A stretch of 64,000 nt of DNA, taken from positions 1-64,000 of the IMG/VR virus record IMGVR_UViG_3300013121_000038, one strand, 5' to 3'. Under the pieces are notes generated by a model. The model was not told the origin of the DNA. It saw only the letters and a program-made list of their open reading frames with translations, and did no database searches. A program made the position numbers and the translations under genes. Shown in pieces: positions 1-64,000 of this stretch (its first letter is position 1; each line of letters opens with the position of its first letter). This DNA comes from a virus. Lineage: Duplodnaviria > Caudoviricetes.

Positions 1-1250
1 AGCGGCGGCTGGCCGTAGGCGGTGGGAGGGGCCTGGAGCTTGATCTCCAGACGCTCCGCCATCTTGGAGGCTTCCTTCGGCTTGTAGAGCTCGGCGAAGT
101 CGTACGGCTTGTTGAGCTCGGCGATGCGGTCCGCGAGGGACTTCCCCTGGAGGAGCTGCCTCAGGGACGGGTGGAGGTTCGCCTCGAAGTCCGCCAGGGT
201 GTCGAACTGCACGAGCACGAGGTGGCTCTGCGTGTCCTCGCCCTGGCGCTGGCCCCAGAGCACGCCGTCGAAGGCGCCCTGGACGACGACGCCAGAGCAG
301 CCGGCGTCGCAGGAGTTGACCTCGACGAGGGTGGTGGGGCGCGAGCAGTAGTGGCACGGGTACTTCTTCTGCGCCACCTCGTCGAGCTGCTTCAGGTCGC
401 GCGGGTCCTGCTCGGCGTTGATGAGCATGTTCCCGCACGTCTCGCACTTGTAGCCGTCGACGGAGAGGAAGTTGTTGCACCGCCCCTTCGGGATGGCCTG
501 GTTCTGCTGGTTCAGCATGTAGCTGCCGTCCGGGTTGCGGACGAACGCCGTGCCGCCGCACCGGCTGGAGATCTGCTTGTCCCACTCGCCGATGTCACCC
601 AGGTGGCCGGAGCCCATCTCCATGTAGCGGCGGGAGCCGTACACGTTCTGGATGCTGGACGGATCGTAGTTGGGCCAGATCTCGTTCTGCTGGAGGATCA
701 CCTGCTGGCCGGCGAGGACCCGGCAGAAGTTGCAGGTCTTGCCGAAGCACTCCGAGTCCACCAGCACCGGGCCGGAGTTGTCCTTCTTCGTGACCCACTG
801 GCTCTTGTTCTGGTCGAAGAGCGGGTGGCGGTGGTAGACGGCGAGGTGGACGATGCCGATCGAGAAGGCCTCGGTCAGCGTGATGAGCTTGTTGCCGGCG
901 TCCATGGACTGGCAGCCGATGCACGACTGCGGGTTGTGCTTGTCCCAGCCTCTGGCGCAGGCCTCGTCGATGAAGCGCTGCTTGCCGGTGTACTTGCTCA
1001 CCGTCTTGAGCCGGTGCTTCAGCCACTTGTAGTACTCCAGCTTCGACGGGATCGGCTGGCCGGTCTTGATGTCGATCTCGACGTTCTCCTGGGACGGGTT
1101 GGGGTCCAGGTAGTCGCCCTTGATGAGAACGAACGGCGCCGGGCCGTCCTTCGGGAGTCGGAACTGCTCGCGCCAGTTGCCGCGCTGGCCCCTGCCGCCG
1201 CCTCTCTTCTGCTCGGACTTCGTGTTCCTGCGGAATGCGCTCATCGCCAT
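1..1250 (-). CDS. Cys-rich protein, putative gp32-like ssDNA-binding protein (3' end outside window)
   Basis: Translated by hand (absent from the ORF track because no stop lies in the window): MAMSAFRRNTKSEQKRGGGRGQRGNWREQF..., open to position 1. Has a basic N-terminus and CIGC, CNFC, CETC, CHYC motifs, and directly follows the primase. The SSB call is inference. Confidence 0.5.
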   Translation of the reverse strand, partial: MAMSAFRRNTKSEQKRGGGRGQRGNWREQFRLPKDGPAPFVLIKGDYLDPNPSQENVEIDIKTGQPIPSKLEYYKWLKHRLKTVSKYTGKQRFIDEACARGWDKHNPQSCIGCQSMDAGNKLITLTEAFSIGIVHLAVYHRHPLFDQNKSQWVTKKDNSGPVLVDSECFGKTCNFCRVLAGQQVILQQNEIWPNYDPSSIQNVYGSRRYMEMGSGHLGDIGEWDKQISSRCGGTAFVRNPDGSYMLNQQNQAIPKGRCNNFLSVDGYKCETCGNMLINAEQDPRDLKQLDEVAQKKYPCHYCSRPTTLVEVNSCDAGCSGVVVQGAFDGVLWGQRQGEDTQSHLVLVQFDTLADFEANLHPSLRQLLQGKSLADRIAELNKPYDFAELYKPKEASKMAERLEIKLQAPPTAYGQPP

Positions 1251-1254
1251 GGCA

Positions 1255-2334
1255 CTACCTCGCGTACTGACTCATGTAGACGTGGAAGTCGAGGCTGGCG
1301 GCCACCATCTGATGGATGCCTTGTGCCTCGTAATCGTCTGGCTGCGAGTCAGCGTTGTCGTGGATGGAAGCCTGCACGTCCTCCAGGGGATACGGCACAA
1401 CCTTCAGACGCCCGTGCAGAGGGCGCCACAACAGTTGGCCGATTCTCTTGACTGCCTTCCTGCCGGGAGCGTCGTTGTCGAGCAACAGCATCACGTTGCC
1501 GCCGAGACGGTGAAGCATCCTCTGCTGAGTCTCGGAGACGTAGCTGCCCATGAGCGCCACCGTGTTCAAGTACCCGCACTGGATCATCCAGAGACAAGCC
1601 TTGAAGCCTTCGACCACGAAGACCGTATCGTCGGGGTCTGACATCCCCTGAACCCTTGGGTAGACACGGTTGAAGTTCCAGATGAGATCGTGGTTCTCGC
1701 ACTTGAAGCCAGGGAACTGCTCATCGAACCACTCGCCGAAGTCTCCGGTGATGAAGACGTTGTGGTCGTCCTTGTAGCCGCCCTGGTACACCTTGTACTT
1801 CGGCTGCTGCGTCGGCATCGTGCGGCCTCCAGAGATGCCGGCCAGATTCCCGTACATGTCCCGCAGCGGGTAGGTGACACGGTTGTGGCGTCGGTCGAAA
1901 CCGACCTCCATGTCTTGCAGCAGGCCCATGTCGAAGCCTGCTTCCAGCAGAGACGAAGGACACCACTCGTAGACGCCGAGCAGCGCCTCCGGCAGAACAC
2001 TTCTGGCCTTGAAGGGATCGTTGTTCGTGAAGAGATGCTGCTTCTCGAACTCGGCCTTGCGGCGGTTCTCGTCGAGCTGTGGCTGGATGACTGCGAGCTC
2101 GATGTCGATCTGGGGTCTCGGAAGACCCAAGAGCTTCAGCAGGTAGCGGACGTCTCCAGCGACGTGGCAGGTGAAGCAGTGGAAGAGGCCAAGGTCCGGG
2201 TTGACGCTGAACGACGGCTTCTTCTCCTGTCCTTCCTTGTGGAACGGGCACTTCGTCAAAGCGTTCCCGCCCGCTCCCGGCCGAAGACTGCTCGGCAGGT
2301 AGCGTTGGAGGAGCGCCAGAATGTGGTCGCGCAT
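1255..2334 (-). CDS. dnaG: DNA primase (CHC2 Zn finger + TOPRIM)
   Basis: CPFH...PSFSVN...FHCFTC Zn finger; VFVVEGFKA and LLLDNDAPG TOPRIM motifs. Confidence 0.93.
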   Translation of the reverse strand: MRDHILALLQRYLPSSLRPGAGGNALTKCPFHKEGQEKKPSFSVNPDLGLFHCFTCHVAGDVRYLLKLLGLPRPQIDIELAVIQPQLDENRRKAEFEKQHLFTNNDPFKARSVLPEALLGVYEWCPSSLLEAGFDMGLLQDMEVGFDRRHNRVTYPLRDMYGNLAGISGGRTMPTQQPKYKVYQGGYKDDHNVFITGDFGEWFDEQFPGFKCENHDLIWNFNRVYPRVQGMSDPDDTVFVVEGFKACLWMIQCGYLNTVALMGSYVSETQQRMLHRLGGNVMLLLDNDAPGRKAVKRIGQLLWRPLHGRLKVVPYPLEDVQASIHDNADSQPDDYEAQGIHQMVAASLDFHVYMSQYAR

Positions 2335-2336
2335 GG

Positions 2337-3746
2337 CTACTTCGGGGCTGGGATCTTCGGATCCACCTGCCGGTAGTTGGATGGGTCCTTGCGGAAGGCG
2401 GAACCGGGTGGCTTGGCCTGCTGCTTCTTCGCCTCCGTGCCGTAATCCTCTTCGACCTCCTCCTCGATGATGGGACGGATGAACGAGAAGTCTGTGGCAG
2501 GAGTGCCGTTGATGACGATGCCGTCGAGAGCGCCCTCACGGAGCTTCGGAGAGTACATGTGGACCTCCGAGTGCTTCAGCCCGTGGTCGTCTCGTCTCAT
2601 GATGTGCTTCGTCTTGAAGACGGCGTCGGCGTCCTGGTTGAAGGCGTCGGTGAAGGCCATGTCGACGAAGTCGGCACCCTTCACCTTGTCCGACTGCTTG
2701 TTGGCCTGGGTGATGGCGACGACTGGGATGTTGACGCCCAGAGCCGTCTGACGAAGATCCTGCGAGATGTGCAAGATGTTCTTCCAGTCGGTGGTGCGCT
2801 GGTTCGAGCGATCGTCTCGCATCAGGTAGACGCCGTCGACGAAGACGATGTCCGGCTGGAGCTCCTTGATCTTCGCCTGGAGCCAGCCCACTCCTCCGCC
2901 GTTGGCGCTGCGATCGGCAGTGATGATGAAGGCCGGCTGATGCCCGCTGGTCTTCGCCACCATCTCCTCACCTGCCATCAGATGCTGAAGCACCTGCTGG
3001 ACGTAGGCGAAGAGCTCTGGCTGTAGCGTGCCGTTCTTGAACGCCCGGTAGTCGACGCTGCACATGGCGGCTGCCACACGCTGCGCGATCTGGAGGTTCG
3101 GCATCTCCCGGGTGTAGTAGAGCACTCGACGGTGCGAATGCATGTAGGCGTGGACGGCCATGTAGAGGGCCACCCACGTCTTCATCGAGCCAGGCCGGCC
3201 GTAGATGACGAAGTACTGGCCGTTCTGAAGTCCCTGCGTTTCGACGTTCAGCTCATGCCACGGGAACGGGATGCCGAGAAGTCCGCCGGCCTGAGAGACC
3301 GAGGCGTACTTGTCCATGAGCGTCTGGTAGGCGCCCGACATCGAAAGGTCGTGGGAGACCTGTTCCAGTCCAGCGATGGTCTGGACTCCGCTCTTGAGAC
3401 TGACGAGAGCAGCGTACGGATCCTTGTCGGCTTCGAGTGAGAGCTTTTGGATGAGCCCCCACAGTTCGATCTTCAGCTTCTGGTCCCGAAGCGCCTTGCA
3501 GAGAACCGGGACTTGGTCCGGTGCGTAGGTCGCGTTGAAGCTGGGGTAGTACTGCTTGACCATGTCCAGCGACGGCACCAGTCCCGTGGTCTGCGGGTGG
3601 TGGTAGATGTACCTCAGGTACTCGTAGACCTGGCGCACCTCTGGGACCGTGAAGAAGTCCGACGTGATCTGGGCCTTCTCCAGAGAGGTGAAGTCCTTGT
3701 CCTCGATGACCCGTGAGATGAGGGCGAACTCGATATGCGTCGACAC
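2337..3746 (-). CDS. dnaB: Replicative DnaB-like (SF4) helicase
   Basis: Walker A GRPGSMKT, Walker B IVFVDG, VVAITQAN, QDADAV; adjacent to primase. Confidence 0.88.
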   Translation of the reverse strand: MSTHIEFALISRVIEDKDFTSLEKAQITSDFFTVPEVRQVYEYLRYIYHHPQTTGLVPSLDMVKQYYPSFNATYAPDQVPVLCKALRDQKLKIELWGLIQKLSLEADKDPYAALVSLKSGVQTIAGLEQVSHDLSMSGAYQTLMDKYASVSQAGGLLGIPFPWHELNVETQGLQNGQYFVIYGRPGSMKTWVALYMAVHAYMHSHRRVLYYTREMPNLQIAQRVAAAMCSVDYRAFKNGTLQPELFAYVQQVLQHLMAGEEMVAKTSGHQPAFIITADRSANGGGVGWLQAKIKELQPDIVFVDGVYLMRDDRSNQRTTDWKNILHISQDLRQTALGVNIPVVAITQANKQSDKVKGADFVDMAFTDAFNQDADAVFKTKHIMRRDDHGLKHSEVHMYSPKLREGALDGIVINGTPATDFSFIRPIIEEEVEEDYGTEAKKQQAKPPGSAFRKDPSNYRQVDPKIPAPK

Positions 3747-3771
3747 AGCCTCTCCTTGCAGGGTGACAGGC

Positions 3772-3819
3772 TAAAAGCAGGACGGCGGAGGAGGGCTGAC
3801 CCATCTCCGCCGCCTGCTT
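3772..3819 (-). terminator. Hairpin followed by TTTT on the minus strand, upstream of the helicase (terminator or attenuator)
   Basis: AAGCAGG(A)CGGCGGAG...CTCCGCCGCCTGCTT inverted repeat; the minus strand continues TTTTAG. Confidence 0.5.
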
Positions 3820-3904
3820 ATGTCCGAAATCATCGACGAGCTTGCTTCATGGTGGCCTCAACGCGAGTGTCCCACCATGAACGACACGCGTGAGTACGGT
3901 CAAG

Positions 3905-4210
3905 CTACAAGCCAGGGATCCCATCGGTTGGGGTCGCGATGGGTGCCGGACCACCACCTGTAGACGTGCCCTCCTCGAAGACCTCGGCGGCGACGTCGTT
4001 CTCGATGGACTCCATGAGCGCGTCGAGGCGCTTCAGGGTCTCCGGGCTCCAGCCGTTGAGCTTGTTCATCGAGCCGTAGCGCCGGCCGTTCTTCGTGTCG
4101 GCGTACCCAGCGACCACGCGGAGATGGACGTCCGGGTACGCCAAGACCTCGATGTAGATCTCGCCCAGGAAGATGGCGTCGAACTTCGGCTTGCCGAGAA
4201 CCGTCCTCAT
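3905..4210 (-). CDS. Hypothetical protein
   Basis: Likely start MRTVLG at 4210, with ATGA overlap on the upstream stop. Confidence 0.7.
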   Translation of the reverse strand: MRTVLGKPKFDAIFLGEIYIEVLAYPDVHLRVVAGYADTKNGRRYGSMNKLNGWSPETLKRLDALMESIENDVAAEVFEEGTSTGGGPAPIATPTDGIPGL

Positions 4211-4551
4211 GACTTGAGCTTCTCGTACTCGGCCCGGCCCAGCTCTTGCTGCTGCTTGCAGTACTCGCGGGACCACATGCCGATGGTCTGGACCACCTGG
4301 TGGATGGTCGCGTCGTCCTGGTTGCAGGAGATCGAGAGCGTCACCGAGGTGCTCACCCCGTTGCCGAAGTTCTCCTTGAAGCTCAGGTCCGTCGTGACCG
4401 CGACTCGGAACTGCGCATCTCCCATCACCTGCTTGCTGAAGTCGGCCATCTCTTTTGGTACCTCTCCGTCGTGGTTGGAAGTGAACACCTGCCCGTTGAG
4501 CATGATGTCGATCCTGCCGGTGATCTTAGGCAGGCGTAGATGCAACTCCAT
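4207..4551 (-). CDS. Hypothetical protein
   Basis: 114 aa ORF with GGAGG RBS, in operon. Confidence 0.75.
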   Translation of the reverse strand: MELHLRLPKITGRIDIMLNGQVFTSNHDGEVPKEMADFSKQVMGDAQFRVAVTTDLSFKENFGNGVSTSVTLSISCNQDDATIHQVVQTIGMWSREYCKQQQELGRAEYEKLKS

Positions 4552-4750
4552 GGGCCTCCTCCTCGCCCTTGTTCATGTGGTTCTTGCACTCCAGACACGT
4601 CGCCTTGTCCGCCCACTCCTCGGAGTAGAAGTCGATGGGCGGAATGAGTCCTCCGTTGTCGAGGGCGATGCACGTGGTGCCGCACCACATCGTCCAGACT
4701 GGTTCGTGAGGAGGGCTCTTGGCTTCGTTGATGATGTGGAAGGGCCCCAT
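4526..4750 (-). CDS. Small Cys-containing hypothetical protein
   Basis: MGPFHIINE...WCG...CLEC; fills the gap in the operon, with AGGAG upstream. Confidence 0.6.
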   Translation of the reverse strand: MGPFHIINEAKSPPHEPVWTMWCGTTCIALDNGGLIPPIDFYSEEWADKATCLECKNHMNKGEEEAHGVASTPA

Positions 4751-4752
4751 GG

Positions 4753-4974
4753 CTACTTCTCCTTCACTGGCTCGATGTTCTGGAGCCTGAAGATGTCCCA
4801 CCACTTGTTGCCGCAGTCGCTGCACGTGTTCCGGTAGGAGATGATGTTGCCGTCGGCGATCTCCTTGCCATCGAGACCGTAGGAGAAGCCTCCGCAGTAG
4901 GGGCACTTCCCCTCGGTCTTGTACTGACGTCGTGCCTGGGCGGTGAAGTCGCCCTTCTTGGTGAGGGCCGGCAT
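4753..4974 (-). CDS. Small zinc-ribbon protein
   Basis: CPYCG...CSDCG. Confidence 0.7.
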   Translation of the reverse strand: MPALTKKGDFTAQARRQYKTEGKCPYCGGFSYGLDGKEIADGNIISYRNTCSDCGNKWWDIFRLQNIEPVKEK

Positions 4975-4977
4975 GAG

Positions 4978-5736
4978 CTACCCCTTCTTCCCACCCTTCT
5001 TCTTCTCGGTGTCGCCGACCCAGGCGAGAGGCTTCGGTCCGGTGACGGCCGGCGTGCCTTCCTCCTCCTCGTAGGCCGCGTTCAGGATCTCCTCCAGGTT
5101 CATCTCGCGGAGGAAGTTCTTCACCGGCTCGTACATGACCACCCACTCCTGCCGGAAGGCGTTCTCCGCCTTGCCGGAGTCCTTGTTGATGGTGGTGAGC
5201 TCGGTGAGGCGGGAGTACAGCCCCATCTCCTGGAGCTTGGCGATGAGGATGGCCGGGTCGAAGGTACGGGACGTCTTCGAGCTGACCTCGAATGGCCCGT
5301 ACGACTTGAAGGTGCTCTTGCCGTCCGGTCCCCGCACCACCGACTCGGCGGCGATGACCGTGCCGCGCAGAGCGTTGGCCGCCTCCTGGAGCTTGGCGTT
5401 GCGCTTCTCGATGAGCTGCTTCAGGTACTCCTGGAAGGAGACGAAGTTCTGGGCGAGACGCTTCACGAACTCCGCCGCCGTGATGCCCTGCTCCTCCGTC
5501 ACGTTCGGCATGCTCTTGTAGATGACGGAGCCGGTGGTGAAGTCGGCGATGAGATCCTGGCACTGCTTGTCGAGCTCCATGAACTCGTCGATGAGGATCT
5601 CGTAGGCGGGGCGCTGCGCGGGAACAGGAACGGGAATGGGGGCAGGGTTCATCTTGTGGATCTCCTTCGGCTTGATGCCGAGTGCTTCAGCCAGTGAGGT
5701 TGCTGCCTGGTCCAACGCCTCTTCGAGCGACTTCAT
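4978..5736 (-). CDS. Hypothetical coiled-coil protein
   Basis: 252 aa ORF with strong codon bias and ATGA overlap with the UDG gene. Confidence 0.75.
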   Translation of the reverse strand: MKSLEEALDQAATSLAEALGIKPKEIHKMNPAPIPVPVPAQRPAYEILIDEFMELDKQCQDLIADFTTGSVIYKSMPNVTEEQGITAAEFVKRLAQNFVSFQEYLKQLIEKRNAKLQEAANALRGTVIAAESVVRGPDGKSTFKSYGPFEVSSKTSRTFDPAILIAKLQEMGLYSRLTELTTINKDSGKAENAFRQEWVVMYEPVKNFLREMNLEEILNAAYEEEEGTPAVTGPKPLAWVGDTEKKKGGKKG

Positions 5737-6554
5737 TGGAACTCCGGTCTGTACGGAATGGGAGTCCCGAGATGGTGGTGCTTCAGGCCGTCCACGTACC
5801 TCAGGGCCCAGGTGAAGTCCTTCAGCGTCTTGGCGAACGAGCCGGCCTTGCTCTTGTAGTCGGCGACGCGCAGCAGGTACGAGGGGTGTAGCGTGGCCAA
5901 GACGGGGATGCGGTAGCTGGTGAGCCTCCCAGGGATGTCCACGTCGAAGAGCTCACCTCTCTTCTTCGTGATCTCGATCTGCTTGTGGGTCAGCGTCTCG
6001 ATGGCCGGCTTGCCGGCTGCGATGATGAACCACGGGTCCACGATGTAGATGATGTTGAGCAACCGCTCCCAGCAGGCTCTGGCCTCTGGGTGGGTCGGAG
6101 TGCGGTTGTCAGGAGGGCGGCAGGCCACCACGTTGGTGATGAAGAACTCCTGGGTGCGCCACTCCAGGACCTTCTCGTGGAAGTGGCTCTGGTTCCCATC
6201 GGAGTGACGGACCTGGCCGTACCACTTGTTCAGCTCCTGGATCCCAGGGTCGTCTGAGGTGGCGGCCAGGATCTGGTTGAGAAGCCTGCCTGCCGCGCCG
6301 ACGAACGGAACGCCGGTGGCGTCTTCTTCGGCACCAGGCGCCTCGCCGACGATCATGATCTTGGCGTCCGGATTCCCCTCTCCGAAGACGATGTCTCCGT
6401 ACGGCTTGCCTTCTCCGTCGATACGGAAACCGCAGAGGTTGCAACGCTGGCAGCCGTACCACTGGTCGTAGAGCTGCTTCAGCTTGTCCATCTTGCTGCC
6501 TTGGAAGCTCTGGAGCGGCACCACCTCCAGAGCCTTCTTCTTCGATGCTGCCAT
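5733..6554 (-). CDS. udg: Uracil-DNA glycosylase family 4 (Fe-S type)
   Basis: CQRCNL, VFGEGN, IVGEAPGAEED, PFVGAAG, TNVVACRPP, HPSYLLR. Confidence 0.93.
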   Translation of the reverse strand: MAASKKKALEVVPLQSFQGSKMDKLKQLYDQWYGCQRCNLCGFRIDGEGKPYGDIVFGEGNPDAKIMIVGEAPGAEEDATGVPFVGAAGRLLNQILAATSDDPGIQELNKWYGQVRHSDGNQSHFHEKVLEWRTQEFFITNVVACRPPDNRTPTHPEARACWERLLNIIYIVDPWFIIAAGKPAIETLTHKQIEITKKRGELFDVDIPGRLTSYRIPVLATLHPSYLLRVADYKSKAGSFAKTLKDFTWALRYVDGLKHHHLGTPIPYRPEFQ

Positions 6555-6556
6555 GG

Positions 6557-7075
6557 CTACCTCTTGATGTCAGCGATGATCGGTCCGGTTGGGACGACGA
6601 TCCTCGACTGCTTCCGGCGCTTGCCCTCCAGGAAGCCGAGGAGAGCGCGGCAGTACCTGAGCTGCGTGCCGAAGTCGCACCAGTCGAAGAAGAAGGCCAT
6701 CGCCGGCTTCACCTCGACGACGCCGGACTCCATGAAGTCGAAGTCCGCGAGCTGGAGCTGGACTCCGTACTGCCCGGTCTCTCTGTTCTGGAACGGGAGG
6801 CGGGAGAAGCGCTTCGGGTTCCTCAGCGAGATGAAGGGCGCGTGCTGGAAGATGGAGGCGTGGCTCTCCCCGTCCATGTAGTCCTTGTGGTCGTAGACCT
6901 CGCCGATGAGCATCTCGGTGTCGGTGAGAGCGACGCAGGCGAGAGAGGCCGTCTCGACACCGAGCCCGGCCAGCTTCTCGTGGACCTGGGCCAGCATGGC
7001 AGCGGCGGCGATCTCTTCGTTACTCGTCGAGGTTGGGTCTGGCTGGGAGTTCTGCGAAGGCTCCTGCGTAGGCAT
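6557..7075 (-). CDS. Hypothetical protein
   Basis: Start MPTQEP at 7075 preceded by AGGAG; overlaps the 3' end of the SF2 helicase gene. Confidence 0.65.
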   Translation of the reverse strand: MPTQEPSQNSQPDPTSTSNEEIAAAAMLAQVHEKLAGLGVETASLACVALTDTEMLIGEVYDHKDYMDGESHASIFQHAPFISLRNPKRFSRLPFQNRETGQYGVQLQLADFDFMESGVVEVKPAMAFFFDWCDFGTQLRYCRALLGFLEGKRRKQSRIVVPTGPIIADIKR

Positions 7076-8474
7076 TGGCGATCTCCTGAGAAACGTATGT
7101 GGGGTACGGGTACGGTGGGTTGGTTTCCAGCTCGAAGCCCCAGGCTCTGAGGTTGGCCCTGAGGCGGTGGCATAGCGCACGAAGAGGGCCAACGTGGAAG
7201 TCCTCGAAGACCACCATCACTGGGGACTGCTTGTTGGGATGGAGCCTCTGGATGCGGCCCATCGACTGCTGAAGGGAGTTCTTCGACCTGAAGGGCGTCA
7301 GCCAGAAGAGTGTGTCGAGAGCTGAGTCGTCTACTCCCTCGCTGCCGAGCTTGGCGATCGCGAAGACGATCTGATTCGACCTAAGAATCGAAGTTCGCTC
7401 TTCCTTCGGAGTGGCCCCAAGGATGAGACCAGACTGTGGGAAGATGGCGTGGAAGAGCTTGAGCTGATCCTTCGAGTGGGACAGGCACAGGATCTTCCGT
7501 CCCTGAATCAGAGCGTCCTGGATGGCGTAGTAGCGGTAGATGTTGCCAGGTGTGTCTCTTCCGAGGAGCGTCCGCAGCATCGAGATGTTGATGGTGCCGC
7601 CTTTCATCTTGCAGACGCTGAAGTCGAACTTCGTCGGTGTCCTCCAGAAGTAGATGCGAGGTACCAGGTCCTGGGAGAGATCGGTGTAGAAGGGCTCGCC
7701 CAGGTGGTAGCGGTAGATGGGGTCGAGGCCGTCTTCCCGCTGGACCGTGGCGGTGAGACCGATGCGGTTTCCGTAGAACGGCTCGGCGCAAAGCGAGAAG
7801 ACCGGAGCGCCGAGTCGGTGGACCTCGTCGTAGATGATGAGGCCGAAGCGACGGAAGAACTCTTCCGGGATCTTCCTGTCCCGGATCTTGAGAGCCAAGG
7901 TCGAGATGAGAGCGAGGACGATCGGCTCCTGCCACTCGAACTGCGGACCCTGGATGAGACCGAGGCTGCCATGGAATCTCAGGCCGACGGGAGTCCTGTC
8001 GCTGCCTAGGATGGCTTCCTGCCACTGCGTGAGGATGCCGCCGTCGGGGACGATGACGAGAGTCGGCACCTTCATCTGGGCGATCTTCTTGACCGCCAGC
8101 TTCGTCTTCCCCTTCCCGCATCCTAGGTTGAGGATGCCGTTGTCGTTGGCTGCGAAGGCGGCCCACGCTCTCTTCTGCTCTTCGTCCCTTGGAACGACGC
8201 AGTCCTCGAACTCGATGTGATCGAACCGAGGGCTAAGATCGACGAAGGGAAAGCGGTAGTGGGGGTACTGAGAGGACGGCAGGAACTCCCGAGGGCAGAC
8301 GATGTGGTGAGCCGCATCGTTCCACAGCCTAAGAAGTTCCTGCCCATCCTTCCCAGCCACGAGAAACTCCAGGGCTCGCTGGACCTGGCTCGTGCGCACA
8401 GCGGCCTTGGGCAGCCAGAGACGATTGCCGACGTACGCCTTGTCTGGCTCTTTCGGAACGAACTGGAGCGTCAT
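7020..8474 (-). CDS. Superfamily 2 DExH helicase
   Basis: GCGKGKT, IIYDEVH, GLTAT, EGVD, QSMGRIQR. Confidence 0.9.
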   Translation of the reverse strand: MTLQFVPKEPDKAYVGNRLWLPKAAVRTSQVQRALEFLVAGKDGQELLRLWNDAAHHIVCPREFLPSSQYPHYRFPFVDLSPRFDHIEFEDCVVPRDEEQKRAWAAFAANDNGILNLGCGKGKTKLAVKKIAQMKVPTLVIVPDGGILTQWQEAILGSDRTPVGLRFHGSLGLIQGPQFEWQEPIVLALISTLALKIRDRKIPEEFFRRFGLIIYDEVHRLGAPVFSLCAEPFYGNRIGLTATVQREDGLDPIYRYHLGEPFYTDLSQDLVPRIYFWRTPTKFDFSVCKMKGGTINISMLRTLLGRDTPGNIYRYYAIQDALIQGRKILCLSHSKDQLKLFHAIFPQSGLILGATPKEERTSILRSNQIVFAIAKLGSEGVDDSALDTLFWLTPFRSKNSLQQSMGRIQRLHPNKQSPVMVVFEDFHVGPLRALCHRLRANLRAWGFELETNPPYPYPTYVSQEIANAYAGAFAELPARPNLDE

Positions 8475-8513
8475 GCTCTCCTCATGCCCGAGGCTTCTAT
8501 CACGAGGGACCGA

Positions 8514-9173
8514 CTATGGATGCGGTGTCACGTCCACCGTCTGCTGCGAAGCAGGTGGCATAGGCGGCGAGAAGACCATCTGCCGCAGGAGCCACCACGA
8601 GAACTGGAGAGCGGCGCCACCGAGATGCCGACCGAACTCGATCCTGGCTCTCCGCCCGAAGCTCTCACCGGGCTGCTGCGGATGGATCACCGCCGGCACA
8701 TTCCAGATGGCGGCTGCTCCAGGGTCCTGGTAGTAGCCGAGGTAGCCGAGCTGGGAGAACCCCAGAGATGAGGGCACCGGGAAGTGGATCGGGGACCACG
8801 GAGCCACGGCGTGCATCGGTACTGGTTGCTGAGGCATCTGCTGAGGCATCGGCGCTTGCTGCACCGGCACTCGGAAGACGTTGGGGGCCGGCTGTGGAGG
8901 ATTCCACGGGGGTGGTCTCCACTGCGGTTGCTGCGGCTGCGTCTGCACCATCATTGGCGGGGGAACCGGGATGAACGGCGCCGGCGCTGGCATCCCGGGG
9001 TAGAACTGCGCCGGCTGGACAGTCGCTGCCGGCGGAGCGTACTGAGGAAACGAAGACATCCTGATGACCTCTTGTCGGCATTGGTTGTTGAAACTACACG
9101 CGATACATCTTGGGGACTCGTTGTCGTACCCTCTTCCAAAGCACGAGGGCGGTGCATACGGGCTCAAGAACAC
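8514..9173 (-). CDS. Pro/Gln-rich protein with N-terminal 4-Cys motif
   Basis: CFG...CIACSFNNQC then a P/Q low-complexity region; GTG start with AAGGAG RBS. Confidence 0.7.
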   Translation of the reverse strand: MFLSPYAPPSCFGRGYDNESPRCIACSFNNQCRQEVIRMSSFPQYAPPAATVQPAQFYPGMPAPAPFIPVPPPMMVQTQPQQPQWRPPPWNPPQPAPNVFRVPVQQAPMPQQMPQQPVPMHAVAPWSPIHFPVPSSLGFSQLGYLGYYQDPGAAAIWNVPAVIHPQQPGESFGRRARIEFGRHLGGAALQFSWWLLRQMVFSPPMPPASQQTVDVTPHP

Positions 9174-9206
9174 GGCCCTCTTCTCCTTGCGCTAAGAGTT
9201 CTCTAC

Positions 9207-9217
9207 GTTCTTATGCC
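9207..9217 (-). promoter_or_regulatory. Putative phage-specific early promoter GGCATAAGAAC
   Basis: Identical 11-mer at 18081-18091; lies ahead of the replication operon. Confidence 0.65.
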
Positions 9218-9253
9218 AAAGAGCTGAGCCACCTTGCTCAGCCTCCATTCTCG

Positions 9254-9283
9254 TTGCCACTCCAGACTCACATGCCCTACACT
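9254..9283 (+). promoter_or_regulatory. Sigma70-like promoter TTGCCA-N18-TACACT
   Basis: -35/-10 match upstream of the first plus-strand gene; the same pattern occurs at three other sites. Confidence 0.6.
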
Positions 9284-9316
9284 CCCGAAAACGAAGGGTC
9301 TCCCCACACTTAGGAG

Positions 9317-10492
9317 TTGAAGACGATGAAGACCGCTGGCTTGGTGCTCGACTTCTACGACGACAAGACCGGGAGCATCCTCAAGGAGGTCTGTCCGTCC
9401 ACCGATCGCCTTCCCGAGTCCGTGAAGGTGGCCCACATCCTCTCGCCGCAGGAGCGAGAGATCCTTCGGGACGAGGCCTACGCTCTCATCCTTCACTCGG
9501 ACGACGGGCAGCTCCGCAAGTTCGCCTGCGTCGATGAGGGGAACACCGTCCTCTCGACCCTCTACTTCATGGAGACCTTCACCCAGCTCCCGGTGGAAGC
9601 GGTGAAGGTGGCGGCGGCCAACCTCGCTGCCTTCAACGAGAGCTTCGGTCTCCCAGTCCCTGACATGCTGAAGCTGGCAGCCAAGACAGGCATGTCACGC
9701 AAGCGCGATTCCATGAGCCAGCCTCTCGTCGGTGATGAGGCGGACTGGGCGGCGCGCACCAACCTCGTCTCGACCCGTGGTGGCTCAGACGCCGGCCGCG
9801 TGATCCCGACGGTCAACCAGATGAAGACGGCAGCCGTCGACGTCTCCAAGCTGGAGCCGGAGCCCGTCGTCATGAACAAGACCGCTTCCCGCACCGCTCT
9901 CGGCGGCCGCTTCTCGCTCGACAGCTACTCCGACGTCCAGGACGCCATCCAGTACTTCGACGAGAGCTGGCCTGCCCTCGACCCCGCTTCTCGACACGAG
10001 TTCTCGGTGAAGACGGCGGCGCGCGCCGAGGAGCTCGGCATCGAGGTCCCGGAGCTGATGGCCCGCTACGGCTCGACGCAGTACGCCCCAGACGTGGACG
10101 CCCATCTCGCCAACCGCCGCGCCGTGGCGCCGCAGTTCGAGGAGGTCTGGGACGACCTCCAAGAGAAGCGCGCCATGATCGAGCCGGAGAGCTTCGCCAC
10201 GCTCCTGGCCGAGGCGGACGAGCTCGTCGGGCTCAACTTCGAGTGGGGCGGCTCCGTCATGGACCCCTACTACGCCACCTTCGGCGGCCGCTCCGAGCAG
10301 GAGAAGCTGGCCTGGGCCTGGGAGGGCGCCGACGGCGACAAGATCGACGAGGGCGGGCTGAGAGGCATCGACCAGCAGAAGCTGGCGGAGACCTTCTCGC
10401 CCGACTTCGTCGAAGCCTTCAAGCTCGACCCGGTGACGATCTTCGAGTCCATGCCGGACCAGCACAAGGTCCTCATCTCCAGGATGGTGTGA
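9317..10492 (+). CDS. Putative head-associated protein rich in K-x-A motifs
   Basis: 391 aa, AGGAG RBS; MKTAG, VKVAA, LKLAA, MKTAA, NKTAS, EKRAM, EKLAW. Confidence 0.75.
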   Translation: MKTMKTAGLVLDFYDDKTGSILKEVCPSTDRLPESVKVAHILSPQEREILRDEAYALILHSDDGQLRKFACVDEGNTVLSTLYFMETFTQLPVEAVKVAAANLAAFNESFGLPVPDMLKLAAKTGMSRKRDSMSQPLVGDEADWAARTNLVSTRGGSDAGRVIPTVNQMKTAAVDVSKLEPEPVVMNKTASRTALGGRFSLDSYSDVQDAIQYFDESWPALDPASRHEFSVKTAARAEELGIEVPELMARYGSTQYAPDVDAHLANRRAVAPQFEEVWDDLQEKRAMIEPESFATLLAEADELVGLNFEWGGSVMDPYYATFGGRSEQEKLAWAWEGADGDKIDEGGLRGIDQQKLAETFSPDFVEAFKLDPVTIFESMPDQHKVLISRMV

Positions 10493-10493
10493 C

Positions 10494-10787
10494 ATGAAGA
10501 TCGATCTCATGGACGCCTTCTTCGACGAGCTGGAGAAGATCGCAGCTCTCGGAGAGCCAATGCCTGGTAGTGGGCGGCTACTGCGTCAGCAGCAAGCTGC
10601 CGGGACGGCTCAGCGAGCTTTCAGCCCGGCGCGGGAGACCGGCAAGGACTGGATCCAGAAGCAGGTCGCTGCTGGGCGCATGCAGTCCCCAGCCCACTCC
10701 GCCATGAGCCTGGCCTACAGGCAGCGCCCAGCGGCCGCCGTCGCAGCGGCCGCCAAGCCAGTTCTCCGTGGCGCTCTGAGGCCCTGA
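10494..10787 (+). CDS. Small basic protein with N-terminal FFDELEKIA tag
   Basis: 97 aa, tightly packed in operon. Confidence 0.75.
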   Translation: MKIDLMDAFFDELEKIAALGEPMPGSGRLLRQQQAAGTAQRAFSPARETGKDWIQKQVAAGRMQSPAHSAMSLAYRQRPAAAVAAAAKPVLRGALRP

Positions 10788-10788
10788 C

Positions 10789-11148
10789 ATGCACCAGGCG
10801 ACTCTTCGTGCTTTCGTCGATGAGATGCAGGGCACCCTCATGAAGGAGGCCTTCATCTCGAAGCTCGCCAACATCCCTCCGCCGGCGGCCGGCACGGCTC
10901 CTGGGTTCGGCAGCCGGGCCGCCAACTGGATCGGCAGGCACAAGGAGCACTTGACGCACGGCGCCGAGCTGGCAGGTCTGGGCATCCTCGGGGTCCCAAG
11001 TGCTCAGAAGCTCAGGAAGATTCGCTCCGCCGAAACCTCGCCTGAGGAGAAGCGAACCGCGAAGTACGAGCTCGCCGGCCTCGGGGTCCTGGCGGCGCCT
11101 TCTGCCATCCACCTCGGCCACGCCGCATGGAAGCACTTCCGGGGGTGA
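10789..11148 (+). CDS. Small tagged protein (FVDEM) with duplicated ELAGLG hydrophobic segments
   Basis: 119 aa; ELAGLGILG and ELAGLGVLA. Confidence 0.7.
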   Translation: MHQATLRAFVDEMQGTLMKEAFISKLANIPPPAAGTAPGFGSRAANWIGRHKEHLTHGAELAGLGILGVPSAQKLRKIRSAETSPEEKRTAKYELAGLGVLAAPSAIHLGHAAWKHFRG

Positions 11149-11149
11149 G

Positions 11150-12088
11150 ATGACGCCGGAAGACGCACTCTTCGACAGGCTGATGCTGGCCGAGAAGGCG
11201 GCTCCTTCTGCGCCTACTGCTGGCAGCCCAGAGGAGGCGTACGTGAAAGCCAAGGGCGAGCCAGACGACTCGAAGCCGGTCACGCTCCGGAATCTCTTCA
11301 CCCATCCGGACGCGCACCCGGTGTCGCTCGACTTCGCCATGCTGAAGGCTTTCGGCAGTGAGTGGTTCTCGTGGCAGGCCGAGACGATCTGGGACGAGAT
11401 CCAGGACGAGTTCAAGAGCCAGATCTCTGAGCTGACGAAGCAGAAGATCCGTGCGCTCCAGTCCTGTCACGTGTCGCTGCTGCCGTGGACCGCCTGGCAG
11501 GTCTTCGAGAAGGTAGCGCACGCCTTCAACGGCACGCTGCCGAACTTCTCCATCATGCAACGTCTGGATCTCGAAGAGCTCTTCGGCGCCGTCGACATGA
11601 TCCCCTTCATCCGCAAGGAGAAGTACTCCGACGAGGTGAAGCTCTACATGGCGGCGACGGTTCTGGAGGAGGACGTCTTCTTCGTCCCAGAGCCGCTGAA
11701 CTTCATCCAGATGGAGGTCTCCCAACCCCACTACCACTGCAACGACTGCGGCAACGAGGAGTCGGCTCTCTTCCACGACGGCTTCTGCTCCGCATGCACG
11801 CAGCGCATGCACCCGTCGCAGGGGCTGACACTGGAGCCGCGTCAGGAGCTGGTGAACCAGGGCCTGGGGCGCAACACCACCATCGTGCCGCGCTACGACC
11901 ACATCCAGGTCATGAAGCGGTGGGAAGAGGTCAAGGCGCTGCCGTTCTCCGAGTTCAAGATGGACGAGAACCGGATGGAAGACGTGCAGGTCCGGCAGCT
12001 TCTACTGGCACGCGACTACATGAACATCCGCCGCAAGCAGCTCGCCGAACAGCTCACGGCGCTCAAGTCCTGGATCGGTGCCTCATGA
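11150..12088 (+). CDS. Hypothetical protein with Zn finger
   Basis: Start MTPEDAL at 11150; CNDC...CSAC. Confidence 0.75.
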   Translation: MTPEDALFDRLMLAEKAAPSAPTAGSPEEAYVKAKGEPDDSKPVTLRNLFTHPDAHPVSLDFAMLKAFGSEWFSWQAETIWDEIQDEFKSQISELTKQKIRALQSCHVSLLPWTAWQVFEKVAHAFNGTLPNFSIMQRLDLEELFGAVDMIPFIRKEKYSDEVKLYMAATVLEEDVFFVPEPLNFIQMEVSQPHYHCNDCGNEESALFHDGFCSACTQRMHPSQGLTLEPRQELVNQGLGRNTTIVPRYDHIQVMKRWEEVKALPFSEFKMDENRMEDVQVRQLLLARDYMNIRRKQLAEQLTALKSWIGAS

Positions 12089-12777
12089 AGCTCACGTCCA
12101 AGGCGCGGAACAAGCTCTCCCCATCCACCTTCGTCTTCCCGGAGGAGAGGCGCTACCCGATCCACGACGAGAGCCATGCACGCAACGCCCTGGCGCGAGC
12201 TTCGGGGAAGTCGGAAGAGGGGAAGGTCAGAGCAGCCGTTCATGCCAAGTACCCAGGCATCGGCAAGGAGTCGCAGATCTCGTTCCTGGATGAGCTCGTG
12301 AAGATCTCAGGCATGGACGACGCCATCGGCTGGGCAGGGCAGCAAGGTCAGCGACTCAAGCGCTTCGGTGGCGGGGTTGCGTCGAACGTCGGCAACGCCG
12401 TCGCCTCCTTCGGCACACCTCGTGAGAGCTTGAAGAAGGGCTGGGAGGCCACGTGGCGCCCAGGCGGCCAACCACTGCATCCTCTCTCGAAGGCGCTTAT
12501 GGCCTACGGCGTCTACAACGACGTGCGTCAGGTAGTGCCTGGGCAGGATCCGTCTGGACAGGGTCGGAGCCGTCTCCACCGAGCGGCAACAGCAGTCGGC
12601 GGACAGCTCGGTGGTATCATGAGCGCGCCGTACGGTCTCAGCGGCGGCCTTGTCGGCGGCATGCTCGGGGCCAAGATGGGCGACTTCGCCGGCCGTGCCA
12701 TCGACAAGGTGAGGGGCTTCAAGCGCGTCCCACAGGCTCCACATCTCCCACCTCGCCCAATCGGTCAGCAGGAGTAG
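12085..12777 (+). CDS. DUF6582-like N-terminus, FLDELVKIS tag and Gly-zipper
   Basis: Start MKLTSKARNKL at 12085 (ATGA overlap); FPEERRYPIHDESHARNALAR; C-terminal GLSGGLVGGMLG. Confidence 0.7.
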   Translation: MKLTSKARNKLSPSTFVFPEERRYPIHDESHARNALARASGKSEEGKVRAAVHAKYPGIGKESQISFLDELVKISGMDDAIGWAGQQGQRLKRFGGGVASNVGNAVASFGTPRESLKKGWEATWRPGGQPLHPLSKALMAYGVYNDVRQVVPGQDPSGQGRSRLHRAATAVGGQLGGIMSAPYGLSGGLVGGMLGAKMGDFAGRAIDKVRGFKRVPQAPHLPPRPIGQQE

Positions 12778-12780
12778 CTC

Positions 12781-14940
12781 GTGTCATACGACAACCTTTC
12801 CCTCGGCTACGGCGGCGTCTCGCGCTTCGCGGGACAGCGCGGCCGTACCCAGGACGGCACCAACCGTTCTGGCGTGAGGTATCCGTCTCCCTTCTTCGAC
12901 ATCGCGCACACCTATCTGCCGCCGTCGATGAAGGCGCTGCTGCGGTGGTGCCGGTACTACTACCTCGTCAACCCGCTCATCAACACGGTCATCCACAAGA
13001 TGTCCGAGTACCCGGTGACGGAGATCATCATCGACGAGCAGGACCAGAGGATCAGGGAGAAGTGGGAGACGGTTCTCGGGCAGCACCTGCGGTACCGCGC
13101 GTTCCAGATCGAGGTCGGCCTCGACTACTACACGTACGGCATCTGCATGGTGACGATCCACTTCCCGTTCACCAAGTACCTCATCTGCAAGCAGTGCAAG
13201 CACAAGGAGAAGGCTGCCAAGGTCCACTACAAGTGGCGCAACCTGGAGTACGTCGGCACCTGCGACAAGTGCGGTACGACCGGCCCGCAGACGGTGCTCG
13301 ACTTCTACGAACGCGACCTGCGCCGCATCCGTCTCATGCGGTGGAACCCCGAGTACATCAACGTGGACCCGGGGTTCGGCGGAGCCGACCCCATCTACAC
13401 CTTCGAGCTGCCTCTCCAGCTCAAGAACGACCTCATCCTCGGCAAGAAGACGGTGCTCGACACCGTGCCGGACATCTTCGTCGAGGCCCTGCGGCGCAAC
13501 AAGTACATCCGCTTCGCCGACGACAACATCTTCGTCTTCCGCCGCCCCATCATCAGCCAGAAGGACAATGGCTGGGGCATGCCGCTCATCTTCCCGGTCC
13601 TGAAGGATGCCTTCTACCTCCAGGTCCTGAGGAAGGCGCAGGAGGCCATCGCTCAGGAGCACATCATCCCGCTCCGCGTCCTCTTCCCTCAGGCCGGCTC
13701 GGCGACCTCAGACCCGTACACCAACATCGACCTCAACGCCTGGAAGAGCCGCATCGAGGGCGAGATCGCCAAGTGGAAGTACGACAACAACTACATCCCC
13801 ATCCTGCCGGTCCCCATCGGCAACGAGACCATCGGCGGGGATGGGAAGGCTCTCGGCCTCTACCAGGAGATGCAGGTCTGGTCAGACCAGATCATCAACG
13901 GCATGGGCGTGCCGCTGGAGTTCGTGAAGGGCGGCCTCCAGTACTCGGGCTCGAACGTCTCGATGCGCATGCTGGAGAACATGTTCATCGGATACCGCCT
14001 CGATCACGAGAACATGCTGAACAACTTCGTCATCCGTCGCATCGCCAACTTCATGCAGTGGCCAGTCGTCAAGGCTCACATGAAGCGGTTCAAGATGGCG
14101 GACGACCTCCAGCGTTCGGCCTTCTACTTCCAGCTCAACCAGGCGCAGAAGATGTCCGACCAGACGCTCATGGCGGAGGTCGACCAGGACTCGGCGGTGG
14201 AGGATGAGCGCAAGAAGCTGGAGCTCGACAAGCAGCTCGAAGCGATGCGCAAGCAGCAGCTCGCTCAGGCCGCCATTCAGGGCGAGGTCATGCTCGTTCA
14301 GAGTCGCTACCAGGCCAAGGCCCAGGAAGCGATGATGAAGAACCAGGCGGCGCTCCAGGAGGCCCAAGGTGGTCAGATGGGCGGAGCTGGCATGCTGGGC
14401 CCGGACCAGATGGCAGGAGCCGGTGCCGGCGGCGGAGCAGGCGGCATTCCGCAGGACATGCTTGGCGCTCCTGGTGGGCAGCCTGGTGGTGGGGCTCAGC
14501 CAGGCGCTGGTGCTGAAGGACCTCCTGGCATGCAGGGTCAGCCGACTCCTGGCGCCGGGCAAGAAGGCGAGATGATCGACGGCCAGAGCGTCGATCCGTC
14601 CATGCCAGAGGGCTCTACCGTCTCTCCAGAGAACGCTCAGCAGGCTCCTGGCGACGGCATCCCCGCCACAGCGGCGTCCCCTCTCCAGATGGGCCAGAAG
14701 GGCGGCGGCTACAACCTGCTCTACCTGGCGAAGAGGGCGGCGAACGCGCTCAAGAAGATGGAGCCGATGCAGGCCAACATGGAGCTCAACCGCATGCGGA
14801 TGGGCAATCCTGGCCTCGGCAACCTCGTCCTCCAGATCATGCAGAAGGAGCGCGGCTCGCAGAAGGATCCGCTCAACCCGATGCAGAGCCCGCAGCCTCA
14901 GCAGAAGCCCACTCGCCGTAAGTCTTCGACTGGGGTGTGA
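12781..14940 (+). CDS. Probable portal protein with Zn-ribbon insert and G/Q/P-rich tail
   Basis: Portal-like order of elements: NPLINTVI..MSEYP, WGMPLI, IINGMGVPLEF..GGL.YSG, then coiled coil. Inference from pattern. Confidence 0.7.
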   Translation: MSYDNLSLGYGGVSRFAGQRGRTQDGTNRSGVRYPSPFFDIAHTYLPPSMKALLRWCRYYYLVNPLINTVIHKMSEYPVTEIIIDEQDQRIREKWETVLGQHLRYRAFQIEVGLDYYTYGICMVTIHFPFTKYLICKQCKHKEKAAKVHYKWRNLEYVGTCDKCGTTGPQTVLDFYERDLRRIRLMRWNPEYINVDPGFGGADPIYTFELPLQLKNDLILGKKTVLDTVPDIFVEALRRNKYIRFADDNIFVFRRPIISQKDNGWGMPLIFPVLKDAFYLQVLRKAQEAIAQEHIIPLRVLFPQAGSATSDPYTNIDLNAWKSRIEGEIAKWKYDNNYIPILPVPIGNETIGGDGKALGLYQEMQVWSDQIINGMGVPLEFVKGGLQYSGSNVSMRMLENMFIGYRLDHENMLNNFVIRRIANFMQWPVVKAHMKRFKMADDLQRSAFYFQLNQAQKMSDQTLMAEVDQDSAVEDERKKLELDKQLEAMRKQQLAQAAIQGEVMLVQSRYQAKAQEAMMKNQAALQEAQGGQMGGAGMLGPDQMAGAGAGGGAGGIPQDMLGAPGGQPGGGAQPGAGAEGPPGMQGQPTPGAGQEGEMIDGQSVDPSMPEGSTVSPENAQQAPGDGIPATAASPLQMGQKGGGYNLLYLAKRAANALKKMEPMQANMELNRMRMGNPGLGNLVLQIMQKERGSQKDPLNPMQSPQPQQKPTRRKSSTGV

Positions 14941-14941
14941 G

Positions 14942-15805
14942 ATGGCCATCGACCTTCATGCTTTCGCCGACGAGCTGGTGAAGATCGCCAAGAAGGAAGA
15001 GAAGAAGAACCGGATGTCACTGGGAGAGGCAGCCGCCATCGGCGGCACCGGCTATGTGACGCACAAGGCTGGCAAGGCCACTCAGCGTGGCTTCGCCCAC
15101 TCCCTCCTGCGCCGCGAGACGGGACCAGGGGCCACGGTGGAGGACATCGCCAAGCTCAAGAAGCACATGGGCGTGGAGCAGGTCCCGGTCTTCCACTCCA
15201 ACAACCCAGCCGGGAACGCCGCCTACGTTCCGCGCGGCGGCGCCTTCCGCAGCGCTCTCGGAGAACGCTTCGGTGCGAAGTACCGGCCGGTGGAAGAGAA
15301 GCTCTACCAGAGCATGGGCGCGCACCCCGAAGCCGTGCGGCGTGCCATGGATTCTCAACACGGTGGTGTGTTGACCGGCTCGAATCACGGTCCTCATATC
15401 GTCGCCCACGAGCTCGGGCACGCGGCCGGTCACGTCAAGCATCCCAAGGTCTGGAGCGCGCTCCACAAGTCGATGCTGCCGGCCAGCGCCATCGGGACCG
15501 GAGCTGCCCTCGGCATGTCGGCCATGGCCGACCCGGACTCCAAGAAGTCGAAGTGGGCCCCGGTGGTAGGAGCGCTGGGTCAAGCTCCGAAGCTGATCGA
15601 CGAAGGCATGGCGTCGTGGCGCGGCTACCAAGGCATGAAGCGTTCCGGCTTCAACGCCCAGCAGCTCGCCCATGGACGCGGGCAGCTCCTCCGAGCCTTC
15701 GGCACGTACGCCGGCGGAGCAGCTCTGCCAGTGGCGGGCGCCGTCGGGATTCGACAGGTCCGCAAGTACTTCAAGAAGAAGCGTCAAGAAGCAGCAGGTC
15801 AATAG
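14942..15805 (+). CDS. Tagged (FADELVKIA) HExxH metallopeptidase-like membrane protein
   Basis: VAHELGHA, hydrophobic hairpin, DEGMASWRG, AFGTY; resembles YugP/Zn_peptidase_2 motif order. Confidence 0.65.
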   Translation: MAIDLHAFADELVKIAKKEEKKNRMSLGEAAAIGGTGYVTHKAGKATQRGFAHSLLRRETGPGATVEDIAKLKKHMGVEQVPVFHSNNPAGNAAYVPRGGAFRSALGERFGAKYRPVEEKLYQSMGAHPEAVRRAMDSQHGGVLTGSNHGPHIVAHELGHAAGHVKHPKVWSALHKSMLPASAIGTGAALGMSAMADPDSKKSKWAPVVGALGQAPKLIDEGMASWRGYQGMKRSGFNAQQLAHGRGQLLRAFGTYAGGAALPVAGAVGIRQVRKYFKKKRQEAAGQ

Positions 15806-15811
15806 ACCACA

Positions 15812-16612
15812 GTGCCGTCCTATGACTCCTACCTTGCTGCCCTCAAGGATCGCCTACAGGGCGTGAGGTGGGAGACGTACGGCAAGAGTGGCGCAGGCCC
15901 GCTTGTCTGCTTCTCGACTCCAGGGAAGAAGAAGCTCCTCTACGTCACCTCAGGCTTCCATGGCGAAGAGCCGTTCGGCCCTATCACCTTCGTGAAGCAC
16001 GGGCAGTTGCTGGTCGACATGGCCAAGGCCAGCGGCGTCGGTCTTCGCGTCTATCCATGCACCAACCCAGAAGCCTGGGAGCGCGGCACCCGCTACAACG
16101 CCAAGCACGATCGTCCATCGAACGCCTTCTTCGAGTACGAGACGGCGCCTGGTGAATGGGTGGCTGGGTTGAAGCCGGACATGCACCTGCGGGACATGCG
16201 TATCCGGAAGGACCTCACTCCAGAGTCGAGAGCTCTTGCTGCCGACCTGGCGCTGAAGCCAGTGCCGAGCGCCGCGCTCGACATCCACCAGGACATCGAC
16301 TTCAAGGACAAGCCCATCACCTACGCCTACGTCTCCGGCAAGTTCACCCCGTACCGCTCGATGGCGCGCGCCGCTGCCAGATTCGCGACGGTGGGCTCGA
16401 ACACCGAGGTCGAAGGCATCACCAGCAAGGTGAAGACCGACCGTGACGGGCTCGTGCCTGCCATCCCGGACGGCAGCATCCAGGACTACTTCACCCGTCT
16501 CGGCACCACCTACTCAGCGACCTTGGAGACGTCGACCGGGCTGCCACTCAAGCAAGTGATGGGCGTGAACCTCGTCTGGCTGATGGGCTTCGTGGAGCTG
16601 GCGTCTCGGTGA
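15812..16612 (+). CDS. M14-family Zn carboxypeptidase/deacylase
   Basis: SGFHGEE, NPEA...TRYN, LDIHQD, TLET. Confidence 0.8.
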   Translation: MPSYDSYLAALKDRLQGVRWETYGKSGAGPLVCFSTPGKKKLLYVTSGFHGEEPFGPITFVKHGQLLVDMAKASGVGLRVYPCTNPEAWERGTRYNAKHDRPSNAFFEYETAPGEWVAGLKPDMHLRDMRIRKDLTPESRALAADLALKPVPSAALDIHQDIDFKDKPITYAYVSGKFTPYRSMARAAARFATVGSNTEVEGITSKVKTDRDGLVPAIPDGSIQDYFTRLGTTYSATLETSTGLPLKQVMGVNLVWLMGFVELASR

Positions 16613-16620
16613 CGGGCTAA

Positions 16621-16643
16621 GAGAACGGGCGAGGCCCGTTCTC
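16621..16643. terminator. Hairpin between convergent genes
   Basis: GAGAACGGGC-GAG-GCCCGTTCTC, perfect 10-bp stem. Confidence 0.65.
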
Positions 16644-16649
16644 GACGAC

Positions 16650-16886
16650 TCACGTGTCGTCGGGGAAGCAGTTGGAGGCACGAAGAGCGGACATCTTCTC
16701 GTGCGCCTGTTGCAGCAGGCAGTGGATCTCCCAGAGTGAGTTCGAGATCCATGTGTCTCCCTGGTACTGGTATCTGGTGCGATCGAAGAGCGCCTTCATC
16801 GTCCCTGCGGCCTGTTCCAGGTACTCTTCGTGGTCCATCGCATCTGCACGAGTGACCGGCTCCTTGAGCTGGCTGTCGCAGATCAT
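16650..16886 (-). CDS. Hypothetical protein
   Basis: Likely start MICDSQ with ATGA overlap. Confidence 0.5.
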   Translation of the reverse strand: MICDSQLKEPVTRADAMDHEEYLEQAAGTMKALFDRTRYQYQGDTWISNSLWEIHCLLQQAHEKMSALRASNCFPDDT

Positions 16887-17314
16887 TCGGCGATTCCTTC
16901 GAGCTGGGAGCCGTGCTTCCCACACAGCCCGTCTGAGTTATCCGTGGGGACACCGCAGACGCCGCACGGAACGGAGTCCCCATCTTGCCCGCACTCATCC
17001 TTGGTGATGTGGTCGTGCGAGAACTCCGAACAGCAGTCGGAGTGAACCAGGGCGTCGCCATCATCCCAATCGCTCGGCATCACGTAGACCAACCGACCTG
17101 AGTGCGTGATGCCGAGAACCCACTCGTGAAGAACGGTGATCCTCTGGCCGACGGTGATCGGTTGGGCGCAGTTGGCGCATTCGATGTACGGCGCCTGGTT
17201 CTTGTTGAAAGGCCCCAGGTAGATCGGCTCACCTTCAGCAGTTCTGAGGTTGAGCTGTTGCTGAGCAGGCGCGGCCGCAGGCGCCTGCCCATAGAGCGGC
17301 GTGTACCAGTCCAT
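16883..17314 (-). CDS. Cys/His-rich zinc-finger protein
   Basis: CANC, HSDCC, CGVC...CGKH; AAGGAG RBS. Confidence 0.7.
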   Translation of the reverse strand: MDWYTPLYGQAPAAAPAQQQLNLRTAEGEPIYLGPFNKNQAPYIECANCAQPITVGQRITVLHEWVLGITHSGRLVYVMPSDWDDGDALVHSDCCSEFSHDHITKDECGQDGDSVPCGVCGVPTDNSDGLCGKHGSQLEGIAE

Positions 17315-17328
17315 CTTGTCTCCTTGGC

Positions 17329-17784
17329 TTACCGCGACCGTCTAAGAACTAGCTGAAGAAAGCTGGTCTCCCAGCCACAGCGCTGACATCCGTCGAGCGC
17401 TGGGCGGTCCGGATCGTAGTCCGGTGAGGTCGGCTGAAGATCGGCGGCTCGTCCAGCTTGGTAGAAGCCTTGGACTTGTCGTTCGACCCCAGCCGCCTCG
17501 TCGGACCCTTTCGTGGCTTTCAGGCAAGCGTCGCACTCCCAGCTTGCCTGCCAGCCTTGCTGAATCAAGACCTGGACCCACTCCTGGAGGTAGATGCACA
17601 TGATGCAGTCGAAAGCGCGGTCGCAGTACCCACGCGCTCCTTCGTTGACGATAGGCAGTCCGGTGGCAGTGAAACGTCCTCCGTTCTTGGCGAACAGGAT
17701 CTTGCAGAAGGCCACTCGGACAGGGACGTCGTAGTCCCCACCTTGTTCTTTGCCGTATTCGTCGTACATCTCATCCAGGGTCAT
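17329..17784 (-). CDS. Cys-rich hypothetical protein
   Basis: CIMC, CDAC, CQRC. Confidence 0.7.
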   Translation of the reverse strand: MTLDEMYDEYGKEQGGDYDVPVRVAFCKILFAKNGGRFTATGLPIVNEGARGYCDRAFDCIMCIYLQEWVQVLIQQGWQASWECDACLKATKGSDEAAGVERQVQGFYQAGRAADLQPTSPDYDPDRPALDGCQRCGWETSFLQLVLRRSR

Positions 17785-17787
17785 GGA

Positions 17788-17904
17788 TCACCAGTACGCG
17801 GCTGGGGTTGGAACTCCCATCTTCCAGAGCTCGTATGAGATGCGCGCGACGACGTAGCCCAGGAAACCTGCCGCGAACCCTAGAAGAAACATCTCACCGA
17901 ACAT
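17788..17904 (-). CDS. 38-aa single-TM peptide
   Basis: Hand-translated MFGEMFLLGFAAGFLGYVVARISYELWKMGVPTPAAYW; TGATG overlap and GGAGG RBS. Confidence 0.55.
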   Translation of the reverse strand: MFGEMFLLGFAAGFLGYVVARISYELWKMGVPTPAAYW

Positions 17905-18035
17905 CACTCCTCCTCTTCCCCGTCTTCTTCGTCAGCGTCTTCCGTGTCGTCGTCTTCCTCGTCATCTGGGATCTGGCCAATGAGGGCGCCGAGGCTGTCG
18001 TCCTCGAACTTCGTGGTGCTGGCCAAGAGGGGCAT
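17904..18035 (-). CDS. 43-aa highly acidic peptide
   Basis: MPLLASTTKFEDDSLGALIGQIPDDEEDDDTEDADEEDGEEEE; AAGGAG RBS. Confidence 0.6.
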   Translation of the reverse strand: MPLLASTTKFEDDSLGALIGQIPDDEEDDDTEDADEEDGEEEE

Positions 18036-18080
18036 CTTTTCTCTCCTTGAGCGGGTAAAGAGACGAATGATTCGTCCACT

Positions 18081-18091
18081 GTTCTTATGCC
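18081..18091 (-). promoter_or_regulatory. Putative phage-specific early promoter GGCATAAGAAC
   Basis: Identical to 9207-9217; heads a minus-strand island. Confidence 0.65.
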
Positions 18092-18111
18092 TCAGATCTG
18101 ACAAGCGTTTC

Positions 18112-18140
18112 TTGCCACGTTTCGGCACCACTTGTATCCT
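18112..18140 (+). promoter_or_regulatory. Sigma70-like promoter TTGCCA-N17-TATCCT upstream of the RNAP gene
   Basis: -35/-10 with canonical spacing. Confidence 0.6.
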
Positions 18141-18208
18141 CGGCTCGTCGTACCAAAGGCCCAGAGACCTCCGAGTGCAAGGGGATAGGGTCGCAGGCCA
18201 TACGCACC

Positions 18209-21200
18209 ATGCACAGTGCGAGGATGAGGCAGCCGGTGCCCAGCGACGCCAAGATGGGTGTTCTCATCGAGAACTCCATCAACAAGATCAAGGAGCTGTT
18301 TGCTGACGGCTACCTTGGCAGCTCGCAGCGTTCCCTTCGGCTGAAGGATGTCTGGGCCGAGGATGAGCTGCACTCCAGCGATGTGCAGGGCCAGCTCCAC
18401 GCCAAGCTCAACGATCAGACGTGGGGAGTGCCCATCAAGGCCACCATCGAGCTGATGGACCATCAGACCGGCAAGCCGATCGGCAAGCCGTCGACGGTCA
18501 CACTCATGCGGTTGCCGAAGCTGACGGACCGTTTCTCCTTCATCATCGACGGCGGGGAGTATCAAGTCGACCACCTTCTTCGTCTTCGATCTGGTGTGTA
18601 CACCCGCATCAAGAGGAACGGCGACCTCGTCTCCGAGTTCAACCTCGCGCGAGGCGGCAACAAGAACTTCGGGCTCTACCTCGACCGCAAGAAGAGCCTC
18701 GTCAACTTCCAGCCCAAGTCCTCCGAGGCCAAGGTCCCAGCCTACCCTCTGCTGAAGGTGATGGGCGTCTCGGACGAAGCCATCGAGCAGAGCTGGGGCA
18801 AGGCCGTCTTCGCTGCCAACCGGATCACGAACCCGGAAGCGGAAGAGAAGGTCCTTCGGCGCTTCTACGAGAAGACTGGCGGCAAGGACCTGGGACGCGC
18901 TCCCTCTCTGGAAGAGGTGAAGCAGCACGTCTACAGCTACTTCGACGATACTGCGCTCCGCCCTGAGACGACGAAGGTCACTCTCGGCAAGCCGTTCACC
19001 AAGGTGACCGGAGACGCGCTCTTGTCGGCGTCTTCCAAGCTCATCAAGTTGGAGAAGAAGGAAGTCGATGCAGATGATCGCGACTCCCTCATCTTCAAGG
19101 ACATCGTCCACATCGAAGACTTCATACCGGAGCGTCTCGGCAAGAGCCGTGGCCAGATCAAGCAGAAGGTCCGGAACGCGATCAACAACAAGACCAGCAT
19201 CTCCGAGATTCTCCAGGGTGGTGACATCTTCAAGCGTCCGATCGCCGACTTCTTCATGAAGGGTGGCAACGTCTCGGAGCGTGGGGACCAGACCAACCCT
19301 GTGCAGATGCTCTCAGGCAACTTCAAGACGACCCTCGTCGCCAAGGACTACGGCGGCATCAAGGACGCCGAGAAGCTGGGCGACGAGATGCGCGCCATCA
19401 ACCCCAGCCACTTCGGGTTCCTCGATCCGATGCACACGCCGGAGTCAGAGCGCACCGGCATCACCCTGCACCTCGGCTCAGGTGTCGTGAAGGACGGCAA
19501 CGAGCTGAAGACCCACGTCTACAACCTGAAGACCGGCAGGAACGAGTTGGTGCCGGTGCAGGACTTCCACGAGAAGACGGTCGTCCTCGCCGATCAGATC
19601 TCGTGGAAGAACGGCAAGCCGGTGCCTCATGCTGAGACGGTCAAGGTCAAGCTGCCTGGTGGCGACATCGGAATGCGAGCGATGTCAGAGGCCCACTACG
19701 TCATGCCGACGGCGAAGTCCATGTTCTCATGGGCCTCGAACCTGATTCCGTTCCTCCAGAACGATCAGGGCAACCGAGCCTCGATGGCGGACAAGCAGAT
19801 CGAGCAGGCCATCTCGCTGAAGTACCGAGAGGCGCCACTGGTCCAGTCCTCCGTCCACCAGGACAACCCCGAGTACACCTTCGAGAAGCACCTGGGGAAG
19901 AACATCGCTTCGCACAAGGCCCCAGTCGCCGGCGAGGTGGTGAAGGTCACGCCTGATGAGATCCACATCAAGAACGGCAAGGAGACACACAAGGTCCAGC
20001 TCTACAATCATTTCCCGCTGAACGATCCTGCGGCGATGCTGCACTCGACGGTGCTCGTGAAGCCTGGGGACCAGGTCAAGGCGAATCAGGTCTTGGCTGA
20101 CTCCAACTTCTCGAAGAACGGAACCCTGGCGCTCGGCACCAACCTGCGAGTCGGCTACATCCCGTACAAGGGCTACAACTTCGAGGACGGCATCGTCATT
20201 TCGGAGGGTGCATCGCAGCGGCTCACGTCGGAGCACCTGCACAAGCTGAAGCTCGACATCGACACGAAGATCGATCGGACCAGCAAGGCCTCCTGGAAGG
20301 CCCACTCGTCCCGGAAGGCCGCAGGTCTGGGCAAGGATCAGTGGGATGCGCTCGACGATGACGGAGTCGTGCGTGAGGGGACCGTCGTCCGGCCTGGGCA
20401 GATCCTCGTCACTGCCCTCACCCCCAACGTCCAGAAGAGCGACGTCCGCGCCAAGGCCTTCGGTCCGTCTCGTGCTGGCAAGGCCTGGAGAGACAAGTCT
20501 CTGACCTGGGACTCCGACTACGTCGGCACAGTGGCGCGCGTGGTGAAGTCGCCGAATGGCGGCGTCGTCCACGTCCATATCAAGACCGAGGAGCCGGCTG
20601 AGATCGGCGACAAGCTCTCAGGCCGACACGGCAACAAGGGCATCATCACCAAGATCCTGAAGAACGAGGAGATGCCGTTCACCGTCGATGCGGCGACGGG
20701 AGAGAGACGGCACATGGACGTGCTACTCAACCCATCAGGCATCCCGACCCGCATCAACCCTGGCCAGGTGCTGGAGACAGCCGCTGCGAAGATCGCTGAG
20801 AAGACTGGGAAGCCGTACTTCGTGAACAACTTCACCGGCGCTGGCCATGACTACCGCCAGATGGTGGTGGACGACCTCAAGAAGCATGGCCTCACCGACG
20901 AGGAGCTGGTCTACGACCCATCGGACGTCCGCAAGCCGCTCGGTTCGGTTCTCGTAGGCCCGCAGCACCTGCTGAAGCTGAAGCATCAGGTCGAGAAGAA
21001 GCTGGTCGTCCGTGGCGGCGAGTCAGACCTCGAAGGCCGGCAGTACGGATACGACTACGACATGCAGCCCTACAAGGGCGGAGCGCATGGCGGACAGGGC
21101 TTCGGCGCTCTGGAGCTCTACTCGCTCCTCGGCCACAACGCCCGCCACAACCTGCGCGAGATGTCGACCTACAAGTCCGACATGCAGGGCCCAGACTTCT

Positions 21201-24200
21201 GGGCGCTCATCCACGAAGGCCGTCAGCCTCGCCCGCCCAAGATCCCGTTCAGCTACCAGAAGTTCGAGGGCTTGCTGAAGGGTCTCGGCGTCGACGTCCG
21301 CAAGGAGGGCACCAACCTTCGCATGGTGCCGATGACGGACAAGGAGACGCTCAAGCTCTGCGGCGATGGGAAGAACGAGATCACCCAGCCGAAGCTCCTC
21401 ATGTCGAAGGGCTTCAAGGAAGAGAAGGGCGGCTTCTTCGATCCACAGGCCACCGGAGGGCTTGGTGGCACGAAGTGGGCACATCTCAAGCTCACCGAAC
21501 CGATGCCGAACCCAGTCTTCGTCGGTGAGAAGCAGAGCAAGGGACCGATCCCAGCTCTTCTCTCCCTGAACCATGGTGACATCGCCGTCCAAGACATCGA
21601 CGCCATCATGGCCGGCAAGAAGACTCTCAATGGCAAGATCGGCGGAGCTGCCATCCACGACGCGCTGAAGGCCATCAACGTCGACGAGGCCATCAAGCAC
21701 GTCAGGATCGATCTCGCAGCGAAGAGAGGGTCGAAGAAGGATCAGCTCCATCGAACTCTGAAGTACCTGCTCGCGTTGAAGGATCTGGGCCTCAAGCCTC
21801 ATGAGGCCTATGTCATGAACCACCTGCCGGTACTGCCCCCAGTCTTCCGTCCTCTGACACTCACCTCACGCGGCAACGTGGCCGGCTCCAAGCTGAACGA
21901 CCTCTACCACACGCTCGCCATCAACAACGACGAGCTGCGGAAGATGGACCCGAACCGCTTCGGTCCAGAGATCGGCAACGAGCTTCGAGACAAGACCTGG
22001 AACTCCTTGAAGGCTCTTCAGTCCGTCGGCGACTACAAGTCTGGTTTCGACGAGACGACGCATGAGCCTCGGGCGTTCAAGGGCCTCATCGACATGATCG
22101 GTGGTGGTGAGGGAGAGCAGCCGAAGCAGGGCTACTTCCAGGAGCACCTCATCAAGAGGAAGCAGGACCTCTCCATCCGCTCTACCATCGTGCCGGAGCC
22201 GACTCTGCACATCGACGAGGTCGGTGTTCCGCTCCGCGCCGCCATGGAGCTCTACAAGCCATTCGTCATCGGCAAGCTCCACTCGAAGTACAGCTACCGT
22301 CCTGGCGAGGCCATGGACGAGCTGAAGACCTTCTCGGATCGGTCGAAGGCTGTCCTCCAGGAGGTCATGAACGAGAGGCCGCTGCTGCTCAAGCGCGACC
22401 CGTCGCTGCACAAGTTCAACGTGATGGCGTTCCGCCCCAAGATCGTGGAGGGCAAGGCCATCAAGATCCACCCTCTCGTCTGCGGCGGCTTCAACGCTGA
22501 CTTCGACGGCGACACCATGGCCGGCACCATCCCCGTGTCGCAGGCTGCTGTCGAAGAGGCAATGAAGATGTTCCCGTCGAAGAACCTCTTCTCGCCGGCA
22601 TCGTATCGGGCGATGCACATTCCCAACCAAGAGTTCCTGCTCGGGCTCAATCTCGCAACGCAGTGGGGGAAGAAGACCGACCATTCCTTCGCGACGCTGA
22701 AGGAACTGAAGAAGGCCCATGAGAACCACAAGATCGGGCTCACGGACGTCGTCTCCCTGGGCGGCAAGCCGACCACCGTCGGACGCGCCTTGATCGTTGA
22801 GGGCCTGCCTGCTGCGTCAGCGCACGTCAAGCCGATCCTCAACGACCCGAAGTTCGTTATCACCGCCGGCGTGCTGCGTGACATCGTCGGCGGTATCTCG
22901 AAGAACCATCCGGAGAAGTTCGACCAGGTCGTGAACCACTTGAAGGATGTCGGTGTGGATCAGTCCTTCAAGGAAGGGTTCTCGCTTGGGCTCAAGGACT
23001 TCGCTACTCTTCCGGAGCGTGATCGCATCCTCGCCGCCGCCAAGAAGGAAGCCGACCATGTTCACCGCACCGTCAAGGACGCGACGGAGCGCGACGCCAA
23101 GCTCGTGTCCTTGTGGACCAAGGCCACCAAGGCACTCGACGACGCTTCAGAGGCCAGATTCACCACCCCAGGAGCCTCCAACCGTCTCGCTCAGATGGTG
23201 TACTCCGGATCTCGCGGTAAGAAGGAACAGCTTCGTCAGATGGTATCCGCGCCCATCCTCGTGCAGGATGCCACTGGCCGCACGCTGCCGAACCCTGTCA
23301 CCAGGTCCTATGGTGAGGGCCTAGACCTCGGCGACTACTGGCTCAGCCAGCACGGCGCGCGCAAGGGGACGCTGAACCGTGCATCCGGTACTCGCGAGCC
23401 TGGTGCGATGACGAAGGACATCATCAACAGCACCATCTCCACTCTCATCACCAGCAACGACTGCAAGACGAACCACGGCATCTCGATGTCGTTGGACCCG
23501 AAGGATCCGTACCACGGCGACATCTACGACCGCTTCCTCGCCAAGGACCATGGGCCGTACAAGGCTGGCGAACTCATCACTCCTGCTGTCGTCGACCATC
23601 TCAGGAAGACGGTCGGGAAGGATGCCAAGATCCAGGTCCGGTCCCCTCTCAAGTGCCAGCACGGCAGCGGCATCTGCGCCAAGTGCTTCGGGCTGAACGA
23701 GAACGGGACTCTGCATCCGATGGGCACCAACATCGGCGTCTTGGCCGGCCAGTCTCTTGGCGAGCCGGCCACGCAACTCGCCATGGATGCGTTCCATACA
23801 GGCGGCGTCGCTTCTGGAGCTGGCGGGTCTTCGGTTTCCCGCATCGAGCGCTTGAAGCAGCTTCTCAAGATGCCGAAGACGTTGAAGGGGTCTGCAATCC
23901 TCGCCAAGACGGACGGCCCGGTCACCTCCATCAAGCCGCACCACCTCGGTGGTCATCTCGTGACGATCGGCGGCATCGATCATCATGTTCGTGAAGGCGA
24001 GATCAACCCGGCGCTCAAGATCGGCTCGAACGTGCGACGTGGTGCGTCGCTCTCCAACGATCTCGCCCCAGTCCACCCGAAGGAGCTTCTGCATGTCACG
24101 AAGGACATGCACGAGGTCCAGCGCTACCTGGTCGATGAGCTCTACACGAAGCTCTACAAGGACGAGCATGTCCGGCCCAGGAACATCGAGCTTGTGGTTC

Positions 24201-24556
24201 GCTCCCTCACCAACCTGACTCGCGTGAAGGACCCGGGGCATTCCCACTGGGAGATGCACGATGTGGTGCCTCACTCCGAGGTGGAGGAGTTCAACCGCGA
24301 GCACAAGGGTCAGAAGAACTTCAAGCCCATCATCCACGAGCCGATTCTCAAGGGGTCCGGTGAGATCCCACGCCACACCGAGGACTGGATGTCTCGTCTC
24401 AACTACCAGCGGCTTGGTGAGACGATCCAGCGCGGCGCTGCCATGGCATGGAAGAGCGACATCCATGGCACGCACCCCATCCCAGGCATCGCCTACGGCG
24501 CCGAGTTCGGCCCGCACCCAACCACGCCGCCAGGCAAGAAGCCGTACGTCTACTAG
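18209..24556 (+). CDS. rpoBC: Single-chain DNA-directed RNA polymerase, beta-beta' fusion (true start may be 18224 or 18254)
   Basis: Beta motifs: HTPE, LIPFLQND, GYNFEDGI, GDKLSGRHGNKG, LNPSGIPTRINPGQ, GGQGFGALE. Beta' motifs: LPVLPPVFRP, NADFDGD (22493-22513), HGARKG, RSPLKC...CAKCFG, GEPATQL. All lie in one uninterrupted frame. Confidence 0.97.
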   Translation: MHSARMRQPVPSDAKMGVLIENSINKIKELFADGYLGSSQRSLRLKDVWAEDELHSSDVQGQLHAKLNDQTWGVPIKATIELMDHQTGKPIGKPSTVTLMRLPKLTDRFSFIIDGGEYQVDHLLRLRSGVYTRIKRNGDLVSEFNLARGGNKNFGLYLDRKKSLVNFQPKSSEAKVPAYPLLKVMGVSDEAIEQSWGKAVFAANRITNPEAEEKVLRRFYEKTGGKDLGRAPSLEEVKQHVYSYFDDTALRPETTKVTLGKPFTKVTGDALLSASSKLIKLEKKEVDADDRDSLIFKDIVHIEDFIPERLGKSRGQIKQKVRNAINNKTSISEILQGGDIFKRPIADFFMKGGNVSERGDQTNPVQMLSGNFKTTLVAKDYGGIKDAEKLGDEMRAINPSHFGFLDPMHTPESERTGITLHLGSGVVKDGNELKTHVYNLKTGRNELVPVQDFHEKTVVLADQISWKNGKPVPHAETVKVKLPGGDIGMRAMSEAHYVMPTAKSMFSWASNLIPFLQNDQGNRASMADKQIEQAISLKYREAPLVQSSVHQDNPEYTFEKHLGKNIASHKAPVAGEVVKVTPDEIHIKNGKETHKVQLYNHFPLNDPAAMLHSTVLVKPGDQVKANQVLADSNFSKNGTLALGTNLRVGYIPYKGYNFEDGIVISEGASQRLTSEHLHKLKLDIDTKIDRTSKASWKAHSSRKAAGLGKDQWDALDDDGVVREGTVVRPGQILVTALTPNVQKSDVRAKAFGPSRAGKAWRDKSLTWDSDYVGTVARVVKSPNGGVVHVHIKTEEPAEIGDKLSGRHGNKGIITKILKNEEMPFTVDAATGERRHMDVLLNPSGIPTRINPGQVLETAAAKIAEKTGKPYFVNNFTGAGHDYRQMVVDDLKKHGLTDEELVYDPSDVRKPLGSVLVGPQHLLKLKHQVEKKLVVRGGESDLEGRQYGYDYDMQPYKGGAHGGQGFGALELYSLLGHNARHNLREMSTYKSDMQGPDFWALIHEGRQPRPPKIPFSYQKFEGLLKGLGVDVRKEGTNLRMVPMTDKETLKLCGDGKNEITQPKLLMSKGFKEEKGGFFDPQATGGLGGTKWAHLKLTEPMPNPVFVGEKQSKGPIPALLSLNHGDIAVQDIDAIMAGKKTLNGKIGGAAIHDALKAINVDEAIKHVRIDLAAKRGSKKDQLHRTLKYLLALKDLGLKPHEAYVMNHLPVLPPVFRPLTLTSRGNVAGSKLNDLYHTLAINNDELRKMDPNRFGPEIGNELRDKTWNSLKALQSVGDYKSGFDETTHEPRAFKGLIDMIGGGEGEQPKQGYFQEHLIKRKQDLSIRSTIVPEPTLHIDEVGVPLRAAMELYKPFVIGKLHSKYSYRPGEAMDELKTFSDRSKAVLQEVMNERPLLLKRDPSLHKFNVMAFRPKIVEGKAIKIHPLVCGGFNADFDGDTMAGTIPVSQAAVEEAMKMFPSKNLFSPASYRAMHIPNQEFLLGLNLATQWGKKTDHSFATLKELKKAHENHKIGLTDVVSLGGKPTTVGRALIVEGLPAASAHVKPILNDPKFVITAGVLRDIVGGISKNHPEKFDQVVNHLKDVGVDQSFKEGFSLGLKDFATLPERDRILAAAKKEADHVHRTVKDATERDAKLVSLWTKATKALDDASEARFTTPGASNRLAQMVYSGSRGKKEQLRQMVSAPILVQDATGRTLPNPVTRSYGEGLDLGDYWLSQHGARKGTLNRASGTREPGAMTKDIINSTISTLITSNDCKTNHGISMSLDPKDPYHGDIYDRFLAKDHGPYKAGELITPAVVDHLRKTVGKDAKIQVRSPLKCQHGSGICAKCFGLNENGTLHPMGTNIGVLAGQSLGEPATQLAMDAFHTGGVASGAGGSSVSRIERLKQLLKMPKTLKGSAILAKTDGPVTSIKPHHLGGHLVTIGGIDHHVREGEINPALKIGSNVRRGASLSNDLAPVHPKELLHVTKDMHEVQRYLVDELYTKLYKDEHVRPRNIELVVRSLTNLTRVKDPGHSHWEMHDVVPHSEVEEFNREHKGQKNFKPIIHEPILKGSGEIPRHTEDWMSRLNYQRLGETIQRGAAMAWKSDIHGTHPIPGIAYGAEFGPHPTTPPGKKPYVY

Positions 24557-25726
24557 ATGGGCGCCCCAGCTTCTACCCACCAAGTTCGCCTCGTCCCCTC
24601 GTACGTCGAGAGCGGGCGCGTCGTAGATGTGGATGTCGAGTCGTACAGGCTCTCAGTCGTCACTCAGATGACTCAGAAGTCCTTCGTCGGCCTGTCCTTC
24701 GCCACGCCGTATCAACACGGTGCCAACGGCGAAGGCATCTACTTCATGCCTGAGGTCGGCAGTCTCGTCTGGCTCTGTTGGCCGTCCGACAACGCCAACC
24801 GCCCCTTCGTGATGAGCTGGGCGCCGATGCGGGAAGATTCTGGCTCCATGCGGTCTGGCAAGCTGGCGCTCAACCCAGGCGACATCTACCTCGGCACGCG
24901 CGACGAGAACTTCATCATCCTGAGGCGAGGCGGCATCGTGCAGATCGGCGGAGGCCCGCTCAGCCAGCGGCTCTTCATGCCAATCAACAACGTCATCAAG
25001 GACATCTGCGAGAACTACTCACTCAACACCATCGGCGGGGATTTGGAGTGGAGCGTCCAGAGGCCGGAGAAGAGCGCGGACGGCAAGAGACCAGCTCTTC
25101 TTAGCATCCGCGCCAAGGAATACGCGAACGATGATGACTACGTCGCGCTCTTGGAGATGGGGTCAAGAGAAGGCAACGTCTCGGAAAACGGTTCCCACAC
25201 GGCCAACGCACAGAATATCCTGTCTCTCGCTATCAAGGCGTCAGGGAAGAAGGGCGCGGCGAAGAAGATCTCTCTGGAGTTCCGGAAGGATGGCAGCGCA
25301 GCCTGGAGCTTCGAGGGCGATGTCGAGTGGATGGTGAAGAAGAGCCTCTCCGTCGACGTTGAAAAGGAGCTCTTCCTGATGGCTGGGGAGTTGGCCAGGC
25401 TAGAAGGAAAGACGGTAGAGATCGAAGCGGCGCAGGGCGCGGTCGGCATCACTGGCAAGACCACAGTCGACATCATGGCAGGAGCGTCAGTGAATCTCGG
25501 GCCTCAGGTGAACATGGGCGTCACGCCAGGAGCTGGCGGCGCCGTTGGTCTGAAGCCGATGATGCTCGCTGATGATGACTTCTTGACCTGGCTCATCAAC
25601 CACGTCCACATCTGCGCGCCGCCAGGATCGCCATCTCAACCGGCAACGGATCTCAGGTACAACCCTAGCTTCGGCAAGGTCCAGGCGAGTCAGGGCCACA
25701 AGGCGAAGAAGTCCTTCGGAAAGTAG
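24557..25726 (+). CDS. Baseplate central spike (gp5/gpV-like)
   Basis: N-terminal OB-fold pattern (GRVVDVD...MPEVGSLVWL), beta-rich middle, C-terminal apex-like HVH...GSPSQP. Confidence 0.7.
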   Translation: MGAPASTHQVRLVPSYVESGRVVDVDVESYRLSVVTQMTQKSFVGLSFATPYQHGANGEGIYFMPEVGSLVWLCWPSDNANRPFVMSWAPMREDSGSMRSGKLALNPGDIYLGTRDENFIILRRGGIVQIGGGPLSQRLFMPINNVIKDICENYSLNTIGGDLEWSVQRPEKSADGKRPALLSIRAKEYANDDDYVALLEMGSREGNVSENGSHTANAQNILSLAIKASGKKGAAKKISLEFRKDGSAAWSFEGDVEWMVKKSLSVDVEKELFLMAGELARLEGKTVEIEAAQGAVGITGKTTVDIMAGASVNLGPQVNMGVTPGAGGAVGLKPMMLADDDFLTWLINHVHICAPPGSPSQPATDLRYNPSFGKVQASQGHKAKKSFGK

Positions 25727-25735
25727 GAGACGAAG

Positions 25736-28045
25736 ATGAAGCCTCTCTACAAGGATCAGCTCCCCGAGTTCGAGAAGGATTCGGCATACGCAGGGCGCCT
25801 CTCCGAGGAGCCGGCGCAGTGGCCGCAGGAGCTGACCAGCGACCTCTACAAGGAACTCCCCTTCCTCTCCGACTACGACGTCAACGTCAACATGGAGCGG
25901 ATGGACGAGGAGCGCGGCTTCGCCTTCGGCTACGCCGACGTCTCCAACAAGACGGAGCGGCCGGAGGTCGAGCACGACGAAGCTGGTCTCCCCCACATCC
26001 GCATCCCGATCATCGTCGAGGAGAGGATGCGCAAGCCCTTCTCGACCTTCACCGACGGGGAGAAGGTACTGCCGTTGAACGAGGACCGCATCCGCGAGCA
26101 CCTCTTCAACCCAGGCACCTTCGACCTCTCGACGGTCGCGCCGCAGGACCCGAGCCTGGTCGAACCTCTCATGCCTCCGCACCGCAGTGGCATCGGCATG
26201 GGCGGCGACTACAAGCTGGCCTCCGCCGACGAGAAGCTCCTCGCCATGCTTCAGGGCGGAGGCAAGAAGAAGGTCGCCTTCAAGCACATCTCCCAGGAGC
26301 AGTGGCAGGCGATGTACAACAGCCTGGAGATCCAGAAGATGGTGCAGGAGTACGGTTCCGCCGCGCACCCCGCCGTGCAGAACAAGGTCTACGAGATGGC
26401 GACCAAGCTCTACGGCTACCACCCGAAGCCGGAGCCGCCTCCTCCTCACAAGCTCCAGGAGCACCACCAGAAGATCCAGGAGAAGCAGCAGAAGAGCAGC
26501 GAGAAGCAGCAGGAGAAGGCCAAGAAGATGATGACCGAGGGCCAGAAGCTCATGGGCAAGACTGGCTCCGCCTCCCTGCTTCTCGCCATCGCACCGACCA
26601 TGCGCGAGAAGGACAAGATCGCTTTCTTCACGAAGCTGTCGGAGGATGCCACCATCCGAGCCGGTCTCCGGCGTTCTGGCATCTTCCCAGTGCTGAACGA
26701 GCTCCACAACACGAAGCTCGCCAGCGCCGATGATCGACTCCGGGCGGTGGCGCAGAACATCGATCCAACGGTCGTCACCATCCACAAGCTCCCTGGAGGC
26801 GACTTCCTCGTGAAGAGCGCCAACAACGAGGCGTTCGCGCCAGACCAGGCGGCCCAAGGAGAGGTGGTGCCACAGGAAGAGATGGCCGGCGCCATCGACC
26901 CGGAGCAGGCTCAGGGCATGCAGCCTGGTCAGACGGCCACGGCGGTCGCCGATCCAGTGGAGAGCACCGAGCCAGAGCCGCCAGCCGCCGTCGTCGCCGA
27001 CCAGTTCGGCGAGTACCTGGTCCAGGACCTCATGGGCAACCAGGTCATGGGCTGGGTCTTCCCGCAGACCCTGGCCTGGGACGGCACCTTCTCGCCACAG
27101 CCGGTGGCGCTCTTCACCAACGGCTCCGCCTTCGCCATGCAGGACTCCATCGCCGGCGAGCTCATCGGCAAGAGCTCGCAGCTCCCCATGGCAACCCCGC
27201 GTGGAGAGGGCACTTTCTACGAGGTGACCCGCGCCGGCGTGAAGGCCACCGCGCCGGTGACCGTGAAGAGCGGCATGACAGGACCGGACGGCAGCCCCAT
27301 GTTCGCCTGCTCCGACTTCATGGGGAACGAGTTCTCCGTCCACCTCGCGCAGGAGCTCGCGCAGCCTCAGCGCATCAGCGACAACGAGTACGCCATCCCA
27401 GCGACCTGGAAGTTCATGCCGCTGTCGAACCAGACGCAGCTCGTCCCTGACCCGGTCCAGATGAACAAGACCGGCGCCGTGAAGATCGCCGCCCAGAGCG
27501 TGACGCTCTTCTGGAACGGCAGCTTCAACCTCGACGGCGGCTGCGGCATCCACAAGCTCGCCAGCCAGTGGCGGCACGACCTCGACCCCGTCTCCGCCGA
27601 GTTCATGCTCGGCCTGCTCGGTGTCCCCGGCGCGGAGATCAAGTCGAAGCTGGCAGCCGCGCGCAAGCACGGCTCGGTGGAGATGTCGAACCTCCACCAG
27701 ATCACCACCCTCGCCGAGCGGTACCAGGAGAAGCAGAAGACGGCGCAGACCCTGGCCCTCCGCATCCCCAACCTGCGGCGCGACCTGCTCAAGGAGGCGG
27801 CGGCCATCGACGACGAGGCCACTGTCGACAAGCTCCTGGCCCTCAACTTCATCAACCCGGAGAACCTCGCCACCTTCGTCGGCTACGTGCCGGAGCTGGA
27901 GGAGACGAGTGAGAAGCTCGCAGAGATGCTGCTCAGCAGCTACATCGGCATGAAGGAGATGCCGGAGGGCGCCATCGAGCGGTCCATGAAGAACATGGAA
28001 GAGGTCGTGAAGGCGCTCAAGGCAGTCGAGCACGCGGAGGCGTAA
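25736..28045 (+). CDS. Large putative head/core protein with many K-x-[AS] motifs
   Basis: 769 aa, AGGAG RBS; YKLASA, TKLASA, VKIAA, HKLAS, QKTAQ, LKEAAA. Confidence 0.75.
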   Translation: MKPLYKDQLPEFEKDSAYAGRLSEEPAQWPQELTSDLYKELPFLSDYDVNVNMERMDEERGFAFGYADVSNKTERPEVEHDEAGLPHIRIPIIVEERMRKPFSTFTDGEKVLPLNEDRIREHLFNPGTFDLSTVAPQDPSLVEPLMPPHRSGIGMGGDYKLASADEKLLAMLQGGGKKKVAFKHISQEQWQAMYNSLEIQKMVQEYGSAAHPAVQNKVYEMATKLYGYHPKPEPPPPHKLQEHHQKIQEKQQKSSEKQQEKAKKMMTEGQKLMGKTGSASLLLAIAPTMREKDKIAFFTKLSEDATIRAGLRRSGIFPVLNELHNTKLASADDRLRAVAQNIDPTVVTIHKLPGGDFLVKSANNEAFAPDQAAQGEVVPQEEMAGAIDPEQAQGMQPGQTATAVADPVESTEPEPPAAVVADQFGEYLVQDLMGNQVMGWVFPQTLAWDGTFSPQPVALFTNGSAFAMQDSIAGELIGKSSQLPMATPRGEGTFYEVTRAGVKATAPVTVKSGMTGPDGSPMFACSDFMGNEFSVHLAQELAQPQRISDNEYAIPATWKFMPLSNQTQLVPDPVQMNKTGAVKIAAQSVTLFWNGSFNLDGGCGIHKLASQWRHDLDPVSAEFMLGLLGVPGAEIKSKLAAARKHGSVEMSNLHQITTLAERYQEKQKTAQTLALRIPNLRRDLLKEAAAIDDEATVDKLLALNFINPENLATFVGYVPELEETSEKLAEMLLSSYIGMKEMPEGAIERSMKNMEEVVKALKAVEHAEA

Positions 28046-28046
28046 G

Positions 28047-29414
28047 ATGATCTTCAAGACTGCCAAACTGTCGGATTCGCTCAAGGGCATCTCCTCATCG
28101 CAGCTCGCGCACATCGGCGGCGGCGCACTGATCGGTGGCGCGAGCAGTGGGTACAGCGCGCATCGCCAGAAGAAGCGGCTGGAGAAGCAGAGGAATCCAT
28201 CTGCCAAGTACGTCAGTCCGCTGACGCATGGCCTTCTCGGGGCAGCGGCCGGAGGTCTTCTCGGACATCAGTTCCATCACGCAGGAACGATGGGCGGCTC
28301 CCGGCAAGCCAAGGTGACGCAGGAGCGGATCCACGACACCATCAAGGAGCAATTCGGCAAGGTCCCCAGCGCCGGTGCGTACACCGCTGGAGGCGCTGCC
28401 ATCGGTGGCATCACAGGCGGCATCGGCGCCTACCGCTCAGCCAAGAAGAAGGAGAAGGAGTACACCAAGCTGAAGCCTGGGAAGGACCCTCGCGGCGCAG
28501 CCGTGTCCGGAGCTGTTCGTGGCGCTCTCGGCGGAGCCATCCTCGGTTCTACGCTCCACAGCGCCAGGACGCTGAATCAGTACGCGAAGGCAGTGAAGGC
28601 CAAGGGCCGAGGCATCAGCCACAACGAGACGGCTCCTTCATGGATCGGGACGGTCTCCACGAGGAAGGGAGCCAAGGACGCCTACCGCGAAGCCTCGAAG
28701 ATGCACCACCCGGACCTCGCAGCGAACGAGACGGATCGCGTCGCCAGGACGAAGAAGTTCCAGCAGGTGTCGGACGAGTGGAAGAAGTACCAGAACTCCA
28801 AGCACTTCCGGAACCTGCCAGAGGAGTACACCGGGACGCGGGCGCTGGCGAAGCCGATGGAGCCGCTGAAGGGGCATCCGACGCCGGCTCCTCCGAAGAA
28901 GAAAGGCTGGGCGTGGAAGCATCTTCGTGGGCGCAAGCTCCGGAGTTTCGCTCATCGGAATCCGGAAGCGGTCGGTGCTGCTGGAGGCGCCATCGGCGGT
29001 GCCGGACTCGGCGCCATCGGCGGTGCCCTCAAGACTCCTGACAAGGATGAGAGCCGTGGCAAGAACGCTCTGAAGGGAGCGGCCGGCGGAGCCGTGCGTG
29101 GGGCAGCTACCGGAGCGATCGGCGGCCACCTCTACAAGGGCGTCCGGGACGTCGTGCGGTTCGGCGGCGCCGAGCAGGCTCGGCACGATGCGAAGCTCAG
29201 GCGGAACAACGTCCGTCGGGACTTCCGCGACGTGATGGAAGACATCCTGTCCGGCAAGGGCAACCGCGAACACCAGACGCGCAAGGGGCTGAAGAAGTTC
29301 TTCCCCAAGGCCACGGGCAAGGGGAAGATCTTCCAGGAGGAGAAACCGAAGTACTCCTCGGCCTTCCTCGCCTTCTCGGATGAGATCCTGCGCATCACTG
29401 AGGTACTGGCGTGA
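28047..29414 (+). CDS. Gly-zipper protein with J-domain and C-terminal FSDEILRI tag
   Basis: Three GxxxG hairpins; AYREASKMHHPD...KKFQQVSDEW. Confidence 0.75.
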   Translation: MIFKTAKLSDSLKGISSSQLAHIGGGALIGGASSGYSAHRQKKRLEKQRNPSAKYVSPLTHGLLGAAAGGLLGHQFHHAGTMGGSRQAKVTQERIHDTIKEQFGKVPSAGAYTAGGAAIGGITGGIGAYRSAKKKEKEYTKLKPGKDPRGAAVSGAVRGALGGAILGSTLHSARTLNQYAKAVKAKGRGISHNETAPSWIGTVSTRKGAKDAYREASKMHHPDLAANETDRVARTKKFQQVSDEWKKYQNSKHFRNLPEEYTGTRALAKPMEPLKGHPTPAPPKKKGWAWKHLRGRKLRSFAHRNPEAVGAAGGAIGGAGLGAIGGALKTPDKDESRGKNALKGAAGGAVRGAATGAIGGHLYKGVRDVVRFGGAEQARHDAKLRRNNVRRDFRDVMEDILSGKGNREHQTRKGLKKFFPKATGKGKIFQEEKPKYSSAFLAFSDEILRITEVLA

Positions 29415-30262
29415 AGCATCCCGCAGAGTACTTCATCAAGTACCTCATCATCCGGCATCCGGACTGGGAAGACGCCCAGATCATGAAGCACGTCCAGGAC
29501 TGGGGCTTCCTCACGCCGGACGACAAGTACCTGCCGTTCCTGCGTCAGACGTTGCCGGCCGTGCCTGAGGACTTCGACCCGATCGACCTCATGCACCGGC
29601 CTTCGCAGATCTACCTCAGGAAGCTCGGCATCCTGGAGCTCTTCCGAAACACGCCAGCGGTGCAGGAGGCCTGGGACGTTCTCTCTCGCCCAGAACAGCG
29701 TCTCGTGGTGGAACAAGTCATCCTCTCTGGCCTCGATCTCAAGGTGACGGCTCAGCGCGTGAACAAGCGTCACGGCTGGTTCCTCACCGAGGAAGGCTTG
29801 ACGGCCTTCCGCCACTTCTTCTGGAACACGAAGCTCCTCACCTTCGACGAGTGGGGCCGCTTCCTCTTCGGACGCTCCGCCCTCTACGAGCGTCACATGG
29901 CGCTGCTCCAGGGAGACCAGCGGGTGGCTCTTCACCACCTCCGCATCGATCAAGGAATCGAGTCGAAGATCATGATCCAGCGGGCGCAGGAGATCGCCTA
30001 CTTCACCATGGAGGAGGTCGACCTGAAGCCTGGTACGGCCCCTGACAAGGTGAAGGCGATCTCCGTCCTGGCCAAGGCTGTGGTCGAATGCCACGAGGCA
30101 CTCTCCACCTCCGACATGGCCCTCAAGGACGTGCTCAAGCAGTTCGAGCGCTTCCGTGTGGAGCACCCGCATCCTTCGCCGCAGGACATCAGGCAGCTCG
30201 CTCCTCTCGGCAACTTCTCCGGTGGTGGCCAGCAGGAGAAGGAGAAGAAGCTCAAGAACTGA
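29411..30262 (+). CDS. Hypothetical protein
   Basis: 283 aa, GTGA overlap, strong codon bias. Confidence 0.75.
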   Translation: MKHPAEYFIKYLIIRHPDWEDAQIMKHVQDWGFLTPDDKYLPFLRQTLPAVPEDFDPIDLMHRPSQIYLRKLGILELFRNTPAVQEAWDVLSRPEQRLVVEQVILSGLDLKVTAQRVNKRHGWFLTEEGLTAFRHFFWNTKLLTFDEWGRFLFGRSALYERHMALLQGDQRVALHHLRIDQGIESKIMIQRAQEIAYFTMEEVDLKPGTAPDKVKAISVLAKAVVECHEALSTSDMALKDVLKQFERFRVEHPHPSPQDIRQLAPLGNFSGGGQQEKEKKLKN

Positions 30263-30264
30263 TC

Positions 30265-31350
30265 ATGAATGCCATGGAGAAGCGGGCCATGTGGAACGGC
30301 TTCTACGACGAGCTCCAGAAGATCGCCGAGACCGGCGCATCCCATGCGATGGCGCAGCGGTACGCCAAGGTGAAGGTCTCCGGGGTGATCTCGGAGACCA
30401 TCGGCGGAGTCGCCGGTGCGATGCTCACCGAGAAGGCCATCAGCAAGTTCCACCCGACTATGGGCCACGGAGCACACCTGGCCGCTCTGACAGCCGGTGC
30501 TATCGGCGGCTCTCTGGTGGCCGAGAAGCTCACCAAGCGCAAGGCTGTGGAGGTACGTCCAGGGACTCCTGGAAGTCCAGAGTACACGGCCGGAAAGGAG
30601 GACCATTCCGGCATGGGTCTCATGGCCGCCTCCTGGTATCTCCAGAAGAACCAGAGCGGGTTCTCGAAGGCTGCCGGGATCGCTCCGTGGGTCTCCCAGC
30701 CACTCACCCACGCAGCCGTCGGCGCTGGTATCGGGGCCGGCGTCGGTGCGTGGCGCTCCAAGCCTGGAGAGCGCGGCAAGGGCGCGTTGAAGGGTGGAGC
30801 CGTCGGCGCGGTCGGAGGTCTGGCAGCCGGTCATGCCTACAAGCGGGTCAAGCGCGGCATCACCGCCAGCAGCATGGCTGCCCAGGAGGCCGGCTACAAG
30901 AACGCGCGAGAAGGGCTGAAGGATCCAGATTCCTGGGCCATCACCCAGAGGGCCAAGGAGATCAAGGACAAGCTCCCGATCTACCCCGGCAAGACCGTGA
31001 CCTCGGAGGTGAAGGACGATCCATACGACAGGGTCGGCGACTCGACCTGGGACAAGCACAAGGGGAAGATCCTCGCCGGACTCGCTCTGGCGACGGCTGC
31101 CGGCGTCGGTGGCAAGCTGCTCTACAACCGCCACAAGTACGGGCCGACTCATTCGGCTCCGACCAACGTCCACACCCCCAAGCCGGCCCCAGCTCCTGCG
31201 GCCGCTCGCGCAGCGGCCGCGCCAAGACCGAAGCCCAAGGCGCGGCCCAAGAAGATCCAGCCGAAGAGACAGGAGCACGCCCCGTTCTCTCGTGGTAGGA
31301 CATGGGAGGCGGGCCGCGAGCGGACCTGGGGCACGCAGGAGGAGTACTGA
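30265..31350 (+). CDS. Tagged (FYDELQKIA) Gly-zipper protein
   Basis: Start MNAMEKRA at 30265; several GxxxG segments and basic linkers. Confidence 0.75.
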   Translation: MNAMEKRAMWNGFYDELQKIAETGASHAMAQRYAKVKVSGVISETIGGVAGAMLTEKAISKFHPTMGHGAHLAALTAGAIGGSLVAEKLTKRKAVEVRPGTPGSPEYTAGKEDHSGMGLMAASWYLQKNQSGFSKAAGIAPWVSQPLTHAAVGAGIGAGVGAWRSKPGERGKGALKGGAVGAVGGLAAGHAYKRVKRGITASSMAAQEAGYKNAREGLKDPDSWAITQRAKEIKDKLPIYPGKTVTSEVKDDPYDRVGDSTWDKHKGKILAGLALATAAGVGGKLLYNRHKYGPTHSAPTNVHTPKPAPAPAAARAAAAPRPKPKARPKKIQPKRQEHAPFSRGRTWEAGRERTWGTQEEY

Positions 31351-31352
31351 CC

Positions 31353-31823
31353 ATGGGCTGGGTGGAGCAGGAGCTAAAGAACCGGAAGAAGCTCGAAGTC
31401 TCCCCGAAGCGGGCCGAGACGTTGAACGAGGTGAAGAAGCAGGTTCACCCCATCATCGTCAAGGAAGCCGCTCAGGGAGACAAGCCGTTCGAGCCCCTGA
31501 AGTTCCAGCCGGTGAAGAGTCCTGGCCTGTTCGAGGCCGAGTTCGCCAAGAAGGACTCCGACCTCATCTTCCACTTCTGGCCGTGGGGACTGCACGAGGC
31601 CGACCGCAACGGACAGCCTCGTCCTCCATTCACCCCGCTCTTCCGCTCAGTCCTGCCAGCCGTGATGTACAAGAGCTTCGGTGCTCGCTTCGTCACGATC
31701 GAGGAGGATCGTGACATGGGCTCCTTCTTCGTCAAGGTGACTGGGTTCGGCGCCAAGCAGTTCTGGCACGACCTCGGTGTGAAGGCTGTGACGGAGCTCC
31801 ATCACAAGCTGGGCGGCGAGTAG
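31353..31823 (+). CDS. Hypothetical protein
   Basis: Start MGWVEQ at 31353 with GGAGG RBS. Confidence 0.7.
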   Translation: MGWVEQELKNRKKLEVSPKRAETLNEVKKQVHPIIVKEAAQGDKPFEPLKFQPVKSPGLFEAEFAKKDSDLIFHFWPWGLHEADRNGQPRPPFTPLFRSVLPAVMYKSFGARFVTIEEDRDMGSFFVKVTGFGAKQFWHDLGVKAVTELHHKLGGE

Positions 31824-32032
31824 TTCGTCATCCGCTGCGCGAGCATGTCGAGCTTGTACCACTGCCTCAACGTCACGAAGTCGTAGGCGCCGAAGCACCG
31901 CTCGCAGAAGGTGCTCGGCATCCGCATCGAGGCGATGATGCGGTATGGGAATTGGAACTGCGCATCACAGACTTGGCACCTGACCAAGACCTGTGGCTCA
32001 GAGGGCTGCTGTGGAACTGGTGCCGGCATCAT
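31802..32032 (-). CDS. Small Zn-finger protein
   Basis: CQVC...CERC. Confidence 0.5.
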   Translation of the reverse strand: MMPAPVPQQPSEPQVLVRCQVCDAQFQFPYRIIASMRMPSTFCERCFGAYDFVTLRQWYKLDMLAQRMTNYSPPSL

Positions 32033-32657
32033 AGATAGGAACCTTCCCGAGTAGATCGCCGCAGTACGAGCGGCGGTGTTGGTAGAAGTCTGGACCAGGG
32101 CCGAAGAGCAGGCCGTGCTTCTTGATCGCGTCCAGATGCGGCTTCGTCAGGTAGCCGGCGTTGTCTTCCCAGTGGTAGTCGAGGCCGAGCTTCTTGAGCT
32201 TGGCGCCCCTCTGGGCCATGACGAGATCTCGCATGACCTTCGCGACGATCGAGGCCGCTGAGACTTCCACGTAGTTCACGTCCGCCTTCGGCTCCACTTG
32301 CTGTTCCCCGTGCCAGGCACGGACCTTGTTCGTCCAGGTCGTGCCGTCGGTGATGAGCAGGTCCGGTACGGTGTGCAGCTCAGCGAGCGCGCGCTTGTAG
32401 CTCTCCTGTAGCGCGAACTTCGGTCCAAGAGAGTCGACTTCCCAGGCTTCTACCGCGCCAAGACCGATGTCGGTGGCGGCGGCGCAGATCTGAAGGTAGA
32501 AAGCCTCCCGCCTTGTTGCTGACAGCTTCTTCGAGTCCGTCACTCCTTTCGGTAGGAACGCCTTGTCGGACTCCTTCATCACGACGACGACCGAAACAAT
32601 AGGGCCTGCTGGACTGCCCCATCCGACCTCGTCGATGCCTCCAACCAGGTGAGACAT
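31998..32657 (-). CDS. rnhB: Ribonuclease HII
   Basis: GIDEVGWG, DSKKLS, ITDG, KAD...SAASIVAKVMRD, GYLT..H. Confidence 0.93.
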   Translation of the reverse strand: MSHLVGGIDEVGWGSPAGPIVSVVVVMKESDKAFLPKGVTDSKKLSATRREAFYLQICAAATDIGLGAVEAWEVDSLGPKFALQESYKRALAELHTVPDLLITDGTTWTNKVRAWHGEQQVEPKADVNYVEVSAASIVAKVMRDLVMAQRGAKLKKLGLDYHWEDNAGYLTKPHLDAIKKHGLLFGPGPDFYQHRRSYCGDLLGKVPIYDAGTSSTAAL

Positions 32658-32673
32658 GAAGAAACCTCCTCCT

Positions 32674-32684
32674 ACTCTTATCCC
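32674..32684 (-). promoter_or_regulatory. Putative early promoter GGGATAAGAGT
   Basis: Matches GG[CG]ATAAGA, immediately before the RBS of RNase HII. Confidence 0.55.
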
Positions 32685-33017
32685 TCAAGGGCTCTCGTTC
32701 TTGGGGTGACCGAGCCTTTCCCTTAAATGAGCGTCCGTGGTGAAGCCCTTCACGAAGGTCTGCTTTGATAAGGGATGAGTCGTCTCCATCAGCTCGACCC
32801 TGCCGCTCAGGGTGGTGCGGTTCTTCCCAGCCCACTTCTGGAACAGGTTCCAGACCTGGACCGCTTGGTTCATGGGGATTGGCTCGGGCCATTTCACCGA
32901 GACGGTGTACACGAGCGCGTTGACGGTGCTCTCGGCGTCTGCGACGATGCTTTGGTCGAGAGCGAGTCCAGTCGAGTCGCAAAAGGAACGAAGCCAGGCA
33001 AGGCCGGGCGGGGTCAT
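32685..33017 (-). CDS. Hypothetical protein
   Basis: 110 aa ORF filling the gap. Confidence 0.55.
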   Translation of the reverse strand: MTPPGLAWLRSFCDSTGLALDQSIVADAESTVNALVYTVSVKWPEPIPMNQAVQVWNLFQKWAGKNRTTLSGRVELMETTHPLSKQTFVKGFTTDAHLRERLGHPKNESP

Positions 33018-33033
33018 GAGAGGATTCTAGCCG

Positions 33034-34836
33034 ATGGAAGTTCTTGCGTACGACACCTATCGCCGCCTCAGCTCCAACGTCGTCATCTCCGAGAGCGGGC
33101 AACCAGAGCTTCGTGAAGAGTGGGACTACGAGGTCGAGCCGGAAGACGACTTCCTCGGCGACGAGGAGCTACAGAGACGTCAGTCGAAGCTCATCGGAGT
33201 GGCGCCGTCTCAGTTCGTGGAGTTCGCCATTCGGATGCCGGACAAGGAGCTCCAGAAGCACGTCCCATTCACCTTCAAACGGCGCGAGTACCTGAAGCTG
33301 CCGTACGACACGCCGGCCAAGCGGACCCTCTACAAGTGCGGTCGCCAGGTCGAGAAGAGCACGCTGCTCGGCAACAAGACGCTGGCCTACTGCTGCATCG
33401 TCAACGCCTTCAACGTCCTCTACGTCTCCCCGACCAACCAGCAGACCAAGGTCTTCTCGACCGACCGTCTCAAGGAGCCGATGGAGACATCGGAGGTCTT
33501 GAAAGCCTGGACCACCTCCAAGCTCTCGGACAACGTCTTCCTCAAGAAGTTCATCAACCGCAGCCAGGTGACGCTGCGCTACGCCTACCACAACGCCGAC
33601 CGCACCCGTGGTATCCCAGCCGACCTCGTCCTCATCGACGAGCTCCAGGACGTCATCACCGACAACATCCCGGTGATCGAGGAGTGCGCTTCGCACTCCC
33701 ACTACAAGCTCTTCATCTACTCCGGTACGCCGAAGACCACCGACAACGCCATCGAGCACTACTGGTCGAACTTCTCCACGCAGAACGAGTGGGTGGTTCC
33801 CTGCGAGCGCCACGGTCTGCCGAAGGATCCCAGCACCTGGTTCTGGAACATCCTCGGCGAGGACAACATCGACGTCGGCGCCGACGGTCCGGTCTGCGCC
33901 AAGTGCCGGCAGCGCATCGAGCCCATGCACCCGCATTCGCAGTGGGCCTCGATGAACGAGAGCGTGAAGCAGAAGCTCAAGGAGTACTACGAGGGCTACC
34001 GCATCCCTCAGCTCATGGTGCCGTGGCTCACCTGGCACGACATCCTCGACAAGTACGTCAAGTTCCCGCGCAGCGTCTTCTACAACGAGGTGCTCGGTCT
34101 CTCGTACGACTCCGGCACGCGTCCGCTCACGCGTCAGGACATCATCGACAACTGCGTCACTGGCGCCTTCATGGACACGACCGGGCTGGCGCAGGTGAAG
34201 GCCAAGCTCGGGATGGCGTCTCCGGTCTACGCCGGCATCGACTGGGGCACAGGCGAGGGTAGCTACACCGTCTTCTCCCTGGGCGCCTACATCAACGACT
34301 TCTTCACCATCTTCTACATCCACCGCTTCGAGGGGCAGGAGATCGAGCCGCCCATCCAGCTCGCGCTCATCGAACAGCTCATCAAGTACTGGGACGTGAA
34401 GCTGGTGGGCTGCGACTACGGCGGCGGCTTCGACCGCAACGACGCCCTGGCACGCACCTTCGGCAAGAACCGCATCGTGCGGTACCAGTACAGCCAGCCA
34501 GGCGTGAAGGTGAAGTGGGAGGACGGCCTCTCCCGCTACCTAGTCCACCGCACTGAGGTGATGAGCGACGTCTTCAACGCCATCAAGCGGCGTGACGTCA
34601 TGCGGTTCCCTGACTTCCAGCAGTTCGAGGATCCATTCGCCAAGGACATGCTGGCGATCTTCTCGGAGTACTCGGAGACGCAGCGCCAGGTGCAGTACAA
34701 GCACGCTCCAGACTCCACCGACGACTCCTTCCACTCCATCCTCTACTGCTTCCTCGCCTCCATGATCCGCCACCCGCGCTTCGACGTCCTCAACCCGACG
34801 CAGAAGACCGGGTACGCGACTCCGGAAGAGGTCTAA
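33034..34836 (+). CDS. terL: Terminase large subunit (GpA-like)
   Basis: KCGRQVEKST (Walker A-like), VLIDELQD (Walker B), SGTP, FYNEVLG, AGIDWG nuclease, DDSFHS. Confidence 0.9.
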   Translation: MEVLAYDTYRRLSSNVVISESGQPELREEWDYEVEPEDDFLGDEELQRRQSKLIGVAPSQFVEFAIRMPDKELQKHVPFTFKRREYLKLPYDTPAKRTLYKCGRQVEKSTLLGNKTLAYCCIVNAFNVLYVSPTNQQTKVFSTDRLKEPMETSEVLKAWTTSKLSDNVFLKKFINRSQVTLRYAYHNADRTRGIPADLVLIDELQDVITDNIPVIEECASHSHYKLFIYSGTPKTTDNAIEHYWSNFSTQNEWVVPCERHGLPKDPSTWFWNILGEDNIDVGADGPVCAKCRQRIEPMHPHSQWASMNESVKQKLKEYYEGYRIPQLMVPWLTWHDILDKYVKFPRSVFYNEVLGLSYDSGTRPLTRQDIIDNCVTGAFMDTTGLAQVKAKLGMASPVYAGIDWGTGEGSYTVFSLGAYINDFFTIFYIHRFEGQEIEPPIQLALIEQLIKYWDVKLVGCDYGGGFDRNDALARTFGKNRIVRYQYSQPGVKVKWEDGLSRYLVHRTEVMSDVFNAIKRRDVMRFPDFQQFEDPFAKDMLAIFSEYSETQRQVQYKHAPDSTDDSFHSILYCFLASMIRHPRFDVLNPTQKTGYATPEEV

Positions 34837-34855
34837 GAAAGAGCGCAGGAATGCA

Positions 34856-34881
34856 GCGGGGACCCGGTACCGGGTCCCCGC
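34856..34881. terminator. Perfect 26-bp palindrome between convergent genes
   Basis: GCGGGGACCCGGTACCGGGTCCCCGC. Confidence 0.65.
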
Positions 34882-34896
34882 CTGGACATCCTGGAG

Positions 34897-35280
34897 CTAC
34901 TTGGTGCCGGTGGCCGGGAGCTTCACGACCTTGCCGCCGGACATCGCGGCCTTCTCGGCGCTGCGGCGCCGGTAGTACTTCACGCCGCGCACGGTGCCGT
35001 AGACCACGCCGGCGATGAGGAGGCCGGAGCCGAGCCCGATCATGTACGGGTGGCGCTCGATGATGGTGGACTTGACCTTGCTCTCACCGAGCTTGGCGGT
35101 GATCTGGTCGGCGGTCGACTGGTCGCCCATCGCCGCTGCGGCCCTGGCGAGACGCCTGGCCTCGGCGGGCGTGACCTTGGTCAGGTGCAGGTCCCACGTC
35201 TTCTCTGCTGGCTTCCCATCGGCACCGACCGCCTGAGGCGGCTGGGTGCCCTGATCAACTGCCACGTTCTGCTGGTTCAT
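34897..35280 (-). CDS. Single-TM hypothetical protein
   Basis: Start MNQQNV at 35280 (GGAG RBS); TM YMIGLGSGLLIAGVVYGTV followed by basic residues. Confidence 0.65.
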   Translation of the reverse strand: MNQQNVAVDQGTQPPQAVGADGKPAEKTWDLHLTKVTPAEARRLARAAAAMGDQSTADQITAKLGESKVKSTIIERHPYMIGLGSGLLIAGVVYGTVRGVKYYRRRSAEKAAMSGGKVVKLPATGTK

Positions 35281-35337
35281 TTGGCTGATTCTCCCATGGG
35301 TTGAAGAGAAACGAAGACCGAAAGTCTTCATCTCATT

Positions 35338-35348
35338 CTTCTTATCCC
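35338..35348 (-). promoter_or_regulatory. Putative early promoter GGGATAAGAAG
   Basis: Matches the motif but overlaps the TAA stop of the upstream gene. Confidence 0.5.
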
Positions 35349-36028
35349 AAGGAAGGGCGACCTTTTGCAGAGAGACGCCTGAGGATGTCCTCACTCGGCG
35401 ACAGAAGCATCATCGACTTGCCGCCGCCGAGCTCCACCCAGGCGACGATGACGGACCTGATCTCCTTCATGCTGATTCGCAGTCGATCGTGGAGCTGTTG
35501 GAGACTCAGGCTGGTAGAGAAGCCTGCCATTCCTTCGACCGAGCGGATCTGCGCCATACAGAGCTCGTAGAACGGGCGCCATGCATCCGTTGCAGAGACG
35601 AAGGAGCCGACGATGTCGAAGAAGACCTCATCCATCTTCTCGTACATGTCTGCCCACATGTTCATCTCATCGACGCTCCAGGTGTTGGCCGTCATGGCGC
35701 GTTCTGCCGCAGCGATCAGACCGGCGGCTTCCTCTCTGGAAGGGCGAAGTGGGACAGCCCCGATACCTGTCGCACGTTTCAGCACTGCGAGGCCCATCTC
35801 CAGCCTCTGCACCCGAGCCGCGAGTTGGTAGAACGTCTTCCTGTTCATCGCTGGCAAGTCAACGCCGATCTCAGTGCGAAGAGCTTCGACGTCGGACTTG
35901 GGGATGACGGTTGATCGGCCTTCCCTCTCACGGCGAAGCATGCCGTTCTTGAGGTAGGTGACGACGGTCCTCTTGGACCGCTTCAACATCTTCGCTGCGG
36001 TGCTGATAGAGACGAAATCGCTTCCCAT
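35342..36028 (-). CDS. HTH (excisionase/MerR-like) DNA-binding protein
   Basis: SISTAAKMLKRSKRTVVTYLKNGML...IPKSDVE. Confidence 0.75.
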   Translation of the reverse strand: MGSDFVSISTAAKMLKRSKRTVVTYLKNGMLRREREGRSTVIPKSDVEALRTEIGVDLPAMNRKTFYQLAARVQRLEMGLAVLKRATGIGAVPLRPSREEAAGLIAAAERAMTANTWSVDEMNMWADMYEKMDEVFFDIVGSFVSATDAWRPFYELCMAQIRSVEGMAGFSTSLSLQQLHDRLRISMKEIRSVIVAWVELGGGKSMMLLSPSEDILRRLSAKGRPSLG

Positions 36029-36057
36029 TTCAGGTGCCTCCCTCTTACGCTAGGCAC
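36022..36057. promoter_or_regulatory. Overlapping divergent promoters with an inverted repeat
   Basis: Plus strand TTCCCA-N18-TACGCT (36022-36051); minus strand GCGTAAGAGG (36041-36050); GTGCCT-N12-AGGCAC (36034-36057). Confidence 0.5.
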
Positions 36058-36082
36058 TAGTCAAGGACGGAGTCTACCACCC

Positions 36083-37027
36083 ATGGCCGATGATCTCTCT
36101 CGTTTCCTCACCTCCGGCGGCGGGCGCCATGCTTCTCTCACGCCCGAGCGGCTGGAGCTCATGGGGAAGGAAGCCGCGACGCTTCTCGTAGAGAAGGGTG
36201 TGCCTCTCAACGAGAGCATCTCGAAGCTCGCCGGCGCAGAAGCCGACATCAACGCCGAACAGGTGAAGAGGGTGGTGGAGTTCGCCAACACCGCCGCCTA
36301 TCTCGCCATGCACGACAAGAACAAGATGGCCGGCGAGGAGTCGAGCTACCCCCAGTTCGAGCTGGCTGACACCAACCGGATCCTCGGAGACCTCTCCGAC
36401 GGCTCCCGCCCAACCCAGATCACCCAGACGGACCTCTCCTACGGCCGCGCGCCGGAGAAGAGGAAGATCTCCAGCCCGAAGCTGGAGGCCGCTCTGGAAG
36501 AGCTCTTCCTCGGCCCGGCCGGGACGGAGAAGCGGGCCAGCCTGGACTTCACTCCGGAAACCGTCACCGACCACATCATGACGACGAAGCAGAACCTCGT
36601 CTCCATGCGCTCCCACCTGGAGTCCTCGGGCGAGCAGCTCGACCTTCTCCGGAAGGAAGCGGATGCCGAGTACTACGACGCCGTGAAGCGTCATCTTCTG
36701 GACGGCGGCAGCTTCGTGGACGTGGTGCGCGGCGCCGCAGAGGTCTTCGACGACTACGACCTCATGAAGGAGGCCATGGTTCCGTACGTCGCGCGCCTCT
36801 TCAAGGAGAAGGTCGCGCAGCCAGAGGCCCTCTTCCACCAGCTCCAGAGCCTGGAGAAGGTGGCCCACCGAGAGGTCCACAAGGACCACCCATTCGTGGC
36901 TGGTCTCGGCGCCATCGTCGCGCTCGACGAGGAGATCACCAAGGTGGCGTCGGCCCTCGGCGAGGTGGATGCCAGCCTCGCCCGGGTGAAGACCGCCATC
37001 CGGGAGGAGTTCCTTGCTCGTCCGTGA
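36083..37027 (+). CDS. Putative prohead core protein
   Basis: 314 aa, helical; EKRAS, EKVAH, TKVASA; first gene of the head operon. Confidence 0.7.
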   Translation: MADDLSRFLTSGGGRHASLTPERLELMGKEAATLLVEKGVPLNESISKLAGAEADINAEQVKRVVEFANTAAYLAMHDKNKMAGEESSYPQFELADTNRILGDLSDGSRPTQITQTDLSYGRAPEKRKISSPKLEAALEELFLGPAGTEKRASLDFTPETVTDHIMTTKQNLVSMRSHLESSGEQLDLLRKEADAEYYDAVKRHLLDGGSFVDVVRGAAEVFDDYDLMKEAMVPYVARLFKEKVAQPEALFHQLQSLEKVAHREVHKDHPFVAGLGAIVALDEEITKVASALGEVDASLARVKTAIREEFLARP

Positions 37028-38030
37028 GCTGAGCAAGCACGCCGCTGCCTCGGCTCGCCTCAGGGCCCAGGCCCAGGGGATGGAGAAGGACGCGGCACTC
37101 GGGAAGTTCATCGGCGCGACGGTCGGGACTGGCCTCAAGGCCGCCGGCCGTTTCGCCGCTGATTCTCTTGCTCACCCCATCGCGAAGGGACTTCCGCGAG
37201 TCGGCGCCGCGCTAGGGCTCGCGGGCGTCGTGAACAAGGGCCGGGCGCTCTACCACGGCTTCAACGAGAACGCTCAGCGAGCCATGCTCGGTCTCGGTGC
37301 GCCCAAGACGACTCTTGCCTCGGTGAACGACATGAACCTGCCAGAGCTGATGAAGACGGCTTCTGCCGCCGATCCGGAGTCGATGAAGAAGATCGCGGCC
37401 TGCATCGACCTTCTGGAGCACTACGAGCCGGAGGCCGTGTCAGAGCTGACCGCCGACTTCCGTGCCTACGCCGAGCACGTCAACGGGAAGATGAAGACGG
37501 CGGCATCCGCCACCGACTCGTGGGCGCAGAAGGCGTGGGGTGGCACCAAGGAGATCGGAGTCGGCGCCGCCAAGACCCTGGCCGGATCTCTCCTCGTCGG
37601 CATGGGTCTCGCCGCATCGACCGATCTCCTTCGGATGGCGAAGACCAAGCTGACCGAGAGCCGGAACTTCAAGCGGATGATGGACGCCAACAGCAACCTG
37701 CGCAGCAAGTCGCCGGCGGAGCTGCGGCAGGCGTTCAAGTCCTTGCAGAAGTTCGCGCCGGATGTCGCCTCCGATCCGCTCGCAGCCGGGTCGATGGTGT
37801 GGCACCTCACGAGCTCTCTCGAAGGCGACCACTACAAGCCGCTGCGTGAGGCCGTGACGCTCCAGAAGGAGATGGCGCGTCGCTCCTTCCTGCCGGAGCC
37901 GAAGATCGACTTCGGTCTCAGCGACAAGAACAACCGGCCGCCTCGTCATCAGCAGCAGGCTCCTGGCACAGCCAGCGGCGCCGCCCCGTACAACCTGCCG
38001 AACTCCTCTACGTCGAAGACGCATCCGTGA
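37014..38030 (+). CDS. Putative internal head protein with hydrophobic segments
   Basis: 338 aa; MEKDAA, MKTASA and MKTAASA precede Gly/Ala-rich segments. Confidence 0.7.
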   Translation: MLVRELSKHAAASARLRAQAQGMEKDAALGKFIGATVGTGLKAAGRFAADSLAHPIAKGLPRVGAALGLAGVVNKGRALYHGFNENAQRAMLGLGAPKTTLASVNDMNLPELMKTASAADPESMKKIAACIDLLEHYEPEAVSELTADFRAYAEHVNGKMKTAASATDSWAQKAWGGTKEIGVGAAKTLAGSLLVGMGLAASTDLLRMAKTKLTESRNFKRMMDANSNLRSKSPAELRQAFKSLQKFAPDVASDPLAAGSMVWHLTSSLEGDHYKPLREAVTLQKEMARRSFLPEPKIDFGLSDKNNRPPRHQQQAPGTASGAAPYNLPNSSTSKTHP

Positions 38031-39721
38031 TCGAGAAGGAAGTCATCTTCTTCGGCCATACCGAGGCCGGCATCTTCGCGCAGGCGCTTTTCCCCACGCG
38101 GATGGAGAAGTACGCCGGCGCGGTGCTCGACTCATGGGACACGGCGCCCAGCATCAGGAAGTTCATCCAGACGCTGACGCCGAATGACCGGGAGCAGAAC
38201 GCCTACGTCTTGGTGAACGCTCTCGGCGCCGGCGAGTTCTTCGGCCCCAACATCAACGCCGACTACTTCCCGTGGGACTCGCTCGCTCATGAGGGCGACG
38301 ACTACGGCTACAAGACCTTCTACAACGCTCACGCCTTCCAGCACCACGCGAACAAGGACACCGCACGCGCGTTCGGGGTTCCTGTCGTTTCCGTCCTGAA
38401 TCCGCGCATGAAGCGCGTCGAGCTCATCATCAAGCTCGACCGCGCGGCGGCGCGCGCCCAGGGCGCCGACGGCATCATCACCCGCATCGACAACGGCGAG
38501 TTCCCAGACGTCTCGATGGGATGCAAGGTCCCGTACGACGTCTGCTCGATCTGCGCCCACCGCTCGAAGACGCGGAACGACTACTGCCAGCACATGCGGC
38601 CGCCGGAAGAGCTCCGGCACATCTACGGCCCGAACAAGATCCTGCCGGATGGTCGCAAGATCTACGTCATCAACACCATCCCCCGCTTCTTCGACATCTC
38701 CTTCGTCTTCATCGGCGCCGACAAGACGGCCAAGGTGATGGCGAAGCTGGCCTCCAATGGTGCGCATGTCTGCCTGGGTGAAGTGTGTGCGATACCTGCC
38801 GGAGCAGGAGCGACTGGGCCTCAACTGTATGGACCCAGCGGCAACCCTCTCGATGTTCGAGACCTTCACAAGGTCGCCTCCGCCTGCGACGACCGGACCG
38901 GGCCATGTGGCCGCCGATGCGCTGACTGCTCCGAGCGAGACGCCTGCGAAGAGGAGAAGCTCGCTTCCGCCTTCCATGTGAAGTCGGCCGGCAAGAAGAT
39001 TGCCGAGATCGTGAAGGACGTCCCAGCCGGTGTCTTCTCGATGAAGCGCCTGCCGGAGATGGAGAAGCGGGAGCCTGACATCTCCCGGGAGGACCTCGAC
39101 CGGATGTCTGAGCGTCCTCTTGCGTCATCCCTCGGCGCCGCCGCGCGGATGGGGATCGTCCTCAAGCCCCACGAATTCCAGAGGGTTGTGCTCAAGCGGA
39201 TGGGAGAAGATGCGCTGATCTCCCACCTCGACAAGCACCACCACGTCTTCCGCGAGGTGCCGGACGCCGGCGAGAGCCTCTCCTGCGACGTCCGCGACCC
39301 GCTCGACGAAGTCTTCGACCTCTTGAAGAAGTACATCCGGTCACGTACCGCTCTTGGACCGTCTTTCCAGATGCGGGTGATGGTGGTCGGGAAGTCGAAA
39401 AATGTCCTTCCCACTAGAACCCCAATCGGCAACTCTCTTCTCGACAAGGTGAGCGCCGCGTACAACAGCTACCGGCGTGGAGTTCTGGAGAAGGTCTCGC
39501 AGGTGATCGAAGAAGTGAAGAGCGACCCAAGGTTGGCGGAAGCGGTTCTCGGAGACGGACTCAGCATGATGTTCAAGACGGCCAGCTCCGAGATCCTCTT
39601 TCCCGACTCGGTGAAGTACATGTTGGGCGCTCATCTGCAAGATCGTGGTCTGCTGTGCAAGTCGGCCGCTGGCGCGGTCGTTCTCGATGACTCGGTCTTT
39701 TCGGAGACCAACTCGGCCTAG
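38027..39721 (+). CDS. Prohead maturation protease (HK97/assemblin-like) with Cys-rich inserts
   Basis: FQHH, DVSMGC..PYDVCSIC...CQH, FFDISFVFIGAD; lies upstream of scaffold and capsid genes. Confidence 0.75.
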   Translation: MIEKEVIFFGHTEAGIFAQALFPTRMEKYAGAVLDSWDTAPSIRKFIQTLTPNDREQNAYVLVNALGAGEFFGPNINADYFPWDSLAHEGDDYGYKTFYNAHAFQHHANKDTARAFGVPVVSVLNPRMKRVELIIKLDRAAARAQGADGIITRIDNGEFPDVSMGCKVPYDVCSICAHRSKTRNDYCQHMRPPEELRHIYGPNKILPDGRKIYVINTIPRFFDISFVFIGADKTAKVMAKLASNGAHVCLGEVCAIPAGAGATGPQLYGPSGNPLDVRDLHKVASACDDRTGPCGRRCADCSERDACEEEKLASAFHVKSAGKKIAEIVKDVPAGVFSMKRLPEMEKREPDISREDLDRMSERPLASSLGAAARMGIVLKPHEFQRVVLKRMGEDALISHLDKHHHVFREVPDAGESLSCDVRDPLDEVFDLLKKYIRSRTALGPSFQMRVMVVGKSKNVLPTRTPIGNSLLDKVSAAYNSYRRGVLEKVSQVIEEVKSDPRLAEAVLGDGLSMMFKTASSEILFPDSVKYMLGAHLQDRGLLCKSAAGAVVLDDSVFSETNSA

Positions 39722-39781
39722 AGGCATCCGCCTCAGAGACGGCCACACCAACCCCTGAAGTACCGAACCAGGAGAAACGAC

Positions 39782-40579
39782 ATGCCGATGGATCCACAGC
39801 TCGCTGCCATCTACGGGACCAACCAGGACGAGAGCGACGTCGAGAAGCTCGCCGCCGCCGAGCTCGCCGAGGAGCTCGCAGACGAGGGCGAGGAGGTCGA
39901 GGAGTCCGACCTCTCCGACGAGGAGGCCGAGGAGCTCGCCCAGCAGCTTCTCGCCGCCGAGGGCGAGGAGGGCGCGGAGCAGGGTGACGAGGAGGACGAG
40001 GAGGGCGCCGCCGTCGAGGAGCCGGGCGAGGAGGAGCAGGAGAAGCTCTCCGAGGCCGACTACCTGGGCCGCGTCATGGCCCACGCCTACACCCAGGAGC
40101 TCCGCAAGATCGCCGCCGTCGGCGACTCCAGCGCCTACGAGGGCAAGGACACCGCGTCCCGCGCCCAGAAGGTCGGCGGCTGGGCTCGTCGTCAGGGCCA
40201 CCGTGCTGCCGGCGCCGCCAAGGCCTTCGGCAAGCACTTCAAGGGCGGCGACAAGTGGTCCCTGAAGGGCCAGCACGCCGGCAAGACCTGGGGTGCTCGC
40301 GCCGCCGTCGGTGCGGCTGCCGGTGCTGCCGGCTACGGCGCCTACCGGAAGTTCAAGGGCAAGGGCAAGAAGAAGCAGTCCGCCGCCGAGCCGTCGGCCC
40401 TCGACATCCTCGCCGAGCGCCGCGCGCTGGAGATCCTGGCCGAGAACGGCATCGACCCGACCCAGGAGCAGGAGAAGACCAGCGCCTCCGAGCCCGAGAT
40501 GGAGGCCCTCGGCAACGCCGTCGAGCAGCGGGCGTACGCGCTGCTCCAGGCCAACGGCTACATCCAGGAGCAGGAGTAG
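39782..40579 (+). CDS. Acidic scaffold-like protein carrying a basic Gly/Ala cassette
   Basis: E-rich ends; YTQELRKIAA ... KKQSAA flank a cationic segment. Confidence 0.7.
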   Translation: MPMDPQLAAIYGTNQDESDVEKLAAAELAEELADEGEEVEESDLSDEEAEELAQQLLAAEGEEGAEQGDEEDEEGAAVEEPGEEEQEKLSEADYLGRVMAHAYTQELRKIAAVGDSSAYEGKDTASRAQKVGGWARRQGHRAAGAAKAFGKHFKGGDKWSLKGQHAGKTWGARAAVGAAAGAAGYGAYRKFKGKGKKKQSAAEPSALDILAERRALEILAENGIDPTQEQEKTSASEPEMEALGNAVEQRAYALLQANGYIQEQE

Positions 40580-40585
40580 CACCTT

Positions 40586-40622
40586 CCTGGTGGGCGGCGG
40601 GTACGAGACGCCGCCCACCAGG
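40586..40622 (+). terminator. 14-bp stem-loop (terminator or mRNA stabiliser)
   Basis: CCTGGTGGGCGGCG...CGCCGCCCACCAGG; no U-tract. Confidence 0.5.
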
Positions 40623-40640
40623 CTGTAGTTCGGAGTGCGC

Positions 40641-41021
40641 ATGCCAGCTTGGATCCACGACAGGGCAGAGCACATCCAGAAGAAGAACCCGTCGATGCCG
40701 AAGAGCCAGGCCTTCGCCATCGCCACGCAGCAGTCGCACGCGACAGGACACACCCCGCAGGGCTACGGAACGGCAGAGGGCAAGAGGAAGGCGAAGAGGA
40801 AGTACGACAAGCCGGCGTCGAGCTACACGCAGACGGCGGACCCTAGCAGCAAGACCAAGTCGAGCGGCCTCAACTTGGTTTTCCTGAAAGGGTTCACAAG
40901 CGAGCTTGAGAAGATCTCAGGCGTGTCTGTGAAGAAGAGGTTGGAGCACCCAGCGGAGAAGCCGTCGGCGACTCCTGAGAACTTTCCACCGCCCCTCGCG
41001 TCAGCAGCAGGGGACAGATAG
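40641..41021 (+). CDS. Small basic protein with FTSELEKIS tag
   Basis: MPAWIHDRAEHIQKKNPSMPKSQAFAIATQQ; GGAG RBS. Confidence 0.7.
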   Translation: MPAWIHDRAEHIQKKNPSMPKSQAFAIATQQSHATGHTPQGYGTAEGKRKAKRKYDKPASSYTQTADPSSKTKSSGLNLVFLKGFTSELEKISGVSVKKRLEHPAEKPSATPENFPPPLASAAGDR

Positions 41022-41033
41022 GACGGAGATGCG

Positions 41034-42599
41034 ATGAAGACCAAGCTCGCCGGTCACCTGCCACTCCAGGACGCCATCGCGCGGACCATCGAGGAGGCGC
41101 GCGAGAAGATGAAGCTCGCCTCCGATGCCTGCGAGGGGGAGGACAAGGAGAAGGTGAAGAAGCTGGTGAAGTTCGAGAAGAAGGAGCACGGCCACATCCC
41201 CTCCGAGAAGGAGGAGCGGGCCGAGTACGAGAAGAAGAGCTCCATCATCGACACCGACGACCCGGAGGAGGTGGAGAAGCTGGCCGCCTCGCTCGACTTC
41301 CTCGCCGAGAAGATCGCCGGCGACTCCGTCACCATCGGCGGCGAGTCGCGTCAGGGCGGCCAGGTCCTCGCGACCATGAACGCCGTCGGCGGCACCCAGC
41401 CCTACAAGAAGGACTCGTCCAAGAGCCACAACGTGCCGACGTCGACCGGCATGAAGTCGACGAAGGACAACCCAGGCGCGTCCACCGCCGTCCCCACGGA
41501 CGACGAGCGGGCCCCTGGCGGCACCGGGGCCAAGTACCCCGCCAAGGGCGTCCTCAAGACCGGCGGCGTGAAGAAGACGGCCATGGACTACCACCAGGCC
41601 CGCGCGGTCGGCCAGGCCGTCGGCCTCGGCACCCATCTCGTGGGCGGCGCCATCGGCTACCAGAAGGGCAAGGAGCAGCACGCCCGAGGCGAGAAGCACA
41701 CCTTCGGGGTGCCGCAGGGCGCGGCCGCCCTCTTCCTCCCAGGCGGCGCCGGCTACCAGCTCGGCCGCTACATGGGCCACAACGCGGCCGGCGGCGAGAA
41801 GAAGAAGGGGAAGAAGAAGCACAGCTCCGTCGAGCGGCTCCAGCTCGCGCTGGCAGCCCAGACCGGCATCGTCACCCCGGAGATGGCTGCCGACATGGAG
41901 AAGGACGCCGGCAAGGTCACCGACGCCCTGAAGTCCATGGGCGGCAAGGCGCGCGCCGCCGGCGGCCGCGTCATGGAGCTCCTCAAGGGCGGGAAGTTCG
42001 GCGCTGGCAACCGCGCCAGCAACTACCGGCCTGGTGCGAGAGGCACCATCCCTTCGAGCGAGGCGTGGAAGTCGCTCGGGACTCGTGCTGCGGCCGGAAC
42101 GGCTGCCGTCGTCGGCGGGAAGAAGGCCTACGACAAGCTGAAGAAGAAGGGCAAGAAGAAGGCCGCCGGCGTCGAGGCCGTCGACTACATCCTCTCCAAG
42201 ATCAGCGCCGTCGAGAACGGTGGCGAGAGCCCGCAGGGTGGTGAGCAGCTCAGCAACACCGCCCCGGTGCCCTCCAACGCCGGCCGTGAGCTCATCCGGA
42301 ACAAGGACGGCATCAAGAACGTGACCAAGGCCCAGGCCAAGTCCCCTCGCAAGAAGGAGCTGGCCGAGGTCCTGACCGAGCCTGCCATGAGCGCGGCTCA
42401 CGACTCCAAGGTCAACGAGAACCTGCGGAACGCCGCGAAGGGCGGCGTGAAGATCGCAGCGGCACGGGTGTTCCTCCAGAAGATCGCTTCGGAGGGCTGC
42501 CAGTGCTCTGGCGCCGGCAAGTGCCGGTTCTGCCAGATGCAGGAGAAGGCTGCCGCACTTCGCGGCAACGGAGCCGAGGCCGTCGCCTCGGAGGCATGA
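41034..42599 (+). CDS. Modular head/scaffold polyprotein
   Basis: 521 aa; more than 10 K-x-[AS] motifs, internal GGES.QGG repeat, C-terminal CQC...CRFC. Confidence 0.75.
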   Translation: MKTKLAGHLPLQDAIARTIEEAREKMKLASDACEGEDKEKVKKLVKFEKKEHGHIPSEKEERAEYEKKSSIIDTDDPEEVEKLAASLDFLAEKIAGDSVTIGGESRQGGQVLATMNAVGGTQPYKKDSSKSHNVPTSTGMKSTKDNPGASTAVPTDDERAPGGTGAKYPAKGVLKTGGVKKTAMDYHQARAVGQAVGLGTHLVGGAIGYQKGKEQHARGEKHTFGVPQGAAALFLPGGAGYQLGRYMGHNAAGGEKKKGKKKHSSVERLQLALAAQTGIVTPEMAADMEKDAGKVTDALKSMGGKARAAGGRVMELLKGGKFGAGNRASNYRPGARGTIPSSEAWKSLGTRAAAGTAAVVGGKKAYDKLKKKGKKKAAGVEAVDYILSKISAVENGGESPQGGEQLSNTAPVPSNAGRELIRNKDGIKNVTKAQAKSPRKKELAEVLTEPAMSAAHDSKVNENLRNAAKGGVKIAAARVFLQKIASEGCQCSGAGKCRFCQMQEKAAALRGNGAEAVASEA

Positions 42600-42609
42600 G
42601 GAGCTGACG

Positions 42610-43005
42610 ATGCCCGACAAGATCAGCAACGTCCAGGTCGCCCAGCTCCAGAAGCTGGCGAGCACCACCCTCCGGAAGCTGGCGGGGGAGAACAAGACGC
42701 TCCGCGACGAGAACGGTGACCTGAAGACCAAGGTCGCCGCCTTCGAGAAGAGGGCTCGCGCGGAGAAGATCGCGTCCGAGATGGAGTCCAAGGGGCTCAA
42801 CCTCGGATCCACCTTCGAGCAGAAGGTGGCAGAGCTGCTGGAGAACGACCGACTCGACGTCGTCGAGGAGGCCGTCGGTCTGGCGGCGCCGCAGATCAAG
42901 CTCGCCTCCGTCCACGAGGACGGCGTCGAGGTGGAGAGCACGGGAGACGACGCCGCCGACAGGGCGACGCAGGTCTTCGCAGCAGGGCTCGCCTCCCTCG
43001 GCTGA
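42610..43005 (+). CDS. Coiled-coil scaffold-like protein
   Basis: 131 aa; QKLAS, EKIAS, IKLAS. Confidence 0.7.
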   Translation: MPDKISNVQVAQLQKLASTTLRKLAGENKTLRDENGDLKTKVAAFEKRARAEKIASEMESKGLNLGSTFEQKVAELLENDRLDVVEEAVGLAAPQIKLASVHEDGVEVESTGDDAADRATQVFAAGLASLG

Positions 43006-43058
43006 GGAACTTCAACCCCACGCTGTAGATCGACACACCCTTCAAGGAGAACACCAAG

Positions 43059-43541
43059 ATGTCCGCACCCAACTTCGAGCTGATCACGGAGCTCCAGGTC
43101 ACCCTCCGCAGGGACTTCCCGCTGGCGGTGCCTGGCATCCTCAACCCCATGGACGCTCAGCCCCTCGTCGAGGGCGAGTGGCTGGAGCTGGACGCCAACT
43201 ACCTGCTGAAGCGCGGCAGCGTCGCTGGCGGCGGCGTGAACGGGGCAGTCTTCCCGGTCCACACCGAGCGCGGTCGGTACGACACGCAGGCGGTCCAGAA
43301 GGCCAACGTCATCTTCGCCGGCCAGTACGAGGCCGAGACGAAGATCTTCGACACCGGCGGGACGTACAACCCCGGCACCGAGCTGATGGTCGACGACGTG
43401 ACCATCGGCGGCATCGTCCGGCGCGGCCTCAAGCCGGCCACGGCGGGCCACATCGTCGTCGGCCACGTCTCCAAGCTCACCGGCTCCGGCGCGTCGGCGA
43501 AGCTCCGCTTCATCCACGGCGCCAACTACATGAAGGCCTAA
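43059..43541 (+). CDS. Probable capsid decoration/cement protein
   Basis: 160 aa, beta-rich, immediately upstream of the MCP. Confidence 0.6.
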   Translation: MSAPNFELITELQVTLRRDFPLAVPGILNPMDAQPLVEGEWLELDANYLLKRGSVAGGGVNGAVFPVHTERGRYDTQAVQKANVIFAGQYEAETKIFDTGGTYNPGTELMVDDVTIGGIVRRGLKPATAGHIVVGHVSKLTGSGASAKLRFIHGANYMKA

Positions 43542-43575
43542 GGCCTAGGCCGACACGAAAGGAACGGAGAAAACC

Positions 43576-44715
43576 ATGAGCGTGCCAGCCAAGGTCCTGA
43601 ACGACCTGTTCTTCGAGAAGGTCGCCACCCAGGAGGGCAAGGACAAGATCGCCGAGTTCGGCGGGACGTACATCCGCGACCGACTCCGCGAGGTCTCCTT
43701 CGCCCGCAAGGTCCTCCCCCCGCAGCCCGTCCAGCGGTCCGAGTGCCAGCGGTCCGTCAACCACGACACCCTGGTCAAGATCGTCGACATCGAGCCCAAC
43801 TCGAAGGCGATGGCCATGGGCTTCCGTGGCCAGCCCACGGCGCGCTTCATCCGCGCGCCGCGCTACGAGATCCCCTTCTTCACGATCTCGTCCGAGAAGT
43901 TCGAGAAGACGGAGCAGGAGCTCCTCGCCTACGAGATGCCCATCACCAAGATCATCGAGGAGAACTCGGTGAAGGACATCCAGAGCATCGAGGACCGCCA
44001 GTTCCTGCTCTTCATCGAGGCCGCCGTCCAGGGCTTCCAGACCGACGCGAACGGAGGGGCCACGGCGTTCAACCACACGAACGTCAACGCCGGCTCCGTG
44101 AAGTCGGCCTCCGTGGTGAAGGGTGAGGGCGCCCTCACCGCCACGACCGAGGACTTCACCGTCTACCCCGTCCTCAAGACGGACTTCATCAAGATGAAGA
44201 AGCTCCTGCACCGCCGGCACCTCCGCGCGGAGCGGATGCTTCTCACCGAGCCGGACTACGACGACATCTCGTCGTGGACCATCCAGGACGTCGGCATGAC
44301 GATCGCCGGCGAGACCTCCACCGAGGGCTGGAAGAGCGACACGGTGGTGGGCCTGAAGATCATCCGCACCATCAAGACCGAGATCCTCCGCGAGGGCAAC
44401 ATCTACTGCTTCACCGCGCCGGAGTTCTGCGGCCGCTTCTACGTCCTCAACCAGACCAAGTTCTACATCGACAAGATCGCGAACCTGATCACCTGGCAGT
44501 CGTGGGAGGACATCGCGATCGGCATCGGCAACATCTCGTCGATCGTGAAGATGGAGCTCTACCCCGGCTCCGTCACGCCTGGTGAGGAGACCGCCATCGG
44601 CGGCGGCATCGACTACCGCGCGGCCCTGCCCGTGGACGAGCTCGACCCGCTCCTCGCCCCGACCAACAACAAGGTCGACCAGGGCCTGAAGTACCCGAAC
44701 GTCTCCCAGTTCTAG
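43576..44715 (+). CDS. Major capsid protein (HK97 fold)
   Basis: 379 aa, extreme codon bias, IRDRLREVSFARKVLPP, KDIQSIEDRQFL; position in head operon; followed by a strong hairpin. Confidence 0.8.
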   Translation: MSVPAKVLNDLFFEKVATQEGKDKIAEFGGTYIRDRLREVSFARKVLPPQPVQRSECQRSVNHDTLVKIVDIEPNSKAMAMGFRGQPTARFIRAPRYEIPFFTISSEKFEKTEQELLAYEMPITKIIEENSVKDIQSIEDRQFLLFIEAAVQGFQTDANGGATAFNHTNVNAGSVKSASVVKGEGALTATTEDFTVYPVLKTDFIKMKKLLHRRHLRAERMLLTEPDYDDISSWTIQDVGMTIAGETSTEGWKSDTVVGLKIIRTIKTEILREGNIYCFTAPEFCGRFYVLNQTKFYIDKIANLITWQSWEDIAIGIGNISSIVKMELYPGSVTPGEETAIGGGIDYRAALPVDELDPLLAPTNNKVDQGLKYPNVSQF

Positions 44716-44735
44716 CCATCCGGCCGGGGACAACG

Positions 44736-44779
44736 TGAGGGGAGGAGGAGCCACAACTCCTCCTCCCCTCATCGCTTTC
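44736..44779 (+). terminator. Terminator after the MCP gene
   Basis: Perfect 15-bp stem TGAGGGGAGGAGGAG/CTCCTCCTCCCCTCA, then TCGCTTT. Confidence 0.7.
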
Positions 44780-44798
44780 CAGGGGGTAGGATGCCGCC

Positions 44799-45095
44799 AT
44801 GAAGGTCTTCAACCTGACCAACCACCCGCTCGACTTCCACGGCCGGGTCATCGCGCCGAACGGCGGCAGCCTGGACTACCCAGAGCTCGACGCCTTCCTG
44901 CCGTCGCGTGACAAGAAGCTGGAGGAGCTCCGCTACATCGCCTTCGGCTTCCTCCCGACCTGGTGGAAGAAGCAGCAGGAGAAGAAGCCACAGGTGCCGC
45001 ACAAGCGCGTGACCCTCAAGCTCTCGGACGACGTGAAGGTCTTCGACAGCGTCTCGACCAGGACTTCCAGGCACGGGAAGAAGTACCAGGGGTGA
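44799..45095 (+). CDS. Hypothetical protein
   Basis: 98 aa, in operon. Confidence 0.65.
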   Translation: MKVFNLTNHPLDFHGRVIAPNGGSLDYPELDAFLPSRDKKLEELRYIAFGFLPTWWKKQQEKKPQVPHKRVTLKLSDDVKVFDSVSTRTSRHGKKYQG

Positions 45096-45098
45096 GGC

Positions 45099-45317
45099 AT
45101 GGCGACCGAATCAGCCATCATCCGGATGAGGAAGATCCTGGAGAGCAAGGGCATCTCTCAAGACCTGCTGAAGGACACCCTGATGGTGTACGGCCGTGAC
45201 TGGCTGCGGGAAGTAGAGGGTGACGTGGTCGGGGAGGAGGCCCTGGCGGCGCGCCGCACCAAGGCGTTCCGGATGGTCGCTGACTCCTGCCCTGACCTCT
45301 TCCCGCTCAAGGACTGA
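45099..45317 (+). CDS. Hypothetical protein
   Basis: 72 aa, TGATG overlap with the next gene. Confidence 0.6.
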   Translation: MATESAIIRMRKILESKGISQDLLKDTLMVYGRDWLREVEGDVVGEEALAARRTKAFRMVADSCPDLFPLKD

Positions 45318-45865
45318 TGATGGCCGACGACCTCGGATACGGCGCAGCAGGCACCAACCTCCCGGCTCCGTCCATGGAGTCGGCTGAGGGCGTGGTGCTG
45401 CCGGCGGCGCCGACGGAGCTCAACGACTTCGTCAACCAGGTCCGGCTCTTCATGCGGGACTACTCGGAGCTGAACCGCCTCATCGCCGGGGAAGAATCCT
45501 CGAACCGCCAGATCATGTGGGCCGTCTTGGACGCCCTCGACGATTTCAACACAGACCCGCCCTTCACCCGCTTCAACCTGAACAGCTTCCCGTCTCGCAG
45601 CCTGCTGCTACGGCTCACCGTCATCTCGCTGCTGGAGTCGATCGGCCTCCTCCAGACGCGCAACCATCTCCAGTTCTCGGACGGAGGCATCCAGGTCGGC
45701 ATCAACGACAAGACGCCATTCCTCCAGTCCTGGATCCAGCTCTTCCGTTCTCGCTCCGACCAGAAGAGCCAGCGGCTCAAGGTCGCCTACAACATCGAGG
45801 CAGCCTGGGGCGGCGGCATCCACAGCGAGTACCGCTTCGTGAACAACTTCTACGGAGAATGGTGA
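45317..45865 (+). CDS. Probable head-tail adaptor
   Basis: 182 aa helical protein after the MCP; positional inference. Confidence 0.55.
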   Translation: MMADDLGYGAAGTNLPAPSMESAEGVVLPAAPTELNDFVNQVRLFMRDYSELNRLIAGEESSNRQIMWAVLDALDDFNTDPPFTRFNLNSFPSRSLLLRLTVISLLESIGLLQTRNHLQFSDGGIQVGINDKTPFLQSWIQLFRSRSDQKSQRLKVAYNIEAAWGGGIHSEYRFVNNFYGEW

Positions 45866-46443
45866 TGCGGCCCAACATCGACTCCTTCTTCGACGAGCTG
45901 CTGAACGTCTCGGAAGAGCTCACCAAGCAGTCGAATGCCCCTGTCCCTACCCCGAAGAAGGTTGGGCTTTCTGGCAAGGGCGCTCTCATCGGTGGCGCTC
46001 TCGGCGCCGGCCTGGGCGGAATCCGCGCCATCGGCCGAGAGACGCACGAGCGTGCGGCTGATGACCGTGCCGGCCTGACCGACGAGCAGAAGAAGGTCCT
46101 GAGGAAGAAGCGTCTCGCCGGTCACGCAGCCAACATCCTGGCCTGGAGCGGCGCAGGCTCTGGCATCGGTAGCCTGGAGCGCAAGGCGCGCGGTGTCGTC
46201 GGCGAGGCCGGAGAGAAGGTGTGGGATTCCATCGACTACGCCCGCGCGCACGCAGACGAGGTCGTCGCGGATGCTCGCAAGCACGCGGACCAGGTCGTCG
46301 CCGACGCCCATGCCCGCGCCAACCAGACTGTTCACGACGCGCCGAAGAACTTCGTCAAGGGCATCGGTCACGCTGCGGCAAACGCCGGAAAGCGAGTCGG
46401 TCGCGGCATCAAGTCCATCTTCACCAGGAAGCCGAAGGTGTAA
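45865..46443 (+). CDS. Tagged (FFDELLNVS) Gly-zipper protein
   Basis: Start MRPNIDSFFDEL at 45865; GALIGGALGAGLGG; tandem HAD[EQ]VVADA repeat. Confidence 0.7.
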   Translation: MRPNIDSFFDELLNVSEELTKQSNAPVPTPKKVGLSGKGALIGGALGAGLGGIRAIGRETHERAADDRAGLTDEQKKVLRKKRLAGHAANILAWSGAGSGIGSLERKARGVVGEAGEKVWDSIDYARAHADEVVADARKHADQVVADAHARANQTVHDAPKNFVKGIGHAAANAGKRVGRGIKSIFTRKPKV

Positions 46444-46452
46444 GGAGCCAGC

Positions 46453-46593
46453 ATGGCCATCGCAGCGTTCAAGGTCGCCGAGTTCAGCACCGCCCTGGAT
46501 CTCCAGAAGTTCGTGGCGACTGGGGCGCCCGTCGTTGTCGTCTCCATCGTCTTCAACGGCGCCAGCGGCAAGTACGTCCTGTTCTACACCTAG
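46453..46593 (+). CDS. 46-aa protein
   Basis: Hand-translated MAIAAFKVAEFSTALDLQKFVATGAPVVVVSIVFNGASGKYVLFYT; TAAGGAG RBS. Confidence 0.65.
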   Translation: MAIAAFKVAEFSTALDLQKFVATGAPVVVVSIVFNGASGKYVLFYT

Positions 46594-46606
46594 CCAGGGA
46601 GCGGCC

Positions 46607-47233
46607 GTGGACGACCTCACCTTCTATCAGGCGCTGCGCGGTCCAAGGGCCGAAGGCGGCGAGGCATGTCTGCGCTCCCTCATGAAGAAGACTGCCCAGA
46701 CAACGCCGGTCAAGAAGCCGATCTCCGTCCAGGACACTCATGCCATATCCAACGACATCCAGGCTCGGATGGCGGAGGTCGTGAAGAGGCTGAAGGCGAT
46801 CAAAGCCGGCAAGATCAAGAAGGGCTCGGCCGAGGAAGCGAAGAAGCAGGTCCTCGACCGACTCAAGGCTCATGCTCCTGAGCTCATCGGCGGCGGTGTC
46901 GGAACCGTGGCGGGTGGTCTGTACGGTTATCTTGCGTCCCGCCGCAAGGATCCGAAGAAGCCGTCGGCCATGGAAGAGGACGCCGCCAAGATGCTGCGGG
47001 CGTACGAACGTGCCGAGCAGGAGATGAAGGAAGAGGGCAAGAAGCCAGGCTTCCCGCACAAGATGCGTGGTGTCTACGCCCGTGCCTTCGCCGACGCCTC
47101 GAAGGTGATGAAGGAGCATCCAGTCGCCACCGGCGCGATGTATGGCGGCGCCGCTGGTTCGGCCGGGGCAGGGCTCGGTCGTATCGCCTACGACCTCTAC
47201 AACAGCAGAATCGGAAAGGGCCTCGACGTATGA
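46607..47233 (+). CDS. Gly-zipper protein
   Basis: GTG start at 46607; LIGGGVGTVAGGLYG and GAMYGGAAGSAGAGLG. Confidence 0.65.
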   Translation: MDDLTFYQALRGPRAEGGEACLRSLMKKTAQTTPVKKPISVQDTHAISNDIQARMAEVVKRLKAIKAGKIKKGSAEEAKKQVLDRLKAHAPELIGGGVGTVAGGLYGYLASRRKDPKKPSAMEEDAAKMLRAYERAEQEMKEEGKKPGFPHKMRGVYARAFADASKVMKEHPVATGAMYGGAAGSAGAGLGRIAYDLYNSRIGKGLDV

Positions 47234-48477
47234 ACCACGAAGCTCAACTCGCCAAGACCCTCGGAGACGACGAGCAGGAGAAGCTCGCGTCCCACTTTGC
47301 TTCCTACACCGTCGACGAGCTCGCGTCTCTCCTGAAGGAGAAGACTGCGCTCGCTCCGATGCCTGCTCCTGCGGCGACCCAGGGCGATCTCATGCGTGAG
47401 CGCACCAAGGGCGGGCGGATGATCAACACGCTGAAGAATACCTTCAAGCCGCCAGTGCTGGCGTCGGTGAAGATCGCCGACGAATGGGGCCGGCAGCTAG
47501 CGAACGAGGACATCGAGAAGAACGCCTTCATGGATCAGGCGCTCGGCCTCGCCGTCGGTCATCACTATGGCAAGGAGCAGAAGAAGCGTGGCGAGAACTA
47601 CAGCTTCGGAGTTCCGCAGGGCGCCGCTGCTCTCTTCCTGCCTGGGGGAGCCGGCTACCAGATCGGCCGCTACATCGGCCACAACGACAAGAGCGTGAAG
47701 AAGGGCAAGAAGAAGAAGGCCAGCGCCCAGCTCGTCTACGAAGCGCTCATGGAGAAGATCTCTACCGGCGCCGTCGGCAACCTCGGCGGCCAGATGCCGA
47801 GCCTCACACCGAAGATGCCGACTGCTCCCAAGGTCGGCGCCGGCAACATGATGCCGCGAATCGGAACGGTCGGAGGTGGCGGGCTCGGCAAGACCGTGAC
47901 GGGCGCGGCCAGGCTGCGCGCGGAAATGGACAAGGTGGCCTTCTGGGGCTCCGGCACCATCGCCAAGGGCATCAACTGGGCCGCCCCTCATCTCGCCAAG
48001 GCCACCAGCGCCCTCGCGTCGGCTGGGCCAGGCAAGTCCGCTCTCATCGGCGCCGGCGTGGGTGCTGCCGGCGGTGCCGCGCGGCACGCGCTGTCGGGCA
48101 GAGACCCCCAGACGGGGCAGAAGCGCACCACCCTGCTAGGTTCCATGGCCGGCGGCGCCGCTCTCGGTGGCGCGGCTGGCGCTGGTCTCAGTGCAGGAGC
48201 CAGCCGCTTCCAGGGCTCTGCGCTGCATGGGCGCATGACCAGCGGCAACTTCAAGTTCAACACCCAGCCTCCGGCTGCGGCCGCAGGAGCAGCCGGCGCC
48301 GCCGGGCCGACGCCTGTCGCGCAGCCGGCGCCAGTCGGTCCAGGCGGACTGCGTCCGAATCCAGAAGGCGCTCCGGCACACTGGCGAAACGCTCCGCCTC
48401 CGCCGGCTGCTGGTCCTCAGGCAGCCGGTCCACAGCCAACGCCAGTGAAGAAGGGCTGGTTCGGGCTCGGCAGGTAG
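47230..48477 (+). CDS. Modular Gly-zipper polyprotein
   Basis: 415 aa; EKLAS, EKTA, VKIA, EKNA, KKAS, EKIS and DKVA separate distinct modules. Confidence 0.75.
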   Translation: MNHEAQLAKTLGDDEQEKLASHFASYTVDELASLLKEKTALAPMPAPAATQGDLMRERTKGGRMINTLKNTFKPPVLASVKIADEWGRQLANEDIEKNAFMDQALGLAVGHHYGKEQKKRGENYSFGVPQGAAALFLPGGAGYQIGRYIGHNDKSVKKGKKKKASAQLVYEALMEKISTGAVGNLGGQMPSLTPKMPTAPKVGAGNMMPRIGTVGGGGLGKTVTGAARLRAEMDKVAFWGSGTIAKGINWAAPHLAKATSALASAGPGKSALIGAGVGAAGGAARHALSGRDPQTGQKRTTLLGSMAGGAALGGAAGAGLSAGASRFQGSALHGRMTSGNFKFNTQPPAAAAGAAGAAGPTPVAQPAPVGPGGLRPNPEGAPAHWRNAPPPPAAGPQAAGPQPTPVKKGWFGLGR

Positions 48478-48480
48478 TCG

Positions 48481-49392
48481 ATGATCCCTCTCGTCACCAA
48501 GCTGTGGGTTCGGTCCTTCAACATGGACCACATGGACGTGTTCTGGGAGATCGGCCCGGTGCCGGCGACCAGCGACACGGCTCCCCACACCATCTTCGAC
48601 TGCGAGTTCACCGTCCTCCGTTCGCAGGCGGCGCTTGGTCCGTACGAGGCGATCAGCTTGCCGTTGATGGACCAGTACCACTTCCGCGACGTGAAGATCT
48701 CCCGTCTCCACAAGTGGCGGCAGTGGTTCTACAAGCTGAAGGTCACCAACAAGAAGACAGGCGAGGAGAAGGAGTACGGGCCATGCTCCGACGTCGAGCC
48801 GGAGCCGGACCTCATCGCCGCAGAGATCATCCGGCAAGAGGACATGCTCTTCCGGAAGTTCGTGGGTCGACGCTGCTGGCTCCTACCTGTGCGCACCTTC
48901 GGCCCTCGCTGTTCCTGCTTCGACACTACGCTGCAACGGGTCACACGCTCTGCGCATCTGCCGTGCTTCGGCACCGGATGGCTCGGCGGGTACATGCGCC
49001 CTGTAGAGGTCTTCGTCCAGTTCGACCCGAACCCGAAGCGCACAGTGCTTCAGGCCACAGGCGAGATGCAGCCGACGAATGCCTCCGCCAGGATGTCTTC
49101 CTTCCCACCCACCAGCCCGCGTGACATCATCATCGAGTCGGAAAACCGTCGCTGGCGTGTGGTGAATGTCTCACAAACTCAACGGCTTAGGGCGGCCGTA
49201 CACCAGGAGCTCACTCTCCACGAAGTTCCCAAGACAGACGTCGAGTACTCCATCCCTCTCGACGTCGACGCGCGCTCGGTGACTCCGTCCGACGAGGGGA
49301 ACTTCACGAACGCGCAGAACATCGAGAAGCATGGCGACGACTCCGACATTCTCTCGTTCTGGACTGGCAAGGCACGCGGCACTCTTCGATGA
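48481..49392 (+). CDS. Probable neck/head-completion protein
   Basis: 303 aa; RCSC...PCFGTGWLGGY; positional inference. Confidence 0.55.
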   Translation: MIPLVTKLWVRSFNMDHMDVFWEIGPVPATSDTAPHTIFDCEFTVLRSQAALGPYEAISLPLMDQYHFRDVKISRLHKWRQWFYKLKVTNKKTGEEKEYGPCSDVEPEPDLIAAEIIRQEDMLFRKFVGRRCWLLPVRTFGPRCSCFDTTLQRVTRSAHLPCFGTGWLGGYMRPVEVFVQFDPNPKRTVLQATGEMQPTNASARMSSFPPTSPRDIIIESENRRWRVVNVSQTQRLRAAVHQELTLHEVPKTDVEYSIPLDVDARSVTPSDEGNFTNAQNIEKHGDDSDILSFWTGKARGTLR

Positions 49393-49702
49393 GATCGAGA
49401 AGATCTCCGAAGAGGCGCACGTGATGCAGCCGGCTCCAGTTGCGCCCAAGAAGAAGCCGAACTGGAAGAACGTCCTCAAGGCTGGTGCCGGCTACGCACT
49501 CGGTGGCGCGGCCGGCTACGTCGGCGGCATGGCAGCAGAGCGCGGGCTCGCGCACGTCTTCAGGAACAAGTGGCCGTCGATGACGCCTGAGCAACGGTAC
49601 AAGGTGCTCTATCCGGCTCTCGGCGCCGCGACCGTCGGCCTCATGGCAGTGAACCACGCCTCCCAGATTCGCCGTCAGCAGGCTCTGGAGGGAGATGAGT
49701 GA
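49331..49702 (+). CDS. Tagged (LFDEIEKIS) Gly-zipper protein
   Basis: 123 aa; GAGYALGGAAGYVGG and ALGAATVGLMAV. Confidence 0.7.
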   Translation: MATTPTFSRSGLARHAALFDEIEKISEEAHVMQPAPVAPKKKPNWKNVLKAGAGYALGGAAGYVGGMAAERGLAHVFRNKWPSMTPEQRYKVLYPALGAATVGLMAVNHASQIRRQQALEGDE

Positions 49703-50426
49703 CGCCAAGATCAGCTCCGGCGTTCCTCAGCCTCAGGGCGTGGGAGAAGATCCTCTCTTCCACTACACCAAGCTCTTCGTCCGCTTCCTCCAGGTGGTCT
49801 TCTCGACGTTCGAGAAGGGCGCCTACCGCTGGCTGCCGGATCTGGAGCTGACGGACATCGTCATCTCCGACCAAGGCGTGCTCGGCAACCCGGTCGTCGA
49901 GAAGCGTCCTTCCATCGTATGCATGAGAGGTCATGCGTCTTGGTCGAACGTCTCGATGGACCAGTTCAAGAGCTTCAACTTCCAGAATGGGACGAGAACG
50001 CACACCGACCTCATCGCCAGCTCCATGCTCTACCAGTGCATGGCCAAGGAGGGTCTGGAGGCTCAGCGCCTCGCTTGGATCGCTTCGTACGCAACGCGAG
50101 TGCTGAAGCGCAACCTGATGCGCGCAGGTCTTCACCGGGTGGGAGAGAACGTGGAGATGGGCCCGGAGTCGGATGCAAGCTCACTCCTCGAAGACGCTGG
50201 CAAGGAGATTTCGCTCGTCCCTGTCTCGGTCCCGTTCTTCTTCCAGGACACCTATGGCATCGGGCCGGTAGACAATCTCCTTCTCAAAGACCTCAACCTG
50301 AGACTAACTTCTGAGATCAACAGCCTGGCGGAGCGACAGGTCGGACTTCGGCCACCAGCCATCGGCGGAAGAGTTCTTGATTCCTACAAGGTGATCTCGA
50401 TCACGCAGAGGGTGCCGAAGAAGTAG
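49695..50426 (+). CDS. Probable tail completion/terminator protein
   Basis: 243 aa, just upstream of the sheath; positional inference. Confidence 0.5.
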   Translation: MSDAKISSGVPQPQGVGEDPLFHYTKLFVRFLQVVFSTFEKGAYRWLPDLELTDIVISDQGVLGNPVVEKRPSIVCMRGHASWSNVSMDQFKSFNFQNGTRTHTDLIASSMLYQCMAKEGLEAQRLAWIASYATRVLKRNLMRAGLHRVGENVEMGPESDASSLLEDAGKEISLVPVSVPFFFQDTYGIGPVDNLLLKDLNLRLTSEINSLAERQVGLRPPAIGGRVLDSYKVISITQRVPKK

Positions 50427-50458
50427 CTCCCTCAGAAGCAAGTTGAAAGGGGCACAAG

Positions 50459-53400
50459 ATGGCCAACGCTGCTGCGGAGCTTGCTCAGCCAGGCGTGAAG
50501 GTTCTCCAGTCGATCAGGAAGACGTCGCCGACCTTCCTGCGGCCGACGCTCGCTCCAGTCGTGGTCGGTCCTGCCTTCGAGATCATCGAGGCGCTGACCG
50601 CCGACGGCACGCTGAACGCGAAGGCCAAGTACGGCGCCTACGCTCAGCTCGGGAAGACGATCTCGCAGTCGTCCTTCCCGGACCCGCGCGGCAACGTGGA
50701 CGAGCTGGACGTGCTGGAGGAGACCATCAAGGCCTACCTCTTCACGGCTGGCCGGCTCACCGAGCTGCCGATGTCGCCTGGCGACTCGTTCCTGCTCGCA
50801 TCGCACAAGGCGTCGACGGCGGTCTTCAAGGTCACCGGCAACAACTTCGCCGTCCAGGGCAAGAACATCATCCTGGCGGTGGACCAGCCTGTCGCTGCTG
50901 ACACCACCGAGGACGTCACCGTCGCCTTCACCGGCGGCAGCCCGTACACCGCTGCCGAGGTGGTGGCTGCCATCAACACCGCCTTCGGCTTCGAGCTGGC
51001 GGTGGTCACGAAGGACGGTGCCGGAGCCGTGACCGGCTTCGAGCTCATCTCCCCGACCACCGGCGCGCTCAGCTCCCTCACCGTGCGCGGCGGCGGCACG
51101 GCCAACGAGGATCTCGGTCTCGGCTTCGCCGCCGCCGTGAAGGTGCAGGAGCGCATCGAGGCTTCCGGCTTCCGCGCCTTCGACCTCTCGAACAACGCTA
51201 CCGTCTCCACCTGGGTGGAGTTCGCCCGTGGCGAGTACTGGACCGGGGCCGTCGCGTCCGGCGCCAGCGCCTGGCCAGCCAAGGCCGCGCGCCGTCCTCT
51301 CACCGGCGCTGACGTCGCCGGGCGAGACGTGCAGGTGCAGTTCGGCACCGGCGCGGGCCAGATCCCAGTGGTCCCAGGCGACCAGATCGTCGCCGACGGC
51401 ATCGTGGTGAAGAACGGCGAGATCGCCCGAGTCGAGTCCGAGAAGATCAAGATCGGCACCGTGAACACGCTGCTGTCTTCGGTCGACTCCGACGGCAACT
51501 ACACCAACAAGGTGTACGACGACGTGGCGCTCGGGCTGCTCCTCGATCCCAACTCTCCCTTCTCGCCGAAGTACGTCTGGTTCAAGGCGAACGGGCTCTC
51601 GCCGAACGCGGCTGCCACGGCAGCGAAGATGGTCGGCACAGCCACCGCGCAGGCCGCCACGAAGCCGACGGTCACCGGCCAGGCAGATGCGACGCCGGAC
51701 GTCTTCCAGGGCCTGGGCTTCGACTACACGCTGACCAGCGGCGGCGTGACCGAGACCAAGCACCTGACCTTCGCCCAGGCGGACGCCTTCGCGACCGTCC
51801 AGGAGATCGCGGACTACATCAACGCGAACACCAACGACATCGCCGTCACCCTCTCCGGCAACAAGCTGGTCTTCGAGGGCCCGGACGCCGGCGCTGACAA
51901 GAGCATCGGCATCCTCGACTCCGGCAGCGCCAACACCGGCCTCGGCATCACCGCCGCGCTCTCGGACACCGGCACCGATCCGGAGTTCGCCAACCTCCCG
52001 AGCACGACGCTGAAGTTCTCCTTCGACGACAGCGACCACGTCTACGACGTCTCGTTCACCGACAAGAGCCTCACGCAGGCCATCGACCGCATCAACTCGC
52101 TGGTGGGCGTCACGGTGGCCTCCAACGTCGGCGACCAGCTCGTCCTCACGTCGCAGCTCAGCGGCGTGGCGTCTCGCGTGAAGGTCGTCGAGGGCTCGGC
52201 CATGACCGAGCTCGGCTTCACCGCCGGCCAGACCTCGGACGACGCTGGCGGGACCAAGGGCACCGGCCGTCCGAGCCCGAACGCCTACCTCGACGGCGCC
52301 AACAACCTGGTGATCGGGCCACAGCTCGTCCGGGACCCGGTCACCGGCGCGCCGCTCGACTTCATGACGAGCTCGGCCAGCCTCTACATCCAGTACAAGG
52401 GCCTGCGCCGGGACGTCTCCCCAGCGGCCAAGGTCGCGGGAGTACTGCGCCTTCCAGGCGTGGACACCCTCTCGCAGGTCCTCGACCCAGTCGACGCGCG
52501 CAACCCGCTGGCGCTCGGCATGTACCTGGCGATGCTCAACGCCCCCAACTTCGAGGTGAAGGGTCTGGGCGTCGACGAGGTGAGCGCCGCTGCTCCAGAG
52601 GGCACGGAGCTGGCCTACGCTCGCGCGGCCGCCATGCTGGAGGCCGAAGAGGTCTACGCCATCGCCCCGCTCAGCCAGAACGAGGTGGTCCACCAGACCT
52701 TCATCACCCACGCCACGGTGATGTCCGAGCCCGAGCAGGCCGGCGAGCGCATCGTCTTCTTCAACAAGAAGACCCCGACCACCCAGTCGCCGACGGCGGC
52801 TGCCAACGGCGTGGGCGCGAAGGCGACGGCGACGGCGAACCAGCTCATCCTCGACGTCACTCCTCAGCAGGGCCTGGTGGATGCTGGCGTGAACCCTGCG
52901 CTGCCTCTCTCGGCCGCCACTGGCGTCTACATCGAGTTCAACTGGAAGGGCGTCTTCTACCGCTACAACGTGTCGAGCGTGAACGGCGGTCGTGCCGATC
53001 TTCGCGTCTCGTTCGGCGCCGGCGAGAACGACGACTTCTTCTACTCGACCGTCACCATGCCCACCGACGTGCTCGACGCCGCGTGGTCCATGAAGGTGCG
53101 CGGCGCCTCGGTCGTCATCCCAGGCTCCAACCCTCCCAAGACCGACTACTCCCTCGTCGCCGACACGGTGTCCGAGGCCAACGGTGGCGTGGGCAACCGG
53201 CGCGCCTTCTCGGTCTTCCCCGACACGGTCAAGACCACGCTGGCCGGCATCGAGGTCGAGATCCCTGGCTACTACGCCTGCGCGGCTGCCGCCGGCATGG
53301 TGGCTGGCCTGCCTCCGCAGCAGGGCTTCACCAACTACCCCATCACCGGCCTCACGGGCGTCTCCGGCACCGAGAAGTTCACCCGGAAGCAGCTCAACAA

Positions 53401-53782
53401 GATGGCCGGTGGCGGCACCTACATCCTCATGCAGGAGGTGCAGGGTGGTCCGGTCTTCAGCCGGCACCAGCTCTCCACCGACGTGAGCCAGGTCGAGGTC
53501 CGAGAGCTCTCGGTCACCAAGGTGGTGGACTTCGTCGCGAAGTTCCTCCGCGCCGGCCTCCGCCGCTTCATCGGCCGCCAGAACATCAACGCCGTCTTCC
53601 TCGACTCGGTCGGTACCACGATCCAGGGCATGCTCCAGTTCCTCACCGAGAACGGCATCATCAACGGGGCCAACCTCAACAACATCATCCAGGACCCGAG
53701 TGCGCCTGACACCGTCATGGTCGACGTGACCCTCGACGTGCCGTTCCCCTGCAACTACATCCGCCTGACCCTCGTGGTCTGA
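50459..53782 (+). CDS. Contractile tail sheath protein (with insertions)
   Basis: N-terminal QPGVKV...VVVGPAF; C-terminal RHQLSTD...RELSVTKVVDFVAKFLR...FIGR.NI...PFPCNYIRLTLVV. Confidence 0.88.
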   Translation: MANAAAELAQPGVKVLQSIRKTSPTFLRPTLAPVVVGPAFEIIEALTADGTLNAKAKYGAYAQLGKTISQSSFPDPRGNVDELDVLEETIKAYLFTAGRLTELPMSPGDSFLLASHKASTAVFKVTGNNFAVQGKNIILAVDQPVAADTTEDVTVAFTGGSPYTAAEVVAAINTAFGFELAVVTKDGAGAVTGFELISPTTGALSSLTVRGGGTANEDLGLGFAAAVKVQERIEASGFRAFDLSNNATVSTWVEFARGEYWTGAVASGASAWPAKAARRPLTGADVAGRDVQVQFGTGAGQIPVVPGDQIVADGIVVKNGEIARVESEKIKIGTVNTLLSSVDSDGNYTNKVYDDVALGLLLDPNSPFSPKYVWFKANGLSPNAAATAAKMVGTATAQAATKPTVTGQADATPDVFQGLGFDYTLTSGGVTETKHLTFAQADAFATVQEIADYINANTNDIAVTLSGNKLVFEGPDAGADKSIGILDSGSANTGLGITAALSDTGTDPEFANLPSTTLKFSFDDSDHVYDVSFTDKSLTQAIDRINSLVGVTVASNVGDQLVLTSQLSGVASRVKVVEGSAMTELGFTAGQTSDDAGGTKGTGRPSPNAYLDGANNLVIGPQLVRDPVTGAPLDFMTSSASLYIQYKGLRRDVSPAAKVAGVLRLPGVDTLSQVLDPVDARNPLALGMYLAMLNAPNFEVKGLGVDEVSAAAPEGTELAYARAAAMLEAEEVYAIAPLSQNEVVHQTFITHATVMSEPEQAGERIVFFNKKTPTTQSPTAAANGVGAKATATANQLILDVTPQQGLVDAGVNPALPLSAATGVYIEFNWKGVFYRYNVSSVNGGRADLRVSFGAGENDDFFYSTVTMPTDVLDAAWSMKVRGASVVIPGSNPPKTDYSLVADTVSEANGGVGNRRAFSVFPDTVKTTLAGIEVEIPGYYACAAAAGMVAGLPPQQGFTNYPITGLTGVSGTEKFTRKQLNKMAGGGTYILMQEVQGGPVFSRHQLSTDVSQVEVRELSVTKVVDFVAKFLRAGLRRFIGRQNINAVFLDSVGTTIQGMLQFLTENGIINGANLNNIIQDPSAPDTVMVDVTLDVPFPCNYIRLTLVV

Positions 53783-53795
53783 GAAGGAGCTGTCC

Positions 53796-54551
53796 ATGGC
53801 GCTCACGCAGCGAGCCACCATCATGATCGCGAACCTCGCCAAGCGTGGCGATTCGTTCGCGCGCAACATCCTCTTCAAGTCGACGTACAAGGACCAGATG
53901 CTGATCTCCAGCCTGGCCAAGCGCGGCGACCACCAGGCGAGACGCCACGTTCTCGGCACCAACGCTCCGGTGATGGCGAAGGCCCTCGTGAACCGGCTCG
54001 CCAAGGCCGGCGAGTGCATCGCCCAGGGCCTCAACTCCATCACCGTCGACAAGAACCCGCAGGTGATCACCTTCGCCCAGCCGGCCAACCGCACCTTCGG
54101 CAGTGCGCCGGCGGCGCTCGTCGCCAGCAGCGACTCCGGGCTGACGGTGACCTTCGCCGTGGTCAGCGGCCCAGCCACGGTCAGCGGCAACGTGCTGACC
54201 CTGACCGGCGCTGGTGACGTGGTGGTGCGCGCCTCTCAGGTGGGCGATCCCAACACGGCTGCTGCCACGCCGGTCACGCGGACCATCACCATCGACAAGG
54301 CCGATCAGGTCATCACCTTCGACGCGCCGGCCAGCGTGGAGCAGGCCGACTCCCCGGTCACCCTCGTCGCCACCTCGACGTCTGGCCTCGCGGTCGCCTT
54401 CGCTGTGCAGAGCGGCCCAGGCACCGTCGACGGGGACGAGCTCACCATCACCGCCGGCACTGGCACCATCGTGGTCCGTGCCACGCAGGCGGGCGACGAC
54501 AACTACAACGCCGCCACCCCGGTCGACGAGTCCATCGACGTCACCGGGTAA
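53796..54551 (+). CDS. Virion protein with 3x LAK[RA]G[DE] repeats and two Ig-like domains
   Basis: Two QVITF...SGL.V.FAV.SGP.TV.G..LT repeats. Confidence 0.75.
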   Translation: MALTQRATIMIANLAKRGDSFARNILFKSTYKDQMLISSLAKRGDHQARRHVLGTNAPVMAKALVNRLAKAGECIAQGLNSITVDKNPQVITFAQPANRTFGSAPAALVASSDSGLTVTFAVVSGPATVSGNVLTLTGAGDVVVRASQVGDPNTAAATPVTRTITIDKADQVITFDAPASVEQADSPVTLVATSTSGLAVAFAVQSGPGTVDGDELTITAGTGTIVVRATQAGDDNYNAATPVDESIDVTG

Positions 54552-54566
54552 GAAGGGAGCTCTTCC

Positions 54567-55286
54567 ATGGCAACGATCACGAACTGGCAGCCCTACGTGC
54601 AGAAGGTGGACAACTCGTCCGCCCTCGGCGAGGGCCGCTTCGCCTCCGGCGCGCTGACGATGATCGCGGCAGGGCCCCCAAGGCTCTCCGCTGTCGGCGG
54701 CGCCGCCGGCGCAGCGCAGTCCATCGGCAACCAGAACTGGGCCCTGCCCATCGGCATCGTCCAGAACTTCAACCTGGCCCACAACAAGAGCTTCGCTCGC
54801 TTCTGGGAGCTCGGGTCGGAGCGGAGCTACTTCATCGCGGGGCGCACGGTGGCGCAGGCCGGCTTCGGCCGCGTGCTCTACAACGGCCCCTCGATCCTCC
54901 GCATGATGTACTCGTTCTACGACGACGCGGTGGCGCCGACGCTGGTGCCCACCTTCGGCGTGGACCCAAACATCTCCAAGTCGGTGGCGAACCAGCACGA
55001 CGTGAAGATCCCGCCTGGGTTCGAGAACATCTACCTCAACCTGGCCTCGGACCTCTTCTCGCAGCCGTGCGGCCTCCTCGTCTACATGAAGGACTCCAAC
55101 GAGGAGACGCTCACCGCCTTCTACCTGGAGGAGACGTACATCCCCTCCCACTCCATCGCCACCGACGCGCAGGGCGTCGTGGTGCAGGAGCAGGTGGCTC
55201 TCCAGCCAGAGCGCGTGGTGCCCATCGCCGTGGCGCAGCTCGCTCTCATCGCCGAGAACCAGGAAGTCGCTGCTCAGCTCGGGTAG
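54567..55286 (+). CDS. Probable tail tube protein
   Basis: PIGIVQNFNL...RFWELGSERSYFIAGR; follows the sheath; strong codon bias. Confidence 0.7.
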   Translation: MATITNWQPYVQKVDNSSALGEGRFASGALTMIAAGPPRLSAVGGAAGAAQSIGNQNWALPIGIVQNFNLAHNKSFARFWELGSERSYFIAGRTVAQAGFGRVLYNGPSILRMMYSFYDDAVAPTLVPTFGVDPNISKSVANQHDVKIPPGFENIYLNLASDLFSQPCGLLVYMKDSNEETLTAFYLEETYIPSHSIATDAQGVVVQEQVALQPERVVPIAVAQLALIAENQEVAAQLG

Positions 55287-55318
55287 CTCCCGCCCGCCCA
55301 CACTGCCAGGCAGGAGCG

Positions 55319-55360
55319 CGAAGGCCGGACCTCTGGGTGAGGGCCCGGCCTTCGTCTTTC
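55319..55360 (+). terminator. Rho-independent terminator
   Basis: CGAAGGCCGG...CCGGCCTTCG followed by TCTTTC. Confidence 0.65.
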
Positions 55361-55454
55361 TCGGTGCTGTGGAACCCGTCTGGCGCTGTTTCATGAGCCA
55401 ACTGGGAGCCGTCGCAGGATCTCCCTGCGCACCATGGCGCCTGACGGAACTGGC

Positions 55455-55991
55455 CTACGCCTGGCCCGCCTGCTTCATGACCTCCTGGACCGCCGCCGGC
55501 GTGAACGGGAGCGGGGCGGGGGCGGGGCCTGGCGCCGGCGCGGGGGCAGGAGCGGGCGCCGTCTGGGTGGTGGGGGCCGGGGCCGCCTGCTTCTGGGCCT
55601 GCTGCGTGGGCGTCGCCGTGGCCTTCTTCTCCGCCACCGGGAAGGTGGTCTCGCGCCAGGTCTTCATGGAGCCGATGGTGGCGAGGAGCTCGGTGTCGAA
55701 GGCGGTGATGAGGGTGGGGTTGTGCTGGCCCTGGTTGTTGCCGGCGAGCTTCTCGCGGGCGTTGACGAGAGCCTCCACCTGCTTGCGCAGCTCGTAGATG
55801 TCGTAGGAGACGCTGGTCTGACCGGAGCCCTCCTGCGCCTGGTAGCCGACTCCGACCTCGGCCTTGTTGTTGCCCCTCGTCTTCGAGATGGCCATCTCGG
55901 CGGCGACGACGGCCTTGTTCGCAGCCTTGGTTGCCTTCGTTGCAGAGCGCTTCGCCTTGATGGCTGAGCGGTCGTAGACTCCACGTGGCAT
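55455..55991 (-). CDS. Basic K/A-rich protein with PA-rich tail
   Basis: Start MPRGVYDRS at 55991; variant motif GGTGGTAAGAAG at 56032-56043. Confidence 0.7.
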   Translation of the reverse strand: MPRGVYDRSAIKAKRSATKATKAANKAVVAAEMAISKTRGNNKAEVGVGYQAQEGSGQTSVSYDIYELRKQVEALVNAREKLAGNNQGQHNPTLITAFDTELLATIGSMKTWRETTFPVAEKKATATPTQQAQKQAAPAPTTQTAPAPAPAPAPGPAPAPLPFTPAAVQEVMKQAGQA

Positions 55992-56060
55992 CGGGTCTTC
56001 CTTTCGCGTCTTGGGTGAGAGACGACTTCTTCTTCTTACCACCTCATGTGTGAAAAGCAA

Positions 56061-56243
56061 CTACCTCTTCTCTTCTTTCAACAAGTCGGCTCTCTCGAAG
56101 AACTGGTCGACGATGACCTGCACCAGCTTGCTCATCGAGACCGGCTTCCCCAAGTTGGCAGAGAGCTCGCGACGGAGCTCTTCGAGGCGCCGCTTGGTGG
56201 CTCTGGAGAATCTGACTTCGGTGCGCGGGTCGTTCGCAGCCAT
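56061..56243 (-). CDS. Ribbon-helix-helix-like regulator
   Basis: RTEVRFSRATKRRLEELRR...SMSKLVQVIVDQFF; the start could be 56273. Confidence 0.55.
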   Translation of the reverse strand: MAANDPRTEVRFSRATKRRLEELRRELSANLGKPVSMSKLVQVIVDQFFERADLLKEEKR

Positions 56244-56417
56244 TTGGGCTAAGATGTGGGTGTCAGTGGACAAATCGAGAAACCTGGCTTCTCACTCAGC
56301 TTTCTAGCACATCCCACTCGGTGATTCGTCGGCGCCAGCAGGTTGTTTTCCCAGTCCTAAATGGGTAGAACCCGCCAGGCAGCCCTGCTGTTCCGGTGAC
56401 AAAAGGAGCTCTACACG

Positions 56418-56744
56418 ATGGGCGCACAGGAAGAGGACCTCGTCCTCGACAAGTTGGTGAGTGGTGACAGGCCGTCCCTCTACGCCGCCGGCATGGTGGC
56501 CGCCCAGGCGCTCAAGGACACAGGCACAGCGGTCTTCATGCTCGACGTGCTGGGCCGAGTCCACCTCGTTCCGCCGCAGCTCGTCGAGGTGAAGCGACGC
56601 CCCAAGCTGAGCGACGACGAACTGAATGCTCTCGACGAGAATGAAGCTCTTGGCTTGCTGGTGAAGCAAGGCGAGGATGAGGAGAGCATCATCGCTTACG
56701 TGAGGCGGCGGGCCGCCGCGCAGTCAGAGAAAGGGGTCCTGTGA
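56418..56744 (+). CDS. Hypothetical protein
   Basis: 108 aa, AAGGAG RBS. Confidence 0.65.
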   Translation: MGAQEEDLVLDKLVSGDRPSLYAAGMVAAQALKDTGTAVFMLDVLGRVHLVPPQLVEVKRRPKLSDDELNALDENEALGLLVKQGEDEESIIAYVRRRAAAQSEKGVL

Positions 56745-56980
56745 TGGCGACGCAAGTCTGCGACAGAACCCCTTGCGAGTACATGAAGGCCACCATCGAC
56801 GCTCTCATCTCGAACTCGTACGTGCAGGACCGTTTCAGCATCATGGTGCAGTCGCAGCTCGACCCCAGGATCTCGTTCCTCGTGCCGTTGAAGTACTGCC
56901 CCTTCTGCGGAACGCGTATCGATCCAGCATGGGTCAGTGGCTTCTACAAGATGACCGGCTCGATGCGAGAAGTCGGATAA
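56741..56980 (+). CDS. Small Cys protein
   Basis: YCPFCGTRI. Confidence 0.6.
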   Translation: MMATQVCDRTPCEYMKATIDALISNSYVQDRFSIMVQSQLDPRISFLVPLKYCPFCGTRIDPAWVSGFYKMTGSMREVG

Positions 56981-56983
56981 CCC

Positions 56984-57616
56984 ATGCCGAACCCGGTCAC
57001 CGCAGTACCTGCCACACCTCTGCCGATCGACGCGAACGTCAACGCGGCCGCAGAGGCGTTTCTCACCTCTCTTCTCCAGATCTTCGAGCACGGCACCACA
57101 GGGCTCTCTGGACAAGAGAACACCGACCCCTCTTACCAGCAGCTAGACGGGGCTGGGACCATCGGCCCCATGGTCCTTCGCTCGCGTGAGCAGCAGCTCT
57201 TCTTCAGGCAGGTAGGGCTTGCGCTGGCCAAGAACTTCGCCAACCTCACCGTCACCGTCCCAGAGCCGTACTTCTCCCAGTCGTACACCAGCGACGGCGT
57301 GACGCGTGGAGACGCGGTGGTGATGACCTCAGAGGGGCATGTGGGACCTGGGTCCTGCACCACTGACGTCGGCTCCCTCCTCGTCGGAATGGCCAGGGAC
57401 GACGCCAGCGCCGGCGCCACAGTGGTTGTGGTGCTCTTCGGCTCCTTCTTCGACGTCCTCGTCGGAGCAGCTCTCAACGAGGAGTTCTTCCTCGGCCCGA
57501 CTGGTCGCCCAGTGCGCTTCGATGACCTCGTACCTGGGCAGCGCATCATCCGTCTCGGCTACGCCAGTTCTTCCACGGACCTCGAAGTCCGCATCGACGA
57601 CCTCGGAGTGAGGTAA
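56984..57616 (+). CDS. Virion protein with DUF2190/cement-like C-terminal domain
   Basis: GDAVVM...LVGMARDDASAGATVVVVLFG...FLGPTG. Confidence 0.6.
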   Translation: MPNPVTAVPATPLPIDANVNAAAEAFLTSLLQIFEHGTTGLSGQENTDPSYQQLDGAGTIGPMVLRSREQQLFFRQVGLALAKNFANLTVTVPEPYFSQSYTSDGVTRGDAVVMTSEGHVGPGSCTTDVGSLLVGMARDDASAGATVVVVLFGSFFDVLVGAALNEEFFLGPTGRPVRFDDLVPGQRIIRLGYASSSTDLEVRIDDLGVR

Positions 57617-57619
57617 TTC

Positions 57620-58993
57620 ATGGGCGGCTTCTTCGCACACACCGGCGGCTCTCCATCTGGATACACCGCTCTTCCAGTCACCACGTTCGACACTCTGCTC
57701 GACGCCATCGTGACCGATGTCGGCGCAGGCCAGAACGGCTGGACGCTCTACGACGACCAGCGAAGCGCTTTCACGCCTCTCGTACTGCCGTGCAACGTGA
57801 ACGGCCTGAACATCACCAACCAAGGAATCGTTTTCACGAACGGCTCCTCGGCCATCTCGCAGAACACTTACGGCCGCTTCCGGAGGAACTGGGTCCCTGG
57901 CATCTCTGGCACATACATCTCGGTCGACCAGACCAACTGGTACTACTGCTCGGCCATCGCCTCTCAGACGGCAGCCACTCTCGATCGCAACTACACCGGC
58001 ACGACGACCTCTGCTGCAACCGGCCACAACATCTACGAGAAGAGTGGGCCGTACATCGTCTTGAAGCACACGAGCTCGCAGAGGACTTTCTACGTCATGC
58101 TGTGCAGGCCGGTCTCCTACGGCGCTGGCCTACGAGTGCAGGTCTTCGAGACCTGGAACGCCGGCACGCACGTCGGCACCAACGGTGGGCCGCAAGAAGA
58201 GATGCGCTGCTTCGAGGACGGCAATGGTCGTTCAGGAGCCACCGTTCTTCAGTACCTTCTGTTCCTTCTGCCAGACGCATTCGGGCTGTGGCTTGGTGGA
58301 GCTGCATCAGAGCCTGGCGTCACCATGTCGGACTTCTTCTACACCGGCAACCTCAACCCTCTGCGCGTCGGCGACGACACCTGCCTGATTCAGGCATGTA
58401 CCAGTCAGGATCTCTCCGGCATCAAGGTCGATGCCACCCCTGCCTATAGTGTTGCCACCGCCAACAACCGCATCGGCGGGGCGGCGATGTTCAGAAACAT
58501 CGCTGGTACTGTGTGGGTAGATCCGAGAGCCGTCGCATCGTGGACTGGGTCCAACGAATACGCCATCGTACCGAGGGGCTTCTCGTATCAGTTCGGCATC
58601 GATCGGACCAACCTCGACGACGGCGCCAAGTTCCAGTTCTGCGAGATGGACGCCTACTGGACCGGGCCTACTGGCAGCGGCTTCGACAAGAACGAGGGCA
58701 AGCGTGGGGAGCTGAGGTACGTGAAAGTGCCGGTGATGAATCCGTCCGGTCTTCACTTCGCTTCTCTCGGACCGGCGGATGACGGCAACACGTACGTCCT
58801 CTTCGGCACTAGCGGTCCGAACACTCAAAGTGCTGCTCCCACCAGCTACGTCGGAGATGTGGTCTACAACACAGCTACTTTCAGCGGTTTTGCCTGGTCG
58901 CTGAGAAATGGAACCTTGGGCCAGGTCTCTGTCAGTGGCTCCCTCAACGTCTTGTTCACCACTCGCTGGTTCATGATGCCCATCAACCTGTAG
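57620..58993 (+). CDS. Beta-rich virion/fibre protein
   Basis: 457 aa, G/T/S/N-rich. Confidence 0.65.
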   Translation: MGGFFAHTGGSPSGYTALPVTTFDTLLDAIVTDVGAGQNGWTLYDDQRSAFTPLVLPCNVNGLNITNQGIVFTNGSSAISQNTYGRFRRNWVPGISGTYISVDQTNWYYCSAIASQTAATLDRNYTGTTTSAATGHNIYEKSGPYIVLKHTSSQRTFYVMLCRPVSYGAGLRVQVFETWNAGTHVGTNGGPQEEMRCFEDGNGRSGATVLQYLLFLLPDAFGLWLGGAASEPGVTMSDFFYTGNLNPLRVGDDTCLIQACTSQDLSGIKVDATPAYSVATANNRIGGAAMFRNIAGTVWVDPRAVASWTGSNEYAIVPRGFSYQFGIDRTNLDDGAKFQFCEMDAYWTGPTGSGFDKNEGKRGELRYVKVPVMNPSGLHFASLGPADDGNTYVLFGTSGPNTQSAAPTSYVGDVVYNTATFSGFAWSLRNGTLGQVSVSGSLNVLFTTRWFMMPINL

Positions 58994-58996
58994 ACC

Positions 58997-59575
58997 ATGG
59001 CTACTCCGCACCGCTACTGGCGCATCAACATCGCCCTCGCCAATGGCGCTAGCAGCTACACTTCTATGAGTGAGGTGCAGCTCAGAGATGTGGTTGGTGG
59101 TCCTGATCGCACTGGCTCCGGCACTGCGTCGGCCAGTTCGGCCTATTCAGGCTACCCAGCGTCGAGCGCGGTCGATAACACGACGGCCACGTCATGGGCT
59201 TCCTTTCCCAACTACGTCCCGCAGTGGTGGGCGTACGACTTCGGTCCAGGTGTCGCCTACGACATCATTGAAGTGGTGATCTCAGCACGTGCGGATGGCT
59301 ACCCCCACGAAGCGCCGACCGACTTCACTATCGAATGGAGCGACAATGGTGCGGACTGGACGGTAGCCGCCCATCTCCTCACAACAGTGTGGACTGGTAA
59401 CGGAGAGAGCAAGAGCTTCTTCACCCGCACCCCGCACCTCGTTGCCCGCTCTGCTGACAACGCGCCTAGCGGGGTACGCTCTGTCGCTCGTCCCGCCAAG
59501 AACCTCATCACGACGGCTGGCTCGTCGACAAGTGCTCGCAAGAACGGCTCCAAGCTGAGCCCAGGAGTCGGCTAG
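58997..59575 (+). CDS. Discoidin (F5/8 type C)-like protein
   Basis: HRYWRI, ASASS.YSGY.AS.AVD...W, QWWAYDFG, P.DFTIEWSDNG.DWT. Confidence 0.75.
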   Translation: MATPHRYWRINIALANGASSYTSMSEVQLRDVVGGPDRTGSGTASASSAYSGYPASSAVDNTTATSWASFPNYVPQWWAYDFGPGVAYDIIEVVISARADGYPHEAPTDFTIEWSDNGADWTVAAHLLTTVWTGNGESKSFFTRTPHLVARSADNAPSGVRSVARPAKNLITTAGSSTSARKNGSKLSPGVG

Positions 59576-60427
59576 GTGGAGTTCTGGGCAGATCGCGTGC
59601 TTTCTCTCAACCCGGTCGCCTTCTGGCGTCTAAACGACGCCTCCGCTCCGTTCTTTGACTCCGGGCCGAACGGTCTGCACTCGTCCGGGTACGCCTTCGC
59701 CCATGGCTACCGTCAGACCGCTTACGCACTGGTCGAACATCAAGATCTACTAGGCCCGCTGCTATGGGGAGGTGGGTCTAGTAGCAGCGCGCAGTTCACC
59801 GCCAGCTCTCTCTATGACTTTGAGTGGGACCAAGCGTTCGCCGCTTTTGCCTGGTTCTACCCAATAGGCAACGCTGGGCCTCTTGTCTGCAAGGCGAACG
59901 GTGCGGGAACTCTTGGATGGGAGTTCGGTCTTGACACCGGCCGTCCGTTCTTCGCGATGTACCAATCAGGCGCCGTCTACATCAAGGTGATGGCCACCGA
60001 CTCGGTGTCGTTCACGGCGATGAACGGCATCGCCTTTACCTACGATGGCTCTGGCACTCCAGAAGGAGTCGCCCTCTACTTGAATGGTCGCCTACTCGCA
60101 TCGACAGCTACCGGGGTCGCGTCCTTCTCTTCAGGCTCCATCAAGGCACCGGATCGAGTAACCATCGCGTACCGAGGTACGGTCGTTGGTGGCGGGTCAG
60201 CCCTGTACGGACGTCAGGGGGACACGGTGGTTTTCGGCCCAGGCTACCCCTCGACACTTGCGGTAGATATCTTCGGCTTCGCAGCGGATGTAGTCGCAAG
60301 ATACGCTGCCGAAGACGCCGGCTACGTCCGCTCCGTCTCCCGCCCGGCCAAGAACCTCCGAAGCCTCACGTCCTCCACAAGCACCCGTCGCAGGAAGCGG
60401 CGCAAGGTCAACCCCGGAGTCAACTAG
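59576..60427 (+). CDS. LamG/ConA-like lectin domain protein
   Basis: PVAFWRLND...DSGPNG, F...AWF, IAFTYDG....LYLNG. Confidence 0.75.
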   Translation: MEFWADRVLSLNPVAFWRLNDASAPFFDSGPNGLHSSGYAFAHGYRQTAYALVEHQDLLGPLLWGGGSSSSAQFTASSLYDFEWDQAFAAFAWFYPIGNAGPLVCKANGAGTLGWEFGLDTGRPFFAMYQSGAVYIKVMATDSVSFTAMNGIAFTYDGSGTPEGVALYLNGRLLASTATGVASFSSGSIKAPDRVTIAYRGTVVGGGSALYGRQGDTVVFGPGYPSTLAVDIFGFAADVVARYAAEDAGYVRSVSRPAKNLRSLTSSTSTRRRKRRKVNPGVN

Positions 60428-62047
60428 ATGCTCATCCTCAAGACAGGACAGGATGCTCTGGTGCCGGTCGTCTTGAACGACGCCACGACGGGGAACGCCT
60501 ACAACGGCGCGCTCTACAACAACGTCTTGGCCACCATCATCAAGAACGATGGCACGGTGGTGGACCTCGGCGAGCTTGCACCAACGGACTGGACGCAGAT
60601 CGAGACCGGGGCCTACTCGTTGCGCGGCTACTACCTGCTCAAGATCCCGGCCAGCGCCATCGATCAAGAGGGCATGCTGCACTACGGCGTGGCTGTGACT
60701 GGCGTTGAGTTCTACCCAGGCGTCGCCACGGTGCGCGCCAACACCGAGAAGAACATCTTCGATCGCATCGGCGCCCCAGTCGGTGCCAGCATCTCCGCTG
60801 ACATCCAGAACATCAGCGCCGCAGTCGGTGGCGAGGGAGGCTTCCAGGCCGCAGACCGCCAGACGCTCCTCGACGTGAAGGCGAAGACTGATCTTCTTCC
60901 GACTGATCCAGCCGACCAGAGCCTGGTCGAGGCCGCCGTCGCTGCGACCTTCACGGCATCGGACCGCTCGAATCTCGGCGCCATCAAGGCCAAGACAGAC
61001 AACCTGCCAGCAGTGCCGGCGTCTCAGGGCGACGTCACCACGGCCCGAGACAACGTCAACACCAACACGAACTCCAGAGCCACAGAGCTCAAGGGCACGA
61101 GCTGGAACGGCACCAACGACACGCTGCACCAGCTCCGTCTCAAGGCTGACTCCATCGACGCGAAGACGGCGAATCTTCCCGCTGACCCGGCGAGCGAGAG
61201 TGGTCTTGGTGGCGCAGGCTACGATCCTCTCACCGACTCTCTTCACCAGCTCCAGCTCGCCATCTCGGCAACTGTCAGCGGAGAAGGCGGCTTCGGCCCG
61301 ACGGACCGGGCCACCATCCAGGCCATCGAGGCTCTGCTTCCGCCTGCCGGCGTCATCGCATCGAACCTCGACGTGGAAGCAGCCATGGGTGTGGACACAA
61401 CGAACTCGCCTTTCAACGTGAAGCGCACCATCTCCGAGGTGTACGTCTACGCCAGGAACAACATCCACGCGAAGACCACCAACCTGCCAGCCGACCCAGC
61501 CTCCAACACGGTGGTGAACGCCAGAGCCACCGAGATGAAGGGCTCTGGATGGGCTGCGACCGACTCTCTCAAGGACATCAAGAGCTCCATCGTCGCCTCG
61601 AACTTCACCCAGGCCGATCGAGACGCCATCAACGACACCAACGCCGACGTCAACAGCATGCGGACCGTGGTCGACAACATCCGCTCCGAGACGGTTGCCA
61701 TCAAGGGGAAGACGGACAATCTCCCAGTCGACCCGGCCTCGAACAGCCACATCGACATCGCCGTCGGTGCTGGTGCCAACGCCTTCACCGAAACCGAACG
61801 CCAGGCGCTCATGGACATCAAGGCGAAGACCGACAACCTGCCTCCAGACCCGGCGGCGGCTTCCGCCGCTTTCGGCTCCGCTGACAGAGACGTCATGAGC
61901 TCCATTCGTGCGAAGACGGACCTCTTGCCGCCTGACCCGGCGTCCACCACCAGCATCACGGCTCTCTCGAACAAGGTGGGTACGCCGAGAGCCACGGTCT
62001 CTCAGGACATCGCTGACGTGACGGACGTCGTTCTGTCGAACGGGTGA
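60428..62047 (+). CDS. Repeat-rich fibre/whisker protein
   Basis: Seven [IV].[AG]KT.[NL]LP.[DV]PA repeats with interspersed F...[DE]R motifs. Confidence 0.75.
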   Translation: MLILKTGQDALVPVVLNDATTGNAYNGALYNNVLATIIKNDGTVVDLGELAPTDWTQIETGAYSLRGYYLLKIPASAIDQEGMLHYGVAVTGVEFYPGVATVRANTEKNIFDRIGAPVGASISADIQNISAAVGGEGGFQAADRQTLLDVKAKTDLLPTDPADQSLVEAAVAATFTASDRSNLGAIKAKTDNLPAVPASQGDVTTARDNVNTNTNSRATELKGTSWNGTNDTLHQLRLKADSIDAKTANLPADPASESGLGGAGYDPLTDSLHQLQLAISATVSGEGGFGPTDRATIQAIEALLPPAGVIASNLDVEAAMGVDTTNSPFNVKRTISEVYVYARNNIHAKTTNLPADPASNTVVNARATEMKGSGWAATDSLKDIKSSIVASNFTQADRDAINDTNADVNSMRTVVDNIRSETVAIKGKTDNLPVDPASNSHIDIAVGAGANAFTETERQALMDIKAKTDNLPPDPAAASAAFGSADRDVMSSIRAKTDLLPPDPASTTSITALSNKVGTPRATVSQDIADVTDVVLSNG

Positions 62048-62050
62048 TAA

Positions 62051-62893
62051 ATGGCTACCCCGAGAATCATCAACGAGATCTCGCACGACACCCGAGCGAC
62101 TCTTCAGCATTCGCACTCTCGTGGTGGCTTCAAGGAGATCGTAAGAGATCTCACTGGGCTTCTTACCGACATCATCATCTGGGTCGACTCAGGTAAGACG
62201 AGGAAGATTCGCGAGACTCATCTCACACGAGTGCTCGGCAAGCTGACCAGCGTCACCAAGAAGCAGTACGACATGGACGGCAACCTGGTGGAGCAGTACA
62301 CCCAGGATTTCGACCGAGACGGCACCGGCAAGGTCGTCGACATTCGGTTGTCGGCCACCGTCTTCCCAACAGGCATCGGCGGGCAGCCTGTAGGGGCGGC
62401 TGGTTCGGTCCAGATTCGCTCAGCCGGTCTGCCTCTTGGCGGCGCTGGCACTCTCGACTTCTTGGACGCCACCGTGGCCGTCAACAATGGTGTGGCGTCC
62501 ATCAGCACAGGGGTGGCGGGCGGCTCTCCGAACTCCTTCACCGGCATCTGTCTCAACACCATTCAGGTGGGCGATCTCGTCTTCGCGGCTGGGCCGAATC
62601 GGACCGTGGACCTCGCCGACCCGGTCAACATGACCAAGATGCCGGTCATCGGCATTGTGAGCTCGAAGCCTACACCGTCTTCATGCATCGTCCAGACGAC
62701 TGGCATCGCCACTGGTCTCTCGGGTCTCACCGCAGGGCAGTACGTCTTCATCGGAAGAAACGGGAGACCGACTATGACGTCTCCCACTCCAGCGCTTGGT
62801 GAGACACTTGTCCACCAGCCGCTGGGCATCGCCATCGACTCCACCTCGATGGTCTTGTGTCTCAGCATCATCACCACCCGAGTGCGGGGGTAA
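62051..62893 (+). CDS. Virion protein with cement-like C-terminal domain
   Basis: VGDLVF...VIGIVSSK...GLSGLTAGQYVFIG; similar to 56984-57616. Confidence 0.6.
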   Translation: MATPRIINEISHDTRATLQHSHSRGGFKEIVRDLTGLLTDIIIWVDSGKTRKIRETHLTRVLGKLTSVTKKQYDMDGNLVEQYTQDFDRDGTGKVVDIRLSATVFPTGIGGQPVGAAGSVQIRSAGLPLGGAGTLDFLDATVAVNNGVASISTGVAGGSPNSFTGICLNTIQVGDLVFAAGPNRTVDLADPVNMTKMPVIGIVSSKPTPSSCIVQTTGIATGLSGLTAGQYVFIGRNGRPTMTSPTPALGETLVHQPLGIAIDSTSMVLCLSIITTRVRG

Positions 62894-62897
62894 ACCG

Positions 62898-62926
62898 TTC
62901 CCACACTCATACCCGGATGTTACAGT
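62898..62926 (+). promoter_or_regulatory. Sigma70-like promoter TTCCCA-N17-TACAGT (with extended -10 TG)
   Basis: Intergenic; same class as 9254, 18112 and 36022. Confidence 0.55.
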
Positions 62927-62949
62927 CACCCACGTTCCAGGAGTCCTGT

Positions 62950-63372
62950 ATGGCCAAGAAGACCGTCACCCCGATCATCAAGGACCTCGCTCCAGCCGCC
63001 GCTCCGGCCCCCAACGGCAACGGAGCCACTCACCCGCTCGCCATCGACGAGTTGAGCCTCCTGCGTCTCACCAGAGCTGCCGAGAAGGGCCGCGCGGCCA
63101 ATCTGGAGCTTCAGCTCGCCTCGAATGCCATCAATGGCCTCTTCCAGAGGTGGCTCCAGGAGAACGAAGAGGCGAAGAAGCTGAACGCCCGCATCGTGGA
63201 GCTCCAGGCAGAGGCCAAGAAGGCGCAAGACGACTACACCGAGATCGTCAAGAAGATCGACGCCGAGCTGAAGATCGACCTGAAGGAGTACTCCTACGAC
63301 GACGAGACGGGGGTGCTCCACAAGCTGCCTGCTGCGCCACCGCCAGCGGCGCCAGCTCAGCCAGCCCAGTAA
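62950..63372 (+). CDS. Coiled-coil hypothetical protein
   Basis: Start MAKKTV at 62950 with AGGAG RBS. Confidence 0.7.
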   Translation: MAKKTVTPIIKDLAPAAAPAPNGNGATHPLAIDELSLLRLTRAAEKGRAANLELQLASNAINGLFQRWLQENEEAKKLNARIVELQAEAKKAQDDYTEIVKKIDAELKIDLKEYSYDDETGVLHKLPAAPPPAAPAQPAQ

Positions 63373-63387
63373 CCAAGGAGCAGTCCG

Positions 63388-64000
63388 ATGGCCCTTCGTC
63401 GCTTCCTCTTCCAGACCATTGCCGCTGGTTCGGCGTACTTCGACTCCAGCCAGGACTCGGATGAAGTATCGCTGGCGAAGGTCACTCTCGTCACGGGAGT
63501 CGGTGGAGTAGGTCTCGACGCTGGCACCACTGACTTCACCAACGTCAGGAAGGCGACGTTCGTCACCGGCGTTGCCGGAGTAGCCATCGACGCTGGCGGG
63601 CTGAGGATCACCAACCTCAACCTCACTCCATCAGCCAACAGCGACGCCGTCTCGAAGCAGTACGTCGACAACATCGCCGCTGGTGTGGACTGGAAGGCCT
63701 CGGTCCGCGTCGCCCTCACCACCAACCTGGCGAACCCGACGACGGCGCCAGGAGCCAACGTCGACGGCGTTGCGATGGTGGCAGGAGACCGCTTCCTCCT
63801 CATCGGTCAGACGGCGCCTGCTGAGAACGGCATTTACGTCTGGACCAACGCCACCTCGGCTGCCAGAGCCGCTGATGCTTCTGCTGGCACGCTGACGTCT
63901 GGTGCTGCCGTCTTCGTGGCAGAAGGCACGCAGGACAACAAGGCCTTCATTCTCACCACCAACGATCCGATCACGGTCGGCACCACAGGGCAGGCGTGGA
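63388..64000 (+). CDS. Tail fibre protein (partial)
   Basis: Hand-translated: RITNL...DAVSKQYVD...GVDWKASVRVA...GDRFLLIGQ...ENGIYV; AAGGAG RBS; open to the window end. Confidence 0.75.
   Translation, partial: MALRRFLFQTIAAGSAYFDSSQDSDEVSLAKVTLVTGVGGVGLDAGTTDFTNVRKATFVTGVAGVAIDAGGLRITNLNLTPSANSDAVSKQYVDNIAAGVDWKASVRVALTTNLANPTTAPGANVDGVAMVAGDRFLLIGQTAPAENGIYVWTNATSAARAADASAGTLTSGAAVFVAEGTQDNKAFILTTNDPITVGTTGQAW

Follow-up and report, generated by a model that had tools for sequence, protein, structure and literature searches.

How large phages move their DNA, together with very large packaged enzymes, over the host inner membrane is largely unexplained, and many abundant head proteins outside the capsid shell likewise lack a clear role; in the Goslar study, both the roles of the injected proteins and the formation of the entry vesicle remain open. 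This question is raised by the head region of an uncultured ~200-kb phage, whose own record is 102 kb long and whose first 64,000 nucleotides are called the window here. It had been predicted that a dozen glycine-zipper genes in this region encode packaged ejection proteins that insert in the host membrane. The zipper observation has proved real for most of the listed genes, and the interpretation is partly supported: among the head genes there are about ten fast-evolving, strongly basic proteins made of glycine-zipper hairpins, whose probable fate is packing in the capsid and ejection into the host, where an action on the membrane is predicted.

Glycine-zipper genes among the head genes

The genes are given below with their context; "tag" denotes the motif F-x-D-E-L-x-K-I, which is found in 10 head-region proteins.

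10789..11148, + strand: g10789, 119 aa, pI 10.1; weak member with an N-terminal tag variant and two short ELAGLG(I/V)L apolar repeats
12085..12294, + strand: g12085, ~69 aa; DUF6582-like (PF20223, 25.1 bits against a cut-off of 27.3)
12781..14940, + strand: portal protein (context)
14942..15805, + strand: g14942, 287 aa, pI 10.2; tag, Gly-rich N-terminal segment, HExxH, DPDS, C-terminal apolar Gly/Ala segment, Lys/Arg tail
18209..24556, + strand: 2115-aa fused RNA polymerase beta/beta'-like protein (context), matching Gp206 and Gp216 of Salmonella phage Arash
28047..29414, + strand: g28047, 455 aa, net charge +47; three zipper hairpins (nt 28086-28301, 28362-28565 and 28968-29135, + strand), probable J domain, C-terminal tag
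30265..31350, + strand: g30265, 361 aa; tag at the N-terminus, zipper of conserved helix-loop-helix form at nt 30670-30840, then a third apolar helix, also conserved, at nt 31069-31113
34897..35394, - strand: extra gene outside the earlier list, 165 aa, pI 10.3; Gly-containing segment followed by an R/K run
37014..38030, + strand: g37014, 338 aa; Gly/Ala apolar helix (~nt 37554-37622) running into a small helical domain
38027..39721, + strand: prohead maturation protease (context; phrog_18299, E 2e-8)
39782..40579, + strand: g39782, 265 aa, pI 4.5; scaffold-like position after the protease, Gly/Ala zipper and Lys tail near residues 165-200
41034..42599, + strand: g41034, 521 aa; scaffold-like position, both ends conserved, hypervariable middle with zipper and Lys cassettes
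43576..44715, + strand: major capsid protein (context)
45865..46443, + strand: g45865, 192 aa; tag, one strong zipper helix (nt 45979-46023), second Gly-rich segment
46607..47233, + strand: g46607, 208 aa; zipper helices at nt 46883-46939 and 47117-47179; GTG start with GGGAG 7 nt upstream
47230..48477, + strand: g47230, 415 aa; tag variant Y-T-x-D-E-L-A-x-L-L, cassette common to g41034, conserved hairpin (nt 48037-48204)
49331..49702, + strand: g49331, 123 aa; tag, zipper helix (nt 49481-49537), second apolar helix
50459..53782, + strand: tail sheath (context), which marks the tail of this phage as contractile

The reading frames at all twelve predicted coordinates are backed by high GC3 (0.75-0.94). 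About eight of the supposed dozen are clear zipper genes and three are weak, while g12085, with a GxxxG count of 0, was rejected as a zipper protein. The genes lie among the head genes on the late strand and, as the original prediction of dispersal through the head region would have it, every cationic zipper ORF in the 102-kb record falls within 10.8-49.7 kb, with none at 64-102 kb. (No other Gly-containing segment in the set is as hydrophobic as the one encoded by the minus-strand gene at 34897..35394, which has a Kyte-Doolittle (KD) value of 1.61; the product of this gene is more like an ordinary membrane protein.)

Enrichment of GxxxG is clear in 28047 (20; 4.4 per 100 aa), 47230 (14), 30265 (9), 46607 (7), 41034 (7), 45865 (6), 14942 (6) and 49331 (3), and weak in 39782, 37014 and 10789. 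The whole candidate proteins contain 81 occurrences where shuffling predicts 50.5 (z 4.6); for the 51 remaining proteins of the window the figures are 112 observed and 107 expected (z 0.5). Within 29 uncharged Gly-rich segments, the Gly-to-Gly spacing of i+4 is seen 58 times when 32.6 are expected from within-segment shuffles (z 5.8). Because this spacing has its single main peak at i+4 (with minor peaks at 8 and 11), the pattern reflects helical periodicity rather than plain low complexity.

The proteins are cationic, as had been claimed, in all but one case (pI 9.6-10.5 with a net charge of +5 to +47, whereas the remaining proteins have a median pI of 6.7); the exception is 39782, which is acidic overall. 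Lys is favoured over Arg (0.63 versus 0.51) although the GC content is 63%. To call the segments hydrophobic was an overstatement, since the maximal 19-residue KD mean is at most 1.54, under the classical cut of 1.6 for a transmembrane segment. The zipper segments (KD 1.0-1.54) are nevertheless comparable to the E. coli zippers of SlyB (1.51) and OsmB (1.0), which likewise fall under that cut.

Conservation of the hairpins and their attached domains

The proteins are built of one to three helix-loop-helix zipper hairpins with Lys/Arg-rich loops and tails; in 28047 the three hairpins that had been predicted were all located. In the 30265 and 47230 families, the Gly and Ala residues of the helix-loop-helix are invariant within otherwise diverged sequence, the G/A columns at i+4 being kept on either side of a loop of 10-25 residues (alignments A2 and A4). 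The invariant residues are G153, G157, A158, G161, G173, A174, G177, G181 and G189 in g30265, and G274, A275, G278, A279, G282, A283, P293, G296, G309, A310, L312, G313 and G317 in g47230, and the two hairpins align in register (hhalign, E 1.3e-4). The set is not one sequence family: the only BLAST-detectable cassette, of ~50 aa, is common to g47230 and the middle of g41034. The A2 hairpin profile also matches the g41034 homologue in relative G003, both g46607 zipper helices are retained in the homologue in L005, and the g10789 homologue in G002 likewise scores as a zipper ORF. In two other relatives (P0007 and P0010), a DUF6582-like domain, the type encoded by g12085, is fused to the tag and a 30265-type hairpin.

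The nearest characterised domains are the Pfam glycine-zipper 2TM families (PF13441 Gly-zipper_YMGG, PF05433 Rick_17kDa_Anti and PF13488), which share with the phage proteins two short Gly/Ala-rich GxxxG helices and a short loop. In a six-frame search, 30265 reaches 28.8 bits with PF13441 (29.5 with neighbours) against a cut-off of 28.9, and 22.5 bits when searched as a protein; 28047, 45865, 46607 and 47230 stay at 13-17 bits, below the glycine-zipper 2TM cut-off. Only one relative, the family member P0014, passes the cut-off (35.8 bits with PF13441); the other relatives reach it at most. The phage hairpin profile in turn matches E. coli OsmB, in register. By these scores the phage hairpin would be a borderline member of the class. 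The 2TM zipper of SlyB, OsmB and YfgH has been described as membrane-embedded (bioRxiv 10.64898/2025.12.22.696046), and SlyB and OsmB are as weakly hydrophobic as the phage hairpins. The bacterial members, however, are lipoproteins exported to the outer membrane and have a signal peptide as well as a lipobox Cys, both of which are lacking in the phage proteins (the lipoprotein signal being typical of the characterised bacterial members but lying outside the Pfam domain itself). The phage proteins also differ in being strongly basic, in carrying a phage-specific N-terminal tag, in having up to three hairpins each and in their position among head genes.

Two of the proteins contain effector-like parts, both below curated cut-offs. 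Between the hairpins of 28047 (~nt 28659-28796) lies a J-like domain with an HPD motif; it scores 19.9 bits in Pfam against a cut-off of 27.8, and all 16 of its PDB matches are J domains, at E values of 0.04-0.8; a J domain is likely here. For this protein no homologue was found in a set of 5.8 billion proteins, and its AF2 model is uninformative (pLDDT 44). In the 14942 family, A-H-E-x-G-H (HExxH) is invariant and is accompanied by a DPDS motif (alignment A3, 7 sequences).

Tag, variable slots and the Arash virion

Of the two features that had been proposed together, the tag and K-x-A sites, the tag is borne out for most of the proteins: a regular expression matches 7 of the 11 candidates, to which the variant in the 47230 family can be added, and tag and zipper co-occur (Fisher p 0.017). 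The 30265, 14942 and 47230 families all keep it N-terminally; in 28047 it is C-terminal, and non-zipper head-module proteins have it too. Several tags finish in I-[AS]-E, recalling the T4 F-I-A-E cleavage context. The K-x-A sites, on the other hand, find no support as an attribute of these proteins; K-x-[AS] is uninformative here because 66 are observed and 64 expected, which is the chance level. Inspection (rather than SignalP) agrees with the predicted lack of an obvious signal peptide, in that there is no N-terminal hydrophobic region and no lipobox; Cys is nearly absent, with none in 8 of the 11 candidates.

In more than 170 related contigs, the slots that hold the zipper genes are hypervariable and are flanked by conserved head genes. 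Across 21-25 relatives, tblastn matches are few or absent for the genes 45865, 46607, 47230, 28047, 30265 and 14942; in relatives, most zipper ORFs and most matches of the hairpin profile nevertheless lie in the same slots, with BLAST similarity gone. The zipper pattern recurs in relatives whose GC content is 53-64%, and also in Arash, a distant relative of this phage but its closest cultured one (30% identity for the major capsid protein, 41% for the protease and 32% for RNA polymerase) and usable for experiments.

Mass spectrometry of the Arash virion lists Gp213, Gp221 and Gp224, with Gp206 and Gp216 ranking highest in spectral count (PMC10585845). Gp221 is the homologue of 37014 and is matched by the profile of the 37014 family (49.6 bits), whose window member is kept across the clade and is modelled by AF2 at pLDDT 71; Gp213 is matched by the 30265-family hairpin profile (21 bits). 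The link to Gp224, which is also a zipper protein, is one of gene position, its slot lying directly upstream of the capsid gene. The scanned half of the Arash genome has about three zipper proteins, all annotated as structural. (The virion list is permissive, with 116 of 272 proteins, so the presence of all 3 of 3 zipper proteins is not significant alone.) Arash differs in that its zipper proteins are without the F-x-D-E-L tag and in that its Gp233 and Gp234 have nothing inserted between them at the place of 45865-47230 in the window phage.

A possible role and its counterparts in known systems

The explanation tentatively preferred is that the proteins are cargo packed in the capsid, with hairpins that act on the inner membrane of the host in the manner of the T6SS effector Tde1 or tape-measure proteins. 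In such a process, the tag would bring the proteins into the prohead; they would remain in the filled head and exit through the contractile tail, accompanied by the DNA and the packaged RNA polymerase. In the cytoplasmic membrane of the host, the Gly/Ala faces of the hairpins would let them self-associate; they would permeabilise the membrane or aid the crossing of DNA and protein, and would also anchor the attached effector domains there. Packaging finds indirect support in the head-only location, the lack of an export signal, the tag, the variable slots and the detection of related proteins in Arash virions; packaging in this particular phage and ejection into its host are inferred, and membrane insertion of the hairpins is plausible by analogy. 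Against this reading it can be said that the segments lie under the classical transmembrane cut and that the Pfam scores are mostly no higher than the cut-off. In addition, 39782 and 41034, in scaffold positions, may be assembly proteins rather than cargo, and one function common to all is an assumption, since the proteins are not one family.

It is possible, if rather unlikely, that the role is purely capsid-internal (in DNA condensation or as an inner body) and does not involve host membranes, with Lys-rich tails neutralising DNA and Gly/Ala helices zipping the proteins together. The strong positive charge (pI ~10, up to +47) would suit DNA binding inside the head equally well, Lys is favoured despite the high GC, 39782 and 41034 sit in the scaffold slot adjoining the protease and capsid genes, and there are precedents in the basic internal proteins of T4 and the abundant paralogous head proteins of phiKZ and Goslar. 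However, the conserved part is an uncharged hairpin like that of the membrane 2TM class whereas the basic linkers vary, J-like and HExxH domains are unexpected in DNA counter-ions, and PF12699 is absent. That the proteins are instead late non-virion membrane or assembly proteins (chaperones, lysis or exclusion factors), placed among head genes by chance, is quite improbable: a glycine-zipper 2TM domain typically belongs to an envelope protein and the gene at 34897 resembles one for an ordinary membrane protein, but the proteins have no signal peptide, lipobox or classical transmembrane segment for reaching the membrane from the cytoplasm, non-zipper head-module proteins share the tag, and Gp213, Gp221 and Gp224 are present in Arash virions. 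The idea that GxxxG is a functionless by-product of fast-evolving disordered regions drifting to Gly/Ala/Arg-rich sequence at 63% GC accords with the rapid evolution, the several genes with few or no homologues and the low AF2 and ESM confidence, but is very improbable and largely refuted because of the Gly/Ala columns invariant in two families, to which are added the i+4 periodicity beyond within-segment shuffles (z 5.8), the recurrence of the pattern at 53-64% GC and in Arash, and the use of Lys (AAR codons) instead of Arg.

A more elaborate form of the packaged-cargo explanation is unlikely. In it, a widespread clade of ~200-kb phages would deliver rapidly diversifying tagged 2TM hairpins that form SlyB-like rings or channels in the inner membrane, and these would make an entry portal or protected compartment for the genome and the 230-kDa RNA polymerase while mooring a J domain (recruiting DnaK) and metallopeptidase effectors. 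If true, phages would have a counterpart of T6SS zipper translocation, and the phiKZ system of injected proteins would have an alternative. The conduit or vesicle compartment that was originally proposed has no specific support, and the phiKZ injected-protein family PF12699 is absent from the clade (no match at E <= 0.01 in the phage's own record and four complete relatives).

The preferred reading, that of packaged cargo acting on the membrane, has partial counterparts in several known systems. The heads of phiKZ and Goslar contain multiple paralogous proteins that are injected with the DNA, and RNA polymerase is packaged as well (Goslar study). The phage studied here resembles them in being a large phage with many candidate head-packed proteins and an RNA polymerase that would likewise be packaged, but its zippers are related to the PF12699 and DUF7941 families in neither fold nor sequence, and there is no support in its clade for an EPI vesicle or a phage nucleus. 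The T4 internal proteins (IPI-III and Alt) carry an N-terminal capsid-targeting sequence and are packed in the head for injection. They too are unrelated, basic and fast-evolving, with a common short tag and variable loci between morphogenesis genes; they differ in being without glycine zippers, PHROGs gave no match to indicate homology, cleavage and packaging of the window proteins would have to be inferred, and the tag of 28047 is C-terminal.

A further counterpart is Tde1, a T6SS DNase effector of Agrobacterium whose glycine zipper is needed to permeabilise and cross the prey inner membrane; its authors also point out zippers in prophage tape-measure proteins (PMC10240207). Consecutive GxxxG motifs beside a candidate effector domain, in the putative cargo of a contractile machine, would be the common feature, the likeness being one of architecture rather than of demonstrated sequence homology; here, unlike Tde1, there are many genes and not one, in the head and not the tail module, the hairpins have cationic loops, and no adaptor or immunity gene was recognised. 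(A tape-measure protein would be one long helical protein whose gene lies in the tail module, with tube/chaperone genes on one side and baseplate genes on the other; this identity was rejected for the zipper genes, which are of 119-521 aa, scattered from beside the portal gene to just upstream of the sheath gene, and mostly head-tagged.) What this clade presents is a simple module that is easy to recognise: a conserved glycine zipper of two helices, joined to a putative targeting tag and repeated in many genes. Its tie to the experimentally studied membrane motif of SlyB, OsmB and Tde1 makes the proteins testable candidates for a part in entry or early takeover and, if the reading is true, the glycine-zipper 2TM class would reach from exported bacterial lipoproteins to virus-delivered proteins.

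Glycine-zipper segments in the head-gene region

A linear, 102-kb IMG/VR virus record (completeness estimate 55%) begins with the 64 kb of the window, whose GC content is 60-68%. Genes for a related capsid protein lie on more than 170 IMG/VR contigs, and the relatives that are complete measure 193-210 kb, with direct terminal repeats in some. Megablast with 20 kb of query found no match among cultured phages; when capsid proteins are compared, the closest cultured phages are three Vibrio phages and the Salmonella phage Arash, the latter with 30% identity. The head and tail landmarks were assigned by PHROGs profile, and one large gene by its match to Arash.

Landmark genes in the window
12781-14940: portal (PHROGs profile)
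18209-24556: 2115-aa protein that matches the Arash RNA polymerase beta and beta' genes
33034-34836: large terminase (PHROGs profile)
38027-39721: prohead protease (PHROGs profile)
43576-44715: major capsid protein (PHROGs profile)
50459-53782: tail sheath (PHROGs profile)

The protease has neither a Pfam family nor a PDB sequence match. The portal carries a C-terminal Gly/Ala/Pro/Gln-rich low-complexity tract (residues 543-578; window 14407-14514, + strand) that is without Lys/Arg flanks and is dissimilar to the cationic zippers.

The original prediction placed hydrophobic, GxxxG-rich segments in the products of 12 genes, named here by their window starts, and plausible genes with high GC3 are present at 12 of these 12 coordinates. 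The number of GxxxG motifs per 100 residues is 2-4.4 in 28047, 47230, 46607, 45865, 30265, 49331, and 14942, 1.2-1.5 in 41034, 39782, and 37014, and 0.8 in 10789; most remaining window genes have less than 1. Gene 12085 has none and is thus not a zipper gene. Overall, the candidate proteins contain 81 GxxxG motifs where their composition predicts 50.5 (z 4.6); the other 51 window proteins contain 112 versus 107. Within 29 uncharged Gly-rich segments, i+4 is the sole enriched Gly spacing (58 vs 32.6, z 5.8; there are small peaks at 8 and 11), the pattern left by glycines lined up along a single face of a helix. Zipper periodicity is thus borne out for most of the listed genes. The candidates are basic (pI 9.6-10.5, net charge +5 to +47, versus a median pI of 6.7 for the other proteins), with the exception of 39782, which is acidic overall, and they favour Lys over Arg despite the GC content. 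As predicted, none has an obvious signal peptide: on inspection, an N-terminal hydrophobic stretch or lipobox is found in no candidate. K-x-A sites (these or the tag had been ascribed to most of them) occur at chance level (K-x-[AS], 66 vs 64 predicted by composition), and K-x-[AS] was rejected as a site code for these proteins. Beyond the window, the last 38 kb of the record (tail-fibre and early genes) is free of cationic zipper ORFs.

The segments are hydrophobic only weakly, with a Kyte-Doolittle (KD) maximum of just 1.54. Because the zippers of the E. coli proteins SlyB and OsmB, used for calibration, are equally low (KD 1.51 and 1.0), low hydrophobicity is a trait of the whole class; consequently, it is no argument against membrane insertion, nor is it positive evidence for it. 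Transmembrane prediction, which had been proposed as a check, does not discriminate for this class when it is based on hydrophobicity scales (Kyte-Doolittle, Hessa, and Wimley-White), since SlyB and OsmB score just as low. The phage hairpin profile aligns to OsmB. The glycine-zipper 2TM domain is described as a pair of GxxxG helices within the membrane (Pfam and literature; bioRxiv 10.64898/2025.12.22.696046), and SlyB is reported to form oligomeric rings around lipid. Without an alignment, an AF2 model of 28047 is unreliable (pLDDT 44). With 31 sequences, that of 37014 is usable (pLDDT 71): a single long helix (182-225) is predicted, with the Gly/Ala segment as its first half and a small helical domain after it, and the model has no significant fold match in PDB or BFVD.

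Two further ORFs were observed in the same region.

34897-35394, - strand: 165-aa basic protein with the candidate set's most hydrophobic Gly-containing segment (KD 1.61), then R-G-V-K-Y-Y-R-R-R; possibly a true membrane protein, in the minus-strand island adjoining terminase
46454-46597, + strand: 47-aa ORF between g45865 and g46607, with an AAGGAG ribosome-binding site and a C-terminal Val/Ile run

Hairpin families and variable slots

All-versus-all BLASTP does not unite the candidates in a single sequence family. Nevertheless, the same hairpin design, a helix-loop-helix glycine zipper, is found twice in family alignments. In the 30265 family (21 relatives in an exhaustive search), G153, G157, A158, and G161 are invariant in helix 1, the loop that follows has the consensus K-P-G-E-R-x-K-G-A-L-K-G-G, and G173, A174, G177, G181, and G189 are invariant in helix 2; conservation extends to the N-terminal tag (F-x-D-E-L-x-K-I) and to a third, apolar helix. 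The 47230 family has invariant G274, A275, G278, A279, G282, and A283, a loop with D-P-x-T-G-Q, and, beyond it, invariant G309, A310, L312, G313, and G317. The two hairpins are in register (hhalign, E 1.3e-4). Of the three hairpins of 28047, the third is matched by the 30265 hairpin profile at 27 bits and the first two weakly; the profile also matches 46607, 45865, and, at 21 bits, Arash Gp213. Pfam Gly-zipper_YMGG is borderline on 30265 (28.8-29.5 bits in a six-frame search; cut-off 28.9) and reaches 35.8 bits on the relative P0014. A homologue search with 28047 returned only the protein itself, PHROGs gave one weak match among the candidates, to a family of unknown function, and the ESM Atlas gave only sub-threshold leads to zipper families.

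Among the candidates, only 41034 and 47230 share a cassette, of about 50 residues (41570-41830 and 47530-47730, respectively), with the sequence F-G-V-P-Q-G-A-A-A-L-F-L-P-G-G-A-G-Y-Q in common. This cassette is also matched inside an 862-aa homologue of 25736 in the relative G001 (locus L091), which argues that it moves between different head proteins.

Genes 37014, 39782, and 41034 are kept in nearly all relatives. Genes 45865, 46607, and 47230 have zero or one tblastn match across 21 full-flank loci, and 28047, 30265, and 14942 have no match in four relatives with whole head regions. Other Gly-zipper, Lys/Arg-rich ORFs occupy the same slots in the relatives: after the portal, around the 25736 and 29411 homologues, and between the 45317 and 48481 homologues. 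Gene 41034 is conserved only at its ends, with a variable middle in which some relatives have zipper or Lys cassettes. With the 30265-family profile, a syntenic full-length homologue was detected in one complete genome and, in others, hairpins inside the homologue of 41034 and at the position following the capsid gene. For most of the 30265-family relatives the genomic context comes from searching ten related phage genomes with profiles; a related-locus search with P0007 gave no match. On these comparisons, the hairpin behaves as a module, with repeated gain, loss, and reshuffling at particular variable slots among the head genes.

Some ORFs in the variable slots of relatives combine zipper segments with a helicase-type motif (H-Q-Q-R-V-V-D-R-I-Q ... 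G-S-G-K-T); a helicase, Gp217, is likewise among the proteins that Arash packages.

Helicase-motif slot ORFs
G001 (L091/L092): 40605-42950 of the joined 50-kb stretch
G003: 20790-22247

Putative added domains

Three of the listed genes show additional domain or motif signals.

28659-28796, + strand: residues ~205-250 of 28047, a probable J domain
14942-15805, + strand: candidate packaged zinc peptidase
12085-12294, + strand: DUF6582-like mini-protein (25.1 bits vs a cut-off of 27.3)

The 28047 segment has an HPD motif and matches Pfam DnaJ below the cut-off (E 8e-4); 16 of its 16 PDB matches are J domains, each weak (E 0.04-0.8). It is flanked by zipper hairpins, a layout reminiscent of DjlA-type co-chaperones, which are membrane-anchored. 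The 14942 family (seven sequences) has an invariant A-H-E-x-G-H motif and a D-P-D-S motif, which suggests the peptidase assignment; the gene lies directly 3' of the portal gene and carries the head tag. A DUF6582-like domain is fused between tag and hairpin in two metagenomic relatives of the 30265 family (P0007 and P0010), and this fusion links the separate genes functionally.

Possible packaging and membrane action, and known systems

The tag is present in ten head-region proteins, is conserved at family N-termini, and tends to occur together with zippers (Fisher p 0.017). In g30265, g45865, and g49331, where it is N-terminal, the residues after it are I-A-E, V-S-E, or I-S-E. The T4 capsid-targeting sequence ends in F-I-A-E, and the prohead protease cuts after the Glu. 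The resemblance suggests that cleavage here may follow a rule different from K-x-A.

Virion content can be compared with that of Arash, whose purified particles yielded 116 proteins by LC-MS, a permissive list that is headed in abundance by the RNA polymerase subunits and includes Gp213, Gp221, and Gp224 (PMC10585845). The gene order around the protease is shared (36083/Gp220, 37014/Gp221, protease/Gp222), and downstream of it both phages encode, in order, an acidic protein, a basic protein with a zipper, and the capsid protein. The 37014-family profile matches Gp221 at 49.6 bits, although single-sequence BLASTP between the two is not significant; the 39782- and 41034-family profiles have no match among 29 Arash head/tail-locus proteins. 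In the 91 kb of Arash scanned, the sole genuine zipper proteins are Gp4, Gp213, and Gp224, all three annotated as structural. Gp4 (L107:2528-5821), a 1097-aa structural protein with the second-highest spectral count, has an uncharged Gly-rich zipper segment of 40 residues (184-223) and no BLAST homologue within the window. Together, the tag and the data on this distant relative support packaging of the candidates indirectly, and packaging is somewhat more likely than not.

The favoured reading, though a tentative one, is that the candidates would be capsid cargo whose hairpins act at the host inner membrane; the membrane part is somewhat less likely than not, and less likely than the packaging part. 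The main rival, in which the proteins would serve solely inside the capsid to neutralise DNA or as an inner body, is rather unlikely. That the candidates are non-virion late membrane proteins is improbable and fits the data less well, and compositional drift, also a poorer fit, is very improbable indeed. The proposal that the proteins build a vesicle or compartment found no specific support, and a link to the phiKZ-type injected-protein family (PF12699) was rejected, since that family has no match at E <= 0.01 in this record or in four complete relatives; how the entry vesicle of the Chimalliviridae forms is unknown according to the literature.

Separately, glycine-zipper domains, internal proteins with tags, and translocation that depends on a zipper are known already, but a phage head module with multiple tagged, hypervariable genes for 2TM-type zipper hairpin proteins appears to be undescribed. 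A full-text literature search on glycine zippers and phage virions, ejection, or tape-measure proteins returned only the work on Tde1, the rest being unrelated. This T6SS effector, which carries consecutive GxxxG motifs, is the closest functional precedent: its motifs are not needed for loading or secretion, but they are needed to permeabilise and enter the prey cell, and the same study points out comparable zippers in the tape-measure proteins of prophages (PMC10240207).

Follow-up and report, generated by a model that had tools for sequence, protein, structure and literature searches.

A conserved lysine-tailed cassette in unrelated capsid-region genes of a large uncultured phage and its candidate release by a head-maturation protease

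Two capsid-region genes and their shared core

The window, meaning the whole 64,000-nucleotide stretch analyzed, covers positions 1 to 64,000 of a 102-kb IMG/VR record (IMGVR_UViG_3300013121_000038) from a phage clade distantly related to phage Arash. All features described here are on the plus strand. Gene A (positions 41034 to 42599; 521 amino acids) is part of a head-morphogenesis module, where it lies between a candidate prohead protease gene (38027 to 39721) and the genes for a 131-amino-acid scaffold-like protein (42610 to 43005) and the major capsid protein (MCP; 43576 to 44715; phrog_2522, 30% identical to the Arash MCP). Its product consists of a conserved N domain (amino acids 1 to 177), a hypervariable modular middle (178 to about 380), and a conserved C domain carrying a C-x-C-x5-C-x2-C motif. 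Gene B (47230 to 48477; 415 amino acids) encodes a conserved N terminus of ∼40 amino acids, a W-G-R-x-L-A module, the cassette described below, and a Gly/Ala- and Pro-rich remainder. As it sits between the MCP gene and a downstream tail sheath gene (phrog_279), that gene B is a head gene is something we infer.

BLASTP comparison of the whole proteins, with composition correction applied, aligned residues 203 to 250 of gene A (41640 to 41783) with residues 105 to 152 of gene B (47542 to 47685) without gaps (35/48 identical, 42/48 positives; E value, 6e−21). The positions given for the cassettes in the original prediction were exact, with G212 of gene A at nucleotide 41667 and G114 of gene B at nucleotide 47569. 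It had also placed a K-x-A ahead of each copy, and these were found as K181-T-A183 in gene A (41574 to 41582) and K97-N-A99 in gene B, the latter within E-K-N-A (47515 to 47526). Downstream, each copy runs into a stretch of lysines closing in K-x-S or K-A-S, namely, K262-H-S264 in gene A (41817 to 41825) and K-A-S in gene B (47716 to 47724), such that the gene B unit spans F100 to S165 (47527 to 47724). K181-T-A183 and K262-H-S264 are matching candidate cleavage motifs on the two sides of the gene A cassette.

No likeness was identified between the remainders of the two proteins, the next BLASTP segment having an E value of 1.6. Whole-gene paralogy, named in advance as the outcome that should refute a shared cassette, was not seen, as only 48 of the 521 and 415 residues align; with unrelated flanks, simple gene duplication is ruled out, and the shared stretch is a discrete cassette. 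An all-against-all BLASTP search of the called proteins of the window identified no further significant shared segment save one marginal pair of tail genes, and only these two cassette copies are present in the whole 102-kb record.

At the nucleotide level the cores are 78% identical, with 31 differences distributed 9, 3, and 19 across codon positions 1, 2, and 3. The Nei-Gojobori dN/dS ratio was 0.33 over all 48 codons (pS, 0.39; pN, 0.16) and 0.22 over the 39 best codons (dS, about 0.52), and the contrast between synonymous and nonsynonymous changes gave Fisher P values of 0.002 to 0.008. The differences had been described beforehand as largely synonymous; by raw count only about half are, but the per-site rates show purifying selection. 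The accompanying proposal of protein-level selection is borne out by these ratios and by 14 columns that are invariant across 23 sequences. Cassette B shares 82, 78, and 75% identity with the copies in gene B orthologues from other phages and 65% with cassette A. Given these affinities and a dS of about 0.5, gene B was not a recent donor of the gene A copy, and recent copying in that direction is ruled out.

Distribution and boundaries of the cassette domain

The shared stretch is an uncatalogued conserved domain of about 55 residues, predicted to be helical and followed by a lysine-rich tail, with the consensus G-G-x-[IV]-G-[YH]-x-x-G-K-x-Q-K-x-R-G-E-x-[HY]-x-F-G-x-x-Q ... L-P-G-G-x-G-Y-Q-x-G-R-x-x-x-H. 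Searches with the cassette against Pfam (E values up to 10), PHROGs, PDB, and the ESM Atlas returned no match. The invariant columns are mostly non-Gly, and the presence of seven invariant polar residues points to a small, specific fold. AlphaFold modeled three helices at low confidence (pLDDT, 62.7), with Y58, R62, and H66 forming a conserved polar stripe along one face of the last helix. The cassette has a GxxxGxxxG stripe (G204, G208, and G212 of gene A), a further GxxxG on its final helix, and a cationic tail, all of which recall Gly-zipper peptides and GxxxG two-peptide bacteriocins. Unlike those families, the cassette has a hydropathy below the transmembrane threshold; a glycine-zipper transmembrane hairpin was rejected, as the maximum 19-residue Kyte-Doolittle values of 1.0 (A) and 0.73 (B) fall under the usual 1.6.

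Metagenomic representative clusters matching the domain numbered 53 at an E value of ≤1e−3 and 17 at ≤1e−10, with the domain at any position in proteins of 78 to 690 amino acids. The domain set comprised 58 domains across 57 proteins. At least five carrier types are unrelated to one another: gene A, gene B, M-N-D-W-L, M-P-F-x-S-x-Q-Q-R-R, and 9317-like. Stand-alone cassette ORFs of about 80 to 95 amino acids were also found on contigs of 84, 41, and 5 kb, and in one distant relative (L022) a small ORF that ends with the cassette lies immediately ahead of the protease gene. When the cassette alignment was used as the query, IMG/VR and the metagenome contigs each yielded one additional locus. 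Gene A, gene B, and the cassette are all absent from the cultured phages of the collection searched.

More than 230 gene A orthologues were identified in metagenomes, with a variable region ranging from 15 to 253 amino acids. Pairwise alignment with the nearest orthologue (P0002), which is 93% identical over conserved columns and lacks the cassette, delimited an 87-amino-acid insertion in gene A, G178 to S264 (41565 to 41825), that holds the cassette, ends in K-H-S, and is flanked by L-K-T-G and S-V-E-R-L-Q. The cassette is missing from about 110 of 120 gene A orthologues. Gain and loss among orthologues, as had been anticipated, is evident from its scattered distribution on the gene A tree, where six carriers require six changes, the same as with shuffled labels, and from its absence in the sister P0002. 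Single-protein queries of IMG/VR with either gene A or gene B returned no relatives; a search with the gene A alignment returned 17 loci, none with the cassette. Among gene B orthologues, a syntenic one (in L021) carries the cassette and a part do not. A third carrier family is represented in the window by a cassette-less ORF at 9317 to 10492, with nine K-[LTV]-A sites (z, 11.3); in its orthologue P0144 the cassette lies within a ∼137-amino-acid insert at a K-T-A site.

Indels among orthologues that did not coincide with K-x-[AS] sites had been named in advance as a refutation. In all three of the clean presence/absence pairs that could be aligned, each from a different gene family, K-x-[A/S/G] lies on both sides of the indel. 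In the gene B orthologues P0122 and P0124, for example, the 68-amino-acid indel starts just past E-K-V-A and ends just past K-L-S. Gain or loss of the unit left the motif sites intact in each pair, as expected of a polyprotein. Across the domain set, the nearest upstream K-x-[AS] lies 23 to 25 residues ahead of the R of R-G-E in 26/58 domains (7% expected), and a downstream K-x-[AS] lies at 5 to 24 residues in 47 of the 49 domains having one, the remaining 9 having none; since the sequences are related and not independent, binomial P values for these boundary statistics are overstated. The upstream K-x-A keeps a constant spacing from the domain and is often part of a longer F-x-D-E-L-x-K-I-A element. 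The string E-L-E-K-I-A drew only unrelated words from a literature search. In the gene A variable region, BLAST segments gave a weak association of homology breakpoints with K-x-[AS], with starts at 34% versus 23% and no signal for ends.

Taken with the selection data, the indel boundaries support shuffling at these sites and selection at the protein level. The view that these head genes are polyproteins of shuffled cassettes therefore stands as regards the shuffling, with the weak breakpoint test noted, and is less certain as regards release during maturation and a head location for gene B.

The K-x-A motif and the candidate prohead protease

In the head set, K.A was the most over-represented X.Z pattern (85 versus 48 expected; z, 5.9), a statistic for which two ORFs had been included in the set because of their motif content; it was not so in the remaining proteome. 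K[TLIVM]A gave z scores of 7.6 in the scaffold-like protein (six K-[LIV]-A sites versus 0.5 expected), 5.8 in the protease, 3.7 in the MCP, 3.5 in gene A, and 2.8 in gene B. The sheath, other tail proteins, and the 2,115-amino-acid RNA polymerase (RNAP) had counts at or below expectation. The residue after the Ala is S, A, or G at 35/59 sites. E-K-V-A-T and D-K-I-A-E, both within the first 27 residues of the MCP, are largely conserved in 17 orthologues, and many carriers start with M-x(0-3)-K-[TLI]-A, resembling a short N-terminal propeptide. In the cultured phage Arash, the same motif is enriched in two proteins encoded by the head gene cluster, gp220 (z, 5.2) and gp225 (z, 5.4).

The 564-amino-acid candidate protease was assigned from a single remote PHROG match (phrog_18299, "head maturation protease"; E value, 2e−8). 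Assemblin-fold serine proteases (herpesvirus, HK97 gp4, and T4 gp21) have a catalytic His/Ser plus a His or Asp; in the candidate, 12 orthologues share H106, H107, S163, and D171 without exception, and an A-D-K-T-A-K-V-M-A-K-L-A stretch is nearly invariant among them. All six of its K-[LITV]-A sites (amino acids 233 to 519) are C-terminal to the catalytic part (roughly 40 to 230). Sequence and profile searches of the protease against PDB returned no match, nor did Foldseek at an E value of ≤0.001 with a poor AlphaFold model of the N-domain (pLDDT, 52). Judged from their distribution in these sequences, the K-x-A/S motifs are probably cut by the head-maturation protease.

Fate of the cassette and parallels in other viruses

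As a whole explanation, we lean toward a mobile module that has been inserted into or lost from several unrelated capsid-region proteins in a clade of large uncultured phages and that may be released from head proteins by the candidate protease. In gene A, the cassette would form part of a hypervariable module array held by conserved N and C "carrier" domains. The prohead protease would recognize K-[LITV]-A followed by S, A, or G and would excise the cassette as the head matures, freeing a cationic peptide, a step that, on the sequence evidence, we consider somewhat the likelier outcome. The predicted products are M184 to S264 of gene A (81 amino acids, 8.4 kDa, net charge +8, pI 10) and F100 to S165 of gene B (66 amino acids, 7.1 kDa, +8). 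The freed peptide would remain in the head beside the DNA and exit together with it on infection. We consider charge neutralization or DNA binding, on the one hand, and an effect on the host envelope, on the other, the most likely readings of its role.

Plain domain shuffling without cleavage is a less likely reading. The cassette would then be a small folded domain that stays attached, with K-x-A serving as a helix-end, linker, or docking motif that tolerates insertions. The constant spacing of the upstream K-x-A, which could make it part of the domain itself, fits such an arrangement, as do the many homologues in which it is embedded in an E-L-E-K-I-A element, the weak breakpoint test in gene A, and the 96% peptide coverage of gp220 in Arash virions, from which no large piece of gp220 is lost (PMC10585845). 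However, the motif is dense in the scaffold-like protein, past the catalytic domain of the protease, and at the MCP N terminus, shows no enrichment in either tail proteins or the RNAP, and in this layout matches known prohead-protease motifs. Every inserted unit also carries its own downstream K-x-S/A, so a site is kept at both flanks, and the M-x(0-3)-K-[TLI]-A starts look like propeptides.

A more tentative extension of protease release is a polymorphic payload, in which conserved carrier domains (the N and C domains of gene A and the N terminus of gene B) would bring hypervariable module arrays into the prohead, the protease would cut at K-[LITV]-A|[S/A/G], and modules swapped between genes and phages would yield cationic peptides, this cassette among them, acting as injected effectors that permeabilize the membrane, counter host defense, or condense DNA. 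Modules delimited by cleavage sites would be exchanged much like the toxin cassettes of polymorphic toxin systems.

It is unlikely that the cassette is an address, i.e., a domain that docks on the capsid, portal, or DNA and recruits its carriers into the procapsid, comparable to the basic helix-turn-helix of the P22 scaffold, the T4 capsid-targeting sequence, or encapsulin cargo-loading peptides. Its presence in unrelated capsid-region proteins, the predicted helices with a basic tail, and the polar stripe on the last helix would suit that function, but some gene B orthologues and the 9317 ORF of the window lack it, as do most gene A orthologues, and the carrier domains are kept in all cassette-less orthologues, making it dispensable for bringing these proteins into the particle; a stand-alone cassette ORF, moreover, has nothing to deliver. 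Because most gene A orthologues do without it, the cassette behaves as dispensable cargo. Chance or low-complexity likeness between two Gly/Ala/Lys-rich regions, whole-gene paralogy, and a very recent intragenomic copy or gene conversion are refuted, and together highly improbable, given the E value of the match, the invariant columns, the unrelated flanks, the dS, and the affinities of cassette B.

Release of the cassette by a head protease would have partial parallels elsewhere. In T4, gp21 cuts the scaffold core protein gp22, gp67, gp68, and the internal proteins IPI to IPIII at (L/I)-x-E; some small cut peptides remain in the head in T4-type phages, and from one T-even phage to the next the IP genes are hypervariable. 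The system described here shares with T4 a head-module protease, a short motif that is dense in scaffold or internal proteins, at the MCP N terminus, and past the protease domain, and variable internal cargo adjoining conserved targeting parts. It differs in that the candidate sites, known here from sequence, are K-[LITV]-A-[S/A/G] and not x-x-E, that the cargo comprises module arrays within a single ORF, flanked by conserved N and C domains, and that the proteins of the window have no sequence similarity to T4 proteins.

The protease motif of phiKZ and SPN3US takes the form A-x-E. Head proteins of these phages are cut by gp175 and gp245, respectively, with propeptides fragmented at several protease-motif sites, and in SPN3US all identified cuts free N-terminal propeptides that are then discarded (PMC10052503). 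Multiple copies of a protease motif, here a candidate one, in many head proteins are common to both systems, whereas the motif, the phage lineage, and the capsid protein family all differ, and the product proposed here is a conserved internal peptide under selection. RNAP subunits are packaged in the virions of Arash, the closest relative in culture (PMC10585845); a large RNAP is likewise encoded among the structural genes of the window.

Small residues around the presumed scissile bond (Ala, then Ser/Ala/Gly in most sites) are reminiscent of herpesvirus assemblin, which cleaves at (V/L/I)-x-A|S, whereas a Lys two residues ahead of the Ala is outside that consensus; prohead proteases are reportedly homologous to the herpesvirus protease. 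The adenovirus core peptides pVII and pX (mu) are basic and are freed from precursors by the viral protease. Basic peptides would likewise be made inside the capsid by a maturation protease here if release occurs, but the virus, protease, and sequences are unrelated, and DNA binding by the cassette is only putative.

Most of what is known about phage head-protein processing comes from T4 and the phiKZ group, with cuts after Glu and mostly disposable propeptides. Should the proposed release hold, a candidate cleavage code of K-hydrophobic-Ala followed by a small residue, a product in the form of a conserved peptide domain that is under selection and lacks catalogued relatives, and evidence of units moving between genes exactly at candidate sites would all be new. 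LC-MS/MS data have been collected for virions of Salmonella phage Arash, in which the motif is enriched in the two head-cluster proteins named above, so the code is testable now without culturing the present phage. If the proposal is correct, it would show how phages diversify their packaged and injected content.

Genomic setting of gene A and gene B

The 64-kb window opens a 102-kb IMG/VR record (estimated completeness, 55% using CheckV) and has a GC content of ∼63%. The following genes lie on its plus strand: a large terminase gene (33034-34836; phrog_675), a candidate prohead protease gene (38027-39721; phrog_18299; E value, 2e−8), gene A (41034-42599), a scaffold-like gene (42610-43005), the major capsid protein (MCP) gene (43576-44715; phrog_2522), several small genes, gene B (47230-48477), and the tail sheath gene (50459-53782; phrog_279). 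The MCP shared 30% identity with that of Salmonella phage Arash, an orphan myovirus of 180 kb that carries RNA polymerase subunits in its virions (PMC10585845). No match to gene A or gene B was identified among 50,697 cultured-phage records. A single ORF of 2,115 amino acids encoding a putative RNA polymerase was also found amid the structural genes (18209-24556).

BLASTP alignment of the whole gene A (521 aa) and gene B (415 aa) proteins returned a single significant segment, residues 203 to 250 of A and 105 to 152 of B (35/48 identical; E value, 6e−21). Apart from one marginal pair of tail genes, this was the only significant similarity between proteins of the window, and two copies were found in the entire 102-kb record. 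The original prediction of one cassette in two different genes was therefore upheld; whole-gene paralogy was ruled out, as nothing outside the 48-residue core was alike. At the DNA level the cores (41640-41783 and 47542-47685) were 78% identical, with 9, 3, and 19 differences at codon positions 1, 2, and 3, respectively. The dN/dS ratio was 0.33 across 48 codons (Fisher P = 0.008) or 0.22 across 39 codons (P = 0.002), with a dS of ∼0.5. The two copies are old and evolve under purifying selection, in agreement with the protein-level selection that had been proposed.

The cassette as a domain family and its carriers

With the 81-aa cassette unit of gene A as the query, phmmer identified 53 clusters at an E value of ≤1e−3 among 1.84 billion representative proteins, and 17 of these clusters reached ≤1e−10. 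The matching proteins were 78 to 690 aa in length, and the position of the cassette varied from the N terminus through to the C terminus. A profile built from these matches located 58 domains, spread over 57 of the fetched proteins. The cassette had no match in Pfam (E values up to 10), in PHROGs, or in the ESM Atlas. Alignment of 23 sequences revealed 14 invariant columns (G21, G25, Q32, G36, E37, F41, Q45, P53, G54, G55, Y58, Q59, R62, and H66 of the 81-aa unit), in which glycines form a GxxxGxxxG stripe. AlphaFold modeled three helices with low confidence (pLDDT, 62.7), and Y58, R62, and H66 lie on the same side of the final predicted helix. One metagenomic protein of 171 aa, P0169, is built of two tandem cassettes that have diverged from each other, each with a basic tail behind it.

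Gene A has over 230 orthologues in metagenomic data. Their N and C domains are conserved, and the middle region, assembled from recurring modules, ranges from 15 to 253 aa. The cassette was detected in about ten orthologues by profile search, and its F-G-[VIL]-P-Q-G motif in 2 of the 120 listed orthologues by motif scan. When a tree of 58 orthologues was constructed with the conserved domains alone, the six carriers required six changes, the same as with shuffled labels. The sister of gene A, metagenomic protein P0002 (93% identity over conserved columns), lacks the cassette. A second recurrent module (E-G-H-K-L-D-A ... Y-A-A-K-K-H-E-K-G-x-N-A-[YFW]-N-P-F-G-G ... K-E-K-K-S) is absent from gene A of the window and occurs in one or two copies per protein in orthologues P0004, P0006, P0012, P0074, P0077, P0089, and P0099. 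A further Gly/Ala-rich segment, with K-K-K-G-K-K-K or K-G-K-G-K-K-K after it, is present in both gene A (residues 334 to 377; 42033-42164) and the 39782-40579 product (40271-40396); the resemblance is apparent by eye and does not reach BLASTP significance. The C domain carries C-x-C-x5-C-x2-C at residues 489 to 500 (42498-42533), which may bind zinc; of the four Cys residues, the first does not vary across ten orthologues and the rest are nearly invariant.

The cassette is present in most gene B orthologues; it is missing from one, and in another its place is taken by a different sequence. In L021, a syntenic IMG/VR relative, gene B has the cassette and gene A does not. Cassette B most resembled those of gene B orthologues (82, 78, and 75% identity), and the closest counterpart of cassette A was in an unrelated protein of 174 aa (70%); A and B were 65% identical. 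These values reject gene B as a recent donor of cassette A; the cassette looks ancestral to the gene B family, with that of gene A a separate acquisition. Directly upstream of the cassette, the gene B family carries a [LI]-A-[DE]-x-W-G-R-[EQ]-L-A ... E-K-x-A module (residues 81 to 99 of gene B; 47470-47526), which is also found apart from the cassette in P0130, P0136, and P0163. Other carriers included P0144, an orthologue of the 9317-10492 ORF, two more N-terminal types, and stand-alone cassette ORFs of 78 to 96 aa, located on contigs 84, 41, and 5 kb long. In the distant relative L022, whose MCP is 29% identical, the small ORF immediately upstream of the protease gene has the cassette at its end.

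Insertion boundaries

Comparison of proteins with and without the cassette yielded three clean alignable pairs. Gene A and P0002 are identical as far as L-K-T-G, where gene A gains 87 aa (G178-S264; 41565-41825) that start G-V-K-K-T-A and end K-H-S, and both then resume S-V-x-R-L-Q-L-A-L. Gene B orthologues P0122 and P0124 differ by a 68-aa indel whose edges fall exactly behind E-K-V-A on one side and behind K-L-S on the other. P0144 carries an insert of ∼137 aa between Q-M-K-T and A-K-T-A, where the 9317-10492 ORF reads Q-M-K-T-A. Indels away from K-x-[AS] would have spoken against the proposed shuffling of cassettes at predicted cleavage sites; in all three pairs the boundaries coincided with K-x-[A/S/G]. 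Across the family, the R of R-G-E followed the nearest upstream K-x-[AS] by 23 to 25 residues in 26/58 domains (7% expected). A downstream K-x-[AS] was present in 49 domains, 47 of which had it within 5 to 24 residues, and absent from the other 9. P values for these counts are overstated, as the domain sequences are related. In a crude and weak test on the gene A variable regions, 34% of BLAST segment starts were near K-x-[AS], versus 23% (sd, 4%), and segment ends gave no signal. We consider it established that the cassette is a new protein module, both conserved and mobile, and that proteins from the capsid gene region exchange it at K-x-[A/S/G] boundaries.

A candidate cleavage code and the possible fate of the cassette

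Within the head-protein set, which included two ORFs chosen for carrying the motif, no X.Z pattern was more over-represented than K.A (85 observed versus 48 expected; z, 5.9). Outside this set, K.A was not among the top patterns. For K[TLIVM]A, z was 11.3 in the 9317-10492 ORF, 7.6 in the scaffold-like protein, 6.5 in the 25736-28045 ORF, 5.9 in the 36083 ORF, 5.8 in the protease, 3.7 in the MCP, 3.5 in gene A, and 2.8 in gene B. The sheath, other tail proteins, and the RNA polymerase (1 site versus 3.8 expected) had no more sites than expected. The 9317-10492 and 25736-28045 ORFs lie outside the core head module, have nine K-[LTVI]-A sites each, and gave no Pfam or PHROG match; their products may be packaged.

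All six K-[LITV]-A sites of the protease are C-terminal to its conserved catalytic part, which is immediately followed by A-D-K-T-A-K-V-M-A-K-L-A, nearly invariant in 12 orthologues. Structure prediction and fold and PDB searches did not confirm a prohead protease fold for this product. The MCP has two sites in its first 27 residues, largely conserved among 17 orthologues, and several carriers start with M-x(0-3)-K-[TLI]-A. Ser, Ala, or Gly follows the motif Ala in 35/59 sites. These two small residues flanking the presumed scissile bond are reminiscent of the Ala|Ser rule of assemblin, the herpesvirus relative of prohead proteases. The distribution of K-x-A follows the pattern of the T4 and SPN3US cleavage motifs (PMC10052503). 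However, the unconfirmed protease fold counts against a protease site, as does the frequent position of the motif inside a longer F-x-D-E-L-x-K-I-A element. On balance, the K-x-[A/S/G] boundaries are somewhat more likely than not to be protease sites.

Cleavage there would free the cassette as a peptide of about 7 to 8 kDa with a net charge of +8. Its basic tail, together with the stripe of invariant polar residues, favors a specific small fold binding DNA or another partner. A membrane role is possible because of the glycine zipper; a classical membrane span was rejected, the 19-residue hydropathy maximum being too low (1.0 in cassette A and 0.73 in cassette B). Since most orthologues of cassette carriers lack it, the cassette is dispensable cargo, not an address. 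In phage Arash, gp220 and gp225 (6512-7435 and 10867-11469 of locus L020) are also enriched in K-[TIV]-A, with 6 sites versus 0.8 expected (z, 5.2) and 4 versus 0.5 (z, 5.4), respectively, and thus offer a cultured system for testing the candidate cleavage code.
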